Positions 1 through 64,000 of a stretch of DNA of 64,000 nt are shown one piece after another. A program made the translations under genes and the position numbers. This DNA comes from Candidatus Latescibacterota bacterium. GTDB taxonomy: Bacteria > Latescibacterota > UBA2968 > UBA8231. The stretch covers positions 4,448,001 to 4,512,000 of the forward strand of contig CBDETK010000013.1 of assembly GCA_965242865.1 (NCBI GenBank). Reading direction: 5' to 3'. A model generated the notes under the pieces. That model did not search any database. It saw only the letters and a list, made by a program, of their open reading frames with translations, and was not told where the DNA came from. The stretch's first letter is position 1. Each line of letters begins with the position of its first letter.

Positions 1-1465
1 GGAGCTGGGCCTCGGCCCAATCGGCCTCCACCTCGGCGCGGATTTCGTCCAGCCGCGGCAGGCGGGCCGGGCGGCGGCGCAACACGTGCAGGACAATATA
101 ACCATTCTCCGTGGCAAAGGGGCCGTGGAACGTCCCTTCGGCGGCGCGGAGGGCGCGGCTGACCGGGTTGTCGCCCTCTAAGGCGCCGCGGCCGTAAATC
201 ACGCTGACAAAGCGATCGACCAGCGCGGTCGTATCGCGCCCGGCGCGCAGCCGCTCGACAATGGCGGTGCCCTCGGCCTGGTCGCGCGCCAGCAACCGGC
301 GCACCTCCACCTCGGCCGGCGCAGTGTACCGGACCTTGTGCTCCTCGTAAAACAGGCGCAGGCCGTTGGGATCGGGCGCGGGCACCTGCGCTCGCAGCGC
401 GTCCTGCAAGCGGCGCGCGAGCTGGGCCTGCCGCAGTCGCTCCAACTCGCGCTGTAGGCCGGGGTCGTCGGCCAGCGCGAGCCGTGCGATTTCGAGGGGG
501 ACCAGCACCTGCCGGCCGACCTCGCGCCGCAGCACCTCGTGGCGCGCGCCTTGGCCTCTTAGCAGCGCACGGGCCTGCGCGACCGTTAGCGCCCCGCTGT
601 CGTACTCGACCGCGACCGCCTCGGCCGCCCGGCCCGCGTCCAGCCCATCCGGCTCGTAGCGCACGTTGTAGCGCGCGTGGAGGGTATCGTAATACGCCAA
701 CAGTTGCCGCCCGAGCTTTTCCCGCAGCACCAAGCGCAACACGGTCTCTCGCTCCTGCTCAAAGCTGACCGGGTGCGTGTCCGTGAGCTTGATGAGAAAG
801 TACCCGTCGGCCACCTGCATCGGCTCGGAAATTTCCCCGACCTGCATGGCGAAGGCCCGTTCGGTCAGGGCGGCATGCGAGGCCATGGTATCGCCCCAGC
901 GGTGATAGCCCATGTCGGCGCGCCGCTCCAAAATCCGCGAGTCCTGCGAGTGTTGCAGCGACAGCTCCTCAAAGTCTGCCCCGGCGTCGAGGGCCGCCAA
1001 AATCTCCGGTAGCTGGGCGGGGTCGCGCACCATCAGCAGGCTGAAGCGCACGCGGCGGTTGTACGGGCTGCGCTGGAAATAGGCCCGTAGCTCCTCTTCG
1101 GCAACCTCGGGCTGGGCGATCCCGGCGCGGGTGTACAGGGCCTGTTGCACCAGCCGCGCCCGCGCCTGCGCCTGCCATTGCAAAAACTCCGCGCGCTCGC
1201 CCAAGCCGCGCCGCTCGGCTTCCTGCACGAGCAGCGTTTGCTCGACGATGGCGTCCAAGAGTTGCTCGGCCCCGTACTCGGCCCGCAATTCCGGCGCGAC
1301 CTTGGCGAGGTACTGGCGGTAGTCTGCCACCCGAATCGCGGTTTGGCCCACCTCCACCAAAACGGCCTCTTCAGCGGCCCCGGCCGGGCCGTCCTCGGCG
1401 CAGCCGCTCGCGCCGAGCAGCACCGCGCAAAGGGCCGGGCGCACCCAACGCTTATTTAGCTGCAC
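1..1465 (-). CDS. PpiC/parvulin-type peptidyl-prolyl isomerase lipoprotein (PrsA/SurA-like), 3' end runs off the window
   Basis: Hand translation from GTG at 1465: MQLNKRWVRPALCAVLLGASGC (lipobox-like), then LVEVGQTAIRVADY and the rotamase-like ADFEELSLQHSQDSRILERRADMGY. Absent from the ORF track because it has no stop in the window. Confidence 0.8.
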   Translation of the reverse strand, partial: MQLNKRWVRPALCAVLLGASGCAEDGPAGAAEEAVLVEVGQTAIRVADYRQYLAKVAPELRAEYGAEQLLDAIVEQTLLVQEAERRGLGERAEFLQWQAQARARLVQQALYTRAGIAQPEVAEEELRAYFQRSPYNRRVRFSLLMVRDPAQLPEILAALDAGADFEELSLQHSQDSRILERRADMGYHRWGDTMASHAALTERAFAMQVGEISEPMQVADGYFLIKLTDTHPVSFEQERETVLRLVLREKLGRQLLAYYDTLHARYNVRYEPDGLDAGRAAEAVAVEYDSGALTVAQARALLRGQGARHEVLRREVGRQVLVPLEIARLALADDPGLQRELERLRQAQLARRLQDALRAQVPAPDPNGLRLFYEEHKVRYTAPAEVEVRRLLARDQAEGTAIVERLRAGRDTTALVDRFVSVIYGRGALEGDNPVSRALRAAEGTFHGPFATENGYIVLHVLRRRPARLPRLDEIRAEVEADWAEAQL

Positions 1466-2822
1466 GGTCTTCCTTCATCTTTTGAATCGCCGCCAATTCC
1501 CGCTTGCTCTTTTCCACATCCCCTGCTTTTAGATAGGCGATGGCCAATTTTTGCCGCGCAGCTAAAAATTCCGGTCGCCCGGCCACTGCGGTTGCCAACG
1601 CTTCGGCGGCCCGCGCAAAGTCGCCCTCGCGTGCATAGAGCAAGCCCAAGAAGTAGTTGACATCCACATCGTCGGGCGTCCGCTCGTGCGCTGCGCGCAG
1701 GCTCGCGAGGGCCTCGTCAAAGCGCTGCAAGCGCAGCTGCGCTTGGCCCAAATTGTAGTGGGCCTTGGCATATGCTGGGTCCAAGGCCAGCGCGGCTTGG
1801 TATTCGGCGATGGCCGCGGCGAATTGGCCCGAGCGCAGGTAGAGGTTGCCCAAGTTGTTGCGGTAGCGCAAGCTGTCCGGCGCCAAGCGCACGGCCAGCC
1901 GGTACGCTTCGGCCGCTTCGGCCAAGCGGCCCTGCTCCGCGTACAACAGCGCGAGTTGCGCCCGCGCCTCGTGGTCGTCGGGCGCGTTGCCCAGCATCCG
2001 CAGTTGGTCGTCAATTTTGTCGAGTTGCCGGTCGAGCACCCGAAACCGCGCCAGCACTTGGGCACTCTCCGCGCGGTGGCCGAGCCGCTTGAGGGCACTG
2101 GCCAGCGCGAAATACGCCTCCTTAGACAAGGAGTCGAGCGCGACCGCCCGGCGGGCAGCCCGTTCAGCGGCTGCGTACGCGCGCCGCTTGAGTTCCACCT
2201 GCGCCAAATCGACGTACGCGGCCGCAACCGTGCTGTCCAGCGCGACCGCTCGCCGCAGCGCGGTAGCGGCCCGCTCAAAGTCGAGCTCCTTCAGGCGCGT
2301 CCGGCCCAAGAGCCGATAGAAGGACGCATTCGTGGAGTCGCGGGCCAGCCCTGCTTGCAGCAGCGTTTCCACTTCGCCGTACTCGCCGCGCAAGAAGTAG
2401 ATGTAAGCGAGGTCGTAGTACGTCGTCAGATGGCCGGGGTCCAACGCGAGCACCCGGCGGTGTTCGTCCATGGCTTGGGCGTAGTTGAGCTGCTTGACGT
2501 ACAGGGCTGCGAGGTTGTGCCGCGCCGATACGTGCGTTGAGTCGAGTGCCAAGACGCGCTGATAGGCGGCCATGGCGCGGGGGTAATCGAGCGAGCGCAC
2601 GTAAGCATTGCCTACGTTGTAGTGGATTTTGGCGGACTCAGGCGCGAGCGCGGCGGCTTGTTGGTACGCGTCAATGGCCTCGGTGTGGCGGCCCTCGGCC
2701 GCGAGCGCAATGCCGCGCACAAAGAGGGCTTCGGCCTCTAGAGCCGCGCCCGGGCGCACTTTTTCTGGCGGGCTTTGCTCCGCACAGGCGCACCAGACGA
2801 GGCAGAAAAGTAGGACTCTCAT
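1452..2822 (-). CDS. Secreted tetratricopeptide repeat protein
   Basis: Signal/lipobox-like N-terminus and many TPR units (e.g. AKAHYNLGQAQL, RNNLGNLY). Confidence 0.9.
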   Translation of the reverse strand: MRVLLFCLVWCACAEQSPPEKVRPGAALEAEALFVRGIALAAEGRHTEAIDAYQQAAALAPESAKIHYNVGNAYVRSLDYPRAMAAYQRVLALDSTHVSARHNLAALYVKQLNYAQAMDEHRRVLALDPGHLTTYYDLAYIYFLRGEYGEVETLLQAGLARDSTNASFYRLLGRTRLKELDFERAATALRRAVALDSTVAAAYVDLAQVELKRRAYAAAERAARRAVALDSLSKEAYFALASALKRLGHRAESAQVLARFRVLDRQLDKIDDQLRMLGNAPDDHEARAQLALLYAEQGRLAEAAEAYRLAVRLAPDSLRYRNNLGNLYLRSGQFAAAIAEYQAALALDPAYAKAHYNLGQAQLRLQRFDEALASLRAAHERTPDDVDVNYFLGLLYAREGDFARAAEALATAVAGRPEFLAARQKLAIAYLKAGDVEKSKRELAAIQKMKEDRAAK

Positions 2823-4444
2823 CGCGTCGCTCCTTCGACGAGCAGGTGCTCTTGGTCGATGCCTAAGTCCGCGTATTCCTCGACCCGACCGCTCGGCCAG
2901 TAGAGGACCACGCGCTCAATGCTCGTGGCCGTGCCCAGCCCAAAGTGTAGCCGCAGATCGCTTTGGGAGAGAAAACTGGCTCCGGAGCGCACTTCGTCGG
3001 TCTGCACCTGCCCGCCGCTGGTGACTTCGACGCGCACACCAATGCCGGCCGCATTGCTGTCGCGGCCGGCGAGCCGCAGGCGCACATAGTGCCCGCTCGC
3101 GCCGTCGTTGCGCATCAAGGTCGGCGCGGTGGCGACATTGGTCACGAGGACATCGATATCGCCATCGTCGTCGTAGTCGCCAAAGGCCGCGCCGCGGCTG
3201 ACTCGTTTTAGGGACAGCGCGCCGCCATCGGCTGCGTATTCGGCAAAGCGACCATCGCCGGTGTTGAGAAAGAGCTGATTGCGCTGGGGAAAGGTCGCGT
3301 TCTCGTATTGCTCGACGTCGCTTTCCAAGTGGCCATTGGCGATAAAAATATCGCGGTCGCCGTCGTTGTCCGCGTCGAAAAAGCGCGTCCCCCACGCCAA
3401 GTACGCAATCGTGCCCTTGCCCAATCCGGCGAGGAAGGTCTCATCGACAAAGGTGCCGTCGCCGAGGTTTTTGTACAGGGTATTGGTCTCCCACTGAAAG
3501 TTGGTGACGAAAAGGTCGTAGTCGCCGTCGTTGTCGTAATCGCCCATGTCAACGCCCATGCCCGCTTCGACGTCGCCGTCCTCGTTGTACGCCGCGCCAG
3601 CCAAAAGTGCTTCTTCGGCAAAGTGGCCGGTGCCGTCGTTGAGGTACAAGAAGTTCGCGGTTTTGTCGTTGGCTAGGTAGAGGTCTGGGTCGCCGTCGCG
3701 GTCCACGTCGCCAAAGACCACGCCGAGCTCCTTGCCCTCGGTGCTGCCCAGCCCGGCAGCCGCCGTGACGTCGGCAAAGGTGCCGTCGCCTTCGTTCCGG
3801 TACAGCACGTCGGCCACCCCGTCAAAAGCCTCTGGGCCGCAGTAGAGTTGCAAGCCGCTGCCGCCCTCGGCGCAGACGCGGTGGTTGGCATAAGAGAAGT
3901 TGTGGTAATTGCCCACGTACAAATCCACGAAGCCGTCGCGGTCCACGTCGGCAAACGCAGCCGACGCTCCCCAGCCCTCGTCGCCGACTTCGGCGGTAGC
4001 TGTGACATCGGCAAAGGTGCCGTCGCCCTCGTTTCGGTACAGCACATTGGCGCCGAAGTTGGTCGCGTACAGGTCGAGGTCGCCGTCGTTGTCGTAGTCG
4101 CCGACTGCTATGCCCATGCCGTAGCCGGTGTCGCCGACGCCGGCGCGCTCGGTTACATCGGCAAACGTGCCGTCGCCTCTGTTGCGGTAGAGCGCGTTTT
4201 GCGGCGCCGGGTCGTATTCGGTCCCCGGCACGGCGCCGCCGTTGATCAGGTAGATGTCGAGGCGACCGTCGCTGTCGTAGTCGAAAAAGCCGCCGCCCGG
4301 GCCGACCGTTTCAATGACGAATTTCTGGCCGTTGGCCCCGTTGACGTGGACGAAGCCGATGCCCGCGTCGTGGGTGGCGTCGTGGAAGTGCGGGTTGGCG
4401 TGGAGGGGGACGGATAGGAGGAGCAGCAGCAGGAAATTGAGCAC
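2819..4444 (-). CDS. CRTAC1 family protein (FG-GAP/VCBS repeats plus ASPIC/UnbV domain)
   Basis: Repeated DYDNDGDLD motifs; C-terminal SGASFLSQSDLRLHFGLG...WPSG. Confidence 0.92.
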   Translation of the reverse strand: MLNFLLLLLLSVPLHANPHFHDATHDAGIGFVHVNGANGQKFVIETVGPGGGFFDYDSDGRLDIYLINGGAVPGTEYDPAPQNALYRNRGDGTFADVTERAGVGDTGYGMGIAVGDYDNDGDLDLYATNFGANVLYRNEGDGTFADVTATAEVGDEGWGASAAFADVDRDGFVDLYVGNYHNFSYANHRVCAEGGSGLQLYCGPEAFDGVADVLYRNEGDGTFADVTAAAGLGSTEGKELGVVFGDVDRDGDPDLYLANDKTANFLYLNDGTGHFAEEALLAGAAYNEDGDVEAGMGVDMGDYDNDGDYDLFVTNFQWETNTLYKNLGDGTFVDETFLAGLGKGTIAYLAWGTRFFDADNDGDRDIFIANGHLESDVEQYENATFPQRNQLFLNTGDGRFAEYAADGGALSLKRVSRGAAFGDYDDDGDIDVLVTNVATAPTLMRNDGASGHYVRLRLAGRDSNAAGIGVRVEVTSGGQVQTDEVRSGASFLSQSDLRLHFGLGTATSIERVVLYWPSGRVEEYADLGIDQEHLLVEGATR

Positions 4445-4457
4445 AGTCTGGACGGGG

Positions 4458-4946
4458 CTATCCGGGCAAACGGGTCAAGATCAGCGTTCCAAGCGCGATG
4501 AGCGTTGTTATCTGAATGCCGATAAGCCAGCGAAAATCGCGGCGGTGCTCTTGCCGCAAGCTGGCCATGTCCTGCCGGTGGGTGGCTTCAAGGGCCTCGA
4601 GGCGGCGATGGATGGTCGCCATGTCCTGCCGCAAGCTGGCCACGTCCTGCTGCAAGCTAGCCACGTCCTGCTGCAAGCTAGCCACGTCCTGCTGCAAGCT
4701 AGCCACGTCCTGCTGCAAGCTAGCCACGTCCTGCTGCAAGCTAGCCACGTCCTGTCGGTGGGTGGCTTCGAGGGCCTCGAGGCGGCGATGGATGGTCGCC
4801 ATGTCCTGCCGCAAGTTGGCCATGTCCTGCCGGTGGGTGGCGTCCATGCTCTCTAACCGGGCGGCTATCTGCTCAAGGCTTCCCTCGAGGCGGCCGGCTT
4901 GGACGTGTGCGGCTAGATGCTCTTCTATGGGAGACGGGGTGGTCAT
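4458..4946 (-). CDS. Coiled-coil protein with C-terminal membrane anchor (DUF1640/CCDC90-like architecture)
   Basis: Heptad repeats QQDVASL; terminal TM segment FRWLIGIQITTLIALGTLIL; AGGAG RBS upstream. Confidence 0.75.
   Translation of the reverse strand: MTTPSPIEEHLAAHVQAGRLEGSLEQIAARLESMDATHRQDMANLRQDMATIHRRLEALEATHRQDVASLQQDVASLQQDVASLQQDVASLQQDVASLQQDVASLRQDMATIHRRLEALEATHRQDMASLRQEHRRDFRWLIGIQITTLIALGTLILTRLPG
4639..4754. repeat. 21-bp tandem repeat (5 exact copies plus a partial) nested in a longer imperfect direct repeat
   Basis: GCCACGTCCTGCTGCAAGCTA at 4639, 4660, 4681, 4702 and 4723. Confidence 0.95.
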
Positions 4947-5040
4947 AGGTCGCTTCTCCTTGTGAGGTGGTTACTCCAGTATCTGAATCTTAAGAGACAA
5001 GCTCTGTTTCTTCGCCTTGACTTGCTCTTTGCTTCTAAAA

Positions 5041-5271
5041 TCAGTTCAGCTTTAACAGAATGCTTATAAGCAAGCCCACAATGCCGAATTGAATGCCGAT
5101 TAGCCAGCGAAACTGACTGTCCATGCGGCGCGTTAGTTCGGTACGCAGCTCGCCAATAGCGCGTCCAACGCCATCAATCCGCTTTTCAACGCTGTCCAAG
5201 CGGCAGTCTAACTGCTCGGCAATCCCTTGTGCAGTCTTTTTCACATTAACTAGGAGCCTCGGCGGCGTCAA
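5041..5271 (-). CDS. Short coiled-coil/C-terminal TM protein, paralog of 4458-4946 (start uncertain, possibly truncated)
   Basis: Shares the FRWLIGIQ motif and the terminal TM helix. Confidence 0.6.
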   Translation of the reverse strand: MTPPRLLVNVKKTAQGIAEQLDCRLDSVEKRIDGVGRAIGELRTELTRRMDSQFRWLIGIQFGIVGLLISILLKLN

Positions 5272-5440
5272 AAGGTCCTAACCCCTCCAATGCCTCGACG
5301 ATAAAGCGATACGCCCGCTGGCGGCTGGCGGCGGGAGGCAGCGGCCCCATGACCTGTTACAGGGCGTTGAGCTTCCCAAGCATCCCGAGTGGAAGGCGGG
5401 GCGGCGAGGCGCAGGCTGGCAAAGGCGGGCATAAGCCATC

Positions 5441-6124
5441 CTAATCGGATAGCCGGAAGGGCGGATACTGATCGGTGACTAGGATAAAAGCGTACGCGAC
5501 GACGCGCAGCCACCAGCGACTGACGCCAATGACCAGATTGAACAAGTCTCGGGGGTAGCGTTCAGTAAAGAGGATGGCGAACCAAGCCCCGATGGTACAG
5601 AGGACGGCCACGAGGCTCAGTGGGATCAGGATGATGTAGTGAGGAATGGCTAAAAACCACTTGACTAGCGGCAACCAGCGGTTGAGGTCTTGCTGGGCAT
5701 CTGGGTAATCAATGTCGAGGTGGATCGCCTGTTCCTCGTCCGTGGAGGGGTATTCGTCGCGCAGCAGCCCTAAGTAGGCTGAGACCCGGCAGGAGAAGCG
5801 CAGGAGCTCGAGGTTCCAGTCGAACCACCAGCGGGGGTACTTGCGGCGGAAGAGCAGCATGAGCACCGCCGGAATGAAAATCAAGCCTGAGATGGTCGTG
5901 ATGAAGGGAGGGGTCTTGTCGTAATCCCAATGATCCCAATACCAGAGTGCCGAATCAACCCAGTTCCAACTCCAACTCCAACTCGCCCCATCGTCTATGC
6001 TGGCCAAGACGATAAAAATGGGAATGACGGTAAACAGCCGGAAGAAGGTCGTGAGGCGATTGCGGGGCTGGTCGGGATAATCGACCTCATAGCGAAGGGG
6101 ATAAGAATCGGTGGGTGCGTTCAT
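5441..6124 (-). CDS. DUF4389 domain membrane protein
   Basis: Two repeats ending FRRKYPRWWFDWN...LRDEYP and FTERYPRDLF...TDQYPPFRL; ATG at 6124 with AGGAG upstream. Confidence 0.85.
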   Translation of the reverse strand: MNAPTDSYPLRYEVDYPDQPRNRLTTFFRLFTVIPIFIVLASIDDGASWSWSWNWVDSALWYWDHWDYDKTPPFITTISGLIFIPAVLMLLFRRKYPRWWFDWNLELLRFSCRVSAYLGLLRDEYPSTDEEQAIHLDIDYPDAQQDLNRWLPLVKWFLAIPHYIILIPLSLVAVLCTIGAWFAILFTERYPRDLFNLVIGVSRWWLRVVAYAFILVTDQYPPFRLSD

Positions 6125-6190
6125 GGGGACGCTCCTGAAGGGGTGTGAAAGGGCTTTGGGGAGCCTCAAAAAGCAAGCGTTATGGAATAC

Positions 6191-6607
6191 CTAGGCCGCG
6201 AGAGACAGCAAGCTATTCAACGTGTCTGTCGTCCGCGTTGAACTCAAAGTTCGGTGTAATCTAGTACGGAATACCTGTTCACTCTGGCAGGGAACCTCAA
6301 CCTGTGCTTCTTCTCCTTCAGCAAGATCATCAGACAGGACGAGTGGATAGTACTCTCTCAGCGGATAGGTCACCGTAACTATATCCAGACGATAGCGATC
6401 CAGCGCCGGAACGGTGACAGCTAACGTCGAGCGAAATCTCCGTGTTCCGAGCCCACTTGTAGCAACCGAAGCCCTGATACGGGGGCCGATTTTTTCGTTC
6501 AGAACACTTGCCTGCTCCTTTAGTATCTGGACGGGCGTCCCCTGCTCACCAATAACTTGGAAATCACCCCAGTAGTCTTGTGTCGGTATCTTGTGTTGAA
6601 TGGCCAT
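6191..6607 (-). CDS. Hypothetical protein, downstream partner of the EEP nuclease
   Basis: 138-aa ORF with GAGGAGG RBS; lower GC than the flanks. Confidence 0.75.
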   Translation of the reverse strand: MAIQHKIPTQDYWGDFQVIGEQGTPVQILKEQASVLNEKIGPRIRASVATSGLGTRRFRSTLAVTVPALDRYRLDIVTVTYPLREYYPLVLSDDLAEGEEAQVEVPCQSEQVFRTRLHRTLSSTRTTDTLNSLLSLAA

Positions 6608-6626
6608 CTCAAAATCCTCCTCTTGG

Positions 6627-7451
6627 TCAAGTGATGTTCAGTGAAAGGGCTATCGGCAAGTGATCCGAAAATCGGAGATCGTCTGGTCGGCCGTTGGCTC
6701 GAAGCAAGCTCTCGCCGCCCAGCTCCGTAATGGCGGTTGGCACTTCATCGCCTAGAGCGGGTATTAGGTCTGGCCGTAATAGCACTTGGTCGAATACGTG
6801 CCAGTAGTAACGGACGTAATCTGGCTCTTGGTAGTAGTAAGTTCCTAACGGTGCTTGGCGTCGTCCGTACGCCGTCCACATTGGATTGTAGAAGTACTTG
6901 TACGTTCGACCATCCCGCTGACAGCTAACGCGAGCAGCCACCTCTGGGTCCATGACGGCGTTTAGTGCCTCCAGATGGACGAGCTCTCCATCAAAGGGAT
7001 TTTGGTTGAGATCGCCGACGACGATGGTCCTGTCTGTTCCCGATGCACTTTCTTCTCTGAGAATGTCTTGGCATAGCTGCTGAAACTGTGGGAGGCGATT
7101 GTCCAAGCCCGTATAGCCGATCCTATGCTTTGCTGGCATGTGAACGGCGACTAATACGAGGGGTTCCTCATCGGACAACGCCAGTTGATAAATTGTCCAG
7201 AATTTGGCGTGGTGAAGGGTCTGTACTTGAGCGGCAGAAAACCGGTGATACAGGGATACTCGACGTTGGGGCAGTATCCTATCGCCAGCCAAAAAGTCGC
7301 GGTCGTATTGCCTGAGCTGCGTAAGGATTTCCTCTGTACTATCCGGCATTTCCGCGAGAACTACAATATCTGCTTCCCTTTCCTCGGCCAATAGACCGAC
7401 AGACTCTGCTAGGGATTTTCTCTTTAGATTCCAGAACAGTAGATTCAGCAT
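6627..7451 (-). CDS. Endonuclease/exonuclease/phosphatase (EEP) family protein
   Basis: LLFWN, DIVVLAE, VVGDLNQNP, FDQVL and FSDHLPI catalytic motifs. Confidence 0.88.
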   Translation of the reverse strand: MLNLLFWNLKRKSLAESVGLLAEEREADIVVLAEMPDSTEEILTQLRQYDRDFLAGDRILPQRRVSLYHRFSAAQVQTLHHAKFWTIYQLALSDEEPLVLVAVHMPAKHRIGYTGLDNRLPQFQQLCQDILREESASGTDRTIVVGDLNQNPFDGELVHLEALNAVMDPEVAARVSCQRDGRTYKYFYNPMWTAYGRRQAPLGTYYYQEPDYVRYYWHVFDQVLLRPDLIPALGDEVPTAITELGGESLLRANGRPDDLRFSDHLPIALSLNIT

Positions 7452-7507
7452 CCTAAGCCCTTTAGAGTACCTTAAAACGGGCACTATACTGCGTCAAATC
7501 CGTCTCG

Positions 7508-9955
7508 TCAAAAGGCGCGGAGTGCCGCTGGCCACACTTCGGAGGGAACGGGTGGGCGGGGGTGGCTCGCAGGTGACGCAGAATTTTCGGGGTACGTGCT
7601 GAGGAACGCGAAAGCGGCGAACCAACACAGGGCCACTAAGAGCAGGAGACCGAAAGCGCGGCCGAGCGAGCCTGTCGGCGCAGCAGCGCTGACGCCCTCG
7701 GCGGGGATTCGGCTGCTGCTTAAAAAGAGGGCCGCACCAGCCAAAACATAAATGGCGGCCCCTACTTCGAGCACCCCGCGGATGCTCCACTCCATGCCCA
7801 ACGCCACGGCCCCGACCGAGCCGAGCACCGAGAAGAAACCATTGACGGCCCACAGCCAAGGGACGAGCCCTGCCTGTTGCATCCCGCCTAAGCGCAGACA
7901 GGCCGGAAAGCAAGTGCCCAGCAACATGCCGAGCGGCGCGACGAGGGCCAACGTCAGCCCCACCCGCGCCGGTAAGGACCACGCCAAGGCCCCATCGAGT
8001 GCCCCGTCGAGCAAGAACCCGTAGAGATAGCAAACGAGCCCGACGCCTGCGCCGACCAACCCCAACCCCCGAGGGTGGGCGAGCGTGCGGCACCATCCGC
8101 CCGCGAGGCTCCCGGCCCCCGTGCCCAGCAACAGCCCGAAGAGCGCGACCGCCAGCGTTAGCGTCGGGTGGCCGAGAAATAGGCCAAAGCGCTGCAAAAG
8201 GTGGATCTCTACCATCATAAAGCCCGCGCCCAACCCGGCCGCGAACAACGCCCACACCAGCGGCGGTGGCCCGGCCGCGCTCGGCTGGCGCGTCTTAGGC
8301 AGCGGCACCAGCATCACCAGCACACACGCCACCAACGCGCCGACTAATAGCCGGGTCAGCTTGGAATCCAGCCCGCGCGTCGCGTCGTAAAAGAAGGGGC
8401 GGTCGTCGGTCGTCGGCGAAATATCGAGCGCGGCCGCGGCGACAAAGTCGGCCAGCGTGGTCTCGCGCAAGGCCGCCAGCGCGGGCGGCTCGCGCCGGCC
8501 GGGCGAGAAGTACGCGTCTAGCCCCAGCTCGGCCATGACCGCGTGTAGCCGCGCCAACTGCTCGGCGGTGTAGGGCTGCTTTTGCACCAGCAGCAAGGGG
8601 CGGTGGGCCTTCGGTCGGGCCGGGTCGCCGCGGGTGCCATTGACGACGACGAGGTGGTCGAGGACCGCGCTCGGCTCGTGGCCGCGCTGCTCCCACAGCG
8701 AGCCTACGGTGGCGACCACGCGCAACATCAGCGCGTGATTGTGAACCACCAGGGCCAACCGACCGCCTGCGGTCAGGCGATCGAGATAGGCGGCAAACGC
8801 CTCGCGGGTGAACAGGTAGTTCTCGGAGAGGGCGTACCCCACCAAGTCGGCTGCCTCGGCATACACCAAGGGCAGGGCGATTAGATCGTAGCGCGTGCGG
8901 GAACGCTCCAGATAGTTGCGGCCATCGCCGATGTGCCACGCCACGCCCTCCAAGTCGTACAAATGGCCGTTGTACTCGCCGTACGAGCGGACCAGCGCGG
9001 CGATCTCTGGGTTGATCTCCACGGCTTCAATTTGCCGCCAGCCGGTCATCAGCGCGTAGAGCACATCGGCCCCGCCGCCCGGCCCGATGATCAGGGCGCG
9101 CTCGCGCGGCGAAAAGTAATAGGGGAAAAACGCGGCCTCGCGGCGCAAGAAAAACAGCCGCCGGTAATCCCCGGGGAAGCGGAACATGTACGAGCCAGCC
9201 CCGCCATCTACGTACAAATTCAGGCCGGTGTCGCCGGTGCGATCTACGAGGTCGGTGCGCGCATAAGCGCTCCAGCGCGTGGCCTGTACTTCCCCGCGCA
9301 GGCGCGCCGCGCCCAACGCCCGGAACATCGGCTTGTCCGCGGCCTCGGCCAGCGCGTCCAGCGCGACCAATTCGCGTTGTTGGGTGCTGAAGGCGACGAC
9401 CCCGGTCGCTAAAACAAGGGGGCCGGTCCACGCCCAGCGGTTAAAAAAAAGGGCCGCGGCCGCCGTGGCGAAGACGCTCGCGCCCAATAGGGTGCCGACG
9501 CCGCCCAACCATTTGAGGGCCGCCACGGCGTAGAGGATGCCGAGGGCCGCGCCGACCAAGTCCCAAAAGTAGAGGATTTGGCTTTGTTGGTGCCGCGCCC
9601 GGAAGGCGAGGGCGAGAAACGCGCCCGCGGCAATGAAGGGAAGGCCGGCGCAGACGACCATCAGCGGCAGCGGCATGCGAGGGAATTGGGCTAAGGCAAC
9701 CGCGCCCCAGCCCATGCTGACGCCGCCGCCGACCGCCCAACAGCCCAAGTGCCGGTGCAACCGCTCTTCGCGCACGTCCAGCACCGCACTCAGCGCAGCG
9801 CCCAGCCCCACGCCGCAGATCGCGCCTGAGACCACTAGAAACGTGTAGTGGTAGTGCTGCAAAAAGGAAACCAGCCGGACGAGGCCGATCTCATAGCCGA
9901 TGACGGCCGCGGCCACCAGCCCCACCCCGAGTGGGAGCCGCCGCTCAGTGGTCAC
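7508..9955 (-). CDS. Membrane protein with central spermidine-synthase-like SAM-dependent domain
   Basis: TM bundles flank RALIIGPGGGADV...AVEINP...GDGRNYL...ENYLFTREAF; GTG start overlaps the upstream stop. Confidence 0.85.
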   Translation of the reverse strand: MTTERRLPLGVGLVAAAVIGYEIGLVRLVSFLQHYHYTFLVVSGAICGVGLGAALSAVLDVREERLHRHLGCWAVGGGVSMGWGAVALAQFPRMPLPLMVVCAGLPFIAAGAFLALAFRARHQQSQILYFWDLVGAALGILYAVAALKWLGGVGTLLGASVFATAAAALFFNRWAWTGPLVLATGVVAFSTQQRELVALDALAEAADKPMFRALGAARLRGEVQATRWSAYARTDLVDRTGDTGLNLYVDGGAGSYMFRFPGDYRRLFFLRREAAFFPYYFSPRERALIIGPGGGADVLYALMTGWRQIEAVEINPEIAALVRSYGEYNGHLYDLEGVAWHIGDGRNYLERSRTRYDLIALPLVYAEAADLVGYALSENYLFTREAFAAYLDRLTAGGRLALVVHNHALMLRVVATVGSLWEQRGHEPSAVLDHLVVVNGTRGDPARPKAHRPLLLVQKQPYTAEQLARLHAVMAELGLDAYFSPGRREPPALAALRETTLADFVAAAALDISPTTDDRPFFYDATRGLDSKLTRLLVGALVACVLVMLVPLPKTRQPSAAGPPPLVWALFAAGLGAGFMMVEIHLLQRFGLFLGHPTLTLAVALFGLLLGTGAGSLAGGWCRTLAHPRGLGLVGAGVGLVCYLYGFLLDGALDGALAWSLPARVGLTLALVAPLGMLLGTCFPACLRLGGMQQAGLVPWLWAVNGFFSVLGSVGAVALGMEWSIRGVLEVGAAIYVLAGAALFLSSSRIPAEGVSAAAPTGSLGRAFGLLLLVALCWFAAFAFLSTYPENSASPASHPRPPVPSEVWPAALRAF

Positions 9956-12900
9956 CTTGGGCCTCGCGCCGCCGCAACTCGACGAGCATCTGCCGTGCCT
10001 TGCGGTGTTCAGGGTCGGCTGCAACCGCCCGGGCAAACGCGGCTATAGCGCGGTTCGGCTCGCCGGCCAACAGGTGCGCGTTGCCCAAATTGTAGTGAGC
10101 GCGGGCGTAGTCGGGATCGCGTCGCAAGACCTCTTGGTACGCGGCCATGGCCTGCCCTACGGCTCGCTGGCGAAGGTAGATGTTGCCCAAGTTGTTGCGG
10201 GCGTCGAGATGCCCCGGCGCCACGGTCAAGGCCGCTTGGTACGCTTGGCGGGCGGCCTCGTAGCGGCCCAGGCGCGCATAGACCACCCCCAATTTGTAGT
10301 ACGCGTCCGCGTCGTTGGGGTTGAGCACCGCGGCCGTTTTGTGGGCCAGCAACGGTTGGTGCTCCTGCTGCAAGGCGTGGAAATAGTCGAGGAGTTTGCG
10401 GCCGCGCACCGGCTCGCCGCGCCGCAACAGGGCTTGGCCCAAGTGGTAGTACACTTCCGAGCGGTCCGGGTCGGCCGCCAAGGCCCGCTGCAACAGGGGG
10501 ATGGCCTCGGCGTCTAGGTTCTCCTGCAAGAGCAGGATGCCCAGCCGCCCCAAGAGCGCGGCGCTGTTCGGGGCGTGCTCCAGCCCCTGTTGCAATGCGG
10601 CGCGGGCCGCGGCCGCGTCGGAGCGCGCCATCCAGATCTGGGCCGTCAGCTCGTGCGCTTCCGCACGCGCCGGCTGCGCTTGCACCACGCTGGCGAGCTG
10701 GGCGAGGGCGTCTTCGTATTGCGCTTGGGCAAAGTAAATCCGCGCCAGTTGCAGCATGAGCTCTACTTCTCCGGGCCGCGCCGCCAAGCCCCGGCGCAAA
10801 ACCGCAATGGCCGGGCCGTAATCGGTCTGCCGCGCATGCAGGCCAGCCAAGTTGAAATAGGCTTGGAGGTAGCCCGGCGCCAGCGCGATGGCGCGCTCGT
10901 AGAGCGGCACGGCCGCGGCCAACCGCTGTTGGCGCAGGTGGATGTTGCCCAGCAGGTAATGCGGCTCGGCCAAGGTGCTATCGAGCGCAATGGCCTGCCT
11001 GAGCGCGGCAACCGCCTGCTCGAGCGCACCGCGGTCCGCGTAGAGCCGGCCCAAGCCCACGTACGCTGGGGCCGCGCCCGCGTCGAGCTGTACGGCGCGG
11101 CGATACTGGGCTTCGGCTTCGTCGTACGCACGCTCGCGCCCGAGCGCGGTCGCCAGCTCGATGTGGACCGCGGCGACCTCCGGCTGAGCGCGGGCGGCCG
11201 CGCGCAACTCGGATAAGGGGGCCAGCGGTGGCAGGGGTGCCCGCGTCTTCTCCGGCAAAACCAAGGGGGCTTGCCGCCAGAACTGCTCCAGTTCCTCGGC
11301 ATCGCGCCCTTGGGGGCCAGCCGGCGCGAGGGGGGCGTCCGCCACCGCTGGCGGTGCGCCTGCATCCGGCTCGACGACCCGCAGCACCTGCCCGGCGCGC
11401 ACATCCGTCAAAACTTGACGCCGCCCCGAAGGCCACGCGATTGCCACTTGATCGGCCTTGGTCTTCGTCCCCAGCCCAAAGAACAACCGCGCATCGTTTT
11501 GCGACAAATAGCTCGCCGCGCTGCGCTTTTCCGCCACCAGCGTCCGGCCGCCCACGCGCACCGCCACGCGCGCTCCGTAGCCATCGCGGTTACTCGCCCG
11601 CCCCTCTAGGGCCAGTGCCAAGTAGCGGCCGGCTGGGGTGTCGTTGCGCCACAGCAGGGCGCGTTGCCCGGTGTTGATCAAGAAAATGTCCAAGTCGCCG
11701 TCGTTGTCGTAATCGGCCACGGCCGAGCCGCGCCCGACCAAATCCCGCGTGGGCGCGGCCACGCCGGCCGCTGCACTCGCATCGACAAAGCGGCCTTGGC
11801 CATCGTTGAGGTACAACTGATCGCTCTGGCCGTAGGTGGCCTGTGGATCAAATCGGTTGATGTCTTCGTCGATGTGGCCATTGGCCACGTATAGATCGGG
11901 GTCGCCGTCGTTGTCCGCGTCGAGGAAATTGATGCCAAAGGCCAGCTTGTCCAAGCTGGTGGCCGCTAGGCCCGCGGCCAGCGATTCGTCGGCAAACATG
12001 CCGTCGCCGGCATTGTGGTACAAGGTGTTGCTCTCCCACTGGAAATTGGTCATCGCCAAGTCGAGGAGCCCATCGCCATCGCGGTCGGCCACATCCACGC
12101 CCATCGTCCCTTCGGGCTTGCCGCCGGCATTGTACGCCACGCCCGCCACCAGCCCCACTTCGGCAAAGCGACCTCCGTCGTTGCGCCAGAGAAAATTCGG
12201 GGTGGCGTCGTTGCCTTGAAACAAATCGGGATCGCCGTCGAGATCGTAATCGACAAACACCGCGCCCAACTCGCGGCCTTGGTGCGTGAGCAGCCCGGCC
12301 GCGGCCGTCACATCCACAAAGCGACCGCCATCGTTGCGCCAGAGCGCGTTTTGCTCGCCCGGGTATTCGGTGGGGGCCAAGTGCCGCCGCGGCCAGCGCA
12401 GGGTTCCGCCCGCGCCCAGCTCGCCGCGCTCAAATTCGTAGCGCAGGTAGTTGGCCACGTACAGGTCTAAATCGCCGTCGAGGTCGTAATCGACAAACGA
12501 CGATCCGGTCGACCACCGCTCGTCTGCCCCGATCCCCACGGCGACCGTCACGTCCGCAAAGGCCCAACCCCGCGCCGGTCCTTCGTTGCGATAGAGCCGG
12601 TTGCGGCCAAAGTTGGCCGCGAAGAGGTCTGCGTCGCCGTCGTTGTCGTAGTCCCCGGCCGACGCGCCCATGCCGTAGCTGGTGTCCGCCACCCCGAGGC
12701 TTGCGCCGACCTCGGCAAAGCGGCCCCCGTCGTTGCGGTACAGCGCGTTTTGCGGCAGCACGGCCGAGACGTACCCGGGCAAATCCGCCCCATTGACCGC
12801 GTACAAATCCATCCACCCGTCGCGGTTGTAATCGAAAAACGCCGCGCCCGACCCAATCGTCTCCACCCCGTATTTGCGCCCGGACCGACCGCTGGTATGC

Positions 12901-13031
12901 ACAAAGTCGATCCCGGCAGCCGCGGTCGCATCGACAAAGCGCACACTCGGCTCAGGCGGCGGCTCGCTCGCCGCGCAGCCGCAGAATAAGACGACGAGGC
13001 ACCTTGAGAGTTTATTTGGAATCATCACCAC
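9945..13031 (-). CDS. CRTAC1/ASPIC-UnbV domain fused to a C-terminal TPR array (lipoprotein)
   Basis: FG-GAP repeats, then SYLSQNDARLFFGLG, then about 10 TPRs. Confidence 0.9.
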   Translation of the reverse strand: MVMIPNKLSRCLVVLFCGCAASEPPPEPSVRFVDATAAAGIDFVHTSGRSGRKYGVETIGSGAAFFDYNRDGWMDLYAVNGADLPGYVSAVLPQNALYRNDGGRFAEVGASLGVADTSYGMGASAGDYDNDGDADLFAANFGRNRLYRNEGPARGWAFADVTVAVGIGADERWSTGSSFVDYDLDGDLDLYVANYLRYEFERGELGAGGTLRWPRRHLAPTEYPGEQNALWRNDGGRFVDVTAAAGLLTHQGRELGAVFVDYDLDGDPDLFQGNDATPNFLWRNDGGRFAEVGLVAGVAYNAGGKPEGTMGVDVADRDGDGLLDLAMTNFQWESNTLYHNAGDGMFADESLAAGLAATSLDKLAFGINFLDADNDGDPDLYVANGHIDEDINRFDPQATYGQSDQLYLNDGQGRFVDASAAAGVAAPTRDLVGRGSAVADYDNDGDLDIFLINTGQRALLWRNDTPAGRYLALALEGRASNRDGYGARVAVRVGGRTLVAEKRSAASYLSQNDARLFFGLGTKTKADQVAIAWPSGRRQVLTDVRAGQVLRVVEPDAGAPPAVADAPLAPAGPQGRDAEELEQFWRQAPLVLPEKTRAPLPPLAPLSELRAAARAQPEVAAVHIELATALGRERAYDEAEAQYRRAVQLDAGAAPAYVGLGRLYADRGALEQAVAALRQAIALDSTLAEPHYLLGNIHLRQQRLAAAVPLYERAIALAPGYLQAYFNLAGLHARQTDYGPAIAVLRRGLAARPGEVELMLQLARIYFAQAQYEDALAQLASVVQAQPARAEAHELTAQIWMARSDAAAARAALQQGLEHAPNSAALLGRLGILLLQENLDAEAIPLLQRALAADPDRSEVYYHLGQALLRRGEPVRGRKLLDYFHALQQEHQPLLAHKTAAVLNPNDADAYYKLGVVYARLGRYEAARQAYQAALTVAPGHLDARNNLGNIYLRQRAVGQAMAAYQEVLRRDPDYARAHYNLGNAHLLAGEPNRAIAAFARAVAADPEHRKARQMLVELRRREAQGDH

Positions 13032-13205
13032 TTTGATACGGAATGATCACAGTTCTAAAGGATCGAGGGCGGGACGCCCTCCGGACGCAGCGGGAACCGC
13101 AGAGAAGGCGGACGCAAAGTAAGGATCGCGTATAGTTAGCACTTAGCAAATTTACATGGCCCTAATATATTTATTGAATAGCTAAAATTTCTCTAGGAGG
13201 CCTTC

Positions 13206-14840
13206 TTGCCGCGTCTTTTTCTCTTATCGCCCACTGCTTTACTCCTCGCCTGCACCGCCCCCGAACCCCCGTCCAACCCAGCCGCACTCGCCCGCGTCGG
13301 CGACGTCGTCATCACCCGCGACCGCGTCGAGCGCGCAGCCGTGCGGCTCTTTCCCAAGAACGCCCCGGGCGACCTCCAGCGCCAAGCACTTGAGCAGCTC
13401 ATCAACGTCGAAGTCTTGCTGTTGGCGGCCCGTCAAGACGGCCTAGACAACGACTTCCAAGTCAGGAGCAAGGTCGCGCAACGGGAACAAGAACTCATCC
13501 TTGACGAAATGTATCGGCGCGGCGTGGTCGCGGCCGCCGAGGACATCAGCCGGAACGAGGCCCGCCAGTACTTTGAGCAGCACCGCATCGGCCAGCAACG
13601 CCGCATAAGTCGCATTCTCGCCAGCGGGCCAGCCGCCATCGACCGCGTCCTCGCTCGCCTGCGGACGGCCGACAGCTTTGCCGCCGTAGCGGGCGAACTC
13701 TCGGACGACGGCAACACCGCCCAGCAGGGCGGCGACCTCGGCTGGAAGAGCCGCCTCGACTTCAAAAACTACATTCTGCGTCGCCAGATATTTGGCGCCC
13801 AATTAGGCGAGATCATCGGGCCCGTGCAGGAGCCCGATGGCTTCTCGGTCTTCGTGGTCACCGACGAGCGCGAAAGGCCCTTTGCGGACATGGCCCCGGC
13901 CGTCATCAAGACCATGCAGGAGCAAAAACACGCCATCGCCACGTTTGAGTTCCTTGAAGGGCTGGCCAACCGCGCCGACTTGGTGGAACGGCGCGAGACC
14001 TTTGAGCTGCTCTTGGCCCGGCTCAGCCAAGCCGGCCAAGCCATGCCCACGTTCAAAAAGGAAGAGACCGAATTAGTGCTGCTCGAACTCGACGGGGCAC
14101 CGTGGACGCTGGAGAACTTCATGGCGGCCATGACCAGCGAGCGCAACCCAGCCGAGATCCGCGAATTGGACGACTTGCGGCGCTTTGCCCGGCGCCTGTA
14201 TGCCCTCAAAGTTCTGTTGCCGCGCTACGCCCGCGAAATAGGCATTCGCGAAGCCGAGCGCGTCGCCAAGGGGATTGAAACCACGCGCCGCCAAGCCCTC
14301 GTCGAGCGCATCCGCCAAGTCCGCGTGCTCGAAACGCTCAACCCGTCCAAGGAGGACATTCGCGCGTATTACGAGGCGAATCGGGAGCTCTACGTGCGCG
14401 AGGAGCGCATCTCGATCCTCGAAATCCTCGTCGATACCCGCACGCAGGCCGACTCGCTGCTGGCCGCCATTGAACGCGGCGGCGAGCTCGGGGAACTGGC
14501 CCGCCGCTACTCGCGGCGCAGCACCCGCATCCGCCGGGCCGAAGGACGCATCCAGCTTTTGCGCCCGGACAAGTACGGCAATATAGGGTGGGAAGCCAAA
14601 GACGCCGCGGTCGGCCAGATCGTCGGCCCGGTCAAGACCGCGCAGGGCTTTGCGGTCTTCAAGGTGCTCAAGAAAGTGCCCCGTCGCCAGCAGAGCTTGG
14701 ACGAGGTGTGGGGCCGGGTGCGCTCCCACCTGCTTCAAGATCAGGCCCGGGAACGCTTCGATGCGTTGCTAGTCAAACTCAACGCTCAGTACGCCGACCA
14801 GATTCACATCTACGAGGACCGCCTGTACAAAGGGGCTTGA
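13206..14840 (+). CDS. Peptidyl-prolyl isomerase lipoprotein with two parvulin domains (PrsA/SurA-like)
   Basis: LLLAC lipobox; FAAVAGELSDDGNTAQQGGDLGW; GQIVGPVKTAQGFAVFKV. Confidence 0.87.
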   Translation: MPRLFLLSPTALLLACTAPEPPSNPAALARVGDVVITRDRVERAAVRLFPKNAPGDLQRQALEQLINVEVLLLAARQDGLDNDFQVRSKVAQREQELILDEMYRRGVVAAAEDISRNEARQYFEQHRIGQQRRISRILASGPAAIDRVLARLRTADSFAAVAGELSDDGNTAQQGGDLGWKSRLDFKNYILRRQIFGAQLGEIIGPVQEPDGFSVFVVTDERERPFADMAPAVIKTMQEQKHAIATFEFLEGLANRADLVERRETFELLLARLSQAGQAMPTFKKEETELVLLELDGAPWTLENFMAAMTSERNPAEIRELDDLRRFARRLYALKVLLPRYAREIGIREAERVAKGIETTRRQALVERIRQVRVLETLNPSKEDIRAYYEANRELYVREERISILEILVDTRTQADSLLAAIERGGELGELARRYSRRSTRIRRAEGRIQLLRPDKYGNIGWEAKDAAVGQIVGPVKTAQGFAVFKVLKKVPRRQQSLDEVWGRVRSHLLQDQARERFDALLVKLNAQYADQIHIYEDRLYKGA

Positions 14841-14861
14841 GCAAACGCGGCGAGGCCGCTT

Positions 14862-15341
14862 TTACTGATAAAGATCGTCCCCGTCAAACCGCATCTTTCC
14901 CTTGGATGCCTCTCCGAAGTACCGTTCGACCTTCTCTCGCGAGCGCGGAAAATACCGACTCAACTCTTCCACTACCGCTTGCACCTTCTCCATGTCTTCG
15001 CCCATATCGAGCAAGAGCCGGGCGTACAAAAAGAGCAACTGGGCGTTGCGGCGATCTACGGCCATGGCCTGCTCTAAGTGCGCCCGCGCCTCCTCCAACA
15101 GCCCCTCCTCGGCTAGGGCTGTCCCCATCAGCAGATTGGCTTCGGCCCCCTCTGGATACAGCGCGAGCAACACCTGCGCCAACTCCCGCAGGGATGTGCC
15201 TTTGAGCTGGGGCTGCCCCCGGGCGTGCATGCGCGGCAAAAGGTGCCCGTACTCGGCCGTGCGCTGCCGTTCAAAAAAGGCGAGCCCCGCGCCGACCACC
15301 ACCACGACCAAGAGCAATTTGAGCGAGCGCACGTATCGCAT
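14862..15341 (-). CDS. Small TPR protein with N-terminal membrane anchor
   Basis: MRYVRSLKLLLVVVVV, then TPR-like AEANLLMGTALAEEG. Confidence 0.75.
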   Translation of the reverse strand: MRYVRSLKLLLVVVVVGAGLAFFERQRTAEYGHLLPRMHARGQPQLKGTSLRELAQVLLALYPEGAEANLLMGTALAEEGLLEEARAHLEQAMAVDRRNAQLLFLYARLLLDMGEDMEKVQAVVEELSRYFPRSREKVERYFGEASKGKMRFDGDDLYQ

Positions 15342-15343
15342 TT

Positions 15344-16951
15344 TTAGCGCAAGAGCGTCATCCGCGCCACGTGCCGCACCCCACCGAGCTGCGCCGAGAC
15401 GAGATAGACTCCGCTGGCGACCGCTCGCCCGCGATCGTCGCGCCCATCCCACGCGAGCCGATGGACGCCAGCCGGCCGGTAGCCCCTAAAGAGCCGCCGC
15501 ACCGCCTGACCGAGGATGTTGTACACCTCGACCTCGACCTCGCCGGCCGCCGGCACTGCCACGGAGATCGCGGTTGAGGCATTGAAGGGGTTGGGAAAAT
15601 TGGACAGCCGCTCGACCACGGGGCGGGCGGCGAGCGCGGGCACCGGGAGCACGAGGCCGGCCTCGGCCGCTAATTCGAGCCCGGCTGGCGGCAATCCACT
15701 GGGCACGCGCGCCGGCACGTGAACCGCTATCGTCGAATCGGTCAGGGCATGCATGAAGGCCAACAGGTCTTGCTTTTCGGCCGCAGTCAGGCCCAGCGGC
15801 ACCAGCTCGGGGTCGATGTTCTCGCGGTCAATCGTCGGTTCGTCGCCGCCGCCGCGATCGTAGAACTCGATGACCTCCTCGAGCGTGGCAATCGCTCCGT
15901 CGTGCATGTAAGGCGCGGTCTGCGCGATCTGGCGCAAGCCCACCACGCGAAAAGCACCGATGTCGCTGAGGTTGCCGGTATTGAGGAACCGGCCTTCGTC
16001 TCTTCCGGTGGGACGCGGCGTGCCGGTATTGGTCGTGGCGGACGCCCGCCCCGGGCCGATTTGCTCGACCCCTTGGACGCGGAAGCTCGAATCCGTAAAC
16101 AGCGGCCCGCTGTGGCAGTTGACGCAGCGCGCCTTGTCGTGGAAGAGTGCCAACCCGCGCTTTTGCGCGGGCGTCAGGGCCTCGTCGTCGCCCGCCACGT
16201 AGTGATCGTAGGGGGTGTTGACCGTGATTTGCTCGCGCTCAAACGCGGCGATGGCCCGGCCAAAGGTCGAGCGCGTGATGACCGACTGCAAGGGCGTTGG
16301 GTCGTGGGTGCAACCGAGGCGCGGCACCTGCCGGGCCACAGAATCGGCTTCGGCCGGAAAGGCTTGCTCAAAGCGGGCCACGTATTCGGGGATCGACCGC
16401 AGCCGCGCCAACACGCTATCTACAGCCATCTCGCGCTCGTAGGCGTCGCCGCGCAGCTCGACGCGCACGATGATCGGCCGCAGCGCTTGGGCCTCCAACC
16501 CGCGATCTTTGCCGTCCCACAGCATGAAGCCCTTGGGCGAGGGCTGCCCGGACTCGTCGCCATTGTACCCGACGTTGAAGATGGTCATGGTGTGCCGCGC
16601 TTCCGAAATCACGGTGTCGCCGGTGACCGCCGAATACCCCAGCACCCGATCCGGCCCCAAGCCCTGCCCCGAAGGACCGGCCCCGAGCGGCCGCCCGTCG
16701 GCCATGCCAAAGGTCGGCAGGTGACACGTGCCACAGGCCGTGTCCTTCTCGCCGCTGAGGATGGGGTCGAAGAACAGGAGGCGACCCAACTCGACGCGGT
16801 CGGGATTGTACGGGTTGTTGGCGGGATAGGGCAGCGGCGGCACCGGCTGGAGGCCCAAGCGCGACCGCAGGTCGTCTTCCTGCCCCGGTGTGCTCACAGC
16901 ACTGGCGAGTACGGCCAGCGCGGCCGCTAGATACTTCTTATTCCTCTTCAT
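15344..16951 (-). CDS. Di-heme cytochrome c peroxidase (bCcP/MauG superfamily) with C-terminal FlgD-Ig/T9SS-CTD-like domain
   Basis: LGRLLFFDPILSG, CGTCH, CVNCH and APYMHDG motifs; tail NFPNPFNASTAI...YNILGQAVRRL...WDGRDDRG..VASGVY. Confidence 0.9.
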   Translation of the reverse strand: MKRNKKYLAAALAVLASAVSTPGQEDDLRSRLGLQPVPPLPYPANNPYNPDRVELGRLLFFDPILSGEKDTACGTCHLPTFGMADGRPLGAGPSGQGLGPDRVLGYSAVTGDTVISEARHTMTIFNVGYNGDESGQPSPKGFMLWDGKDRGLEAQALRPIIVRVELRGDAYEREMAVDSVLARLRSIPEYVARFEQAFPAEADSVARQVPRLGCTHDPTPLQSVITRSTFGRAIAAFEREQITVNTPYDHYVAGDDEALTPAQKRGLALFHDKARCVNCHSGPLFTDSSFRVQGVEQIGPGRASATTNTGTPRPTGRDEGRFLNTGNLSDIGAFRVVGLRQIAQTAPYMHDGAIATLEEVIEFYDRGGGDEPTIDRENIDPELVPLGLTAAEKQDLLAFMHALTDSTIAVHVPARVPSGLPPAGLELAAEAGLVLPVPALAARPVVERLSNFPNPFNASTAISVAVPAAGEVEVEVYNILGQAVRRLFRGYRPAGVHRLAWDGRDDRGRAVASGVYLVSAQLGGVRHVARMTLLR

Positions 16952-17855
16952 GGTTCCCCCTTCTGGGCCAGACCAGCGGGGTGCTCTTTATCGCGCCCCA
17001 CGTCTCGCGGCGTTGCCCCGTGCCTGCGCCTAGGTCGGCCCGGGCGGCGCAGCGAAACCCCACATCCGGGCCTTTGAAGTCCGGGGCGTCGCGTGCTCGG
17101 TACGTGGGCCGCACGTGGCTGGCGTCCACCGCGTACGAGCCGCCGCGCACGGCCTTGACGACGCCGTTGTCCGGCCCTTGGGGATTGGTGTCCGGGCCAA
17201 CGGTGTAGTAGCTCGGGTGATACCAGTCGTTGGTCCATTCAAAGACATTGCCCACCATGTCGTAGGCTCCAAAGGGGCTGCCGCCGTCGCGGGTTTGGTA
17301 GCCGTCGCGGTTGGAACCGTCGAAAAAGCCGACCGGGTTGGTGCTGAGGATGGTTCCGAAGCCGCGCTCAAACGGGTCGTCGCTTTGGAAGTAATTGGCG
17401 CGAAAGGCGTCGAGCCCGTCGCCCCAAGGATACTTGCGGCCGTCGTCGCAGCGGGCGGCGCGCTCCCACTCGGCTTCGGTGGGCAACCGCTTGCCAGCCC
17501 ACTCGCAGAAGGCCGCGGCGTCGTACCACGTCACCAACGTAATGGGGTGGTTTTGCCGTGCGGTCGTATTCTGCAAGGTCCACTCCGGCAGCAGCGCACC
17601 GGTGTCGCGCTGGTACTCCCCCCATTGCGCCACCGTGACCTCGTATTTGTCGATTAGGTACGCGTCGAGGTAAATCTCGCGCACGGGCTTCTCGTCAAAG
17701 GCTTCGCCTTCCATGCCCCGGGGGAAAGACCCGGCCGGCACTAAGACCATGGTGGTGGCCCAACCCGTGGGCAGGTGGACGATCCGCTCGACTTTTTCGT
17801 GCTGGGCGCCAACCGGCAGGGCGATCAGCACCCAGAGGGCAATTCGACCAATCAT
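16938..17855 (-). CDS. FGE-sulfatase (SUMF1) domain protein with C-terminal TWGAIK motif
   Basis: KRLPTEAEWERAAR, YDMVGNVFEW, RGGS and VGFRCA. Confidence 0.9.
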   Translation of the reverse strand: MIGRIALWVLIALPVGAQHEKVERIVHLPTGWATTMVLVPAGSFPRGMEGEAFDEKPVREIYLDAYLIDKYEVTVAQWGEYQRDTGALLPEWTLQNTTARQNHPITLVTWYDAAAFCEWAGKRLPTEAEWERAARCDDGRKYPWGDGLDAFRANYFQSDDPFERGFGTILSTNPVGFFDGSNRDGYQTRDGGSPFGAYDMVGNVFEWTNDWYHPSYYTVGPDTNPQGPDNGVVKAVRGGSYAVDASHVRPTYRARDAPDFKGPDVGFRCAARADLGAGTGQRRETWGAIKSTPLVWPRRGNHEEE

Positions 17856-18030
17856 AAGGTATATCCTTCAAAAAGGGCTTGGTTCGGGCTAAAAGTAACC
17901 AGAGAAGAAGTTCCGCTCCAGCCTGCGGGCCGCTCATTTGCCTTGTTCTGCGTCTTGGGTATTTTTAGCCTTTATAAGATAGGTATTAGGACGGTTCCCT
18001 TCTGCGATACGTGCGCGAAAGCAGGCTCCT

Positions 18031-20379
18031 ATGAATTTTCGCATGGCCCTCGTCGCCCTCTTGATCTTGGGCGGCAGCCATCGGCTACCGCTCGCGGCCG
18101 ATGAACTGCGCTACGACTCGGTGCGCGACTGGCGTCCGTGGAATCTGCCCTTGGGCGCGGTGGAATTGACGGCCCAAGGCGTGATCCAGCCCACCCGAAT
18201 TGAGAAGCGGACCGACGCCGTGCGCGACCTTGGGGCCTTTGAGGGGGGCATCCGCGCCGCCGGGTCCAATCGCGCCGCGGCCCGCTTCGCCATCGACGGC
18301 AACCCGGCGACCGGCTGGGCTCCCGACCCAGCGGCCTCCCCTGAAAACTGGTTTATCGAGATCGACTTGGGCCGCGCGGTCTCGGCGCACAGCGTTACCT
18401 TGGTCTTTGACGCAGAAGCACCGCCCTTCGCGCTGTTCGACCTCTTGCTTTCGACCGGCGAGCCAGAAACCGACTTTATCGCCGCGCCCATCGAAGGCTC
18501 CCTCGTCTATCGAGTCAAAGAGCGGGTCAAGGAAAACGACCTCCACCGCTTGACGTACCCAATCGCGCACATCGACCAAGAACCCATCCAGTTCATCCGC
18601 TTTGAGCCGCTGCTTTTCGTGCCCGGTGCCCGCCTCGTCGAGGTCGAGGTCGAGACCATCGGCGACAACATCGCCCTCGGCCTCCTAGAGCGCGGCGGCG
18701 GCGTTGACATCAACATCAATCTCGCCAGCAACGATTCCCAGCCCCTCGGCAAGGCAAGAGCGCTCTTTGACGGCGACCTGTACGAGCGCTGGCGTGCGGG
18801 CACGGCGTCTAGGGGCCTAGTTGACATCCTCGCCCACATGGTTCTCGACTTAGGCGCGGTTTACTGGGTCGATCAAACGCGCATTATCGGCGGGGTGGTG
18901 GTGCGCTCCGGCTTTGGCGGCGGCATTACCACTCGCCACTACGTCTCGCGCCGACGCTGGGGCTTCCGCTTCTACGAGCTGATGACCTCGGATGGCTCGC
19001 TGTCGCCCGATGGGACCCGCCTGTGGACCAAGCACTTTTCCGGGGCCTCCCCGGGGGAGCAGACCTCCAAGGGCCTAGTGGATCACCACTTCGACCTGTT
19101 GCCGACGCGCTTCGTGCGCATCTTCTGGAAGTACTGGGATACCAGTTGCTATTCCTTCCAGCGGCTCGGAGAGGAGGGCGGCATCAACCGAGTTCCCGGC
19201 TGTGGCGCGGGTGGAGAAACCGACGAGATTCAGATTTTCGGCGAAGGCTTTCCAGCCGAAGTCGGCTTCCGCTCGCCCCTGCTCGACTTGGGCGAGGACA
19301 AGAACTTCAACTCGATAGAATGGGGCGGCGACCAGCCGCCGGGCACCCTGATCGAAGTCCGCACCCGCACGGGCAACGAAATTTTGGAGACCTATACCTA
19401 CCACGACAAAAACGGCAAGGAAGTCTCCGAGCGGCGGTACCACAAGCTCATCCCCAGTTTCAAGGGCCAGATCGACACCTCGTTTGTGGCCGGCGGCGAT
19501 TGGAGTGCTTGGAGCCGGCTTTACAGCTTCTCCGGCGATGCCTTTCTCTCGCCTTCGCCGCGACGCTACATGGAGATCGACGTCAAGCTGGTCTCCAGCG
19601 AGCCCGACCGGGCCGCGACGCTCGACTTCCTCGCCATCCATTCCACCCCGCCGCTGGCCAGCCGGGTACTGGGCGAAATTTTCCCCCAGCAGGCCCAGCC
19701 GGGGGTGCCGACCGAGTTCACCTATTACTTGCAGCCCGAAAACGCCCGTGGCTTTGACCGTCTCTCGGTCGAGTCGGACACCCCGGTGCAATTTACGAGT
19801 GTCGCGCACAATGGCGCCGCGCTGGCCGTGCAGATAGACACCACGGCCAGCGGTTTCCTCGTCCAGCTACCCAGCCGCATCCGCACTGATTCGCTCATCA
19901 AGCTGAAGTTTGAATCCTCGGTGTTCCGGCAATCGACGCGCTTTGACGTCTTTTTGCAGGACAGCCGACAAGACGCGAGCGTGCGCCAGCGCGTCGATCC
20001 GGGCGATGCCACCGACTTGGTCGCGAGCAACACCAACATCGTCAGCTTGCCGGTCTCGCGGGAGCTACTCGCCAATATATCCCTCTCGGCCAAGGCGATT
20101 ACCCCCAACGGCGATGGGATCAACGACGAACTGACGCTGGCGATCTCCTTAGTCAATGTGCTCGCGCCGCGCCCCCTGCGGCTCCGCCTGTACGACCTCG
20201 CCGGCCGCCTCGTGTGCGACCGCAGCCAAGACACCGCGGCTGGCCCGCAAGAAATCGTCTGGGATGGCCGCGACCGCCACGGCGAGCGCGTGGCCCCGGG
20301 CCTGTACCTGCTCGAAGTCCTCGTTGAGGGCGACGCGGGCGACGCAAAAACGCAAGCACTCGTCGCCGTAGCGTACTAG
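18031..20379 (+). CDS. Secreted discoidin-like/FlgD-Ig CTD protein, type A paralog 1
   Basis: Signal peptide; AIDGNPATGW...IDLG; GDNIALGLLERGG; WSAWS...SPSPRRY; ITPNGDGINDE; WDGRD..G..VAPGLY; ends VAVAY. Confidence 0.8.
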   Translation: MNFRMALVALLILGGSHRLPLAADELRYDSVRDWRPWNLPLGAVELTAQGVIQPTRIEKRTDAVRDLGAFEGGIRAAGSNRAAARFAIDGNPATGWAPDPAASPENWFIEIDLGRAVSAHSVTLVFDAEAPPFALFDLLLSTGEPETDFIAAPIEGSLVYRVKERVKENDLHRLTYPIAHIDQEPIQFIRFEPLLFVPGARLVEVEVETIGDNIALGLLERGGGVDININLASNDSQPLGKARALFDGDLYERWRAGTASRGLVDILAHMVLDLGAVYWVDQTRIIGGVVVRSGFGGGITTRHYVSRRRWGFRFYELMTSDGSLSPDGTRLWTKHFSGASPGEQTSKGLVDHHFDLLPTRFVRIFWKYWDTSCYSFQRLGEEGGINRVPGCGAGGETDEIQIFGEGFPAEVGFRSPLLDLGEDKNFNSIEWGGDQPPGTLIEVRTRTGNEILETYTYHDKNGKEVSERRYHKLIPSFKGQIDTSFVAGGDWSAWSRLYSFSGDAFLSPSPRRYMEIDVKLVSSEPDRAATLDFLAIHSTPPLASRVLGEIFPQQAQPGVPTEFTYYLQPENARGFDRLSVESDTPVQFTSVAHNGAALAVQIDTTASGFLVQLPSRIRTDSLIKLKFESSVFRQSTRFDVFLQDSRQDASVRQRVDPGDATDLVASNTNIVSLPVSRELLANISLSAKAITPNGDGINDELTLAISLVNVLAPRPLRLRLYDLAGRLVCDRSQDTAAGPQEIVWDGRDRHGERVAPGLYLLEVLVEGDAGDAKTQALVAVAY

Positions 20380-20401
20380 CGGGTCCGCAGGCAAAAAATT
20401 C

Positions 20402-20430
20402 TTGACAGACAAGCGCATATTTATTTGTTT
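20402..20430 (+). promoter_or_regulatory. Probable sigma70 promoter upstream of the 20600 gene
   Basis: Perfect TTGACA at 20402-20407 followed by an AT-rich -10 zone. Confidence 0.5.
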
Positions 20431-20525
20431 ACCCAACTATTATGAAAAAAATGTTCCCCCAAATCGCCGAGGAAAGGAGGTTTGAAGTATCCGCTGCTAC
20501 ACCGTTGAAAAACCTCGTAATTCCA

Positions 20526-20555
20526 CCCGCTGAAGCCCTAGCGGGCCTTTTTTTT
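20526..20555 (+). terminator. Hairpin plus U-tract in the leader of the 20600 gene
   Basis: CCCGCT-N8-AGCGGG followed by CC and T8. Confidence 0.45.
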
Positions 20556-20599
20556 ACTTCTTTTCACCATATAGAATCACTATCAAGGAGGATTTTACA

Positions 20600-21511
20600 A
20601 TGCGCAAAGTCCTAGCGTTGAACCTAGGCGTATTGCTCGTCGCCGGTGCTGCCTTCGCGCAGGAGCCGGCTGATGTGCCGCTCTATTTCGCCGTGGGGAT
20701 CCCCAGCAACGCCCTGCCCACCATCGACGGCGACAATGCCGACTGGGCTTGGGTCGATCGCAGTTTTGAGATCACCATCGAAGACATGCACCCGCTGACC
20801 GGCGGTGCCGACGACGCCGACGATCTGTTCATCGACCTGATCATCGGCTGGAGCGATGCCAACAACCGCATTCACGCCATGATTCACGTCCACGACGACT
20901 TCCTAATCGTCGATAAGAACCCGGCCTGCACGTTCCGCGACGACAACTGCGAAGTGCATTTCGATCCCGACAATCAAGGCGGCGGCCCGTACTCGGCCCC
21001 CGACGACCAAGACTTGCAGCCGGCCTATCAGATGTGCCTGAGCTTCTCCGAGCAGTTCTCGCGCGTCCAAATGTACAACGGTGCGCTGGGCAATTTTGAG
21101 CAGGACGCCCTGAACTTCTGGTGGACCCACACCGATTTCGTGGATGCCGGTCACGTCAACACCGGCCAAGAGTACTACTACGAGTTCAGTGCCGAGCTGA
21201 TGGACCCGATCTCGATGAGCGGCGGCCCGGACGCCAGCACCGTGTGGACGCTCGCGGCCGAGCAGACCATCGGCATGTCGATCTCGGTTGACGACGCCGA
21301 CGAAGGTCTCAACGCCAACGGCAACGATCCGCTCACTGAGGACTGCTGCGAGAACGGTTTCTTCTGGCAGGCCCAGTACAGCATGGCCGAGCAGTTTATG
21401 AACCTCGGCGGTATGCCCGACGTCTTCCTAGCACCGATCGAAGAAGTCGATACGTCGGTCGAGGCAAGCTCTTGGGGCCAAGTCAAGTCGCTGGTAGGCG
21501 AAGAGCTCTAA
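20600..21511 (+). CDS. Secreted acidic CBM9/DOMON-like protein with C-terminal VEASSWGQVK motif
   Basis: Signal peptide; PTIDGDNADW...DDNCEVHFDPDN...IGMSISVDDAD; strong AAGGAGGA RBS. Confidence 0.75.
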   Translation: MRKVLALNLGVLLVAGAAFAQEPADVPLYFAVGIPSNALPTIDGDNADWAWVDRSFEITIEDMHPLTGGADDADDLFIDLIIGWSDANNRIHAMIHVHDDFLIVDKNPACTFRDDNCEVHFDPDNQGGGPYSAPDDQDLQPAYQMCLSFSEQFSRVQMYNGALGNFEQDALNFWWTHTDFVDAGHVNTGQEYYYEFSAELMDPISMSGGPDASTVWTLAAEQTIGMSISVDDADEGLNANGNDPLTEDCCENGFFWQAQYSMAEQFMNLGGMPDVFLAPIEEVDTSVEASSWGQVKSLVGEEL

Positions 21512-21550
21512 ACCGACTTTCGCAGTCTTAGTCTTCGTCTTAGTACGTTC

Positions 21551-21590
21551 ACAAGGGGAGGGGGAAAGGATTCCCCTCCCCTTGTTTTGT
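21551..21590 (+). terminator. Rho-independent terminator
   Basis: ACAAGGGGAGGGG(G)AA / TTCCCCTCCCCTTGT stem followed by TTTGT. Confidence 0.85.
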
Positions 21591-21617
21591 CTATGGGGGT
21601 GAGAGGCGACACGCGTT

Positions 21618-23414
21618 ATGAAATGGCGATTTAGGCTGTTGATCTGCATTCTGTTGACCACTAGGGCGGCCGGGGCGGTTGAAGTGTGGACCGCGGGCGG
21701 CTCTGGTTTTGCCTGGGACGACGTCGGCGAGCTAACGGGACTCACTACCGACGAATTCGTCCTGCTCCCGGCCGTGGTGGACTCAACGACCAATGCCGTC
21801 GAAAACCTCACCCTCAAACGGCGGGGCGGGGCCATTTCTTCGCCGCAGTCGCGCGAGGATTTAACCGGCCTGCTCACCGACGGCAATGCCGAGACCTTCT
21901 GGCGCGTCACCCGCGAGCGCCGCCCCGACGGCACCTCCATGCTCATCGACTTGGGCGCGATCCTGCCGATCAACCGCATTCGCTTTCAGGGCAACCCGGA
22001 CATCTTCCTCCGCGCCTATGAGCTTTTTGTTCACGACGGCAACCCCGCGCAACTGCACGAGGACCGCCCAATCGCCTTCATCAACCAAGTCAGCGCCAAT
22101 CTCGAACAGAGCGAATCGGACATCGACGCCCACATCCCCCTCCAGTTTGTGCGGTTCATCCGCCTCATTAGCCGCTCGGGGCAAGAGTTCATCATCGAGG
22201 AAGCCGAAGTCTTTGGCGACGGTTTCGCGCCCACCGGCAGCTATCTCTCCCAAGTCATCGACCTCGGGGAGACGGCCAACTTAGGCCAACTTCGCTTGCA
22301 GACGCGCTCCGACCCCTTGACCAACGTGGTATTGCAGACGCGCACGGGCACGGTGCCCGACCCCAAAATTTACTACCGCAAAACCGAGATCTTTGAGGGC
22401 GAGGATCGGCAGGAAGAGGCCATCTTGCCGATCGGCTCGCCCGAGGCCGCGGACGAGTACGACGATCTGACCTCGTCCAACAAGGGCGCGATTATCGACA
22501 ACATCGACGAGTGGAGCCCTTGGTCGGCCCCTTATGAGGATTTCTTCGGCGAAGTACTCTCCCCGGGCAACCGCCGCTACGTCCAGTTCCGCCTGTTGTT
22601 TTCGTCCGAGGACGCGCGCCAGTCGGCCCTCGTCGATTCGTTCTCCTTCGACTATTCAGTGCCGACGCTGGCCGAAGTGCTGACGGCCGAAGTCACGCCG
22701 GCCACCGTTACTCTCGGCGAGAGCAACACCTTCTCCTACTACATCCACTCGACCTTCGGCCCGGCCAACAACGGGTTCGACCGCGTGGAAATCCGCACCC
22801 CTTTCAAGGCGACGGTCCACAGCGTTGAGTTGGACGGGGAACCCGTGGGCTTTACCGAAGCGGACGCGCAGGACGTCAGCCGGCTGGCGATCCAACTGAC
22901 GGACGACCGCGTGACCGAATCCGGGCAGCTTTTGCACATCCGCTTTGAGGCCATGGTGACCGTCTATGGCACCACGTTTTTCGCCAAGGTTTTCGACAGC
23001 CAAACCAGCGAACTCGGTCAAGACGTGGTAGCTGGCGACGCCACCCCCGAAGCCGAGGCCGATCGCCTGTCGATCCAAGGCGCGTTGCGCCAAGAGCTGG
23101 TCCTCGAATTGCGGGCCGACCCGCCGGTCTTCAGCCCCAACGGCGATGGGATTAACGACCAGTTACAAGTATCCTATATCTTGCTGCGCGCCCTCTCGCA
23201 GGTGCCGGCCGACCTCAGCGTACACGACCTCGCCGGTCGCCCGGTGCGACGCTTGCAGGAAAGCGGCGCGCTCAACGGGCCGCAGCACGTGACTTGGGAT
23301 GGCCTAGACGAGAGCGGTTCCATTGCGCCGCCGGGGCTTTACATCCTGCGGCTTTCCATTGATACGGATACCGGCTCTGAGGAGCGGTCGCTGCTGGTGG
23401 GGCTGGCGTACTGA
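21618..23414 (+). CDS. Secreted discoidin-like/FlgD-Ig CTD protein, type B paralog 1
   Basis: LTDGNAETFW...IDLG; SQVIDLGETANLG; WSPWSAPY; SPGNRRYVQF; FSPNGDGIND; ends VGLAY. Confidence 0.8.
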   Translation: MKWRFRLLICILLTTRAAGAVEVWTAGGSGFAWDDVGELTGLTTDEFVLLPAVVDSTTNAVENLTLKRRGGAISSPQSREDLTGLLTDGNAETFWRVTRERRPDGTSMLIDLGAILPINRIRFQGNPDIFLRAYELFVHDGNPAQLHEDRPIAFINQVSANLEQSESDIDAHIPLQFVRFIRLISRSGQEFIIEEAEVFGDGFAPTGSYLSQVIDLGETANLGQLRLQTRSDPLTNVVLQTRTGTVPDPKIYYRKTEIFEGEDRQEEAILPIGSPEAADEYDDLTSSNKGAIIDNIDEWSPWSAPYEDFFGEVLSPGNRRYVQFRLLFSSEDARQSALVDSFSFDYSVPTLAEVLTAEVTPATVTLGESNTFSYYIHSTFGPANNGFDRVEIRTPFKATVHSVELDGEPVGFTEADAQDVSRLAIQLTDDRVTESGQLLHIRFEAMVTVYGTTFFAKVFDSQTSELGQDVVAGDATPEAEADRLSIQGALRQELVLELRADPPVFSPNGDGINDQLQVSYILLRALSQVPADLSVHDLAGRPVRRLQESGALNGPQHVTWDGLDESGSIAPPGLYILRLSIDTDTGSEERSLLVGLAY

Positions 23415-23460
23415 GCGTGCGGCCGGCATGTCATTTAGAATGAGCTAAGGGAGCACGGCG

Positions 23461-25830
23461 ATGAAAAGTACGGGCGCATTGTGCTTGGTTATGGCGTTGG
23501 GCAGCGTTGCCTTTGGCCAGCGCGTTTCGTTTGACACGCGCGCCGCGTGGCAGGAATGGGCGCGGCCGGTCGGCGCGGTCGACCTGCAAGCGACCGGCCG
23601 CGTCCAGCCGGTGCCGGTGCGCAAAAACATCGACGCCGTGCGCAATGCCACGCACTTTGGCGGCGGCATCCGCCGGGTCGGCAGCAACCCCGGGGCCGCC
23701 AGCCGCATCATGGATGGCGACCCGACGACGAGCTGGGCACCCGACCCCGCCGATGGCTTGGAAAACGCGTACATCGAACTTGACTTGGGTCGCTTGGTGA
23801 CCGCCTCCGAGATCGTCCTTGCGTTCGACGAGGCCGCGCCGCCCTTTGAGTTTTTCAACGTGCTGCTGTCGAGCGGCGAGAAGTTCTTTACCAATGCCCT
23901 GGTGCCGGTGGAAGGGACCCTCGAATACGGCCTCTCCAAGAGCATAGGCTTCAACGACCGCCACCACCTCGCGCTCGACCCCGCCAGCGCAACCCTGGGC
24001 TTGAGCGCGGCCGGCTCGGACGACATTGGCGGCGGCTATGTCGAGGGCACCGTCCGCACGTTCAAGGAGTCTTCGGGCTTGGTCCGCATCATTCGCCTTG
24101 AGTTGGCCAAGTTCGTGGAGGGGGCCGGCCTCGCCGAAATCTCGGTTTCCACCCTCGGCGACAACATCGCCCTCGGCCTCATCGAGCGCGGCGGCAACAT
24201 CGAGTTGATCACCGACTTGCAGGCCGTGCTGTCCGGCGGCGAAAACATGGTCGACGGCGATATTGTCACCCACTGGGGCATGCAGACCTACCACCAGACC
24301 CAAACCGGCTTCGACATCTTCAATCGCATCATCTTCGACTTAGGGGCCCATTACTGGATCGACCAAATCCGCATCATCGGCGAGCCGGCCGGGGCCCCGT
24401 CGCGCATTCGCAGCCGCTACGCCAATTTCTTCTGGTATCAGTTGCTCGCGTCCGACGGGTCCCTCGCCCCGGACGGCACCCTGAATTTTCACGAGATCGC
24501 CTTTGTCGATGACAGCCCCCTCAACGAGACGACCATCCGCAACTTCGACCACCAATTCGGCGTGCAGAAAATCCGCTACATCAAGCACTATTTCCCGTCC
24601 TCGCGGCACGGCGGCGAGCGCACCGGTACGCACGGCACGTATCGCCTGTTCGCCCTGATCAGCGAGTTCCAGATTTACGGCGCGGGCTTTCCGGCTGAGT
24701 TGCGGCTGACCTCGCCGATTCTGGACCTCGGCGCGGCCAAGGCCCTGACGTCGGTTGAGTGGGACGCGGACATCCCGCCCGGCACGCGCCTCGAGTTGCG
24801 CAGCCGCACCGGTGGGGAGGTCGTCGAGAATGTTCACTACTTCGACAAAAAGGGCAAAGAGATCACTGAGCGGCGGTGGAACAAGACGCCCAAGACCTTG
24901 CGCGGGCCGACCAAAACCACCATTTCCGTCGGCTCGGACTGGAGCGTCTGGAGCGATCCGTACGTGACCTCTGGGGCGCTGTTTAGCTCGCCCTCGCCGC
25001 GCCGCTACGTCCGGCTCGACCTGCGCTTGATTTCCGACGATCCCCAAGCGGCCCCGGCGATCAACGCCCTGCACCTGAACGTGGAAAACCCCATGGCCCT
25101 CCAAACCCGCGCCGAAGTCTTTCCGAGTCGAGTCGAGCCGGGCGTCAAAAGGGATTTTACGTATTTTGTCCTGCCCACGTTTGGCGGGCGCTCGCAGGGG
25201 TTTGATCGCCTGACCATGGCCGCGTCCGTGCCCGTTGACTTTACGAGTCTAAAGGTAGGCGACGAGCCGGTCGAGGTCGCCCTCACCCTAGTCGCCGACG
25301 GGTTTGTCGTCGATTTGCCGACCACCGTCCGCCGCTCCGAGCTCATCGAGCTCGCGTTCAGCAGCACCATTTACCAAAATCAGACGCGCTTCGATCTCTT
25401 TCTCGGCAACACCAACCTCGGCAACGACGTGCGCCAACTCGTCGACCAAGGCGACGCCAAAGCCGATGTGCCGAGCGAATCCGTTTCGGTGCAACTGCCG
25501 GTCAACGACCTCCTGCTGGCCAACGTCGCCCTTTCGACGCCCGTGCTGACGCCCAATGGCGACGGGGTCAGCGACGAACTGGCCATTGAGTTCGACGCGC
25601 TCAAGTTGGTGACGCCGCGGCCCGTGCGGGTCTATATCTACGACCTGGCCGGCCGCATGGTGCGCGTCCTCGACCGCGGCGCGGGGCTCGCTCGGCACTA
25701 CCGCTTCACTTGGAACGGCCGCGACCACGCCGGTGCGCTCGTGCGGCCGGGGACCTATCTAGCGCAAATCGAAATCGCCGGCGATTCCCAGACCGAGACG
25801 GTGCAGCGGATCGTGCCGGTGGCCTACTGA
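23461..25830 (+). CDS. Secreted discoidin-like/FlgD-Ig CTD protein, type A paralog 2
   Basis: Colinear with 18031-20379 (GDNIALGLIERGG, SDGSLAPDGT, SPSPRRY); ends VPVAY. Confidence 0.8.
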   Translation: MKSTGALCLVMALGSVAFGQRVSFDTRAAWQEWARPVGAVDLQATGRVQPVPVRKNIDAVRNATHFGGGIRRVGSNPGAASRIMDGDPTTSWAPDPADGLENAYIELDLGRLVTASEIVLAFDEAAPPFEFFNVLLSSGEKFFTNALVPVEGTLEYGLSKSIGFNDRHHLALDPASATLGLSAAGSDDIGGGYVEGTVRTFKESSGLVRIIRLELAKFVEGAGLAEISVSTLGDNIALGLIERGGNIELITDLQAVLSGGENMVDGDIVTHWGMQTYHQTQTGFDIFNRIIFDLGAHYWIDQIRIIGEPAGAPSRIRSRYANFFWYQLLASDGSLAPDGTLNFHEIAFVDDSPLNETTIRNFDHQFGVQKIRYIKHYFPSSRHGGERTGTHGTYRLFALISEFQIYGAGFPAELRLTSPILDLGAAKALTSVEWDADIPPGTRLELRSRTGGEVVENVHYFDKKGKEITERRWNKTPKTLRGPTKTTISVGSDWSVWSDPYVTSGALFSSPSPRRYVRLDLRLISDDPQAAPAINALHLNVENPMALQTRAEVFPSRVEPGVKRDFTYFVLPTFGGRSQGFDRLTMAASVPVDFTSLKVGDEPVEVALTLVADGFVVDLPTTVRRSELIELAFSSTIYQNQTRFDLFLGNTNLGNDVRQLVDQGDAKADVPSESVSVQLPVNDLLLANVALSTPVLTPNGDGVSDELAIEFDALKLVTPRPVRVYIYDLAGRMVRVLDRGAGLARHYRFTWNGRDHAGALVRPGTYLAQIEIAGDSQTETVQRIVPVAY

Positions 25831-25878
25831 GGAGCCCTGCTTTTGCCACCTTACAGCGTACAGCAAAGAGGAACCGCG

Positions 25879-27648
25879 ATGACCCGCGTCGCACTCGCAT
25901 TAGCCTGCCTAGCCCTGCCGGCCGCGGCCGCGGAACGGCTCAAAATCGGCGGCGATGGGCTGGAGTGGGAGGGCAACTCGCTCGTGTTCAACGCCCTCGA
26001 AGTCACGGACGAAAGGGGGCTCTCGCCGTTGGAAGCCGACCCGGAGGAAAACATCCTGCCGCGCATCAAGGAGCTCGGGGGCAGCGCGACCACCTCGGTG
26101 CGCACGGCCGCGGCGCGCTCCAACCAGATCCTCAACGAACTCATCGATGGCTCCCACACCACGGGCTGGCGCGTGTACACCGACCCCAACGGGGCCGAGC
26201 TCGAAGTCGATATGGGGGCGATCTTCGTCTTGCACCGCATCCGCCTGTTGCGCGGCGTCCTCAACGACGACGAGCGCTCCCTGCGCGGCTACGAATTCTA
26301 CGTCAACGACGGCGACTCGCTCAACTTTGTCGGCGGCAATCCCGTGTATGGGCTCATAGCCCAAGACCGCTCGCACGGCCTGCCCGAACTCGACTTGAGT
26401 TTTCCGCCGACGCAGGTGCGCTTTTTTCGGCTGCGCAGCACGGGCGAACGCGGCTTCCAGATGGGCGACCTCGAGGTTTTTGGCGTGGGCGTCACGCCCT
26501 TTGCCCAGTACATCTCCCAAGTGATCGACCTAGGCGAGGCGGCCAACTTGGGGCCCATAGACGTGTACAGCCGCATCAGCGGGGCCGCCCAAGCCCAGTT
26601 CAGCACCAAGACCGGCTTTGTGGTCACGGACTCGCTCTACTTCCGCCAGACGGGCATTCCCGGGGAATTGGAGGAAGTGACCTTGGCGAATTTCGATCGC
26701 ACGCTCGACCCTTCGTATGCCGGCGTGGTGCGCGAAAACAACCGCGACTGGAGTGCGTGGTCCCCGCCCTACGCCGAGCTGATCCGTGCGCCAGTCCATT
26801 CGCCGGACAACCGGCGCTACCTCCAGTTCCAATTCAAGCTCCTGTCGAACAGCTTGCTCGACAAAGCCGTCATCGACTCCGTGGTCTTCAACTATACGGT
26901 GCCGTCGCTGGCCGATTCGGTCATCGCCGAAATCAGCCCGACGACCGCGATCTTGGGGCAGGAAAACGAGTTTACCTATCACCTGCGCTCGGTCGTCTCC
27001 AGCGGCCATCGCGGCTTTGACACCGCGATCATCCACACGCCGTTTGCGGCCCGCGCCACGGGCGTCCGCGTCGATGGCGTCGAGATCGACAACTTCACTT
27101 GGGAGTTTGCTGCCGGCCGCCTACAGGTGCGCTTCCCGGACGCCCGCATTACCCGCAGCGGCCAAGCGGTCGCCGTGCGCTTCGTCAGCTTGGTAACCGT
27201 CTCGGGCACGGAGTTTCGCGGCGAGGTCGCCGACAGCCAGTCCGACGCGTTTCCCCAGCGCGTCGCGTTTGGCGATGCGGTCGAGGAAGCGGCCGACAAC
27301 ACCCTCGTGGTCAGCGCCCGCATCGACGACGATCTCTTCACTGGCGTCGCGTTTTCGTCCGCCGTAATCACGCCCAATGGCGACGGCATCAACGACCGGA
27401 TCACCCTCGACTACATCCTGCTCAAGGCGACCCACGCGGTTGAAGTCGAGGTCGTGGTGTACGACTTGAGCGGTCGGCCGGTGCATCGGCTCTACAAAGC
27501 CCGCGATCGCTCCGGCCCCAACCAAGTGAGCTGGGATGGCCGCGACGCGGCCGGGACCGTGCCGCCGGGTATGTACTTGCTTCGCCTAGAGGCCACCACC
27601 GACGCCGGCATTGCCACGCAAATGCGGAGCATTGCCGTAGTATATTGA
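25879..27648 (+). CDS. Secreted discoidin-like/FlgD-Ig CTD protein, type B paralog 2
   Basis: Colinear with 21618-23414 (SQVIDLGEAANLG, WSAWSPPY, SPDNRRYLQF); ATG at 25879 with GAGG; ends IAVVY. Confidence 0.8.
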   Translation: MTRVALALACLALPAAAAERLKIGGDGLEWEGNSLVFNALEVTDERGLSPLEADPEENILPRIKELGGSATTSVRTAAARSNQILNELIDGSHTTGWRVYTDPNGAELEVDMGAIFVLHRIRLLRGVLNDDERSLRGYEFYVNDGDSLNFVGGNPVYGLIAQDRSHGLPELDLSFPPTQVRFFRLRSTGERGFQMGDLEVFGVGVTPFAQYISQVIDLGEAANLGPIDVYSRISGAAQAQFSTKTGFVVTDSLYFRQTGIPGELEEVTLANFDRTLDPSYAGVVRENNRDWSAWSPPYAELIRAPVHSPDNRRYLQFQFKLLSNSLLDKAVIDSVVFNYTVPSLADSVIAEISPTTAILGQENEFTYHLRSVVSSGHRGFDTAIIHTPFAARATGVRVDGVEIDNFTWEFAAGRLQVRFPDARITRSGQAVAVRFVSLVTVSGTEFRGEVADSQSDAFPQRVAFGDAVEEAADNTLVVSARIDDDLFTGVAFSSAVITPNGDGINDRITLDYILLKATHAVEVEVVVYDLSGRPVHRLYKARDRSGPNQVSWDGRDAAGTVPPGMYLLRLEATTDAGIATQMRSIAVVY

Positions 27649-27687
27649 ATTGTTGAATTGACGTACACGCTCTAAGGGAGGGCTGTT

Positions 27688-30300
27688 ATGCACAAAGTTA
27701 CGTTCTGGGGGGTCCTGTCTCTGCTGGTCTTAGCCGTTGCGGCGTCCAGCGCGGCGACCCCGGGGCGCGAGCGCGGCGCCACTTCGCAAGTTCGGATCGA
27801 GGGCTTTGACCCCCTGATCCCGACCCTGCGCAAATGGTACGTGCCCCAAGATCTCTACTACATCTATCACTGGGGAGGCTACAAGTACACCAACTACGCC
27901 AAGGAACCCTATCAGCGCTACGTCTCCACGCAGCTAGAGGGCACGGGCCAGTACGACATCTTCGGCAACTGGGTCACCCGCGGCTGGCGCGTCTATGAGT
28001 GGCGTCAGCAGCAGCCGCTGGCCTTTGGCAGCACGGTCTTCAAAGACGGCCGCTTTAGCTCTTGGTTCCAAAACCTAATCGTCGCCGCCGATTCCAAGGG
28101 CCAGTACTATTCCTCCCTGACCATCGGCGACCGCATCCGCACGACCCTAACCCCGCTGACCTTCAGCCGGGCGCGCTTCAACGGCGTCCAGTGGGACTTT
28201 GCGTCCGACAAGTACGAGGCCACTGTGCTGCTGTCGCGCGTCAATCAGCCCGTGCAGGCCGTTCAAGGATCCAACCGAGTGCAAGATACGGACTTTACCA
28301 ACTTCATTGGCCTGCGCGGCACCGCCCAAGTCGGCGACTTCATGGGCTTAGGGCTGACGTACGTCAACACGAACTTCGGCTCGGCGAGCAGCAATTTCTC
28401 GGAAAACTCGCGCACCGGCTTGCTGACCAGCAGCCAAAATTCGGGCAATGTCACCGAAATCGTCGTCCGCATCTCCGACGACTCGCCCGGCGACAATTCG
28501 GGCGCGCTGTTCTTTTCGGCGCAGCTGATCGTCGATGGCCAAGAGACCGCGGTCAATCCCACCATTGAGGGCGGTCGCCAGCGCGAAGGCTTTCTCGAAG
28601 CCCTCGAAGAGGCGCCGATCCTCCTCCGCTACCGAGTGCCCGATCCGCTGGTGGCGCAAAAGGTCAGCTTTGCCATGGTGCTTTCCAACGACTACCGAGT
28701 GGAAATCACCTCCAACTTGCAAACCAACATCAACGGCCAGCCCATTTTCTTGTTGGTCACGCGCGCCGAAGGCAATGTGCGCGACAACACCAACCAGCGC
28801 GTCGTCCGCTTTGACTATGGCCTGCCCTCGGCCAACCAAATTGCCAGCGTGGACTTGGTCATCGAGGATATCTGGGGCTTGGAGGTGCGCGGCGAATTTG
28901 CGCGCAACACCCAGTTTCAGCGCTATCCCAACATCAACATCCAGAAACTGAGCAACCTCAAAAAGAGCGACCGCACGGCCGATGCTTGGTTCGTCAATGC
29001 CACGCGCCGCGCCGGCCGCTACTTTGGCTACGGCGAGGTGTTCAGCATGGACTACGACTACACCACGCGCGGGTACATCACCGACCAAAACGACGTCGTG
29101 GATTACGAAAACCAGCGGCAGAATTGGTTCGAGTACATCGACGACAACGACGATCAAGACCAACTCGTCGATTGGCCGCGCTTTGGCGGCGGCGGCGGCG
29201 ACAACGCCGTCTTCCCCGGCCTCGACGAAAACAACGACCTGCTCTCGGACTTCAACGAAAACTCCAACCTCACCCCAGACTACGAAGAGCCGTTCTTGCG
29301 CCACTACATCGATCCGCCCGACTTCCTCTTTGGCGTCGATATGAACCACAACACCGTGGTCGATCGCTTTGAAAACGACGACGAGGCCGACTATCCCTAC
29401 CGCAAGGGGCATCGCGGCTGGAACGTGTACGGCGGGGCCGAGGTGTATCCGGGCGTCAGTATCACCGTGGGCCGCAATCGCGAATGGCTGATCGCCGGCC
29501 AAGAGCGGTCCACCGCGGTGTACGGGTTGCTCAGCGCCGTGCGCGACGTGGCAAGGACGGGCAAGTTCGAGGTGTTCTACATGCTCAAGTTCGTGGAGGA
29601 CGACATTGCCGACAACCTGCTGCAATGGGTACAGCGCCCCGGCTCCATTGGCGGCTTGCAACCTTTTGACGACCCCCTAATCACCGCCAACACCATCGTC
29701 AATCAGGGCTTTGTCGGCTACAAGTACACCCGCGGCAATTTGACCTTTGTCAACAAGTTTCGCCTCGATCACTTCAAGCAGCGCGACGACGCGGCCACCC
29801 ACCTGCGCGACAGCGCGTTCTTGGGCGTGATCAACAAGGCCGACTACCCCTTTTCCATCGGGCGCAACGTCACCTTGATTCCGCGCTGGAAAAACATGTG
29901 GCGCAAGCGCACCCAGCCGCGCACCGTGCAGCTCGAAATCAACGAATTGAGCGAAATTTTCTCCCTGTCGGCCGTATTTCCCGTGCTGACCCGAAGCCGC
30001 CTTGAGGTCGGGGTGGAAGCCATTATTTTTCGCAATGCCGAGGCGATTCCCGACCCGCTGCCGCCCGAATACATCGACGACTTCATCGGCCGGGTGTTCA
30101 CCGTGCAATACACCAATCGGGTGCAGTATCTAGGGTACAGCGTCACCTCCAACGTTGGCTTTCAGCTCAACGACATCAACTTCGCCAATCTCGCCGACCA
30201 AGACGTGAGCAATACCATTGCCTTCATCGAGGTTTACGTCGGGCAAGAAGAGGAGCGTTTGGGCGGTCGGCCCGCCGAAAGAAGGGGATGGAGCTTCTAA
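27688..30300 (+). CDS. Putative outer-membrane beta-barrel protein with acidic Ca-binding-like insert
   Basis: Signal peptide, amphipathic strands, D/N-rich repeats (DDNDDQD, DENNDLLSD, DMNHNTVVD), terminal Phe. Confidence 0.65.
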   Translation: MHKVTFWGVLSLLVLAVAASSAATPGRERGATSQVRIEGFDPLIPTLRKWYVPQDLYYIYHWGGYKYTNYAKEPYQRYVSTQLEGTGQYDIFGNWVTRGWRVYEWRQQQPLAFGSTVFKDGRFSSWFQNLIVAADSKGQYYSSLTIGDRIRTTLTPLTFSRARFNGVQWDFASDKYEATVLLSRVNQPVQAVQGSNRVQDTDFTNFIGLRGTAQVGDFMGLGLTYVNTNFGSASSNFSENSRTGLLTSSQNSGNVTEIVVRISDDSPGDNSGALFFSAQLIVDGQETAVNPTIEGGRQREGFLEALEEAPILLRYRVPDPLVAQKVSFAMVLSNDYRVEITSNLQTNINGQPIFLLVTRAEGNVRDNTNQRVVRFDYGLPSANQIASVDLVIEDIWGLEVRGEFARNTQFQRYPNINIQKLSNLKKSDRTADAWFVNATRRAGRYFGYGEVFSMDYDYTTRGYITDQNDVVDYENQRQNWFEYIDDNDDQDQLVDWPRFGGGGGDNAVFPGLDENNDLLSDFNENSNLTPDYEEPFLRHYIDPPDFLFGVDMNHNTVVDRFENDDEADYPYRKGHRGWNVYGGAEVYPGVSITVGRNREWLIAGQERSTAVYGLLSAVRDVARTGKFEVFYMLKFVEDDIADNLLQWVQRPGSIGGLQPFDDPLITANTIVNQGFVGYKYTRGNLTFVNKFRLDHFKQRDDAATHLRDSAFLGVINKADYPFSIGRNVTLIPRWKNMWRKRTQPRTVQLEINELSEIFSLSAVFPVLTRSRLEVGVEAIIFRNAEAIPDPLPPEYIDDFIGRVFTVQYTNRVQYLGYSVTSNVGFQLNDINFANLADQDVSNTIAFIEVYVGQEEERLGGRPAERRGWSF

Positions 30301-31604
30301 CGCTGCGCCCGGCCCTGCTGGCTTTGGCCTTGGCCTTGTGGGCTTGTGCGGACGCGCCCGAAGAAAGCGCGTCCGCGGTCTTGGCCCGAGTGGGCGAGGC
30401 CGAGATTAGCGAGCGGGATTTTGCCGCGGCCCTAGCCAAGCTACCCACCGGCAGCCAAGCCCAGACCCTCGCGGACTGGCGACGCCAGTTGCAGGCCCTC
30501 ATCGACAAGGAGCTCCTGTTGCTCGAAGCGCGGGCCCAAGGGCTAGACGACTCGGTCGCCGGGGCAATGGCGGCTTGGGAGCGCCAGGAGCTCGTCGAGC
30601 AATTGCTCGGGCGTGCGTTGGGCGAGCCATTGGCCTACACCGAAGCCGAGCTCGCAGCCTTTTTCGCCGAAGCGGGCGCGGCTCGCGAAATCCGCCTGCG
30701 GCGCTTGCCCATGCACGACCGGGCCGAGGCCCTAGCGACGCTCCGCAAGGCCCAAGCCGGGGCGGATTTGCCCGGGGCGTGGAGCGAGAGCGGGTGGCTC
30801 AACGCGCTCAACGCGGGCGATGCGCGCGTGGCCGCCCTGTTCCTGCAGGACGTGGGGGCCGTTGAGTTGGTGGAAGCTGACGGGCACTATTGGGTGGTCG
30901 TCTTGGCGGCCGAGCGCACCGTGTCGCTGGCGGACCGCCGCCCGCTCGCAGAAGCGGCCCTAACCCGGCGCAAGAAGCAACAGGCGAACTTGGCCTATCT
31001 GGAGCAATTGACGAGCCAGTACGCGGTGCAGTTAGACACGGCCGGGTTGCGGCAGGTCGCGGCCGGCGCGGCCCAGCCCCAAGCGCGCTTGGTCCGCAGC
31101 ACTGCCGGCGACTGGAGCGCGGCCGACTACCAGCAGGCCCTCGCCCGGCTCGGGGCCGACGCCGAGCCGCAGCCGACTGATGTCAGCGCCCTCGGGTTCA
31201 AGGTGACGCGGGCCTTTGTCGCCGACCGGATTCTGCCGCAGGAGGCGCGCAAGCACGAGATATACGCCGAGTTGGCACCGCGCCGCGCCCAGGTCCGCCA
31301 ACAGAAGATCATTCGAGCCTTGTGGGAGCGAGAAATTTTCGCACACATCGAGATCGACCCCGCGCAGGTGCGCGCCTTTTACGAGGCCAACCCACAACGC
31401 TACGCCCGCTCGGGCGCGTTCGGCCGTCCACTGCAAGCGCGCGTGGCCCGCGATTTGCGCGACGCCCAAGCCGCGCCCCTATTCAACCGCTACATCGAGC
31501 AGGTACGCACCAAACACGCAACCATCACCACAGTAGAGGAGCAGCAATTGGGAAAATTCATCGCCCACCAACGCCAAGCCGCCAACCCCATCGATCCCCC
31601 GTAG
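30288..31604 (+). CDS. SurA/PrsA-like chaperone lipoprotein with degenerate parvulin domain
   Basis: LWAC lipobox; VLARVGEAEIS...LQALIDKELLLLEARAQGL; QVRAFYEAN, as in the 13206 protein. Confidence 0.75.
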   Translation: MELLTLRPALLALALALWACADAPEESASAVLARVGEAEISERDFAAALAKLPTGSQAQTLADWRRQLQALIDKELLLLEARAQGLDDSVAGAMAAWERQELVEQLLGRALGEPLAYTEAELAAFFAEAGAAREIRLRRLPMHDRAEALATLRKAQAGADLPGAWSESGWLNALNAGDARVAALFLQDVGAVELVEADGHYWVVVLAAERTVSLADRRPLAEAALTRRKKQQANLAYLEQLTSQYAVQLDTAGLRQVAAGAAQPQARLVRSTAGDWSAADYQQALARLGADAEPQPTDVSALGFKVTRAFVADRILPQEARKHEIYAELAPRRAQVRQQKIIRALWEREIFAHIEIDPAQVRAFYEANPQRYARSGAFGRPLQARVARDLRDAQAAPLFNRYIEQVRTKHATITTVEEQQLGKFIAHQRQAANPIDPP

Positions 31605-31616
31605 CGACCGGCCCCC

Positions 31617-31740
31617 GTGCCGGTCGCTGTGCCGGTCTGTGCCGGTCTGTGCCGGTCGCTGTGCCGGTCGCTGTGCCGATTGCTGTGGTCGCCGTGCCGG
31701 TCGCTGTGCCGATTGCTGTGGTCGCTGTGCCGGTGTCGCC
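31617..31740. repeat. Intergenic imperfect tandem repeat (GTGCCGGTCGCT-like 9-12-bp units)
   Basis: About 11 units visible between the stop at 31604 and the RBS near 31757. Confidence 0.85.
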
Positions 31741-31768
31741 ATGCCGGCCCTCTAGAAAGGAGTCTTCC

Positions 31769-32518
31769 ATGTCCCCGTCCCAAAAAATTTCCATCCTCGC
31801 CGCTACAGCCCTCCTGTTGGGCTGCGGTCACTACCTAGTGCCCGGTCGCTTCCAGCCCGTAGAGACGGCCCAGCAAGGGTCGAGCATGAAAATCCTCGAC
31901 GACGGCACCGTGACCTTCGTGCAGAACCGCCTCGAAGTGTCCGTGCGGCCCATGAGCGACGAGGAGCTCAACCGCCAGTTCCCGGCCGAATCGACCAACG
32001 CCAGCGGCCCGGCCGACGAGCTGCCGTCCAACCCATTCACTTACGGCAACTGGGTCGATCCGCGCACCGGCAAAGCACCGCAGCGCTTGTCCATCTTCAA
32101 GATCACGGTCAAAAACTACGAATACCCCAAAGTCAAGTTCGATCCGCTGACGGTCACCATTGAGTCGGCCAACGGCCGCCGCTACTACCCTTGGGGCTCC
32201 TACGACGCCGAGGAGTACTTTCGGCGGTTTCCACTGGCCTTCAATGGATTGGGCCGGATGCGCTACAAAGAGCGCATCGCGATTTACAACCAAGCCAAGT
32301 ACCCGGACGACGAGTTTTGCTTCTCGGGGCAAGAGGTCGAGGGGTACGTGGCCTTCTCCAAAATTCACGACGACGTCGCCGAGATCGTCTTCGTGATTGC
32401 CGAATTGGGGCTGCGCTACGACTTCCGCAACCAACCCATAGAGACCATCGACCTCCGCTTCCGCTTCAAGCGCGATCTCAAGAAGGTCAAAAACATCGAA
32501 AAGCTGGCGGCCCACTAG
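31769..32518 (+). CDS. Hypothetical lipoprotein
   Basis: ATG after AAAGGAG; LLLGC lipobox. Confidence 0.8.
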   Translation: MSPSQKISILAATALLLGCGHYLVPGRFQPVETAQQGSSMKILDDGTVTFVQNRLEVSVRPMSDEELNRQFPAESTNASGPADELPSNPFTYGNWVDPRTGKAPQRLSIFKITVKNYEYPKVKFDPLTVTIESANGRRYYPWGSYDAEEYFRRFPLAFNGLGRMRYKERIAIYNQAKYPDDEFCFSGQEVEGYVAFSKIHDDVAEIVFVIAELGLRYDFRNQPIETIDLRFRFKRDLKKVKNIEKLAAH

Positions 32519-32546
32519 CCGCACCCGCCGGGCTGGTGGCCGTTCC

Positions 32547-35500
32547 ATGCTGACCAAATTCCTCCTAGCCGCCACCGCGGCCTTCTTTCTGCTATCGGTC
32601 ACGGCCTTTGATCCGGCCACCATTTCGCGCTGGATGGAGCGGGCCATCGGCTGGGAGCCGTTGCGCGAATCTCCGCCCACGGCCGAAGCATCCTCCCTGC
32701 GCGACGCGGTCGCGCAAATAAACGCGGCCGCGCTAGAACGCCACCTCCGCGTCCTCACCGCAGATTCGTCCCGCGTCACCGGCTATGCCGGGGCCGCCCG
32801 CGCCGCTCGCTACATCGAAGGGGAATTCCGCCGCCTCGGCCTGCAAGTCACCCGCGAATTGTTCCCGGTTTCCGTGCCCCGCGATCGCGGCGGGCGCCTG
32901 CGCGTGGTCGGCGCGGACAAAACCATCCCCATCTACGGATTGTGGCCCAACCACGTGCGGCCCCCCTCCCTGCCACCGGGCGGCATCTCCGGTCCCCTCA
33001 TTGACTTGGGGCGCGGTAGCTTAGCCGAGATGGATGGGAAGCGGTTGGCCGGCAGCATCGCGCTGATGGGCTTTGGCTCGGGCAACGCCCACGTCCAAGC
33101 GCGGGCCTTGGGCGCCCAAGCCATTTTGCTGTACGACGATGGCCGCGTCACGCGCAGCGAGGCCGCGGAAAAGTTCCTCCAAGTGCCTGTGGACATCCCG
33201 CGCTTTTGGCTGGCAGGGGCCGACGCAAAAGCCCTGCGGCCGCAAGCGCGCACCGGCGACGTTGAGGTGCATCTGCAAGCGCAGCTGGACTGGGAGCAGG
33301 TCCAAGCGAGCAACCTATTCGCCGTCCTGCCGGGCTTGGCCGAGGACATGCCGCGCGGTCAGCGCCGCGAAATCGAGCAGTGGAGCGACCAAATCATCGT
33401 CCTGCAAGCACACTACGACGCCATCTCGGTGGTCCCCGCGCTGGCCCCGGGCGCCGAGAGCGCGACCGGCATGGCTGCGTTGCTCGAAATCGCGCGGTTG
33501 CTCGTCGCCGAGGGCACCCGCTACACCGTGCTCTTTTTGGCCACCCCCGGGCACTTTCAGGGCTTGGCCGGCGTCAACGATTTCCTCTACCGCCACGCAC
33601 GCGAAAGCGCGCATTTCCGCGACCAAATCCCGCCGGCCGAGCGCATTGACTTCCGCCTCTTCGTGGGGCTCGACTTGGCCAGCCACAGCCCCCGGGTCGG
33701 CGCCTTCACCATGGGCACGTTCTACAACTCGGCGTGGCGCAACGACGACTATCAAAAGAACCTGATGGCGCACTATGCCGCGCGCTTTGGCCGCTACAAC
33801 CGCGAGATTTTTGCGGACTCCACGCGCTACCAAGACGCCATTGCCCCGCAGAAGCGGGTGTGGAAAAACTTCATGCCCGTGCGGCTGGCCCTCGACAGCG
33901 AGGCCGCGGCCTTTGTGGGCAAGGAAGCCCTCTCCTTTGTCACGCCCAACCAACTGCGCCAGCGCGTGGATACGCCCCTCGACCGGCTCGAATTCGTCGC
34001 GCTCGACAACCTCGCCGAACAGACCCGCACCATCGCCGGGCTGCTGCTCAAGGCCGCTTCCGACCCGGACTTTTTCAACGACACCAAGCTGACCCTGCGC
34101 GATTGGGGGCACCGCCTAGAGGGCCACATCTACTGGTTTGACCGCGACGTAAACTTTGCCGTGCCCAAAGCACCCGTGCCCAACGCGCTCGTCACCTATC
34201 TCCAGCCCGGCCCCAACTCGGTGGCCGGCGTCCGCACCCTGATGGTCGCGCACGGCGACGAAACCGGCTACTTCGAGTTCGACATCGTGCGCAACCGCTT
34301 TGCCAACCGGATTCAAGCCTTTGAACTCAACGAATACGGCCGCATCGTCTCCGCGCCCGACCTCGGGGAGGAAGGCGACAAAACCTACCCAAGCACCCAG
34401 CCTTATGGGTGGTGGGAAAACCGCATGTTGCAGGTCTTGTTTCGCTGCCGCGCCCTGAGCTTTCTCGAGGTGGTCGATCCGCGCTATTTATCGGCCATGG
34501 ACCGCGTCAATGTCCTCGGCCCCAACGACGCGCCCCCGCGCTCCTTTTCCCTCAACTACATCGAAAACCAGAGCGCGGCGCAGGACCGGGTGGTGCAGGC
34601 CGGCGTGGTGTTTGCCGAGCCGGGCACTCGCGTCAAAATCCTCGCCGGCGAGCGCGCCTTTGGCGGCGAGAGCGCGCTCGCCGGGGTGCGCTACCTGCTC
34701 ACCAACGCGGACTCCGCCCTGTTCGCCGACCTCGACCCGGCCGGCGTTGATCTGGCGACCATTGAGCGGGCGCAGGGCGCAGGCTTCCCGATCGAACAGG
34801 GCCTCATCCCCTACCCGGCCCTGCAGGCGGCCCGCGACCTCTGGATCATCGACGAGGCGCGGATCAAGCAGATGGTGCGCCACGGCATCGTCCTCGAACA
34901 ACTCCAAGCCATGCACGAGCAAGCGCGGGAGGCCCTGCTCGAAGCGAGCGACAAACTCGCGGCGTTTGACTACACAGGCTACCAACGCGCCGTGCGCCGC
35001 GCCCTCGGGCTAGAGGCCCGCATCTACCCGCAAGTCAAGGCCACCGCCAACGACGCCGTCCGCGCCGTCATTTTCTACTTCGCGCTCCTGTTGCCCTTTG
35101 CCTTCTTCTGCGAGCGGTTCTTCTTGGGCTTCCCGGATGTGCGGCGGCAAATCGCCGGCTTTGTCGGCATCTTCATCTTGGTGTTTTTGATCCTGCGCTT
35201 CGTCCATCCGGCCTTTAAGTTGAGCACCTCGCCGTACATCATCTTCCTCGCGTTTGTCATCCTCGCCTTGGGCGTCCTCGTAATTTTCATCGTCGTCTCG
35301 CGCTTCAAGGGGCTTTTGCAACGGCGCAAGGGCGCGGCCGCCGGCATGCACGAGACCGACGTGGGGCGCGTGGCCGCGGGGTTTGCGGCCGTGCTGCTGG
35401 GCATTTCCAACTTGAGCAAGCGCCGCCTGCGCACCGCGCTGACGGCCGCGACCCTGACCTTTTTGACCTTTACCGTCAATTCCTTTACCTCGGTCAAGTC

Positions 35501-37136
35501 CAGCCTCGACTTCTATCGCCTGCCGCGCGACACCGCTCCCCGGTACGAGGGGGGCCTCATCCGCGACCGCGCTTGGCGCGGCATGCAGGATTCCATCTTG
35601 GACTATGTGCAGAGTGCTTTCGGCGATCGCGCCTTGGTCGTGCCGCGCGCCTGGTACTTGTCGCCGGTCGAATCCGAACGGGCGTACATCGACTTTGCCG
35701 TGCCCGCGACCGGCGCGGCCAGTTTTGTCCACGGCTTGGTGGGCCTGCAGCCGGCCGAAGCCCGCGTGACGGGCCTCGACGCGCACGTCTCAGCCGGTCG
35801 CTTTTTTGCGGCCGGCGACGACAAGGTCGTCATCTTGCCCGACAGCCTCGCCGCGCTCGTCGGCATTGGGGCCGAGCAGGTGGGCACCGCAACCATCGCG
35901 CTCTACGGCGAGGAGTACCGAGTCATCGGCCTGTTCGACAGCGCGGCCCTGAAAGAAGTGGTCGATCTCGACGGCGAGCGGCTAACGCCCGTCGATACGG
36001 TCAAAGACGCTGGGCTGATCGCACGCGAGAGCACTGAAGACCCGCGCACCTTGGCCGCGACCGCGGTTGAGACCTTCAACCACCTCGACGTGGTCAACAC
36101 CCTCTTCTTGCCCTACCCGCGCGTCCGCGCCATGGAGGGCCGCTTGCGCTCCATCGCCATTGCCGCGGACGCGGACGACCCGCAATTCGTCCGGCGCGTG
36201 GAGTCCTTTATGTCGCGGGTGGCCCTGACCCTGTTCGTCGGCCAAGGCGACCGCGTCGTGGCGTACAGCTCAATCGGCTCCACCGAAATAAGCGGGGCCG
36301 GCCAGCTTTTGGTGCCCGTGATCATTGCCGCCCTGATCGTGCTCAATACCATGATGGGGGCCGTGTACGAGCGCGTGCGCGAAATCGGCATCTACAGCGT
36401 GGTCGGCTTGGCCCCCAGCCACATCGGCCTGCTGTTTTTGGCCGAGTCCACGGTCTTTGCCACCTTTGGCGCGGTGGTCGGGTACGCCTTGGGCCAAATC
36501 GCCCATCTGTTCATGCTACAATACGGGCTGCTCGCCGGCCTGACCCTCAACTACTCGTCGCTTTCGGCGGTGTGGGCTACGGTCGTGGTCATCGGCACGG
36601 TCTATTTATCGACCTTGTATCCAGCGCGCTTGGCCGCCAACCTAGCGGTCCCCGACGTGACGCGGCAATGGCAATTCCCCCCGCCGGTGGGCGATCACTG
36701 GCGCTTTGACTTTCCCTTTACGGTCGGCGGGGCCGAGGTGCCGAGCATGTACGCGTATCTCAAGTCGGTCTTTGCCGCGTACGGCGAAGGCTCCATCGGC
36801 GACTTCATCGCCCGCGACGTCGAGCTATCCATCGCCACCGACGGGCCGGAGCCATCCTACGCCATTGCCATGCGTACTTGGCTGGCCCCCTACGACCTAG
36901 GGATCAGCCAAAAGGTGCGCTTGCAGGCGACGCCCACCGGCGAGCACCGCATCTACAAGATCGAGACCCACATCGAGCGTCTCAGCGGGGATGTGGCCTC
37001 GTGGCAGCGCATGAATCGCAAATTCCTCAATGTGCTGCGCAAGCGATTCTTGGTGTGGCGCACCTTGTCGCCCGGGATCCGCCAAGGGTATCGGGACGCG
37101 GCCGAACAGGCGTTTGCCGAGGCGGGGCCGCCGTAG
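32547..37136 (+). CDS. Large fusion: PA/M28-peptidase-like periplasmic domain plus MacB/FtsX-like ABC permease
   Basis: QAHYD...APGAESATG...LLEIAR; LIVLNTMMGAVYERVREIGIYSVVGL FtsX motif; several TM bundles. Confidence 0.85.
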   Translation: MLTKFLLAATAAFFLLSVTAFDPATISRWMERAIGWEPLRESPPTAEASSLRDAVAQINAAALERHLRVLTADSSRVTGYAGAARAARYIEGEFRRLGLQVTRELFPVSVPRDRGGRLRVVGADKTIPIYGLWPNHVRPPSLPPGGISGPLIDLGRGSLAEMDGKRLAGSIALMGFGSGNAHVQARALGAQAILLYDDGRVTRSEAAEKFLQVPVDIPRFWLAGADAKALRPQARTGDVEVHLQAQLDWEQVQASNLFAVLPGLAEDMPRGQRREIEQWSDQIIVLQAHYDAISVVPALAPGAESATGMAALLEIARLLVAEGTRYTVLFLATPGHFQGLAGVNDFLYRHARESAHFRDQIPPAERIDFRLFVGLDLASHSPRVGAFTMGTFYNSAWRNDDYQKNLMAHYAARFGRYNREIFADSTRYQDAIAPQKRVWKNFMPVRLALDSEAAAFVGKEALSFVTPNQLRQRVDTPLDRLEFVALDNLAEQTRTIAGLLLKAASDPDFFNDTKLTLRDWGHRLEGHIYWFDRDVNFAVPKAPVPNALVTYLQPGPNSVAGVRTLMVAHGDETGYFEFDIVRNRFANRIQAFELNEYGRIVSAPDLGEEGDKTYPSTQPYGWWENRMLQVLFRCRALSFLEVVDPRYLSAMDRVNVLGPNDAPPRSFSLNYIENQSAAQDRVVQAGVVFAEPGTRVKILAGERAFGGESALAGVRYLLTNADSALFADLDPAGVDLATIERAQGAGFPIEQGLIPYPALQAARDLWIIDEARIKQMVRHGIVLEQLQAMHEQAREALLEASDKLAAFDYTGYQRAVRRALGLEARIYPQVKATANDAVRAVIFYFALLLPFAFFCERFFLGFPDVRRQIAGFVGIFILVFLILRFVHPAFKLSTSPYIIFLAFVILALGVLVIFIVVSRFKGLLQRRKGAAAGMHETDVGRVAAGFAAVLLGISNLSKRRLRTALTAATLTFLTFTVNSFTSVKSSLDFYRLPRDTAPRYEGGLIRDRAWRGMQDSILDYVQSAFGDRALVVPRAWYLSPVESERAYIDFAVPATGAASFVHGLVGLQPAEARVTGLDAHVSAGRFFAAGDDKVVILPDSLAALVGIGAEQVGTATIALYGEEYRVIGLFDSAALKEVVDLDGERLTPVDTVKDAGLIARESTEDPRTLAATAVETFNHLDVVNTLFLPYPRVRAMEGRLRSIAIAADADDPQFVRRVESFMSRVALTLFVGQGDRVVAYSSIGSTEISGAGQLLVPVIIAALIVLNTMMGAVYERVREIGIYSVVGLAPSHIGLLFLAESTVFATFGAVVGYALGQIAHLFMLQYGLLAGLTLNYSSLSAVWATVVVIGTVYLSTLYPARLAANLAVPDVTRQWQFPPPVGDHWRFDFPFTVGGAEVPSMYAYLKSVFAAYGEGSIGDFIARDVELSIATDGPEPSYAIAMRTWLAPYDLGISQKVRLQATPTGEHRIYKIETHIERLSGDVASWQRMNRKFLNVLRKRFLVWRTLSPGIRQGYRDAAEQAFAEAGPP

Positions 37137-37144
37137 GAAAAGCT

Positions 37145-38128
37145 GTGCGCGAAAAGCCGCCCTATACCATCTCATCCGATATTCTCTTTCGCATTGAACA
37201 AATCGGCGAAGCGATTGGCCGGGCCGAGGCCGCGGGCCTTGCGCAGGATTTGCGCTTGCGACGCATCAATCGCATCCGCACGATTTGTGGCTCGCTCGCC
37301 ATTGAAGGCAACATCCTCAGCGAGGAGCAAATCTCCACGATTCTCGACGGCAAGCCCGTCGTCGCCCCCCCGAGAGACATTCGGGAAGTCCGCAACGCCA
37401 TTGCGGCCTACGATCAATACCAGCAATGCAGCCCCGCCAGCGAGGCCGACCTGTTGCGCCTGCACGAAATTTTGCTGACCGGCCTATTGGACGCGCCCGG
37501 CCCATATCGCCGCACTGGCGTAGGCGTTATGGGCGGCGGCGAAATCCATCACGTCGGCCCGCCCGCCCAGCGCGTACCGCAACTCATGGCGAATTTGTTG
37601 GCGTGGCTGGGCAGCACCGATGAGCATCCGCTCATTGCCAGTTCGGTCTTCCATTACGAGCTCGAGTTCATTCACCCCTTTGAGGACGGCAACGGTCGGA
37701 TGGGGCGGCTCTGGCAGACTCTGATTCTGACCCGCTGGAAACCCCTGTTTGCCCACATCCCGGTGGAGAGTATGGTTCACATTCGCCAAGGCGACTACTA
37801 CGAAGCGATCAGGCAGAGTTCGACCGCCGGCGAGAGTACGCCGTTTATTGGGTTCATGCAGGACATTATTCTGGAGGCCCTCCAGTCTTCCGCAATAAGC
37901 GACCAAGTAAGCGACCAAGTAGCGCGGCTACTCAGGGCCCTGCGGACCGGCCCGAAAACCGCCGCCGAACTCATGGCGGCTCTGGGGCTGTCGCATCGTC
38001 CTACATTCCGCAAAAACTACATTCGCCCGGCCCTAGCCGCCGGGCTGGTGGAAATGACCCGCCCGGGATCGCCCACCGCGAAAAACCAAAAGTATCGGCT
38101 CACTACACGCGGACGGGAGCTGCGCTGA
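37145..38128 (+). CDS. Fic family protein with C-terminal DNA-binding HTH
   Basis: Canonical HPFEDGNGRMGR; SLAIEGN inhibitory motif; tail LSHRPTFRKNYIRPAL...PTAKNQKYRLT; GTG start at 37145. Confidence 0.92.
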   Translation: MREKPPYTISSDILFRIEQIGEAIGRAEAAGLAQDLRLRRINRIRTICGSLAIEGNILSEEQISTILDGKPVVAPPRDIREVRNAIAAYDQYQQCSPASEADLLRLHEILLTGLLDAPGPYRRTGVGVMGGGEIHHVGPPAQRVPQLMANLLAWLGSTDEHPLIASSVFHYELEFIHPFEDGNGRMGRLWQTLILTRWKPLFAHIPVESMVHIRQGDYYEAIRQSSTAGESTPFIGFMQDIILEALQSSAISDQVSDQVARLLRALRTGPKTAAELMAALGLSHRPTFRKNYIRPALAAGLVEMTRPGSPTAKNQKYRLTTRGRELR

Positions 38129-38202
38129 GATCTGTCTGCGCCCTTGACAAAGCCCCGCCACCAAAATAGGCTTAACTTAACTTAGCTATCGGAGAGTTCG
38201 CC

Positions 38203-38283
38203 ATGGTGAACATGCCCGAGGTCAAATCGCAGCTTTCGCGCCAAGGGAAGCTACTCGCCATAATTGCCGCCATCTCTCGTTAA
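38203..38283 (+). pseudogene. 5' remnant of a Phd/YefM-family antitoxin
   Basis: GGAGAG RBS then MVNMPEVKSQLSRQGKL, which resembles the VNMHEAKSQLSRL Phd consensus; early stop. Confidence 0.65.
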
Positions 38284-38358
38284 CGGAGCATCTCCGATTG
38301 ACCTGCCAAAGTGCCAATGGCATTTTAGGCTACAAATCCCTCACTCAATAGCGAAAGG

Positions 38359-39123
38359 ATGCTACTCATGCCAGCCACAGCACGTCAAATGGTTCAACCT
38401 ATCTCAGCCACAATGGACACCGTAACAGCAACAGTGTTTAGTGATCGTCGTACTATTCAAGCTCCCGACATCGCTTTGCCCAAAGCTCTAAAGCCCAACA
38501 CTCGTGTGAAGATGGACGGATTAAAGTTTCTCGGTTTACTACCCTTAGAAAGCATCCCAGTGGCTTTTTTCGATCCACAATATCGAGGAGTGCTTGATAA
38601 GCTGTCCTATGGAAATGAAGGCCAGCAACGTGGAAAACGGCGGTACGCGCTCATGCAAATGAGCGAGGCGGATATTACCAAATTCATACAGGGGATTGAC
38701 CGTGCGCTTATCCCATCCGGCCACTTGTTTTTGTGGATGGATAAATTTCACCTCTGTCAGGGTTTCAAGAATTGGATTGACTCGACGGACTTAGATGTTG
38801 TGGATCTAATCTCTTGGGACAAGGGCAAGCTCGGTATGGGCTACCGCTCGCGCCGAATTACGGAATACTGCGTCGTTCTGCAAAAGCAACCCCGTAAGGC
38901 AAAAGGGGTTTGGAAAGTTCACAACATTCCCGATACATGGCGCGAAAAAGTGGTTAAGACAGTGCATCCACACACAAAGCCCATAGACCTACAAGGCGAA
39001 TTAATTTGTGCGGTATCTAATGAGGGGGATTATGTGATTGACCCTGCGGCTGGTTCCTTCTCAGTAATGGAGGCAGCCCAGTTACGCGGCCGCAACTTCT
39101 TAGGGTGTGATTTGGAGGGATAA
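38359..39123 (+). CDS. Beta-class N6/N4 DNA methyltransferase (type II RM)
   Basis: FFDPQY (DPPY variant) precedes HPHTKP and VIDPAAGS; low GC. Confidence 0.88.
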   Translation: MLLMPATARQMVQPISATMDTVTATVFSDRRTIQAPDIALPKALKPNTRVKMDGLKFLGLLPLESIPVAFFDPQYRGVLDKLSYGNEGQQRGKRRYALMQMSEADITKFIQGIDRALIPSGHLFLWMDKFHLCQGFKNWIDSTDLDVVDLISWDKGKLGMGYRSRRITEYCVVLQKQPRKAKGVWKVHNIPDTWREKVVKTVHPHTKPIDLQGELICAVSNEGDYVIDPAAGSFSVMEAAQLRGRNFLGCDLEG

Positions 39124-39124
39124 T

Positions 39125-39910
39125 ATGGCACTTATCCGTAACGCCGCGCCCAAGAACGTCTCGGGGGCTTATGTGCGGCTGTTTGATAACCACGAACTAG
39201 GAACATTAGTCAGTAAGTTGCAGTCCACCGTCATCTCTTCAGGCAGCGAACTAGAAAAAATTATCACGAAGCAGGTGGAGAACATCCCCGATCTGGATGC
39301 GTTCCTAGAGCAAGAAATTATGCCTGAAGGAGTCTATATGGCCTGCAAGCAACAGATGAAGCAATCGAAGACCTTGGATTTCTCAGAGGCCGAGCCAGAC
39401 TTTATGATTTTCAAGCGGCGCGAAAATCGACAACGCTGCCATATCGTAGAGTTAAAGGATGGCCATGTCTTTGATACTAAAAAAGCCAGCGCGGAACGAC
39501 AAGCCATGCACGGCTTTACTGAGCGAAATGCTCTACATCTACCGTACGTGGTATCATGCCATTTCTGTGCATTCAATCAGGAAGACAAAGAGGCAATCCT
39601 AACAGGTTTCAAGAACAAGATAACCCGAGACGAAGTCATGACAGGCCGCGAGTTTTGTGAGTTGCTGGAAATTGACTACCACCAGATTGTCTCCAGCCGA
39701 TTAAGCGAGGGAGCAGCCAATCTTGACTATTTTTGCCGTGAGTTAGTCAAAATACCAGCCGTCCGAGAACGCTTGGGGCGGCTGATTAAAGAGGAACGTC
39801 AGCCTGGTGGGCTAGAGGGAAAAATTTGGCTGTCTCCAGACTTCGATGAGCCCGATGAAGAACTCATAGAACTGATTGAGAACTCGAAAATTTTCCCAGA
39901 TGAGGATTAG
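39125..39910 (+). CDS. Putative type II restriction endonuclease, C-terminally fused to an antitoxin tail
   Basis: EPDF...IVELKDG PD-(D/E)xK motif; adjacent to the MTase; ends RQPGGLEGKIWLSPDFDEPDEELIE. Confidence 0.75.
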   Translation: MALIRNAAPKNVSGAYVRLFDNHELGTLVSKLQSTVISSGSELEKIITKQVENIPDLDAFLEQEIMPEGVYMACKQQMKQSKTLDFSEAEPDFMIFKRRENRQRCHIVELKDGHVFDTKKASAERQAMHGFTERNALHLPYVVSCHFCAFNQEDKEAILTGFKNKITRDEVMTGREFCELLEIDYHQIVSSRLSEGAANLDYFCRELVKIPAVRERLGRLIKEERQPGGLEGKIWLSPDFDEPDEELIELIENSKIFPDED

Positions 39911-39912
39911 CC

Positions 39913-40293
39913 ATGTCGCGGCTACTGTTGGATACCCACCCCCTTTTATGGTGGCTATCCGATGTGGAGCAACTGGCCGAAGATGCCCGGGCCGCAATTG
40001 CCGACCCGCACAATGACGTTTTCGTCAGTGCCATCACCGGGTGGGAAATCGCGGTCAAGCAAGCCAAGGGTCGCTTGGTCGCTCCAGACAATCTGTCGAT
40101 GTTGATTGAGCAAAAGGGCTTTACCCACCTTCCGCTGACGTTCCAGCACGCCGAGCAGGCCGGCCGCCTCCCGTTGCACCACCGGGATCCATTCGATCGG
40201 TTCCTGATTGCCCAAGCTCAGGCCGAAGGGCTGATCCTCGTGACTCGGGATGGCCTCATTCGGCGATACGACGTGGCCATCATGAAGGTTTGA
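39913..40293 (+). CDS. vapC: VapC family PIN-domain toxin
   Basis: LLLDTH, VSAITGWEI and HHRDPFDRFLIAQA...LVTRD. Confidence 0.93.
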   Translation: MSRLLLDTHPLLWWLSDVEQLAEDARAAIADPHNDVFVSAITGWEIAVKQAKGRLVAPDNLSMLIEQKGFTHLPLTFQHAEQAGRLPLHHRDPFDRFLIAQAQAEGLILVTRDGLIRRYDVAIMKV

Positions 40294-40370
40294 GCCCGTG
40301 AAGCGTCGCCAGCAGATCGAGGAGGCATGAGGCCAATCCTCAACGCGCTTCGCGCCAGCGCACCGCTAGC

Positions 40371-42281
40371 ATGACCGCACGCGCCTTCCTCATCGGCTTG
40401 GGCCTCGTGGTCCTGATCAACATTGGGGCCCCGTATAGCATGTTCATCCTCAAGTCCTCGCAATGGGCGATCAGCTACCTGCCCCTGAGCGTAGTCTTTC
40501 TCTTTACCGCCTTAGTCTTTCTCAACGCCACGGCCAAGTCGCTGCTCAAGGTGCGCGGCCTGAACACCAGCGAGCTCGGCCTCGTCTTTACCATGTCCTT
40601 GGTCGGGGCCTCGATTCCCACTTGGGGCACCTCCACGTACATGATCGCGGTCATCGCCGCCCCCCAGTACTTTGCCTCGCCCGAAAACCAGTGGCAGAGC
40701 AAGGTCGTGCAGTACATCGAGGAATGGCTCGTGCCCAACGACGCGATTGCCCTCAAGTGGTTTTACAACGGCCTGCCCGCCGGCGAATCCATCCCTTGGG
40801 GCGCGTGGATCGGGCCGCTTTTTTGGTGGACCAGCTTGGTCATGGCCATCTTCTTTTTGTGTCAGTGCATGGTCGCCGCCCTGCGCAAGCAGTGGGTCGA
40901 ATACGAGCGCCTGCCCTTCGCCCTGATGGCATTGCCCCAACAACTCATCGCCCCACCGCGCGGCTCCAACTGGCCCGGTTTTGTGCGCCAAAAGGCGTTC
41001 TGGTTCGGCTTTGCCCTGCCCTTCTGCATGGTTATGTGGAACGTGGTCACGTACTTTACCCCGGCCTTTCCGCCCATCCCCCGCGACCTGTCCGACCCCA
41101 TCCGCATTGGCCGCGAATTTCCCGCTATTCACACCAACGTCAACTGGGCCATCGTCGGCTTTGCGTACTTCGTCAACCTTGACGTGTCGTTCAGCTTGTG
41201 GTTCTTCACCGCGCTCACCATGCTGCAACAGGGCCTGTTCAATCGCTTCGGCTACACCTTGGCTGGCCGCGATGTGTACACCCTCGGGCATCCTGGGATC
41301 GGCTGGCAGTCTTTCGGTGCTCTAATCGCCCTCGTCGGCGGCATGCTGTGGATGGCGCGCGGGCACCTCGGCGCGATCTGGCGCAAAGCGGTGCATAACG
41401 ATGCGGCCATCGACGACGCCGACGAGCTGATGTCCTACCGGATGATCGTCTTTGGCGGCGGGCTGGCCCTGCTCTACATCGCCTTTTGGCTGTGGCGGGC
41501 CGGCATGAACCCGCCCACGGTCGCGCTCTTCATCTTAGCGACCTTGGTTCTCTACGTCGGCATTACGCGCATCATCATGGAGGGCGGCTTGCTCTTTAGC
41601 CGCGCCCCGCTCGTCGGCCAGACCTTTGTCGGCTACGCGCTCGGGCCGCACGCCACCGCGCAGAGCAACATCGCCCTGGGGCTGTCCTACGGCTGGCACC
41701 ACGAGCTCAAGGGCTTTTTCATGGTCGCCGCGGCCAACAGCGCCAAAGTGGCCGGCTCCATCCGCGGCAACCGCCGCTATCTGAGCTTCTACCTCCTCCT
41801 CTCGGCGCTGGTAGCCCTGGTCGTCTCCATGGCCTTCGCGCTCTACATGGGCTACTCCTTTGGCGCGTACAACTACGGGGGGTGGATCTTCGGCACCGGC
41901 TCGCAAGTGCCCTACGTGGAAAGCCTGCGGAAAATCGATCTCAAGGCCCCGGATTGGACGCGGTTGGGCCACCTCGTCAGCGGCGCGGGCGCGATGGGGT
42001 TGTTGACCTTTATGCGCTACCGCTTCTCGTGGTGGCCCCTGCACCCGATTGGCATGCCGGTCGGCATCTGCTCCTACCCCATGACCATTATCGTCTTTTC
42101 GATCTTCGTCTCTTGGCTGGCCAAATGGGCCATTATGCGGTCGGGCGGCATCGGCCTCTACCACCGCGCCCAACCCTTCTTCATCGGCCTCATCCTCGGG
42201 TACTTCACCGCGATTGGCCTGTCCTTTTGCATCGACATGATTTGGTTCCCCGGGCAAGGGCACCCCCTGTACGGAAACTAG
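40371..42281 (+). CDS. Polytopic membrane protein (DUF6785/DUF6784-like)
   Basis: LRKQWVEYERLPF; RYRFSWWPLHPIG; GGIGLYHRAQPFFIGLILG. Confidence 0.75.
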   Translation: MTARAFLIGLGLVVLINIGAPYSMFILKSSQWAISYLPLSVVFLFTALVFLNATAKSLLKVRGLNTSELGLVFTMSLVGASIPTWGTSTYMIAVIAAPQYFASPENQWQSKVVQYIEEWLVPNDAIALKWFYNGLPAGESIPWGAWIGPLFWWTSLVMAIFFLCQCMVAALRKQWVEYERLPFALMALPQQLIAPPRGSNWPGFVRQKAFWFGFALPFCMVMWNVVTYFTPAFPPIPRDLSDPIRIGREFPAIHTNVNWAIVGFAYFVNLDVSFSLWFFTALTMLQQGLFNRFGYTLAGRDVYTLGHPGIGWQSFGALIALVGGMLWMARGHLGAIWRKAVHNDAAIDDADELMSYRMIVFGGGLALLYIAFWLWRAGMNPPTVALFILATLVLYVGITRIIMEGGLLFSRAPLVGQTFVGYALGPHATAQSNIALGLSYGWHHELKGFFMVAAANSAKVAGSIRGNRRYLSFYLLLSALVALVVSMAFALYMGYSFGAYNYGGWIFGTGSQVPYVESLRKIDLKAPDWTRLGHLVSGAGAMGLLTFMRYRFSWWPLHPIGMPVGICSYPMTIIVFSIFVSWLAKWAIMRSGGIGLYHRAQPFFIGLILGYFTAIGLSFCIDMIWFPGQGHPLYGN

Positions 42282-42284
42282 CCC

Positions 42285-44267
42285 ATGGCGCAAGACGACA
42301 AAAAATCGCCCGAGCTGATTCCCGCGGACCTCGAGTTTGAACCGGGGTTCAACGTCAAGACCTTGTGGGCCGCGCTCTTCGTCGGCTTCATCATGCTGCC
42401 CGGGGCCATCTACTTGGGGTTGGTCACCGGCCAAAGCATGGCCGGCGGCGCCGAGTGGGTGACGCTCATCCTCTTCATCGAAATCGCCAAGCGCTCGTTC
42501 GCCCGGCTGCGCACCCAAGAGGTGATCATTCTCTACTGGGTGGCCGGCGGCTTGGTCGTGATGGGCGGCAAGTTGGGCACGGGGGCCGAGTTGTTTGGCG
42601 GGCCGTTTGGCGGGCTGATCTGGGACCAATACTTGATCCAATCGCCCCAAGCCGACGGCTTGCACCAGTACATCCCCGATTGGGTGGTGCCGCCGCGCGG
42701 CTCGACGGCCCTCGCGGGACGCTCCTTTTTGCACCCGGACTGGATCAAGCCCATCGCCCTCCTGCTGACCGTCATCGTCATGCAGAAGGTCAACAGCCTG
42801 TCCTTGGGCTACGTGCTCTTCCGCGTCACCAACGACATCGAGCGCCTACCGTACCCGCTGGCCGCCGTGCAGGCCGGCGGCGCCACCGCCCTCGCCGAGA
42901 GCTCGGGGCCGAGCCAAGGCTGGCGGTGGGAAGTCTTTAGCGTCGGGGCCTTTATCGGCATTGTCTGGGGGCTGTTCTACGTGGTCATCCCCACGATTTC
43001 GGGCATTTTCTTCACCGAAACGGTGACCATCCTGCCGATTCCGTTCATCGACCTGACCGTTTCGATCAAGGAAATGCTGCCGGCGAGCATCATGGGCATT
43101 GGCACGGACTTGGGGCACGTCATGGTCGGCTTTGTCCTGCCCTTTTGGATCGTGGTCGGCTCCTTTGCCGCGGCCTTCCTCGTCAATCTCCTCGTCAATC
43201 CGTTGCTCTACGCGTACGATGTGCTGCACACTTGGGAGCCGGGCATGTCCGCGATCCCCACGCAGATCGCCAACTCCTTTGACTTCTGGCTCAGCTTCTC
43301 CATTGGCGGCGCGGTCGTCGTAGCCGTGATGGGTTTTGCCATGGTCGGCAAGACCCTGTGGACTTTGCGCGGCGTCAAGCGCGCCGAGGGCGACGAGCTC
43401 CGAACCGAGGGCCGCGGCGACATCCCCATCCCCCTCGCCTTGGGCCTCTGGGCGGTGAGTACGCTCGGCTTCGTGGTCTTGGTGTGGTATTTGGTGCCGG
43501 AATTTCCCTGGTGGATCAGCGCGTTCTTCGGCTTTGTGTGGACGCCGATTTACTCGTACATCGGAGCGCGCATGATCGGCCTAACCGGCTCGCCGCAAGG
43601 CGCGTCCTTTCCCTATCTGCGTGAAGGCTCCTTTTACCTGTCGGGCTATCAGGGCGCGGCCGTGTGGTTCGCGCCGATTCCGCTCTTCCAGTGGGGCTAC
43701 GAAGCGGCGGCCTTCAAGCAGCTAGAGCTGACCCGCACTCACTTCGGCAGCATCGTCAAGCTGGCCGGCGTAACCCTGCTGATCATGTTCGTCTGCTCGT
43801 TTGTGTTCTGGTCTTTTATTTGGCAGCTCGGGCCGATTCCCTCGGCCGCCTACCCCTACGTGCAAAAGTTTTGGCCCTTCCACGCCACCATGCAGGCGTT
43901 CTGGGCCAAGTCAACCCTCGCCGAAGGGGGCAACGAGCTGATCAAGACGATCATTCGCTGGGAATACGTGCTCACCGGCGCGTTGGGCAGCGCGGGCATT
44001 TTGGGCGCGTTGGCGCTGGTGCGCTGGCCGGTCGCCCTGTTCTACGGCTTCATCGGCGGCGTGGGCGCGTGGCCGCACTTTCTGCTGCCCAACTTCATCG
44101 GCGCGTTGCTGGGCCGCTATCACTTGCGGAAGCGTTTTGGCGCGGCGCGCTGGCGGGTGTATGCGCCGATTCTCTTGGCGGGGTATTCGTGCGGGATGGG
44201 ATTGGTCGGCATGTCGTCCATCGCGCTGGCGCTGATTTCTAAGGCCGTGTCGAGCATTGTGTTTTGA
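42285..44267 (+). CDS. OPT-superfamily-like polytopic membrane protein (putative peptide transporter)
   Basis: Many TM helices; DIERLPYPLAAV..GGATALAE. Confidence 0.7.
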   Translation: MAQDDKKSPELIPADLEFEPGFNVKTLWAALFVGFIMLPGAIYLGLVTGQSMAGGAEWVTLILFIEIAKRSFARLRTQEVIILYWVAGGLVVMGGKLGTGAELFGGPFGGLIWDQYLIQSPQADGLHQYIPDWVVPPRGSTALAGRSFLHPDWIKPIALLLTVIVMQKVNSLSLGYVLFRVTNDIERLPYPLAAVQAGGATALAESSGPSQGWRWEVFSVGAFIGIVWGLFYVVIPTISGIFFTETVTILPIPFIDLTVSIKEMLPASIMGIGTDLGHVMVGFVLPFWIVVGSFAAAFLVNLLVNPLLYAYDVLHTWEPGMSAIPTQIANSFDFWLSFSIGGAVVVAVMGFAMVGKTLWTLRGVKRAEGDELRTEGRGDIPIPLALGLWAVSTLGFVVLVWYLVPEFPWWISAFFGFVWTPIYSYIGARMIGLTGSPQGASFPYLREGSFYLSGYQGAAVWFAPIPLFQWGYEAAAFKQLELTRTHFGSIVKLAGVTLLIMFVCSFVFWSFIWQLGPIPSAAYPYVQKFWPFHATMQAFWAKSTLAEGGNELIKTIIRWEYVLTGALGSAGILGALALVRWPVALFYGFIGGVGAWPHFLLPNFIGALLGRYHLRKRFGAARWRVYAPILLAGYSCGMGLVGMSSIALALISKAVSSIVF

Positions 44268-44276
44268 GGGCGTCAT

Positions 44277-44556
44277 TAGCCACAGTCGCAAAAAGCTTCC
44301 GGGGCATTGGCAAATTAGCCACAAAAAGCACAAGCGTATTTTTATATTGGCCACAAAAAGCACAAAGGTCACAAAATGAGTTTTTTGATTTCGAGCCTTG
44401 GTGATCCGAAGTTGATCAGCAAGGCGTCTCGTTGGCCGGATGCACGGAGATAGCCCAGCGTTTGGGCGGTATGTTCGGGAATCACACAAAGCCCGGATGC
44501 GTTGCTCGTCTCTCACCACTGTACCCTCTTTGTGCTTTTTGTGCCTCTTGTGGCCA
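44277..44556. repeat. REP/MITE-like GCCACAAAAAGCACAAA repeats, including an inverted pair
   Basis: Direct copies near 44278, 44317 and 44348; inverted copy at 44528-44556. Confidence 0.7.
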
Positions 44557-44788
44557 TGTCTCTGCGGCGCGGTGGTATCGGAATATCGGCCTGCGGTTCG
44601 GGCGCGAGTAGCAACTGCTTCAACGTAGGTTGGCTCATTTGCTCCAATCGCCGCCATTGGTCAATGGACACCAGCACCGCCGTTTCTACGCCCCGTTTGG
44701 TCACGATTTGCGGCCCTTCGGCAAGGCTCGTCTCAAGGAGTTCGCTAAACCGAGCCTTCGCCTCTTGTACCTGCCATGATCTATTCAT
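44513..44788 (-). CDS. Phd/YefM family antitoxin (orphan)
   Basis: WQVQEAKARFSEL...GPQIVTKRG.ETAVLVS. Confidence 0.85.
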   Translation of the reverse strand: MNRSWQVQEAKARFSELLETSLAEGPQIVTKRGVETAVLVSIDQWRRLEQMSQPTLKQLLLAPEPQADIPIPPRRRDMATRGTKSTKRVQW

Positions 44789-44936
44789 AGTAACCTCTCC
44801 GGATTCAAAATTGTCCTGACTAGGAAGCCAACCAGTCCGTACCCTGAGATCAATTTATCATGGTGGCAAAAAAATTCCCCTATCAATGCCCTACTCAGCA
44901 ATCCGTCATGCTGCTCGCGCAGAAGTCATAGATTGT

Positions 44937-44984
44937 AAAATGCCCCCTTTTTGTACATTGTATGTACGAAAAAGGGGGCATTTT
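44937..44984. promoter_or_regulatory. 22-bp-arm palindrome upstream of the AAA ATPase gene
   Basis: AAAATGCCCCCTTTTTGTACAT-tgt-ATGTAC(G)AAAAAGGGGGCATTTT. Confidence 0.7.
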
Positions 44985-44992
44985 TATTCATT

Positions 44993-46216
44993 ATGATGGA
45001 TAGAGCGTTGGAATCCGTCTTCCAGACCTTGGACCTGACGCACATCCGCCGGGAACTCGAAGGGCTGCTGGGCCAACCGCTGTTGGCAGCGGGCAGCATG
45101 CTCTTCCTCGACGAAATCCAAGCGACTCCCCACGCCCTGCCCGCCCTGCGCTACTTATGGGAAGACCACCCCGAACTGCCGGTTATCGCCGCGGGCTCCT
45201 TACTCGAATTCGTCCTCTCGCAACACGCCTTTACCATGCCGGTAGGGCGCATTCAATACTTCCATCTAGGGCCGATGAGCTTTGAAGAATTCCTCGTCGC
45301 ACTGGATCCGCCCCTGTTGGCCTATCTGCAAGACTACGCCCTTGAGCAGCCCCTGCCCCATATCGTCCACACCCGCCTGTTGGCCTATCAGCGGGAGTTC
45401 CTGTTGGTCGGTGGTATGCCCGAAGCCGTAGCTGCGTATCGCTCGACCCGCTGCTTTGCCGATGTGCAGCCCGTGCATCAGTCCATCGTCGATACCTACC
45501 AAGACGATTTTGCCAAGTACGCGTCCGCCCAAGTCCGGTTGCGCTTGCAGCGAGTTTTCAACTACGTCCCCCGAGCCGTGGGCCGCAAAGTCAAGTACAC
45601 CGAGATCCACCGCGAGGAGACCGCCCGCGAACTGCGCACCGCCATTGACTTGCTAACCAAGGCCCGGGTCATTGCACCCGTCTTCCACAACACCTGTTCC
45701 GGGGTGCCCCTCCACGCCGAGGTCAATTGGAAGACCTACAAACTCCTCTTTTTGGACATCGGCCTGATGAACCGTCTGTGCGGCCTAGACTGGCTGGCTC
45801 TGAAAGACTTGGACGACCGCCGACTGGTCAATGAAGGCGCCTTGGCCGAACAGTTCGTCGGACAACACCTACTCTACTTGGAAGAGGGCCGGGAGACGCC
45901 CCGGCTACACTACTGGCTGCGGGAAGGAAAAAGTGCCAACGCCGAAGTGGACTACGCGCTGGCTCGGGGGACTTGGGTCGTGCCGGTCGAAGTCAAGGCG
46001 GGCACCAGCGGCACCCTGCGCTCGCTGCATCAGTTCGCCTTGGCCAAAGGGACGCGCCTCGCGGTGCGCTTCGATCTCAATCCGCCCACCGTCCAGTCCA
46101 TCCGGCACCGAGTAAGCGGAACGCGGCAGACCGTGGAAATGACCTTGCTCTCCCTGCCGCTTTACTTGGTGGGACAACTCGGCCGCCTGCTGGATCGGCT
46201 CAGGCAGGCGCCCTAA
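44993..46216 (+). pseudogene. AAA_14/DUF4143 ATP-binding protein lacking the Walker A region
   Basis: LFLDEIQ, IAAGSLL, VGGMPEAV and EVD...PVEVKAG are present; no GxRQVGK(T/S). Confidence 0.75.
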
Positions 46217-46602
46217 CCTCAACCCCCACCTTTGCCGCACTCGCCGCAATCTGCGCCTGGCGCGGCGGACAGCGACCGCGGCCATGCCGGTGGCCCGCGC
46301 CTTCTCCAAGCCCAGCTCCACGCCGCGGCTCATCGCCACCTGCCCAAAGCCCCAATGCGCGTCAAGCACGGCGAGGGTCGGGGCCTCGTGAACGACTTCG
46401 ATGGCTGCGTCTGGCATCATGTCGCCGGCTTCGACTTGGCCCAAGTACTGGGGGATGCGGACCACGCCGTGTGAGTCGTGGCCGACGAGATTGGCTCGAC
46501 CAGCAATTCGGCGACGATGCGGGCCAGCTCGGGCCGCATCCCGGCCGCGGCAAAAATGGCGGTGCTGGTCTCGAGCAAGGACGACGGAGAAAAGACGGGC
46601 AT
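46200..46602 (-). pseudogene. Ldh_2 family (malate/lactate/ureidoglycolate dehydrogenase) remnant
   Basis: MPVFSP...LLVE, then a frameshift to NLVGHDSHGVVRIPQY...LDAHWGFGQV, then a jump to a C-terminal-like QIAASAAKVGVEV. Confidence 0.8.
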
Positions 46603-47018
46603 TACTCTTTGGCCCCGGCCGCGATCCACGCGCGGATTATCTCCACCTGCTCGGCGGACAGAGCCGCGCCCGGCGGCATTTGCTGGAGGACGATCTCGTC
46701 GTCGCCGCGCACCTTGAGCAGCAGGTACGAGTCGTCGGGATTCCCCGGATCGACCAGCTTGCGATCCGGCCGCTGAGCGCTGGCGACGCCGACGATGCGC
46801 GCGGCAAAGTCGCCCTCCAGCGACAAATCGGCGGCGGGCCGCCCGCCGCGGTGGCAGCCCGAAATGGCGCAACCCACCGCAAAGACTTCGCCGACCTGCG
46901 CTAGGGTCGCTTCGGGCCGCGCTTCCGCGCCATCCGACCCGTCCGGCCCCACCGTCGAGTCATCGCCCGCGCAACCAGCCCACGACAGGGCCGCGACCAA
47001 CAGCATACAGGGTATCAA
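46602..47018 (-). CDS. Small c-type cytochrome-like lipoprotein
   Basis: WAGC lipobox, CAISGCH, VDPGNPDDSYL and QMPP...IRAWIAAGA; probable TTG start at 47018 after AGGAGG. Confidence 0.75.
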   Translation of the reverse strand: MIPCMLLVAALSWAGCAGDDSTVGPDGSDGAEARPEATLAQVGEVFAVGCAISGCHRGGRPAADLSLEGDFAARIVGVASAQRPDRKLVDPGNPDDSYLLLKVRGDDEIVLQQMPPGAALSAEQVEIIRAWIAAGAKE

Positions 47019-47038
47019 GTTCGCATTCCTCCTAAAGC

Positions 47039-48055
47039 CTAGTGCCGCTCGCGCACCCGCCGCAGCAACTCGTCGCTCGTGCATTCAAATATCCAGTCGC
47101 CCACGTCTGCTAAGTCCTCGCTCGCCAAGCCGGCCAACAGCCCCCCCAAGCTCGCAGCCGCCTCGTCGCCGAACCGCCGAGCAGCTAGGCGGCACAACAA
47201 CGCTCGCTCGCCTTCGGCGCGCCCCTGCTGCCGACCTTCGGCGCGACCTTCGGCGCGGTGCCGCCACAGCCGCGGGGTTCCCGCTGGGCCGGCCGTGCCC
47301 AACTGCGCCGTCAGGGCCTGCCCCACCCGCACCAGGGCCGCGGTCGTCGCGGCCGACCAGCCCGTCCGCTCGTTCAGGGCCGCGTGAATCTCGGCCGCTG
47401 TCCAGCCGGCAAACGCCCGGCTCGCAGCCACCTCCCGATAGCGTCCCTCCTCCAACACGCGAATCGTCAGTCCCGGCAAACCCGCCCGCCGATTCGGCGT
47501 GTACGCCTCCGGCACCTCTACCCACAACTCCGGGAACCCCCACGCCTCATACAGCCACAGTTTCCCCCGCCGAATGTCCGTGGTGTGATCGACTTCCAAC
47601 ACCACGTCCGGCAGGGCGTGAACGCCCAGTTTCAGCCCTTGGCGATCGGGCAACACGGCCTCCTGCGGACGCAGGTAGATGCACTGATCGGGCCGCATGA
47701 TCCCCTCGTAGTGGCCTTGGGCGTCTAGCCGCCAGATGCTCGTCGTGCCAAACGCGGCAAAGTGCGCTCCGCACTCATCGGCGAACTGCTGGGCGAGCTG
47801 CGCCAGATACTGGCTGGGCAATTCGTGATCGCCGCTGACGATGCGGGCGTCCGCGTCGGACACGATCAAGGTCTCGGTCGGCCCGTGCCAATACTCAAAG
47901 CGGCCTTCGTACATCTCGATCTCGGCCGCCGACACGTGTTTGGCGTGGCAACCGGGGAACACCAGCCGCTGGCCATCGGGCAGGTAGAGTACCGGCGCGC
48001 CCTCCTCTTCCGCATTTAATACCGCAGCGGCGACATTGCTCTCAGTCATTGCCAT
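47039..48055 (-). CDS. Uma2-like PD-(D/E)xK protein with Rpn/DUF4351-like C-terminus
   Basis: RPDQCIY, PDVVLEVD, YEAWGFPELW; EGRAEG repeats then RLAARRFG. Confidence 0.8.
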   Translation of the reverse strand: MAMTESNVAAAVLNAEEEGAPVLYLPDGQRLVFPGCHAKHVSAAEIEMYEGRFEYWHGPTETLIVSDADARIVSGDHELPSQYLAQLAQQFADECGAHFAAFGTTSIWRLDAQGHYEGIMRPDQCIYLRPQEAVLPDRQGLKLGVHALPDVVLEVDHTTDIRRGKLWLYEAWGFPELWVEVPEAYTPNRRAGLPGLTIRVLEEGRYREVAASRAFAGWTAAEIHAALNERTGWSAATTAALVRVGQALTAQLGTAGPAGTPRLWRHRAEGRAEGRQQGRAEGERALLCRLAARRFGDEAAASLGGLLAGLASEDLADVGDWIFECTSDELLRRVRERH

Positions 48056-48143
48056 GCTCCTCCATAGAACTACCGGCTGAATTACCCAAATTACCCAAAC
48101 GAGGAAATGCGCCAGAGCCTGAATGAAAGTTTACTGAACCACT

Positions 48144-48269
48144 TCAATCCCCGTCGCGCACATACCAGTGGCGCTTCCCCAGCCAGCGCGAGCCAAAGGC
48201 GAGCGACTCGCAGTGGACGCCGACGGCGATCAGGGTTAGTAAAATTGAAACAGGTAGTATGGTAGCCAT
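48144..48269 (-). pseudogene. Short remnant resembling the N-terminus of an ion-channel-family membrane protein
   Basis: MATILPVSILLTLIAVGVHCESLAFGSRWL, then a stop after 41 aa. Confidence 0.35.
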
Positions 48270-48491
48270 CGCGACGAGGATTTGTCCTCTAGATCGTCTT
48301 CAGCCGCCTTGTAGGTCGTTTGTCGAGTCGGTATCTTGGGCGACCAAAATGCGGCGGTACTTGCCTTCGGCTAGCATGGGAGAAAAGCGAATCGCCGTCG
48401 TCCGATTGGCAACGACGGCGATCCAACTCAGGTTATAGCTTGTATAGATTGTATAGGACGAGCACGGGGATCTATTCCTGCGGGGTTGGCG

Positions 48492-48845
48492 TTACGGGAG
48501 CTTATACAAAATCACGCCGATGGTCGATAGCCAACTGGTAAACAACAGGCCGAGAAACCAATTCATGCGCCGGTCTAGGCTCTCGATCTTGCGCTCAACA
48601 GCGTCAAAGCGAGCGGCGGTGTTTTTCTCCGAGTTTTCGATTCGAGCGGTCATGCTCTTCTCCGAGCTTTCGATTCGAGCGGTCATGTTCCTCTCCGAGC
48701 TTTCGATCAGAGCGGTCATGTTCCTCTCCGAGCTTTCGATCTGGCGTTCAACGATGTCAAAGTGGTGGCCATTCTGCTCAATGAGCGTCTCCAAGCGGGC
48801 CAAGGTGATGTCGTGTTGGTGAACTTTGGTTTCAACTTCGTTCAT
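48492..48845 (-). CDS. Coiled-coil protein with C-terminal TM anchor and 11-aa repeats
   Basis: IESSERNMTA(L/R) repeats; RMNWFLGLLFTSWLSTIGVILYKLP; AAAGGAG RBS. Confidence 0.8.
   Translation of the reverse strand: MNEVETKVHQHDITLARLETLIEQNGHHFDIVERQIESSERNMTALIESSERNMTARIESSEKSMTARIENSEKNTAARFDAVERKIESLDRRMNWFLGLLFTSWLSTIGVILYKLP
48627..48740. repeat. 33-bp tandem repeat, about 3.5 copies
   Basis: CTCCGAGCTTTCGATTCGAGCGGTCATGTTCCT-like units. Confidence 0.9.
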
Positions 48846-48947
48846 AAGACTTCTCCTTTCGCATTCGCGGGTGGGCCGTGCTCGTCCATTACCAAGAAAA
48901 TAGCGGCTGTGCTCCTAATTGCAAAATTTCAAGCGGCGCGGAGTGCA

Positions 48948-50543
48948 ATGCACTCGGTTTTGGTGCTGCTCTGTCTGTGGGGCGCGGCCGCGGTCGCCCA
49001 ACCTCGGTACGTGGATGTGGCGGCCGCGGCTGGCATTGAATTCGAGCATCGCAATGGGGCGCGGGGACAGAAGCAATTGCCCGAGACTATGGGGTCGGGC
49101 GTGGCCTTTTTCGACTACGATGGCGACGGCTGGCTCGACCTGTATTGGGTCAATGTCGCAGGCCCGGCCGCGCTCTACCACAACGAGGGAAAGGGCCGTT
49201 TTGCCGAGCGGACGCAAGCGGCCAGCGTGGGGAATTCCGGGTGCGGCATGGGCGCGGTGGCCGCTGACTACGACAACGACGGCAATGTAGATCTGTACGT
49301 CACCTGCTACGGCGCGAACATCCTCTACCGGAACCTCGGCGCTGGCCGCTTTGCCGACGCCACGGCGGTCGCTGGCGTCGGCGATGAGGGCTTCGGCACG
49401 GGCGCGGCCTTTGGCGATTGGGATCTCGACGGCGACTTAGACTTGTACGTAGCCAATTATCTGGACTTCCGCGCCGACCCAGACCGCGCTTGTTTTCGCC
49501 AAGACAGCGTCCGGGTCTATTGCGCCCCGTGGACCTACGCGCCCCAAGCGGATGCGTTCTATCGCAACGATGGCGGCCGCTTTGCCGAAATCGGCGCAAC
49601 CGTGGGGCTTGCTGCAGGGCGAGCGCGGGAGCTCGGCGCGGTCTTTTCCGATTGGGATCTCGATGGCGACTTAGACTTGTTCATCGCGGGCGATGGTACG
49701 CCCAATTTGCTCTACCAAAACGAGGGCGGCCATTTCGCGGAAATGGGGTTGATCGCCGGGGTTTCCCACAATCGGCAGGGCCAATCCGAAGCCGGCATGG
49801 GCGTGGCCGCCGGCGACTACGACAACGACGGGGCCTTTGATTTCTTCGTGACTAATTTTTACTTGGAGACCAATACCTTGTACCGAAACGAGGGCGAGGG
49901 GTTTTTCCGCGACCGGACGACGAGCGCCAAATTGGGCAAGCCCTCGCTGGCATACTTGGCTTGGGGCACGGCTTTCTTCGACTGGGATCTCGACGGCGAC
50001 GAGGACCTGTTCGTGGCGAATGGGCACATCGACGACAACGTAGAACTTTTCGCCGAGACCGCGTACGCGCAGCCCAATCAGTTGTTCCGAAACGACGGCG
50101 TTGCGGGATTTGCCGAGGTCAGCGCCGCAGCCGGGCTTGGAGCGGTACAGTCGAGCCGAGGGGTGGCCTTGGGCGATTGCGACAACGACGGCGACCTCGA
50201 TATTGCAGTGGCCCACATCAATGCGCGGCCCTCGCTCCTGCGCAACGACTTGGGCGGCCAGCGCAACTACTTGGCTGTCCGCACGGTAGGCGTGGATAGC
50301 AACCGCGACGGCGTCGGTGCTCGCATCCGCGTCCGCACCGGGCCTCGCGTCCAAGTGCGCGAAGTGCGCCGCGGCGGCAGCTATCTGTCGAGCCACGACC
50401 CGCGCGTCTTTTTTAGCCTCGGCACCAGCGCGCAAGCCGACGAGGTGGAGATCCGCTGGCCCAGCGGCAAGGTGCAGCGGCTCAACCGAGTGCGGGCCGG
50501 ACAAGTGTTGACCGCAACAGAGCCTTTATGCGCTGGCTGCTAG
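48948..50543 (+). CDS. CRTAC1 family protein (FG-GAP plus ASPIC/UnbV)
   Basis: Same motifs as 2819-4444; ATG at 48948 gives a signal peptide. Confidence 0.92.
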   Translation: MHSVLVLLCLWGAAAVAQPRYVDVAAAAGIEFEHRNGARGQKQLPETMGSGVAFFDYDGDGWLDLYWVNVAGPAALYHNEGKGRFAERTQAASVGNSGCGMGAVAADYDNDGNVDLYVTCYGANILYRNLGAGRFADATAVAGVGDEGFGTGAAFGDWDLDGDLDLYVANYLDFRADPDRACFRQDSVRVYCAPWTYAPQADAFYRNDGGRFAEIGATVGLAAGRARELGAVFSDWDLDGDLDLFIAGDGTPNLLYQNEGGHFAEMGLIAGVSHNRQGQSEAGMGVAAGDYDNDGAFDFFVTNFYLETNTLYRNEGEGFFRDRTTSAKLGKPSLAYLAWGTAFFDWDLDGDEDLFVANGHIDDNVELFAETAYAQPNQLFRNDGVAGFAEVSAAAGLGAVQSSRGVALGDCDNDGDLDIAVAHINARPSLLRNDLGGQRNYLAVRTVGVDSNRDGVGARIRVRTGPRVQVREVRRGGSYLSSHDPRVFFSLGTSAQADEVEIRWPSGKVQRLNRVRAGQVLTATEPLCAGC

Positions 50544-51721
50544 CGATTCTGCTCATCGGCTGCCAAGCACCGGAGCCGCCCCCGGTCGCGGGGCGGGCGT
50601 ACTTTGAGCAGGGGCTTGAACACGCCCAACGCGGGCGTTTCCACGCAGCCATTGCCGCGTACCAGCAAGCGGCCCTGCAGCTGCCGGACGCGCCCCAAAT
50701 CTACTACAACTTGGCCAACGCCTATTTTTCGACCGATGCCCTCGACCGAGCCGAGGCCGCGTACCAAAAAGCCATCGCACTCAAGCCCGACTACGCGGAC
50801 GCGCACTACCAACTCGGCGGCGTGTACATTCGGCAAAAAAAGTACGAGGCGGCCTACGCGCCGCTCCGCGAGGCATTGGCCAGCGATCCCGCGCACCTTG
50901 CCGCGTACCATGCCTTGGGCCTGCTGCACATCCGGCAGGGCGCATACCCAGAGGCCATCGCCCTGTACGAGCGTGCCTTGCAGGTGGATTCGACGCGCTC
51001 GGAGCTCTGGTATCAGCTCGGCCAAGCCCAAGTCAAGCGCGGCGAGCACGAAGCAGCGAAAACGGCCTTTGCCCGTGCGATTGACGCGGACACGACTCAA
51101 GCGGGTGCGTACGCGGGCTTGGGGTCCCTGTACGCGGAGGAGCAGCGCTACGCGGAGGCCGAAGAGCTTTTGCTGCGGGCCGTTGCGCTGCGTCCGTTTT
51201 GGGCGCGTCCTCACTACGACTTGGGGCAGGTGTATATGCGCTTGGGCGAGCGGGAACGGGGCCGTGCGGTGTTGGAGCGATTTGCGCGCCTCGAAGAAGA
51301 GGAAAAGATGATCAGAAGCTTAGAGTTTACGCTCTTGAGCGAGGCCGAGGACGCCCGCCGCCACTACGACTTGGGCGTGCTCTACGGCCAGCGTCGCCAA
51401 TTCGCCAAGGCCACGGCGCGCTACCGCCGCGCACTCGCCCTCGATTCGACCTTTGCCGAGGCGGCCGTGAACTTGGGCAACCTGTACTTGCGCGAGGAGC
51501 GATTCGACGCGGCCCAGCGGCTTTTTGCCCAAGCCCTCGCCGCGGATTCGACCCACGCCACCGCGTACAACAGCCTCGGCAACCTGCACCTGATGCGCCG
51601 GGACTTTGCGGCCGCCCAAGCAGCGTTTGCCAGCGCGGTGCGCTTGGCCCCAGCGGACCGAGGATTCCGCGAAAATTTAGCCATCGCCCAAGGGCTGGCG
51701 GCGGGGGAAGGCAAAAATTAA
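50528..51721 (+). CDS. TPR lipoprotein
   Basis: LLIGC lipobox; TPR array paralogous to 1452-2822. Confidence 0.9.
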   Translation: MRWLLAILLIGCQAPEPPPVAGRAYFEQGLEHAQRGRFHAAIAAYQQAALQLPDAPQIYYNLANAYFSTDALDRAEAAYQKAIALKPDYADAHYQLGGVYIRQKKYEAAYAPLREALASDPAHLAAYHALGLLHIRQGAYPEAIALYERALQVDSTRSELWYQLGQAQVKRGEHEAAKTAFARAIDADTTQAGAYAGLGSLYAEEQRYAEAEELLLRAVALRPFWARPHYDLGQVYMRLGERERGRAVLERFARLEEEEKMIRSLEFTLLSEAEDARRHYDLGVLYGQRRQFAKATARYRRALALDSTFAEAAVNLGNLYLREERFDAAQRLFAQALAADSTHATAYNSLGNLHLMRRDFAAAQAAFASAVRLAPADRGFRENLAIAQGLAAGEGKN

Positions 51722-51729
51722 GGGGCTGT

Positions 51730-51750
51730 TACTATAAATTATTTATAGTA
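51730..51750. promoter_or_regulatory. Perfect palindrome (operator candidate) upstream of the AlbA/RecG-like gene
   Basis: TACTATAAAT-T-ATTTATAGTA. Confidence 0.65.
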
Positions 51751-51782
51751 TGATATAGTAAAAGCGATGGGGACTCCGAGTT

Positions 51783-53283
51783 ATGCTGCCGCCGATTGAG
51801 AATCTATTAACGCTGCCGCCGGATGCAGCCACCGAGCGGCTGTTGGCCGAGCCGGAAGGGCAATGGTTTGACCGCAAAAGTGCGCGTATTTCAGCCCGCA
51901 GCTTGGCTGAAACCTTGGTCGCACTGGCGAATGCCGAGGGGGGAGTTATTGCCGTCGGCTTTCGCGCCGGTGCTTGCGAGGGGATCGACGACCGCCCCCA
52001 GGCGCAGAATGAGTGGCGACAGGCCGGGGTTAATTTGACGCTGCCGCCGGTGCGCTTTGAGCCGATTCTGTTGCCGTGCATCAATGCCAAGGGCGCGCCG
52101 GACCACGCGCTGTTGTTAGCCATACCTCCGAGCAGTCAGGTGCATAGCACGACCCGCGACGAGGTTTTCCTGCGCACCGGCGATGAAAACCGCCGGTTGT
52201 CCTTTGAGCAGCGCATTGAATTTCAATACGACCGCGGGGATACTAGTTTTGAAATCACGCCCGCAAGCATCTACGGGCCTTGTTCGCTCGACTTAGACAG
52301 CGTAGCCGCCTACGCCGAACAGCTGGGGCATCCAGACCCGCAGCGGCTATTGCAAGCACGCGACTTGGTCGGCCTCGATGGAGAAACGCACACCGCGGGG
52401 GCATTGCTGTTTGCGACCGAGCCGCAAAGGGCGTTTCCCCAAGCCTTTGTCAGGGTACTGAAATACGCCGGGCGCGAGCGGCGCACGGGCCACGAGCAGA
52501 ACCTAATCAGCGACACCCGCTGCGTGGGACGGTTGCCGCAGCAGATCGACGCGGCGCGTCAGGCCATGCGCGAGGCCGTGCCCAAGCGCAAGTCTTTGGG
52601 GCCGGATGGACGTTTTGGCTGGTTTGGCATCGTGCCAGAAGAGGTTTGGCTAGAAGCGCTCGTGAACGCAGTCATTCATCGCGCGTACAGCAACTTCGGC
52701 GACCACATCCGATTGGCCGTGTTCGACGATAGGGTCGAGGTGTCTAGTCCGGGCCGATTCCCCGGAATAACGCCCCTAGGCGACTTGCTAAAGGTGCGGC
52801 GGTTTGCGCGCAATCCCCGCATTGCGCGGGTAATGACGGACTTGTCGTATCGTCAGGAATTGGGAGAAGGGTTGCGCCGCATGGTGGCCGTGATGGAAGC
52901 AAGTGGGCGGCAGCGGCCGGTGGTCAGGCAGTTGGCGGGCGGCGTCGAGATAGCGCTGTCCGGTGCGCTAATCCAGCCGGATGAACTGCGCGGGATGCCC
53001 GAGGCAGCGCGCCATTTATTTGAACAGATCGCGCTGGCTGGCCGGTTGCGGACCGGCGAGCCAGCCGGATGAACTGCGCGGGATGCCCGAGGCAGCGCGC
53101 CATTTATTTGAACAGATCGCGCTGGCTGGCCGGTTGCGGACCGGCGAGTTGGTGGCGTTGACTGGCTACTCGCGTCCGGTGGTATTGAGGAATTTGTCCG
53201 CCTTGACCGCTCGGGGCTTGGTGCGGCACGTGGGCCACAGCGCGACAGACCCGCAGGCGTATTGGACGGCAGCACTCATGTAG
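51783..53283 (+). pseudogene. AlbA_2 (Schlafen) plus HATPase_c_4 plus HTH protein, frameshifted by an 88-bp duplication
   Basis: EGQWFDRKS, ALANAEGG, EALVNAVIHRAY, SSPG and RNP motifs; stop at 53072; the HTH continues in another frame to 53283. Confidence 0.85.
52973..53148. repeat. Exact 88-bp tandem duplication
   Basis: 52973-53060 is identical to 53061-53148. Confidence 0.97.
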
Positions 53284-53296
53284 TACAGAAAGAGGA

Positions 53297-54583
53297 TCAG
53301 GCCGCGGCCAGTTCTTTCATCGCGGCGACGAATTGATCCAATTCATAAGGCGTCGTGTATATGTTCGGGCAAATGCGGACCGCCCCGAGATACCCCGGCG
53401 GCACGGTGAAAATTTTGTAGGTGTCGTATAGGGCGTTGGTAATAGCGGCGGGATCGCGTCCTTGGATGCCAACGGTGGCAATGGCACACGAGCGATGGGC
53501 CTCGCGGGGCGTGTAGAAGACGACATTGGGCACGTCGAGCAGGCGATCGACCCAGTAGTTTTTGATGTAGCGCAAGCGCGCTTCTTTGCGCTCCAAGCCG
53601 ATGGTTTGGTTGAAGCGGATGGCCTCGGCCAAGGCCCGTTGCAAGTAGGCCGGGTACGTGCCGATGTGGGCAAACTTGCGGATCGAGTCCGAGGCGTACC
53701 CAGCGTCGCCGAACAGCGGCCACACGTTGGCGATCTTTTCCTTTTTAATGTACAGTACGCCCGTGCCCAGCGGTGCCAACATCCACTTGTGCAAACTGGC
53801 TCCGTAGTAATCGCAGTGTAGATCGGGGATTTTGGCGGCCAAATGGGCAAAGGCATGGGCGCCATCGACGATGACTTCCACTCCGTGCTCGTGGGCCATG
53901 TCGCAGATTGTGCGCACGGGCAGCACTTGGCCGGTTAAATAGACGATGTGGGAGACGAGGATCACTTTGGTGCGCGGCGTAATGGCCCTTTTGTAGGCCG
54001 CGACGATCGCGGCATCGTCCATAGAAGTGATGGGCAGGTCGAGCACTTTGTTGACGATGCCTTCGCGGGCGGCGCGTTGCTCAAACGCGACCTTCATGCT
54101 GCCGTATTCGTAGGTTCCCCACAAGGCTTCGTCGCCGGGTTGCAGCTTCAGCCCCATGATGACGATGTTGAGCGATTCGGTCGTGTTGCGCGTCAGGAGG
54201 ATTTCTTCATCCGAACAACCGGCAAAGCGCGCTAGCAATTGATGGCTCGCACGGGTGTCGTCCGCCAGTTTGCGCCGCATGTAAAACGAGGGAATCTCAT
54301 TGATAGCGCGGGCATTTTTGCACACCTCATCAATCCCGGCTTCTGGTTGCGGACTGAAATAGCCGTTCTCAAAGTTGATAAACTGGGGCGACAAATTGAA
54401 CGCGCCGCGCACGCTGTACCAAAAAGATTCGTCCAATGCACTGGCTTCGGGCGAGGCTGGGCCGAGGCGTTCGGTGGCCGCGTGGACCTTTTGCTGGCTG
54501 TCGGCGGCCCATAAGGACGCCGTGGTCGCGCCGAGAGTGAGGGTGCCGGCCTTTCTAAAAAAGTCCCTTCGCGAATCGGTCAT
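53297..54583 (-). CDS. Tat-exported class V PLP aminotransferase (isopenicillin-N epimerase-like)
   Basis: SRRDFF Tat motif; VDGAHAFA; SLHKWML. Confidence 0.9.
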   Translation of the reverse strand: MTDSRRDFFRKAGTLTLGATTASLWAADSQQKVHAATERLGPASPEASALDESFWYSVRGAFNLSPQFINFENGYFSPQPEAGIDEVCKNARAINEIPSFYMRRKLADDTRASHQLLARFAGCSDEEILLTRNTTESLNIVIMGLKLQPGDEALWGTYEYGSMKVAFEQRAAREGIVNKVLDLPITSMDDAAIVAAYKRAITPRTKVILVSHIVYLTGQVLPVRTICDMAHEHGVEVIVDGAHAFAHLAAKIPDLHCDYYGASLHKWMLAPLGTGVLYIKKEKIANVWPLFGDAGYASDSIRKFAHIGTYPAYLQRALAEAIRFNQTIGLERKEARLRYIKNYWVDRLLDVPNVVFYTPREAHRSCAIATVGIQGRDPAAITNALYDTYKIFTVPPGYLGAVRICPNIYTTPYELDQFVAAMKELAAA

Positions 54584-54753
54584 TTTCGTGCTCCGTGCGT
54601 TGTGATAGGTGGTGGATCAACCAGCTAAAAGCCGCGTGGCTTTCTTCCCCGAACCTAGCACAAGCGTCCTGCATGTCAAGCACTCGTCGTCCGGTCCGGT
54701 CCATTGTAACATTCCATATCTTTGCTACTCAACCTCTCAGAAAGGAACGCATC

Positions 54754-55716
54754 ATGTCTGACTTGAAAGTAGCGGTCATCGGCTGCGGCGGCCACGCCCA
54801 GTCTCACTTCCGCATGATTGCCGACGAGCCGCGGCTGCGCTTGGTGGGCATTGCCGAGCTAGACGAGGAGCGGCGGCGCAAAAACCAAGCCGACTGGGGG
54901 CCGCAACACGCCTTTGCCGACTATCGGGAGCTGCTCGATGTCTGTCGGCCGGAGGTCGTGCATGTAGTCACCATGCCCGGCCACTTGCTGCCCATTGTGC
55001 TCGATTGCTTGGAGCGCGGGCTGCACACCTCTGTGGAGAAAGCACCGGGGATGACCTCGGCCGAGACCGCGCAAATGGCCGAAGCGGCCCGGCAAAGCGC
55101 GGGCAAGGCCCTCGTATCCTTTAACCGGCGTTACTTTCCCCAAGTGCTAGCCGTGCGGCAGCGCGTCCGGGCGGCCGGGGGTGCCGTGCATTGCGCCGCC
55201 ACGTACAACAAGCCGGTGACCCTGTTGGGGCCGGCGACGCCCGATCCGGTGATCTGCGACGCCATTCACCACGTCGATCTGCTGCGCTGGCTAGCGGGTC
55301 GCAGCGCGGTGGAAGCGGCCATGCCGGTGGAGGTGCTGGGGATGGTGCAAGACGGCGTGCGGCCCGGATGCCATCGGCACAACGCGGTCGTGCGTTTCGA
55401 CACGGGCACCTTTGGCACCATGATGAGCCACTACGGCGTGGGCTATCGCATTCAGCGGGCCGAAGTACACGGCGAGGATTTGTCGATCTATTTGGATATG
55501 ACCCGGGGGCCGCAGGTGGAGGGGTATGACGCGGGGCGGGCCTTTACCGTAGAGGCCGAGGAGATGGAGGCGGTGGGCGGGGCGGGCTTCAACGAGGTCG
55601 TCCACTTTGTCGATTGCATTTTGGAGGATCGCACACCGTGGTCGAGCTTGGACGACGCCGTGCATACCATGCGCTTGTGCGAGGCCATTCGCCGAGGGCA
55701 TCGGGGGGCGTTGTAG
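54754..55716 (+). CDS. Gfo/Idh/MocA family oxidoreductase
   Basis: KVAVIGCGG, VEKAPG, FNRRY and DAIHHVD. Confidence 0.9.
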   Translation: MSDLKVAVIGCGGHAQSHFRMIADEPRLRLVGIAELDEERRRKNQADWGPQHAFADYRELLDVCRPEVVHVVTMPGHLLPIVLDCLERGLHTSVEKAPGMTSAETAQMAEAARQSAGKALVSFNRRYFPQVLAVRQRVRAAGGAVHCAATYNKPVTLLGPATPDPVICDAIHHVDLLRWLAGRSAVEAAMPVEVLGMVQDGVRPGCHRHNAVVRFDTGTFGTMMSHYGVGYRIQRAEVHGEDLSIYLDMTRGPQVEGYDAGRAFTVEAEEMEAVGGAGFNEVVHFVDCILEDRTPWSSLDDAVHTMRLCEAIRRGHRGAL

Positions 55717-55770
55717 GACCGGCGTGGGTTAGTCGCGCCCCGTAATTTTCCCGATGCTTTGCAATGCTTA

Positions 55771-56319
55771 TTAAGCAAATATATCGCGCACCGGCAGGGT
55801 CCAGTTCGGCACGACTTCGCCGCTGTCGAGTACGTCGTCCATGGTCAAGATGCGGATGTCGCTCCGCGAGCGGTACAGATCGACCGTTTGGGTGCTTGGA
55901 TTGACGACCACGACCAAGCGGGTGCCCGCATCGAGCCAATCGGCGATTTTGTCTTGGACCTCGGCGTAGGTATCACCCGGTGAGACGACCTCGGCCGCCA
56001 AGTCGGGGGCACCGGGCCAAAAGCCCGCGGTTCGGCCCACCTCTTCAACCCGTTCGCGCCGGATGAAGGCCGCGTCTGGAGCGCGCACTACATCGGGATT
56101 CACGGCCAGTTTGAAGCCGGTTCCGGCCGCATAGACCGCACCCAGGTTATGCGTCTTTACGTGTTGGAAAAGCGGCCCGGTCAAATTGAGCGCGATTCTG
56201 CCGTGTTGGTGGCCGGCTGGACTCATCTTTATCAATTCTCCTTGGACCAGTTCATAGCGGAAGCCATCGTCCTTCCTCTGCAACAACTCGTTGGCGGTGA
56301 TCAAATCGGTAATCGTCAT
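55771..56319 (-). CDS. Uma2 family endonuclease
   Basis: RYELVQGEL, VRAPDAAFI and APDLAAEVVSP. Confidence 0.92.
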   Translation of the reverse strand: MTITDLITANELLQRKDDGFRYELVQGELIKMSPAGHQHGRIALNLTGPLFQHVKTHNLGAVYAAGTGFKLAVNPDVVRAPDAAFIRRERVEEVGRTAGFWPGAPDLAAEVVSPGDTYAEVQDKIADWLDAGTRLVVVVNPSTQTVDLYRSRSDIRILTMDDVLDSGEVVPNWTLPVRDIFA

Positions 56320-56568
56320 GGGAATCTCCACAAAGACAGTGGGAAGGAACCCCCCCGGAAAAAGCAAAAGCCACTCCAAAGAGCGGTCCTTGCGCCGACA
56401 GCACGCGGCCGACGGGCATCTGCATATAGCTTACGGCGAGGGCGATCCACTTACAAGAATTTGTTGATTTCCCGCCCATTAGGCCACTAACTGAACGCAC
56501 AGAGTGCCCTCCGGTTGGTTGGCCGAAATAAATCCAAATCCTTCATTGCCCCCCGCGAAGTATTCCTA

Positions 56569-56917
56569 TATAGCAATTCTAAATTATTTAAGAGCGGCTG
56601 ACAAATAGGACGGCGAGCCTTTATAGCCTAAGCGCAAGCATTCGACCCCCTCAGATAGATACCGCTTCTTCCACGTACGGATGAACCCCGACGGAACGCC
56701 GAGCACCGCTTGAATCATACCTTGTTTGACCCCCAACAGAGTCATCTGAACCGCGACTGCACGTTTGAGTTCGCGAACATCGGGGTTGCTGGCGATAAAA
56801 TCGGATAAAGAACGATCAGAAACTAGCTGAAAACACTCCTGAAAAAGGGACGATAGAAAACGAAACGACAACATAAAAAGAAAACCTTAACCTTTCAAGG
56901 CATTTCGGATTGCTATA
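56569..56917 (-). mobile_element. Internally deleted IS630-family element with both terminal inverted repeats
   Basis: TATAGCAATTCTAAAT and ATTTCGGATTGCTATA (14/16 inverted match including terminal TA); encodes only an HTH fragment (RELKRAVAVQM...LRLGYKGS). Confidence 0.8.
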
Positions 56918-57478
56918 ACTGTTTGGCTAGTGCTAATCTTTCGTGTGCAATTAGGGGGTCATCTGGTTTTTGTTTAGGTTATTTATGAGGGCGAGAGCTT
57001 TATGTAGGGGTTTGGGACTTATGGAATTTTTGATAAGCAGGGCCTCTAATTCAGGTTCTAGTCGCTTTAGATCTATTTTTTTGCCGTTGGTACAAGGCTT
57101 AAAAAGAGGGTAATCTTCGATCCCTTCTCTTTTTAATTGAACCTCTACCTCTTCGGCAACGCTCTTGGCATGTCTAACAAGATTATCGGGATCTATATCC
57201 CACCGGACCTTAGTTTGCGCGGCGAACTGTACCACGGGATTGGCTTCTAAGCCAGTGCTCGGAATGCCATTCTTCTTGCATTCAACCAACGTTGTTCCCG
57301 TGCCGCAAAATGGGTCCAGCACCCAGTGGCGTCTTGTCAGGCCAAACGTATCAATATAACGACGAACTAAGTGCGGCGGATAGGAAAGAACAAATCGATA
57401 CCATTCGTGGATAGACAAATCTTCCGCGTAAATCCGGTTTAACTCCTCCCCGGCTTTAGCTTGTACTGCATATACCAT
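56918..57478 (-). pseudogene. Truncated, frameshifted duplicate of the MTase at 59477-60793
   Basis: Near-identical sequence at offset 3315; 1-bp deletion in a T tract near 56970; ends at the IS630 boundary. Confidence 0.93.
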
Positions 57479-57491
57479 TTCTTTATCTTTC

Positions 57492-57647
57492 CTACTCTTC
57501 GACAGAAGACTCTATTGTCTCGCCGAGACTGTAAACAGGGGATAATTCGCCAATCATATCGCTCATCTTCTGTCTGTCAGACGAGTTTTCCAACAACTGG
57601 CTAAAATCCGCCAAACTCATTATAATTGCCTGCGGTACGATTGACAA
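57492..57647 (-). pseudogene. 3' fragment duplicate of the Phd-like gene at 60807-61058
   Basis: Matches about 60807-60970; the 5' end is missing. Confidence 0.9.
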
Positions 57648-57666
57648 ATAAATCAACGAGGTCGCC

Positions 57667-58485
57667 TTGAACTCACTATTTCGCCATCTAGCCCCGTCCG
57701 CAGCCGACTTGGACTCCTTCCACCGAGATGGCTACATCTTCTACCCAGACGTACTCAAGGACGAGGCTCGGCGCAGCCTAACCAACGAAATCCTCGGCCT
57801 CGAATCGGTGCATCGCTACCTCAGCGTCTTGAGCGAAAAACCCGCCGCGCCCCAATCCTACTTCGTCCGCCCTTGGAACGACCGCGGCCCATGCGGCGAC
57901 CGCCTCATTGACGATCCCTTTGTCACTGCGCTGCTGCAAGCCACCATCGGCCCAAGCTACCACTTCTGCCACTCCGCCCTCAACCTCGCCCCGCGCAGCA
58001 TAGGCCCCATTCCCTATCACCAAGACCACCACCACTGGAAGCACGAAAACCCCCTCAACCTCGCCGAACGCGACAAGTACTACATCCAAATTCTCTACTA
58101 TCCCAATGGCTTCGCGCTCGGCGACCGCAACCTCAAGATCATTCCCGGCAGCCACCGCGTCGCCCCGACCGCAGAGGCCACGCCTGAGCGCATGCTAGCC
58201 GGGGCATACGACGCAGAGGCTGGGCGCGAACTAAAGGAAGTGCGGCTTGCAGTGCCGCCAGGCAGCATGGTCTATATCAACGCCCGGATCTTCCACGCGG
58301 TTGAAGCTAAACCCGCAGACTCCCCCCAGCTCTATCGCATCTTCAACATCGACATCTTCAAAGAAGCCGGGCCGCCGCATCGCTATACGCAGGCCATCCC
58401 GCCCGAGTGGATTGCACGCGCCAGTCCTCAACGCAAAAAACTCTTTCTCCGCGAGCCTTATACCGAGGGATGCTGGGCGGCCTGA
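57667..58485 (+). CDS. PhyH family Fe(II)/2OG dioxygenase
   Basis: FHRDGY, YHQD, IIPGSH and PGSMVY...FH. Confidence 0.9.
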   Translation: MNSLFRHLAPSAADLDSFHRDGYIFYPDVLKDEARRSLTNEILGLESVHRYLSVLSEKPAAPQSYFVRPWNDRGPCGDRLIDDPFVTALLQATIGPSYHFCHSALNLAPRSIGPIPYHQDHHHWKHENPLNLAERDKYYIQILYYPNGFALGDRNLKIIPGSHRVAPTAEATPERMLAGAYDAEAGRELKEVRLAVPPGSMVYINARIFHAVEAKPADSPQLYRIFNIDIFKEAGPPHRYTQAIPPEWIARASPQRKKLFLREPYTEGCWAA

Positions 58486-58531
58486 GCACTTAGGCCAGTA
58501 CCTCGACCCAAGCCACTATAGGAGCCTTACC

Positions 58532-58573
58532 ATGAGCACGGCGACTACCCTTGGAATGAGCGGGGCCGCCATT
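58532..58573 (+). pseudogene. Collapsed remnant of the 61419 oxidoreductase gene
   Basis: ATGAG joined directly to CACGGCGACTACCCTTGGAA.GAGCGGGGCCGCCATT, which matches 61689-61725. Confidence 0.85.
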
Positions 58574-58660
58574 AACCACACTTTGCTTTACTGCCTCGTC
58601 TTGGGGGCCTTCCTGTTGCTGACGGCTCCCGCGACCACCCGCATGAAGGAGGTATAATCT

Positions 58661-59476
58661 ATGAGGAGCAATTACAATAAACCCGCAGCACTTGAACATA
58701 TATTTAACCGGAAATACGACCCCGGCAATCCGCAACCGGAAATACTGTTTACGCACGACGACGTGAGAGATGCGATTGTGGCGACAGGCGGTCGAGTTCC
58801 GTCGAACTTAAACAATTTTGTGAAAGACCTTACTCGGTCGGGGAATTCAGACGCGAGAAGTCCTGCTGCTAGGCAAGCAGGTTATTTTTTACGGGAGGCA
58901 GTTCACAGTGGTTCAATCGGTGTCTTCTTCAGAGATAGCGGCCCTGCTAGAGGCGCAATTTCTATATCTTGTCCCAAGGACTTAGCAGCCAAACCCATTC
59001 ACGTTGAGATTCCGCCTGATATACTCGACCTCCTGCGTCCCGATGAAGGCGGCTTGTTAGCCTCTATAGAATACGGATGCATTCTCGATGATTTTTTTGC
59101 TGTCCCCAAAGGAACGATAAGGCGCGTTCAAGCCCCAGTAAAAGTGCAGCCCCATGAATTAGATAGCCTTTTCGTAAGAAAAAAAGGAAATCGTCGTATC
59201 CTGATTCCCTGTGAAGCAAAATCCAAAGGAAACGATGTAATTACCCTAAATCAGATAGTGGGCATAGCCGCGGCAACCTTGCAACGACTTATGGAAGACG
59301 ACATGGATTTCATAGTTCCACTAGGGATAAAACTCGAGAGCAACGGGGACCTCTTTCTCGCAGAATTTCCCGAGTGCAACTCAAGCGATCTATTGGAGCT
59401 AAACTCAAAACTCGTCGCCTCTTCCGTTGTAAGACAGGCCCGTTACACGCTGGTTCCTAAGCCGCCAAAGTGGTAA
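58661..59476 (+). CDS. Putative type II restriction endonuclease (PD-(D/E)xK)
   Basis: ELDSLF...IPCEAKSK; low GC; converges on the MTase; AAGGAGG RBS. Confidence 0.7.
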   Translation: MRSNYNKPAALEHIFNRKYDPGNPQPEILFTHDDVRDAIVATGGRVPSNLNNFVKDLTRSGNSDARSPAARQAGYFLREAVHSGSIGVFFRDSGPARGAISISCPKDLAAKPIHVEIPPDILDLLRPDEGGLLASIEYGCILDDFFAVPKGTIRRVQAPVKVQPHELDSLFVRKKGNRRILIPCEAKSKGNDVITLNQIVGIAAATLQRLMEDDMDFIVPLGIKLESNGDLFLAEFPECNSSDLLELNSKLVASSVVRQARYTLVPKPPKW

Positions 59477-60793
59477 CTAACTGTTCCAGCGCAAGAGAAC
59501 GACCTCTTCGCGTAAATGTTCTCGCGTCGCCGTAGAAAATCGCGTCCGAAACAAATCAATACCTGTTACTTCGTAGCCAAGATCTTCTGCGATATTAGAC
59601 AAAAGTTCTCCTGTGCGGATTAAAATCCGAAAGAAAGACGCTTGGTCACCGACGACATAAGCAAGTTGAGCTCCCGGAGCCAAAACCTGTTTTAACTCTT
59701 CTAGGTGCCGCGCCATTCCTCCAAAATACAACCTTACTACGCGAGCATAGAGTTTCTCAAACCCCGACGTCTTTTCCAGTTCTAGCCGACGCGTCTCTAT
59801 CCGATCTGCCAGCTCTTGTATGCGTTCGTTATCTTTAATCCAGCATTCATCCGCGTCTGCTTTATACACTCCCCTGCTATTAGATCGCAGCAAGTTTTGT
59901 TTTTGTCGTCGTAGATCGTCGCGGTTGTTTAGGTAGCCAAGCAAAACAGCCTCAAGACGAGTCGTTCTCGTATAATCCTTTTCGTTGGGGTATGGCGGCG
60001 AGGTTATAACCGCGTCGAACGCCAAAGGTTCTAAGCAGGAATCTATACTGCGCGAGTCTGTGAGTTTTACTAGCGATGGTACGGCCTTGTGGCTCTTGAC
60101 TTGGAGACAGCACAAATCATTAGCCATGTCTTTTACTCCCTTTAACCAAGGTGCAATAACCGGGGCATCTTCTTTGGGCTTCCCGACTCCTACTTCTGGT
60201 CCAAAGCGCAAATTACTGATACTGTACACTAGCTGTTTTGCGAGTGCTAATCTTTCGTATGCAATTAGGGGGTCATCTGGTTTTTTGTTTAGGCTATTTA
60301 TGAGGGCGAGAGCTTTATGTAAGGGTTTGGGACTTATGGAATTTTTGATAAGCAGGGCCTCTAATTCAGGTTCTAGTCGCTTTAGATCTATTTTTTTGCC
60401 GTTGGTACAAGGCTTAAAAAGAGGGTAATCTTCGATCCCTTCTCTTTTTAATTGAACCTCTACCTCTTCGGCAACGCTCTTGGCATGTCTAACAAGATTA
60501 TCGGGATCTATATCCCACCGGACCTTAGTTTGCGCGGCGAACTGTACCACGGGATTGGCCTCTAAGCCAGTGCTCGGAATGCCATTCTTCTTGCACTCAA
60601 CCAACGTTGTTCCCGTACCGCAGAATGGGTCCAGCACCCAGTGGCGTCTTGTCAGGCCAAACGTATCAATATAACGACGAACTAAGTGCGGCGGATAGGA
60701 AAGGACAAACCGATACCATTCGTGGATAGACAAATCTTCCGCGTAAATCCGGTTTAACTCCTCCCCGGCTTTAGCTTGTACTGCATATACCAT
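59477..60793 (-). CDS. Alpha-class DNA methyltransferase, probably N4-cytosine
   Basis: VLDPFCGTGTT precedes ITSPPY. Confidence 0.9.
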   Translation of the reverse strand: MVYAVQAKAGEELNRIYAEDLSIHEWYRFVLSYPPHLVRRYIDTFGLTRRHWVLDPFCGTGTTLVECKKNGIPSTGLEANPVVQFAAQTKVRWDIDPDNLVRHAKSVAEEVEVQLKREGIEDYPLFKPCTNGKKIDLKRLEPELEALLIKNSISPKPLHKALALINSLNKKPDDPLIAYERLALAKQLVYSISNLRFGPEVGVGKPKEDAPVIAPWLKGVKDMANDLCCLQVKSHKAVPSLVKLTDSRSIDSCLEPLAFDAVITSPPYPNEKDYTRTTRLEAVLLGYLNNRDDLRRQKQNLLRSNSRGVYKADADECWIKDNERIQELADRIETRRLELEKTSGFEKLYARVVRLYFGGMARHLEELKQVLAPGAQLAYVVGDQASFFRILIRTGELLSNIAEDLGYEVTGIDLFRTRFSTATREHLREEVVLLRWNS

Positions 60794-60806
60794 TTCTTTA
60801 TCTTTC

Positions 60807-61058
60807 CTACTCTTCGACAGAAGACTCTATTGTCTCGCCGAGACTGTAAACAGGGGATAATTCGCCAATCATATCGCTCATCTTCTGTCTGTCAGACGAG
60901 TTTTCCAACAACTGGCTAAAATCCGCCAAACTCATTATGATTGCCTGCGATACATTGCGTCGCTTGACAACGTACCGAGTTCGATCTTGAACGACCGAGT
61001 CTATTATCTGGCCAAAGTTATTTTGCGCCTTAGTCGATGTTATGACTTTTGTTTCCAT
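60807..61058 (-). CDS. Phd/YefM family antitoxin-like protein
   Basis: ITSTKAQNNFGQIID...YVVKRRNVSQAIIMS; GGAGG RBS. Confidence 0.8.
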   Translation of the reverse strand: METKVITSTKAQNNFGQIIDSVVQDRTRYVVKRRNVSQAIIMSLADFSQLLENSSDRQKMSDMIGELSPVYSLGETIESSVEE

Positions 61059-61082
61059 GCGGGTGTACCTCCTAATTTATCC

Positions 61083-61096
61083 ATATTAGCTAATAT
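61083..61096. promoter_or_regulatory. Palindromic operator candidate upstream of the phd-like gene
   Basis: ATATTAGCTAATAT, a perfect 14-bp palindrome. Confidence 0.6.
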
Positions 61097-61209
61097 AGCC
61101 TTTGTCCCTAAACTGAACGAAGAATGCACCTCTGTCAAGGCTTTAACGAAGATTCCTCGCCGCACGAGGATAGGTTGCGGGAGCCTGCACAGTTTGCTAG
61201 AATTCACTC

Positions 61210-61372
61210 TAAATCAACGAGACTGGAAGCACGAAAACCCCATCAACCTCGCCGAGCGCGACAAGTACTACATACGCAGGCCATCCCGCCCGAGTGGATT
61301 GCACGCGCTAGTCCTCAACGCAAAAAACTCTTTCTCCGCGAGCCTTATACCGAGGGATGCTGGGCGGCCTGA
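61210..61372 (+). pseudogene. Doubly deleted duplicate of the PhyH gene
   Basis: Three joined blocks matching 57649-57660, 58034-58085 and 58388-58485. Confidence 0.9.
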
Positions 61373-61418
61373 GCACTTAGGCCAATATCGCGACCCAAGC
61401 CACTATAGGAGCCTTACC

Positions 61419-62597
61419 ATGAGAGTAGCCGCCATCGCCACCATCTACTATCCCAAGTCACATGCCGACGTCATTGCCACCAAGTTTATGAAGGGCATGT
61501 CCACGGACGAGGGCCTAATGCCCCCCGAAGTGGAGCTCGTGTCCTTGTACATCGACCACGTGCTGGAAAACGACATCGGCGTGAGCTTGGCCCAAGAGTA
61601 CGGGGTACCCATTTATCCCAGCATCCGCCGCGCCCTGCATGCAGGGGCCGACCGGCTCAACGTAGATGCGGTGCTGCTCATCGGCGAGCACGGCGACTAC
61701 CCTTGGAACGAGCGGGGCCGCCATTTGTACCCGCGCCGCCATTTCTTTGAGCAAATCGCTGGAGTCTTTGCCGAGAGCGACCGCTCGGTGCCCGTATTTT
61801 CAGATAAACATTTAGCGTACGACTTTAGGGACGCCCAGTGGATGTGGGATCGGGCTGGAGAACTGGGCATCCCGCTGATGGCCGGGTCGTCGCTGCCCTT
61901 GGCTTGGCGCAGCCCTTGGCTGGAGCACCCCAAGGAGACGCCCATTGAGGAAGCTCTGTCCATCGGCTACGGCGGTATCGAGGCGTATGGGTATCATGCC
62001 TTAGAGACTTTGCAGTGCATGGTTGAGCGCCGCCGCGGCGGCGAACAGGGGGTGGCGTGGGTGCAGTGCCTCGAAGGGGACGATGTGTGGCGTGCCCGCG
62101 ACGAGGGATTGTGGTCTGGGGAGTTGGCCGAGGCTGCTTGCGCTGCCATTGCCAAAAAGAAGGATGGCCCCATGGAGAAACGCACCAAAGAGCCGGCTGT
62201 CTTCCTCATGGAACACCGCGATGGCTTGCGCACGGCGACCTTGATGCTCAACGGCTATGTCAGCGACTTCGCCTATGCCGCACGGATAGGAGGGCAGGTG
62301 CAGGCCACGGAGTTCTACCTGCAAAACAGAGGGCCGTTTGCCCATTTCGGCTATCTATGCCGCAACATCCAGCAGTTTTTCAAAACGGGTCAGGCCCCGT
62401 ATCCGCCCGAGCGCACCCTGCTGACGACCGGGGTTATCGACGCGGTGATGAACTCGCGCTACGAAGAGCACCGCCGCGTCGAGACGCCTTACTTAAACAT
62501 CGCCTACCAGTCTTACGACCAGATGCCGCAGCGACCACAGGGGCCGCGGCCTAGGGGAGCCTGCGTCGATCCGCAGTCGCCCGACATTCTGGGCTAA
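61419..62597 (+). CDS. Gfo/Idh/MocA-like oxidoreductase of unknown substrate
   Basis: ATG at 61419 with AGGAG; VDAVLLIGEHGDYP, FSDKHL, MAGSS and YGYHALE. Confidence 0.8.
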   Translation: MRVAAIATIYYPKSHADVIATKFMKGMSTDEGLMPPEVELVSLYIDHVLENDIGVSLAQEYGVPIYPSIRRALHAGADRLNVDAVLLIGEHGDYPWNERGRHLYPRRHFFEQIAGVFAESDRSVPVFSDKHLAYDFRDAQWMWDRAGELGIPLMAGSSLPLAWRSPWLEHPKETPIEEALSIGYGGIEAYGYHALETLQCMVERRRGGEQGVAWVQCLEGDDVWRARDEGLWSGELAEAACAAIAKKKDGPMEKRTKEPAVFLMEHRDGLRTATLMLNGYVSDFAYAARIGGQVQATEFYLQNRGPFAHFGYLCRNIQQFFKTGQAPYPPERTLLTTGVIDAVMNSRYEEHRRVETPYLNIAYQSYDQMPQRPQGPRPRGACVDPQSPDILG

Positions 62598-62622
62598 CGC
62601 GCCTCGCGCCGAAGTGTCGGCT

Positions 62623-62937
62623 TCAGCTCTTCAATTCGACGATGACATTCCGCCACGGCCCTGCACCGGCGTTAAACGCTTCGTGTACCGCCTCCCCCTC
62701 AATTGCATTGAACCGCACCTCCCCGTCCTTCATGTCCCTCGGCGCCCCGCGGTTTCCCTCTGCATCGGCCGCCTGCAACCGACCATCGCCAATAACTACG
62801 TATAGATAGTCGTGCTCGTGCCGGTGCAAACCCGTGCTCTCGCCTGGTGCCAACCGCAGGTCCCAAACCCGCACTCGCTCATTCTCAAAAAGCAATTGCG
62901 TTCCCACTGCCGGTGAAACAGTACTGGCTTTGTTCAT
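62623..62937 (-). CDS. Cupin domain protein
   Basis: LLFENERVRVWDLRLAPGE...HRH...HEAFN...VELK; AGGAGGAGG RBS. Confidence 0.88.
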   Translation of the reverse strand: MNKASTVSPAVGTQLLFENERVRVWDLRLAPGESTGLHRHEHDYLYVVIGDGRLQAADAEGNRGAPRDMKDGEVRFNAIEGEAVHEAFNAGAGPWRNVIVELKS

Positions 62938-63107
62938 AAGTCCCTCCTCCTTTCGCGCCCAAGATATACGTAGGGGGACCCACTCACAACCCCACTTGCG
63001 CTGGCCGAGGCCCCTGTCCTTGAGACGAGGCGCAAGTTGCGTTTTATTGTTGAACGACACCGAATAAGTTGCCGCTTTTAACCAAGCGACCATCTCAAGG
63101 GACTCCA

Positions 63108-64000
63108 ATGGCAAACGACAGACCTCACGTCCTCCTGATTACGACCGATCATTGGTCCGCTTCCCTTTTGGGCGAAGCCAACCATTCCGCCATTCTCACC
63201 CCCACGCTCGACTCCTTAGCCCGCAGCGGCACTCGCTTCTCCAACGCCTATAGCGAATGCCCGGTCTGCATCCCCGCTCGCCGTACCCTGATGACGGGCA
63301 CTGCGCCGCGCACCCACGGCGACCGGGTCTTCAAAACAACCGCTCCCATGCCCGAGCTGCCGACTGTGGCGCAGACCTTCCGCAACGCCGGCTACCAAGC
63401 TTATGCCGTTGGCAAGCTCCACGTCTATCCCCAGCGCGACCGCATTGGTTTCGACGATGTGCTCCTCGACGAAGAGGGCCGGCCGCACTTGGGTGCTGTT
63501 GACGACTACGATCTCTTCCTCGCCGACAAAGGCCATGCGGGCTTGGGATTCGCCCACGGCATGAGCAACAATGAATACTCCTTCCGCCCCTATCACTTGC
63601 CCGAGGACTGCCACCCCACCACTTGGGCGGCGCGCCAGATGAGCCGGATGATCCAACGGCGCAACCCGGCCAAGCCCGGCTTCTGGTATCTGTCTTTCCG
63701 CCATCCGCACCCACCGCTGGTCCCCTTGCAGAGCTATCTCGATCTGTACCGCGACATCGACATGGACGCACCCCACCACGGCACTTGGGCACGCTCCTTC
63801 GACGCTCTGCCTTACGCACTCAAAGTCATTCAGGGGGCCAACGCCCACCTCAAGGGGCTGGAAGTTCTCCGCATTCGCCGGGCCTTCTACGCGCTCTGCA
63901 CCCAGATTGACCACCAACTTCGCGTAGTCCTTGGCACCCTGCGCGAGGAGGGGCTGCTCGACAATACCATTATTTGCTTCACGGCCGATCACGGCGACAT
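63108..64000 (+). CDS. Formylglycine-dependent sulfatase, runs off the window end
   Basis: Hand translation: MANDRPHVLLITTDH...TPTLDSLA...CPVCIPARRTLMTG (CxPxR), GKLH, and TADHGD at the end. Confidence 0.92.
   Translation, partial: MANDRPHVLLITTDHWSASLLGEANHSAILTPTLDSLARSGTRFSNAYSECPVCIPARRTLMTGTAPRTHGDRVFKTTAPMPELPTVAQTFRNAGYQAYAVGKLHVYPQRDRIGFDDVLLDEEGRPHLGAVDDYDLFLADKGHAGLGFAHGMSNNEYSFRPYHLPEDCHPTTWAARQMSRMIQRRNPAKPGFWYLSFRHPHPPLVPLQSYLDLYRDIDMDAPHHGTWARSFDALPYALKVIQGANAHLKGLEVLRIRRAFYALCTQIDHQLRVVLGTLREEGLLDNTIICFTADHGD

Follow-up and report, generated by a model that had tools for sequence, protein, structure and literature searches.

The window, a 64,000-nucleotide stretch of a Candidatus Latescibacterota genome, carries between positions 13206 and 44267 neighbouring genes for secreted, outer-membrane and inner-membrane proteins, which raises the question whether they encode one machine across both membranes, as an earlier note on this DNA had proposed. 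The analysis leans, with moderate confidence, towards a different answer, in which the 31-kb region consists of three juxtaposed units rather than one machine: a copy of a surface cassette, an inner-membrane trio and a mobile insert (Table 1).

Layout of the region

Table 1 Units and genes of the region and its upstream neighbour. Positions refer to the window; bits are profile-match scores, with model cut-offs in brackets.
Feature	Positions	Strand	Basis
Unit 1: surface cassette	18031-32518, plus foldase 13206-14840	+	
Unit 2: inner-membrane trio	32547-37136 and 40371-44267	+	an M28-like/FtsX protein followed, beyond the insert, by two OPT-like transporters
Unit 3: Fic/methylase/PIN insert	37172-40293	+	without counterpart in close relatives, or with other gene combinations
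FG-GAP, ASPIC/UnbV and TPR protein, 1028 aa	9945-13031	-	Pfam
Lipoprotein-type foldase, two parvulin PPIase domains, 544 aa	13206-14840	+	Rotamase_2 78.3 bits, Rotamase 72.3 bits
Di-haem cytochrome c peroxidase with T9SS-type CTD	15344-16951	-	CCP_MauG 125.2 bits, FlgD_ig 46.2 bits
FGE-sulfatase-domain protein, 305 aa	16938-17855	-	PF03781 187.1 bits
A-type lectin-like protein, probable T9SS cargo, 782 aa	18031-20379	+	N-terminal signal peptide and two discoidin-like modules, then beta-sandwich domains and CTD
CBM9-like secreted protein without CTD, 303 aa	20600-21511	+	CBM9_1 23.9 bits (23.4)
B-type lectin-like protein, probable T9SS cargo, 598 aa	21618-23414	+	profile matches, signal-peptide-like N-terminus
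A-type lectin-like protein, probable T9SS cargo, 789 aa	23461-25830	+	profile matches, signal-peptide-like N-terminus
B-type lectin-like protein, probable T9SS cargo, 601 aa	25843-27648	+	profile matches, structure model
Outer-membrane barrel, uncatalogued family, 870 aa	27688-30300	+	AlphaFold model is a large beta-barrel
SurA-N-like lipoprotein, 438 aa	30288-31604	+	SurA_N_3 23.8 bits (27.2), TIGR02925 37.2 bits (108.9)
Small cassette lipoprotein, 250 aa	31766-32518	+	lipobox LLLGC
M28/PA-like ectodomain fused to MacB/FtsX-type permease, 1529 aa	32547-37136	+	Peptidase_M28 34.8 bits, FtsX 42.4 bits, PA 17.4 bits
Fic	37172-38128	+	Pfam
DNA-methylase-like ORF	38359-39123	+	Pfam
Putative antitoxin	39107-39910	+	
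PIN	39913-40293	+	Pfam
DUF6785/DUF6784 polytopic membrane protein, OPT-like, 636 aa	40371-42281	+	PF20581 367.9 bits, PF20580 87 bits
Polytopic membrane protein, OPT-like by language-model features, 660 aa	42285-44267	+	ESM Atlas clusters

Every gene listed in the earlier note lies where that note had placed it. Its account did not include the insert, which breaks the co-directional run between the first and second trio genes. This insert is a small, strain-variable mobile element with a GC content of 0.50, against about 0.63 in its surroundings. It is missing from the relative G091 and represented by PIN alone in G083; among nine orthologous loci (L074-L082), four have none of it, two have Fic and PIN, one has PIN, one has Fic and one stops short of the site. 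In the contigs of run X5, 694 bp within Fic are skipped.

The genes upstream of the A/B array differ in their ties to the cassette. Specifically, the FG-GAP/ASPIC/TPR protein is a frequent, loosely linked neighbour: 17 of 40 members of the FG-GAP/ASPIC family and 13 of 22 members of the TPR family lie near barrels, and neither family diversifies in step with barrels (Mantel r -0.20 and 0.17, respectively). The di-haem peroxidase, whose family has two members and whose tail does not group with those of A/B, is particular to this locus and outside the repeated cassette. The FGE-domain protein is an occasional neighbour, with three of six family members near a barrel; considered as a GldK candidate, it was rejected because it reaches 61.5 bits against a GldK cut-off of 350.

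A repeated and co-inherited surface cassette

The outer-membrane genes form a real conserved unit, and this part of the earlier note's single-system claim stands. The genome holds 26 cassettes, with 36 barrels and 95 lectin-like (A/B) genes, and 73 of these 95 lie near a barrel, against 444 of all 4350 called genes. Every one of the 36 barrels has an A/B gene at most six genes away, and for 31 of them one lies at most three genes upstream on the same strand. The comparison set comprised 80 barrel loci outside this genome. Of these, 59 have 5 kb or more of sequence before the barrel, and in 51 of the 59 an A/B gene stands directly upstream; where both flanks reach at least 8 kb (48 loci), A/B genes are present in all 48, CBM9-like genes in 36, and lipoprotein and foldase genes in 35 each. 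In a phylum sample of 121 Latescibacterota genomes, barrel and A/B occur together in 63, the barrel only in 9, A/B only in none and neither in 49. Synteny and co-occurrence, which the earlier note had named as the check on its proposal, thus hold for the outer-membrane genes both here and in other genomes. Distances among barrels are, moreover, mirrored by those of the lipoprotein (Mantel r 0.92, 9 pairs), the CBM9-like protein (0.75), the foldase (0.54) and A/B (0.49), values that none of 2000 permutations matched in any of the four cases. Co-diversification and synteny together indicate co-inheritance, not physical contact.

The four secreted proteins, which the earlier note had called paralogous, are related well beyond chance and belong to the genome's largest paralogue family by clustering, with 95 members. 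All four have a signal-peptide-like N-terminus and a FlgD_ig/CHU_C match at the C-terminus, and their tails also resemble the PorU C-terminus in profile matches. In gene order, their F5/8-type-C matches score 37.9, 23.5, 31.1 and 27.0 bits (cut-off 28.2) and their CHU_C matches 27.7, 22.6, 28.0 and 27.0 bits (cut-off 27). The AlphaFold2 model of the 601-aa B protein (pLDDT 92.5, pTM 0.84) is an all-beta, beta-sandwich structure, for which Foldseek returned galactose oxidase, adhesins and PorU, all at TM <= 0.2, and no well-fitting enzyme fold. Galactose oxidase starts with a galactose-binding domain. The model suggests that A/B proteins are lectin-like and non-enzymatic.

Searches of Pfam and NCBIfam with a threshold as loose as E<=10 return nothing for the barrel. 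Its model (pLDDT 76.7, pTM 0.76) comprises about 26 strands, a beta-sandwich insert (residues ~257-360) and an acidic, D/N-rich loop (residues ~455-575), and many Asp and Asn between residues 486 and 568 are invariant. Foldseek found just generic large barrels (SlpA, MtrB, BtuB, LptD; TM 0.18-0.28), and PorP/SprF likeness was undetectable by profile search, without a TIGR03519 match. The barrel gene shares 13 nt with that of the SurA-N-like lipoprotein, which has no parvulin match in Pfam or NCBIfam and clusters with the 544-aa foldase (lipobox-like LLLAC at its N-terminus) in a family in which 22 of 27 members lie near a barrel. The CBM9-like family has 25 members (17 near a barrel), and tblastn finds 12 paralogues of the small lipoprotein (10 near a barrel). 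Terminator-like hairpins follow the 782-aa A gene (20526-20545) and the CBM9-like gene (21551-21585, 15-bp stem). No haem motif was found in the cassette proteins checked.

Might the cassettes be alternative outer-layer or antigen-like coats carried on the barrel, diversified against phages or host recognition and not for nutrients? The size of the A/B family and the 27-36% identity between its copies are compatible with this, as are the barrel's best fold matches, the S-layer-anchoring SlpA of Deinococcus (7zgx, 8ae1), at a TM of only 0.19-0.27. The enzyme scan, which covered 10 of the 17 genes that lie inside cassettes and 28 of the 54 beside them, with 25 of 45 families listed in the flank tally, points the same way: among the families listed for these genes there was no glycoside hydrolase or peptidase family and no recurrent enzyme family, the matches being a sulfatase in one scanned flank and, within cassettes, two weak GDSL-type hits (29.7 and 37.3 bits, cut-off 32.9). 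Nonetheless, a coat is improbable, as no SLH or other S-layer domain matched in the cassette proteins scanned, and the discoidin-type and CBM9-like modules suggest ligand binding.

An inner-membrane trio inherited apart from the cassette

The first trio protein carries an M28-like ectodomain that, aligned to 2ek8, has His-Phe at the Glu-Glu pair and is probably inactive, while its C-terminal part resembles YtrF, MacB and LolC. It has five paralogues in the genome, four with both OPT-like partners nearby, and no ATPase family appears among the labelled neighbours of the five. The 660-aa protein has no Pfam match; its nearest ESM Atlas clusters (score 0.98) are named 'peptide transporter family', with PF03169 in 33% of the members of the top cluster. 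It has five paralogues.

The trio is a separate and more widespread module than the cassette. Across the 121 genomes, the barrel occurs in 72 and M28-FtsX in 108; 44 genomes (genome families f2-f4) have M28-FtsX without a barrel, and 13 (genome family f10) have a barrel without M28-FtsX, with SprA still present in 10 of these 13. Within this genome, one of five M28-FtsX copies adjoins a barrel, and 35 of 36 barrels have no neighbouring M28-FtsX. This dissociation in both directions largely refutes one obligate machine with the trio as its inner-membrane base, the part of the earlier note's proposal that fails. Such a machine is now very improbable, the more so as the relative G088 has the orthologous cassette without a trio behind it and the trio is split here by unrelated insert genes. 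Other observations speak for it. Three of the four relatives compared (G091, G083 and G055, from two genera) and loci L074-L082, down to 75% barrel identity, share the order barrel-SurA-lipoprotein-M28-FtsX-DUF6785-660aa, with DUF6785 beginning 3 nt past M28-FtsX in G091. Here the run is co-directional, with 28 bp and no terminator-like site between lipoprotein and M28-FtsX. MacB/FtsX-type permeases, furthermore, transmit force to periplasmic partners, a role that would be vacant given that the searches revealed no GldLM motor for the T9SS. Adjacency across genera and the 28-bp gap may thus reflect a local functional tie, and the trio may be co-transcribed with the cassette in this orthologous lineage.

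The DUF6785 protein raises a further alternative, namely that the cassette is an uptake system and functional PUL analogue, in which A/B and CBM9-like proteins capture a ligand at the surface, the barrel is an outer-membrane channel gated by the lipoprotein or acidic loop, and the OPT-fold DUF6785 provides the inner-membrane step. Nine of 28 DUF6785 paralogues lie near a barrel where 2.9 would be expected (hypergeometric P 0.0013), and the family occurs in 25 of the 48 well-flanked loci of other genomes, an enrichment that fits uptake better than pure display. About 26 strands would give a wide lumen, the nearest folds include the transport barrels BtuB, LptD and ushers, and lectin-type domains are present. 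Bacteroidota genomes hold PULs in numbers comparable to the 26 diverged cassettes here. Uptake is nevertheless unlikely, if less so than a coat: in profile searches the barrel matched neither Plug nor TonB-dependent-receptor models, SusD is absent, no recurrent degradative enzyme emerged from the scanned genes, about 21-22 TonB-dependent transporters already exist in the genome, and there is no apparent means of energising the barrel. DUF6785 itself co-diversifies weakly with the barrel (Mantel r 0.39, reached by 38 of 2000 permutations), and 19 of its 28 copies lie elsewhere.

A candidate display route and its closest known systems

Outside the region, the genome encodes SprA (481.9 bits, cut-off 200), PorU (624.3 bits, cut-off 420) and, next to PorU, a PorV-like protein (147.4 bits, under the 250 cut-off), which makes the tailed proteins most likely T9SS cargo. 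Mapping onto a known system, which the earlier note had set against its own proposal, thereby applies in half: the tails map to the T9SS. By standard models this T9SS appears incomplete. In searches run without a positive control, GldL (TIGR03513) and GldM (TIGR03517, PF12081) had no match in the genome, GldK yielded FGE-like matches only, and none of the 121 genomes reached the GldM cut-off. The T9SS-type tail occurs on 178 proteins, 93 of them A/B. A/B tails form a distinct clade (one change on the tree, support 97), as expected from common descent alone, and since the tail also occurs on 85 other proteins, the general PorV/PorU pathway would suffice for A/B, with no need for an anchor of their own.

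The best reading, by analogy, would be cargo displayed on a cognate barrel, with a PorP/SprF-like job done by an unrelated protein. A/B proteins would be made with Sec signal peptides, would probably fold in the periplasm, perhaps aided by the cassette's SurA/PrsA-like lipoprotein foldases, and would cross the outer membrane via the genome's single T9SS translocon (SprA, the PorV-like protein and PorU) by their C-terminal beta-sandwich tail. Outside the cell, they would be held on the cassette's ~26-strand barrel, whose large loop-side insert and acidic loop, together with the CBM9-like protein and small lipoprotein, could complete the complex. On this reading the cassette would make a lectin-like device for binding, of which the genome encodes 26 diverged versions, presumably for different ligands. 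We found no published description of this outer-membrane cassette.

Known systems resemble single parts of the region. The trio recalls Type VII ABC permeases (MacB/FtsX/LolC/YtrF) in its FtsX C-terminal domain and OPT/YSL transporters in the 660-aa protein, but it differs from the former in the lack of an ATPase among labelled neighbours, in its altered ~800-aa M28/PA-like ectodomain and in the pairing with two OPT-like proteins instead of an adaptor and exit duct. The barrel is similar in size to its top Foldseek matches LptD-LptE (5iv9), MtrB-MtrA (6r2q) and Deinococcus SlpA (8ae1), and the co-inherited small lipoprotein could plug it as LptE does; however, there is no sequence similarity to accompany the low TM values, and the haem motif, SLH and LptD N-terminal domain are unmatched in the proteins checked. 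Like Bacteroidota SusC/SusD PULs, the cassette exists in many diverged copies that pair surface binders with a large outer-membrane barrel, yet it has neither a TonB-dependent barrel or plug match nor SusD, no recurrent glycoside hydrolase among the scanned genes, and T9SS-tailed binding proteins rather than lipoproteins.

Two reports describe type-B CTD cargo of the T9SS and its cognate PorP/SprF-like outer-membrane proteins, as in SprB-SprF and PG1035-PorP-PorE (PMC9143113, PMC12618676). The cassette departs from these in its phylum, Latescibacterota, with GldL and GldM undetected in the uncontrolled searches, in a barrel of ~870-950 aa and ~26 strands as opposed to ~300 aa, and in having one to four cargo paralogues, its own foldase and a CBM9-like protein. 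It shares with them beta-sandwich-tailed cargo genes placed immediately before a barrel gene of their own, frequently accompanied by a lipoprotein, and many cognate pairs per genome; in addition, the A/B tails lie at or near the cut-off of the type-B model CHU_C.

A repeated outer-membrane cassette

The new analysis indicates that the window carries a copy of a repeated outer-membrane cassette, in which four paralogous tailed proteins (A and B) and a CBM9-like protein are encoded together with a giant barrel, a foldase and a lipoprotein. Each gene that the earlier note had named from the sequence alone was confirmed by an ORF listing and by profile scans (Pfam, NCBIfam), and its observation of the locus stands. 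Pfam at E<=10 gave nothing usable for the barrel, the lipoprotein, the 660-aa protein or the middle of M28-FtsX.

Features of the window and of other sites in the genome
Feature	Position	Strand	Length (aa)	Remark
A proteins		plus	782 and 789	Paralogous, secreted
B proteins		plus	598 and 601	Paralogous, secreted
CBM9-like protein		plus	303	
Terminator-like hairpins	20526-20545; 21551-21585			Both strong; bracket the CBM9-like gene
Barrel		plus	870	Pfam and NCBIfam blank even at E<=10
Asp/Asn cluster of barrel	29143-29400			Barrel residues ~486-570; DDNDDxD, DENND, DMNxN, ENDxExDYPY
SurA-N-like lipoprotein		plus		Start overlaps the 870-aa gene by 13 nt
GC-rich stretch	31637-31747			Just 5' of the lipoprotein start; other frame reads as PVAVPVAVPIAVV-type repeat
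Lipoprotein		plus	250	
M28-FtsX fusion	32547-37136	plus	1529	
Fic, DNA-methylase-like ORF, putative antitoxin, PIN (insert)	37172-40293			Between M28-FtsX and DUF6785; absent from the earlier list
DUF6785/DUF6784 protein		plus		
Polytopic protein		plus	660	
Lipoprotein foldase	Upstream of run			Two parvulin domains
FGE-domain gene	Upstream	minus		
Di-haem peroxidase	Upstream	minus		C-terminal tail
Foldase, TPR, FG-GAP/ASPIC genes	1-4444			Belong to neighbouring cassette region
FG-GAP/ASPIC + TPR pair	48762-51721			Downstream; the locus has such pairs on either side
AAA_14/DUF4143, two Uma2-type nuclease-like ORFs, Schlafen/AlbA_2-HATPase_c_4 protein, DNA-methylase-like ORF	44951-48055; 51783-60793			Downstream; could be defence or mobile genes
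Variant cassette	G000:C13:4623341-4632416			CBM9-like and lipoprotein genes, then a PorP/SprF-like barrel
FG-GAP arrays (family 7)	G000:C13:3157996-3203553; 367171-406357			Long tandem arrays

Paralogues were counted by tblastn of the locus proteins against the genome and by all-against-all clustering of a crude gene call (4350 genes), in which A/B is the largest family of the genome. Barrel-containing runs of core genes number 26 and total 182 genes, 146 of them core. By the crude gene call, 146 of 4350 genes thereby make up the core of a single repeated surface module. Typically, [CBM9-like][lipoprotein] comes first, followed by between one and four A/B genes, the barrel and the foldase. An A/B gene lies within six genes of all 36 barrels, no more than three genes upstream on the same strand for 31 of them and immediately upstream for 21. 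FG-GAP/ASPIC, TPR and PMT_2+TPR proteins are looser companions. A scan of the non-core genes covered 10 of 17 interior and 28 of 54 flanking ones, with 25 of 45 families listed in the Pfam tally of the flanks; it returned TPR and coiled-coil proteins, a methylase, two weak GDSL-type matches, one sulfatase, one TonB-dependent receptor and housekeeping genes, and no recurring enzyme class among the genes scanned and the families listed. The hairpins suggest separate transcription of the first A gene and the CBM9-like gene on the one hand and the B-A-B-barrel run on the other; terminator-like sites overall are no more frequent than in shuffles (21 vs 18.9). The GC-rich stretch before the lipoprotein gene may be a variable intergenic repeat; in contigs of sequencing run X5, 109 bp of it are swapped for 30 other letters.

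Cassette families in this genome, in other genomes' loci and in the co-diversification test against the barrel
Family	Genes in genome	Near barrels	Loci (of 48)	Mantel r	Pairs	Permutations reaching r (of 2000)
A/B	95	73 (9.7 expected)	48	0.49	32	0
Barrel	36					
Foldase	27	22	35	0.54	22	0
CBM9-like	25	17	36	0.75	17	0
Lipoprotein	12	10	35	0.92	9	0
DUF6785	28		25	0.39	9	38
M28-FtsX	5		8			
660-aa protein	5					
FG-GAP				-0.20	11	1740
TPR				0.17	12	189

Pairwise barrel distances were compared with those of neighbouring genes in Mantel tests with 2000 permutations. The result shows that the core cassette genes duplicated and diverged together, which is no proof of contact. Scanning other genomes for the pattern of the barrel alignment confirmed 511 relatives; the best 80 are all from MAGs that carry the label Latescibacterota or, from their submitters, Gemmatimonadetes/-ota. 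Of these best 80 loci, 59 extend at least 5 kb upstream, and in 51 of the 59 A/B lies immediately upstream of the barrel; the table gives family counts for the 48 that have 8 kb or more on both sides. The loci are not independent, since many are orthologues. Across a phylum sample of 121 genomes, barrel and A/B body (E<=1e-40) occur together in 63, the barrel alone in nine, A/B alone in none and neither in 49. The proposal of an undescribed outer-membrane module is upheld, on stronger grounds than its author knew. A literature search, supplementary files excepted, found no description of the cassette and nothing on DUF6785 or T9SS in Latescibacterota/Latescibacteria; passages of PMC5596340 concern other lineages.

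The barrel was modelled from 37 sequences, including 20 of the genome's own paralogues and 16 database homologues (pLDDT 76.7, pTM 0.76). The model has long antiparallel strands, about 26 by count; a beta-sandwich of nine strands is inserted at about residues 257-360, and a loop of 120 residues (about 455-575) holds most of the family's invariant Asp/Asn. This cluster, invariant across the 37 sequences, looks like several calcium sites. Both the insert and the loop lie on the long-loop side of the model, which in outer-membrane proteins usually faces outwards, and should therefore do so here. Foldseek returned generic large barrels only (SlpA of Deinococcus, MtrB, BtuB and LptD, TM 0.18-0.28), none of the 30 nearest ESM Atlas clusters has a name, DUF6029 (0.89) being the nearest named one and a lead only, and all 120 database homologues listed are 'hypothetical' or unnamed. 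The barrel is an outer-membrane family without a catalogue entry. Separately, MtrCAB-like electron transfer was considered from the MtrB fold match and the nearby peroxidase and was rejected, the CxxCH motif occurring in none of the nine cassette proteins checked.

Tailed proteins and T9SS

A differs from B by one extra N-terminal discoidin-like module, and all four A/B N-termini, read by eye, have the charged start, hydrophobic core and Ala-rich end of Sec signal peptides. Their C-termini match FlgD_ig and, weakly, the C-terminus of PorU. Against the type-B model CHU_C the four tails score 27.7, 22.6, 28.0 and 27.0 bits (cut-off 27); the type A model TIGR04183 (19.6 bits, cut-off 23) and TIGR04131 (19.9 bits, cut-off 35) are each listed for one A/B protein only. 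An iterated profile built from the A/B tails finds 178 tail-bearing proteins among the 4350 called genes, and 93 of these T9SS-type cargo candidates belong to the A/B family. The 601-aa B protein, modelled from 63 sequences (pLDDT 92.5), is predicted to be a string of beta-sandwich domains with the tail last. Its best fold matches are galactose oxidase, adhesins, macroglobulins and PorU (6za2_B), all at TM 0.2 or below; among them no enzyme fold fitted well, and the model resembles a lectin or an adhesin. The arrayed FG-GAP proteins of roughly 720-950 aa, 31 of 32 of which have the same kind of tail, form another large cargo family, which is not related to A/B and lies away from barrels.

The earlier statement that the window holds no T9SS gene is borne out, and such genes sit elsewhere in the genome. 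Specifically, SprA is encoded in a 2150-aa frame (481.9 bits, cut-off 200), and PorU (624.3 bits, cut-off 420) directly adjoins a PorV-like gene that stays under its cut-off (147.4 bits, 250). Read most simply, A/B are cargo of T9SS rather than substrates of a new export route, and the idea of such a route for tailed proteins is not upheld. The GldL and GldM models (TIGR03513, TIGR03517, PF12081) found no match in this genome (93.6% complete), and the GldK model TIGR03525 found FGE-like matches only (best 68.8 bits, cut-off 350), both scans being run without a positive control genome. Across the phylum sample, SprA is present in 116 of 121 genomes and the GldM cut-off is reached in none, again without a positive control genome. 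Either the motor is too diverged for the GldL and GldM models or the translocon is powered differently. The window's FGE-domain gene was rejected as GldK (61.5 bits vs the cut-off of 350).

TIGR03519 (PorP/SprF) did not match the 870-aa barrel in the NCBIfam and Pfam scans; the genome has two PorP-like matches only, both elsewhere and weak (44.5 and 43.6 bits, cut-off 90.55). The variant cassette holds the former, a 320-aa barrel, and no giant barrel, with an A/B gene divergent upstream and a TPR/YfiO-like 1081-aa gene downstream. This arrangement hints that giant and PorP-like barrels may be interchangeable.

The inner-membrane genes and the insert

The earlier note had joined the cassette and a trio of inner-membrane proteins (M28-FtsX, DUF6785/DUF6784 and the 660-aa protein) into a single trans-envelope machine, which is not upheld as an obligate system: among the 121 genomes, 108 of which have M28-FtsX and 72 the barrel, each occurs without the other. 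In families f2, f3 and f4 (44 genomes, those listed mostly 95-100% complete), M28-FtsX is present in 44/44 and the barrel in 0/44; in f10, all 13 genomes have the barrel and none M28-FtsX, with SprA kept in 10. Within this genome, a DUF6785 gene and a 660-aa-type gene both lie within a few genes of four of the five M28-FtsX genes; only the window's own M28-FtsX lies beside a barrel. The inner-membrane genes are a different, wider module than the cassette.

In one pairwise alignment with the aminopeptidase 2ek8 (phmmer, 27.5 bits), the M28-like part keeps HxD (AHYD), GAxDDASG reads GAESATG and the Glu-Glu pair reads HF; this part also matches nicalin, a non-catalytic M28 relative. Given the altered motifs and the nicalin match, it is probably not a peptidase. 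The FtsX profile scores 42.4 bits on the 1529-aa protein (cut-off 25.5), the C-terminal part of which matches YtrF, MacB, LolC and FtsX chains. The protein has the four-helix permease unit of FtsX type that marks type VII ABC transporters (MacB/FtsX type). ABC_tran found no match in this protein, and no member of the one labelled ATPase family lies beside the five paralogues, few of whose neighbours were Pfam-scanned. In the ESM Atlas, the clusters that lie closest to the 660-aa protein (0.98) are peptide-transporter/OPT-like, with PF03169 (OPT) on 33% of the members of the top cluster, and the DUF6785 protein matches PF20581/PF20580 only. The BLASTP match between the two (22.7 bits, E 0.048) is too weak for them to count as paralogues.

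The order barrel-SurA-lipoprotein-M28-FtsX-DUF6785-660aa is kept in two genomes of the same genus (G091, G083) and one of another (G055), and not in the orthologous locus of a further relative (G088); M28-FtsX follows the cassette in nine more orthologous loci, down to 75% barrel identity. The gap between lipoprotein and M28-FtsX is 28 bp with no terminator-like site within, and near cassettes DUF6785 genes show a roughly threefold enrichment. Because of this order, gap and enrichment, trio and cassette may be co-expressed in this lineage, or cassettes and OPT-like importers may be functionally tied. Metatranscriptome run X1 contains 0.05 of the sampled words, and its contigs, about 90% identical to the window, cover M28-FtsX (32540-37130), the junction of PIN with DUF6785 and some of the 660-aa gene, the barrel in short pieces only, and neither the SurA-like gene nor most of the lipoprotein gene. 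They derive from a relative and show neither transcription units nor absence of expression.

The insert has a GC of 0.50 vs about 0.63 around it. DUF6785 starts 3 nt after M28-FtsX in G091, PIN alone lies between them in G083, and at other orthologous loci the insert genes range from none through Fic or PIN alone to both; the X5 contigs, from one strain, have a 694-bp deletion inside Fic. The insert marks a site at which small mobile cargo varies, and it belongs to neither cassette nor trio.

Display, uptake and known systems

Taken together, we lean towards a mechanism, inferred from these data, in which lectin-like proteins delivered by T9SS would be displayed on a cognate giant barrel. If so, the cognate-barrel logic of type-B T9SS cargo would exist beyond Bacteroidota in a much larger, non-homologous form, and the Latescibacterota, an uncultured phylum, would put heavy investment into a diversified binding surface. 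The main rival to display is an uptake system, with which the OPT-like neighbours would fit; profile scans for Plug, TonB_dep_Rec and SusD found no match in any locus protein, and uptake is considered unlikely. More of a long shot is that the cassettes constitute a T9SS-loaded, TonB-independent capture-and-import system, in which A/B would feed ligands into a new ~26-strand channel, the OPT-fold DUF6785 would complete the inner-membrane route and the M28-FtsX trio would have been recruited as a dedicated inner-membrane partner in this lineage. The cassettes would then be the equivalent of Sus-type loci in Latescibacterota, assembled from unrelated parts and with a T9SS without the known GldLM motor.

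The cassette yields concrete protein sets for structural and binding studies, and it raises the side question of what powers the SprA translocon in a phylum without detected GldM. Compared with known systems, the locus departs from a SusC/SusD PUL in that no protein of it matches a TonB-dependent plug barrel or SusD and no enzyme recurs among the cassette genes scanned, where a PUL has linked CAZymes, and it differs from the type-B CTD/PorP-SprF pair in that the adjacent barrel belongs outside the PorP/SprF family (TIGR03519).

Follow-up and report, generated by a model that had tools for sequence, protein, structure and literature searches.

A Type II restriction enzyme gene joined in frame to the C-terminal tail of a VapC antitoxin: a probable substitute antitoxin in a Latescibacterota genome

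If the antitoxin gene of a vapBC operon is interrupted and the toxin gene stays intact, what keeps the toxin silent? The question is raised by a locus of a Candidatus Latescibacterota bacterium, in which genes for a DNA methyltransferase (MTase) and a restriction endonuclease (REase) lie between the first codons of a Phd-like antitoxin gene and an intact vapC. A preliminary description had proposed that the REase, running in frame into the antitoxin tail, now serves as the antitoxin, and that the restriction-modification (RM) system and the toxin-antitoxin (TA) system are thereby coupled. The window analyzed here is a 64,000-nucleotide stretch of contig CBDETK010000013.1 (assembly GCA_965242865.1), and all coordinates refer to it. 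The window sequence and its ORFs confirmed the positions first reported for the promoter/operator, the stub, the MTase, the REase and vapC. The features of the locus are the following:

37142..38128, + strand: Fic-domain gene, SoFic-like (Pfam Fic 5.5e-21, Fic-like_C 1.3e-27; PADLOC SoFic 8.2e-41)
38144..38196, + strand: putative promoter/operator region of the resident TA operon (from the sequence; stretch conserved in loci L004 and L005)
38144-38149, + strand: -35-like TTGACA (from the sequence)
38172-38187, + strand: direct repeat TTAACTTAACTTAGCT, operator-like, putative
38191-38196, + strand: RBS GGAGAG (from the sequence)
38203-38283, + strand: Phd-like antitoxin 5' stub, 26-codon ORF (homologous to the intact orthologs over 38203-38250 only)
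38251..39789, + strand: RM cassette, 1,539 bp (delimited by DNA alignment to L004 and L005; replaces 80 bp in the middle of the antitoxin gene, L005:1298-1377)
38359..39123, + strand: Type II DNA methyltransferase (PF01555 8.2e-14; PADLOC MTase_II 1.9e-79; start codon uncertain)
39125-39910, + strand: fusion ORF (REase + tail), 261 aa (PADLOC REase_II 1e-46)
39125..39789, + strand: REase-derived part, residues 1-222, without about four native C-terminal codons and the stop
39790..39910, + strand: antitoxin C-terminal tail, residues 223-261 (EERQPGG...FPDED) plus stop, in frame with the REase
39900..40281, + strand: stretch deleted in a natural derivative (run X4; vapC lost, REase::tail kept)
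39913..40293, + strand: vapC, intact PIN-domain toxin gene, 126 aa (PF01850 5.1e-19)

The original state of the operon can be seen in 16 orthologous loci of the same genus, all of which (16/16) carry an intact gene for a Phd-like antitoxin of 84-87 aa ending 2 nt before vapC. DNA homology between the window and the same-genus loci ends at 38250 and restarts at 39790, and the GC content of the intervening cassette is about 0.47-0.51 vs about 0.60-0.65 in the flanks. These observations bear out the earlier claim that an RM system sits inside a Phd-type vapBC operon with its REase in frame with the antitoxin C-terminus. The intact antitoxin of L005 matched PF02604 (Phd/YefM) with an E value of 7.2e-4 and 19.7 bits, below the 29.8-bit cut-off, and its C-terminus matched DUF2281 (5.8e-4) and NCBIfam TA_VapB (1.1e-5), both likewise below cut-off.

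In the window only 16 homologous codons are left of the antitoxin's 5' part before the frame breaks; after 38250 the stub is insert sequence read to a stop, and the N-terminal DNA-binding/dimerisation domain is missing from the operon. Where the intact antitoxins are conserved, the stub has lost 6 nt and shows two replacements, and in the variant found in run X6 the ancestral residues are still present at the changed positions. Since a consensus promoter scan did not call the stretch upstream of the stub, its promoter/operator function stays putative; between 37900 and 40500 the scan found no terminator and two promoter-like matches, both at chance level. The Fic gene directly 5' of the TA operon is context and lies outside the fusion; it is also found 5' of the TA genes in L004 and L005 and is absent in L008 and L019. 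With the SoFic-like Fic, the RM genes and VapBC, the neighbourhood is rich in defence genes by PADLOC and Pfam.

Both genes of the cassette retain all the residues that their families conserve. Compared with 43 other distinct homologs, the MTase, whose homology to its relatives starts near 38401, has the consensus residue at all 103 columns with a conservation of 90% or more. The REase has it at 81/81 conserved columns, including the invariant P91-D92...E109-L-K111 of a PD-(D/E)XK core. It adjoins the MTase in the same orientation, and the M-R pair occurs in 62 of 64 genome loci; of the features of a Type II RM system, the SAM-dependent MTase and the separate, adjacent PD-(D/E)XK endonuclease are present. 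In the AF2 model the REase has pLDDT values above 90 through helix 211-225. A Foldseek search with this model gave nothing at E values up to 1e-3, the best matches being type II REases and Can2/Card1 nucleases; the best fold match, to EcoO109I (E 3.7e-3), was weak. A PDB sequence search with the REase gave no match at E values up to 1.

The C-terminus of the REase differs from that of its homologs. The PADLOC REase_II profile aligns with its positions 5-223 of 227 to residues 5-217, and about four native codons and the stop are missing, which agrees with the previous reading of an REase that has no stop of its own and is followed 2 bp later by an intact vapC. Among the 120 best homologs listed 116 are 219-240 aa long; at the 64 genome loci 51 REase ORFs are 220-238 aa long, 13 are truncated and none has a tail. 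Scanning JGI metagenomes with the six REases closest to this one yielded 15 loci, none above 67% identity and none with a tail. Judged by these homologs, REases do not normally end in this way. When this genome (G000) and 100 relatives were searched, only G000 matched the REase part of the protein, and the other 22 protein matches span only residues ~212 to 261.

How the cassette arrived can be narrowed down in one respect. In one Ruegeria MAG the same M-R pair is the passenger of an IS1595-family element of 2,748 bp, which is bounded by perfect inverted repeats of 26 bp and present in 13 copies. Such a transposon has a DDE transposase beside the M gene and terminal inverted repeats, whereas the transposase of the Ruegeria element had no match in the 64-kb window (tblastn, E cut-off 1e-5). 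The window cassette ends inside the REase gene and was therefore not delivered as an intact IS1595-type element. No target duplication or long inverted repeat stood out around it, the short matches seen being at chance level. Microhomology, inspected by eye, amounts to 1-2 shared bases at the breakpoints; a GARCGCTTRG similarity was dropped because it is 15 bp away from the right junction and thus off the breakpoint. Full-text searches of the literature brought up no paper on the fusion, nor any on IS1595 elements with RM genes as passengers.

Could the assembler have joined an RM cassette and a TA operon that are separate in the cell? Beyond the sharp GC step nothing speaks for such a chimera. 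Support for the junctions, which the preliminary description had wanted from reads, comes from Logan contigs of runs from three studies: the left junction is bridged in runs X3, X4, X5 and X6, and the right junction in X3, X4 and X6. The X6 contig contains the fusion and vapC up to 40178 and differs in 18 letters of 1,067 (1.7%). In addition, the fusion cluster has ten members from separate assemblies, and six distinct 261-aa alleles, on contigs of up to 5.6 Mb, all keep the invariant residues of the tail. Against both the bridging contigs, one of them 1.7% divergent, and the separate assemblies, a chimera can for practical purposes be dismissed.

The tail corresponds to the last 39 codons of the antitoxin, and its DNA is 93-94% identical to the 3' ends of the L004 and L005 antitoxin genes, which upholds the earlier suggestion that it resembles the end of the antitoxin preceding this VapC. 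Its profile matches (NCBIfam TA_VapB 1.4e-4, DUF2281 6.7e-3) are both below cut-off. With AF2 pLDDT values of 33-53 the tail is suggested to be disordered. The segment ...EPYLRLEPYR, which precedes it in the intact antitoxin and could contribute to binding, is missing in the fusion and is partly kept in L099. In the tail core, dN/dS was 0.26 for the window vs 0.11 among the orthologs, with very few sites; neither these ratios nor the comparison of stub and tail comprise enough sites to decide between the readings discussed below.

The tail is present at 46 of the 80 loci L099-L178, in 43 of the 46 on a Phd-like antitoxin. An open VapC frame follows it in 43/46, and none of the 46 tails is an untranslated orphan. 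At L099 the tail is on a Fic protein and vapC is intact; at L100 it is on a PF09957 VapB-type domain. Across the 46 loci the tail is thus a conserved module in front of this class of VapC, and it is portable across carriers. Mix-and-match of antitoxin domains is established, and the occurrence of the same tail on Phd-like, PF09957 VapB-type and Fic carriers resembles modular or hybrid antitoxins, in which toxin-binding modules are combined with different N-terminal domains. Those, however, use long-standing DNA-binding partners, whereas the tail here rides on enzymes taken from other defence systems, joined by recent insertion or deletion at their extreme C-termini.

The search for other fusions also led to sister REases (P0003-5 and P0185-6, 82% identical) that end in the tail of an unrelated antitoxin, a FitA-like one, of a family that pairs with a PIN toxin; a PaREP1 protein is fused to the FitA-like tail as well. 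Two different linker deletions occurred in the sister fusions, and the FitA-like tail was kept in frame both times. Both independent carriers, the Fic protein of L099 and the sister REase, are joined in frame at their extreme C-termini. A count of three independent REase fusions was rejected in favour of two events: as P0185 shows, P0003-5 represent one event followed by linker deletions. Because protein similarity can detect in-frame fusions only, the number of fused relatives cannot be read as a frequency.

The toxin gene shows the features of an intact one. VapC is 81-90% identical to its 16 same-genus orthologs, and in an alignment of 20 sequences D7, E45, D92/D95 and D113 are invariant and all invariant columns are kept in the window. 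The dN/dS of vapC was 0.25 vs 0.19 among the orthologs. Its ATG follows the stop of REase::tail by 2 nt, the same spacing as in 16/16 orthologous loci, and a GAGGA lies 6 nt 5' of the ATG within the last codons of the tail. No second close vapC was found in G000, the next best being 35% identical; the protein search found one tail match only, with no second copy, and a FitA-like antitoxin had no match in this genome. A PDB search with the VapC profile gave no match at E values up to 1e-3.

In solved VapBC complexes (PMC5389673), the C-terminal extension of the antitoxin sits in the active-site groove of the toxin. When the complex of VapC and the tail was predicted, an ipSAE of 0.53 was obtained (median of three runs), and the best of three controls gave 0.00; at least 94% of the contacts agreed between runs, and the pLDDT of the partner was at least 66. 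The mark used in this test was reached by 116/157 solved complexes and 2/215 mismatched pairs, and at values of 0.60 or under it was reached by only 18 of the 157 and by both passing mismatches; the result counts as weak support, and these benchmark counts hold only roughly, because self-made alignments were used.

Taken together, the sequence comparisons show an RM cassette, most likely acquired horizontally, inserted in the antitoxin gene, and we consider it likely that REase::tail is the acting antitoxin, because the tail that would silence VapC is kept and vapC is intact 2 nt further on. A Type II cassette encoding an MTase and a PD-(D/E)XK REase has recombined into the middle of the antitoxin gene, removing the DNA-binding domain and depriving the REase of its last few codons and stop, so that the reading frame runs into the last 39 residues of the antitoxin, a presumably disordered, family-conserved module that normally would bind and silence VapC. 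A cell with such an insertion would survive only if the tail were still translated. The resulting operon would have the order promoter, stub, M, R::tail, vapC. Autoregulation has presumably been lost, because only a 16-codon stub is left of the half that binds the operator. The REase::tail protein is probably the only protection of the cell against VapC. Nonsense, frameshift and deletion mutations in the REase gene would thus cost the cell its antidote as well, and VapC would therefore police the REase reading frame. Thus of the two functional proposals made previously, that of the REase as antitoxin is well supported by comparison (the module, its carriers, no second copy found and the conserved vapC residues) and weakly by the complex test; that of an addiction coupling is more speculative, although removal of the tail follows logically from loss of the REase frame, and has to be set against a natural derivative without vapC.

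This derivative is the dominant form in the sample of run X4, where depth is about 5 over vapC vs 268-343 in the flanks. Its joint (39899>40282) was seen in a contig of 3,646 bp and depth 343 that extends just 26 nt beyond it on one side. Across the joint the frame ends in ...FPDEGLSP, and three 264-aa alleles end ...FPDEGLNP. (P0001, considered as independent support for a fusion followed by vapC, was rejected, being the vapC-deleted form.) Since the derivative dominates in X4 and is seen as three alleles, pairing or coupling with VapC is dispensable; incomplete neutralisation may favour loss of the toxin. Toxin loss appears to occur elsewhere in the genus too, as judged from G007, where a vapC match covering residues 1-67 only stands beside an open antitoxin frame. 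No RNA run with the sequence was listed among the sequencing runs. These facts, and the weak complex score, would suit a neutral scar left by a real insertion in a module under decay, with the in-frame fusion a one-in-three chance and VapC harmless (inactive, barely expressed or otherwise neutralised) at a locus heading to loss of vapC. We regard this as unlikely, since vapC has kept all its invariant residues with an ortholog-like dN/dS, the six distinct alleles of the vapC-bearing length keep the invariant residues of the tail, independent carriers (the Fic of L099 and the sister REase) are joined in frame, with two linker deletions that stayed in frame, and no second cognate tail was found in G000.

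The proposal of a guard goes further: when a phage factor inhibited the REase or made it unstable, VapC would be freed and the infected cell shut down. It draws on the defence-rich neighbourhood and on an analogy with EcoprrI, a type Ic enzyme that masks PrrC; EcoprrI keeps PrrC latent and a T4 inhibitor of EcoprrI activates it (PMC1484252, PMC2610378). As there, a restriction enzyme would hold a toxic RNase silent, combining DNA restriction with an RNA-level back-up. PrrC, however, an ABC-ATPase/anticodon nuclease with a known phage trigger, is attached to its type I enzyme by non-covalent binding, whereas the window encodes a type II enzyme, a covalent antitoxin peptide and a 126-aa PIN toxin, the likeness being by analogy only. 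Nothing supports any trigger acting on the tail, a disordered C-terminal tail held by VapC could well be left undisturbed when DNA cleavage is inhibited, survival of the insertion fully explains the arrangement, and vapC is readily lost; a guard function is thus highly improbable. Somewhat less doubtful, and still tentative, is the idea that defence genes have repeatedly, and under selection, become addictive by capturing an antitoxin tail, the carrier becoming the only antidote, the toxin policing the reading frame and perhaps firing when a phage destabilises the carrier. Such a reading would also cover the SoFic-like Fic protein and the PaREP1 protein with the FitA-like tail.

For the preferred reading, in which REase::tail acts as the antitoxin, the nearest known system is the VapBC type II TA module, with which the locus shares a PIN toxin with its acidic residues, an antidote segment directly 5' of it and a 2-nt gap; in VapBC it is the C-terminal extension that faces the toxin (PMC5389673). 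The difference is that the VapBC antidote rides on a DNA-binding domain and here rides on a 222-residue restriction enzyme. Type II RM systems are themselves described as addiction modules (PMC3874152), selfish M+R pairs whose loss is penalised by post-segregational killing. In the window a second, independent penalty would be added, as loss of the R frame would remove the VapC antidote, which is not part of classical RM addiction.

If the tail still silences VapC, a single recombination event would have produced a natural restriction enzyme doubling as an antitoxin. The same outcome is seen at two unrelated TA loci and on three kinds of carrier in sponge-symbiont genomes, and it suggests a search rule, namely to look immediately 5' of toxin genes for long proteins with an antitoxin tail at their C-terminus, by which hidden couplings may be found. 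If the reading is true, the toxin-binding end of an antitoxin would be a peptide that can be moved to unrelated carriers and still works there, TA operons would filter surviving insertions so that only in-frame captures of the tail persist, and a TA pair could lock a neighbouring defence gene in place.

The methyltransferase and restriction enzyme (REase) genes of the window lie inside the antitoxin gene of a resident antitoxin-vapC operon:

37142-38128, + strand: SoFic-like Fic gene (PADLOC SoFic, 8.2e-41)
38172-38187, + strand: direct repeat TTAACTTAACTTAGCT, accompanied by a conserved TTGACA
38203-38283, + strand: 26-codon ORF (antitoxin stub), the opening 16 codons being those of the antitoxin
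38359-39123, + strand: methyltransferase gene (PF01555; PADLOC MTase_II, 1.9e-79)
39125-39910, + strand: 261-codon ORF, REase::tail (PADLOC REase_II, 1e-46; residues 5-217 align with positions 5-223 of the 227-position profile)
39913-40293, + strand: vapC (PIN, 5.1e-19), 2 nt past the 261-codon ORF

The GC content is ~0.47-0.51 across roughly 38300-39900 as against about 0.60-0.65 outside, and the Fic flank shares 82% DNA identity with a Latescibacterota MAG. This Fic gene is variable among relatives, being present in some and absent in others; at loci L008 and L019, which lack it, the antitoxin gene directly follows the end of the large permease gene.

The uninterrupted state was sought by a VapC search of 60 relatives. 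A full-length ortholog (81-90% identity) was found in 16 same-genus genomes, and in all 16 loci an intact antitoxin of 84-87 aa ends 2 nt ahead of vapC. Its N-terminus weakly resembles Phd/YefM (PF02604, E 7.2e-4, under the curated cut-off) and its C-terminus DUF2281 / TA_VapB, likewise under the curated cut-offs. In DNA alignments with loci L004 and L005 homology breaks at 38250 and resumes at 39790, thus 1,539 bp stand in place of 80 bp of that antitoxin's gene (L005:1298-1377), and the last 39 codons of the 261-codon ORF are the antitoxin C-terminus. In one same-genus genome (G007:C2:305512-305846) the vapC match comprises residues 1-67 only, next to an open antitoxin frame of 93 aa, possibly a truncated toxin beside a retained antitoxin.

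The preliminary description had taken the tail to be foreign to the REase, and in this respect it was borne out: the tail was absent from the REase at all 64 loci of species-representative genomes, where 51 REase ORFs measured 220-238 aa and 13 were truncated. In the best 120 of 690 REase matches, 116 proteins were 219-240 aa long with a query coverage of 82-88%. The closest unfused relative (P0002, 83% identity) stops four residues past the fusion point, so the enzyme lost only about 4 codons and the stop. When 100 relatives and the window's own genome (G000) were searched, the REase part (~residues 1-211) matched G000 alone, and the other 22 matches, spanning residues ~212-261 only, were resident antitoxin genes. 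In the AF2 model residues 1-225 fold with pLDDT mostly >90 and end in a helix (211-225), whereas residues 226-261 have pLDDT 33-53. Foldseek placed type II enzymes and related PD-(D/E)XK nucleases on top (EcoO109I first, E 3.7e-3), with zero matches at E <=1e-3. The REase has the consensus residue at 81/81 columns at least 90% conserved (60 other homologs), and the methyltransferase at 103/103 such columns. In all, the cassette is both recent and intact.

The same gene pair occurs in a Ruegeria MAG (L028:2227-4974) within a 2,748-bp element bounded by perfect 26-bp inverted repeats and encoding a transposase of the IS1595 family (PF12762, 5e-42). That genome has the element at 13 loci with 99.5-100% identity (the others being L030-L037, L061, L063, L068 and L080), and at five of them it is interrupted or truncated. 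In 10 more genomes the methyltransferase gene has a related transposase immediately upstream, one Longimicrobiales MAG having 4 such copies, and transposase-bearing loci total 26/64. The usual catalytic motif of N6/N4 methyltransferases is DPPY/F; the family motif in the window (38572-38583), and likewise in the Ruegeria copy, is DPQY.

The stretch was present in nine runs from three studies. The left junction was bridged by contigs of runs X3, X4, X5 and X6, the right one by contigs of X3, X4 and X6; sequencing from three studies thus confirms both junctions. Over 1,067 positions the X6 contig has 18 differences, and it retains the fusion and as much of vapC as it covers. In X6, 38 other letters take the place of the 5 bases that separate the Fic stop from the operon promoter (38130-38136), and the stub has a 3-nt deletion at 38266. 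Of the ten members of the protein cluster, six are distinct alleles of 261 aa, three have 264 aa and the last is a fragment. In X4, 39899 appears joined to 40282 in a 3,646-bp contig (depth 343), the joint having only 26 letters on one side; depth was about 5 over vapC versus 268-343 alongside. Since the joined frame ends in FPDEGLSP and the 264-aa alleles in FPDEGLNP, the latter represent the vapC-deleted form. In one of them (P0001) serine replaces an otherwise invariant tail glycine.

A survey of 80 loci retrieved with the protein P0175 (L099-L178) found the tail motif in 46, carried by a Phd-like antitoxin in 43, at a contig end in one and by other carriers in two. In 43/46 loci the tail is followed by an open VapC frame measuring 110 aa or more, and none of the 46 tails is untranslated. 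At L099 the last codon of a Fic protein is joined to the tail and the downstream vapC is intact (L101 is the unfused counterpart); at L100 the tail is carried by a PF09957 VapB-type domain, and vapC is absent after it. Among proteins of 143-457 aa the same tail was found only in the window's cluster and the L099-type Fic fusion. Fused relatives came from protein searches, which are blind to out-of-frame insertions. Three Binatia or Thermodesulfobacteriota MAGs (L102:3001-4098, L103:3001-4083, L116:3001-4098) encode Fic with a different C-terminal add-on, resembling the PF09957 VapB antitoxin end (cf. L100); at two of these loci, L102 and L116, the Fic gene is immediately followed by an intact Phd-type antitoxin gene and vapC.

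A second entry of restriction-modification genes into a toxin-antitoxin locus is recorded in five REases 82% identical to that of the window (P0003-5, P0185-6). They have a different tail, near-identical to the C-terminus of FitA-like ribbon-helix-helix antitoxins (83-95 aa) that are encoded ahead of a PIN toxin in Latescibacterota, Spirochaetia, Planctomycetota and other genomes. P0185 shows the full junction: the REase, again cut at ~residue 222, continues into the final ~70 residues of a PaREP1::FitA-tail protein, of which L208 is an example, and L211 retains the antitoxin N-terminal stub. P0004 has one linker deletion and P0003/P0005/P0186 another, both in-frame, with the tail frame kept. 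At L208:2114-2608 and L211:2501-2800 a FitA-like antitoxin gene of Latescibacterota harbours a PaREP1-family (HEPN-like) gene that is fused in-frame to the antitoxin tail; the PIN toxin gene is missing from L208 and the PaREP1 gene is degenerate in L211.

In solved VapBC complexes the antitoxin C-terminal extension occupies the active-site groove of the toxin (PMC5389673). Sequence search found no solved structure related to the window VapC. A complex test with alignments of 20 (VapC) and 21 (tail) rows gave 0.53 versus 0.00 for the best control, in a range (<=0.60) that holds only 18 of 157 solved complexes passing, plus both passing mismatches; the mark is reached by 116/157 solved complexes and 2/215 mismatched pairs. 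Contacts agreed to at least 94% between runs, with partner pLDDT of at least 66. The modelling weakly suggests that the tail may bind VapC. Neither another match to the tail nor a close second vapC was found in G000 (93.6% complete).

The preliminary description proposed a guard or addiction coupling. A guard function resembling EcoprrI-PrrC is possible but speculative. Literature searches for such a fusion found no paper describing one. The existence of a vapC-deleted population indicates that REase-VapC coupling is dispensable for survival. The simplest account of the fusion is survival: an insertion destroying the antitoxin would be tolerated only if the toxin-binding part were still made or the toxin were lost. 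Both outcomes are present, the tail kept in frame and vapC lost, and the joining of REase and Fic each at the extreme C-terminus fits a need to retain both carrier and tail. By inference, mutations that break the reading frame of the REase would set VapC free.
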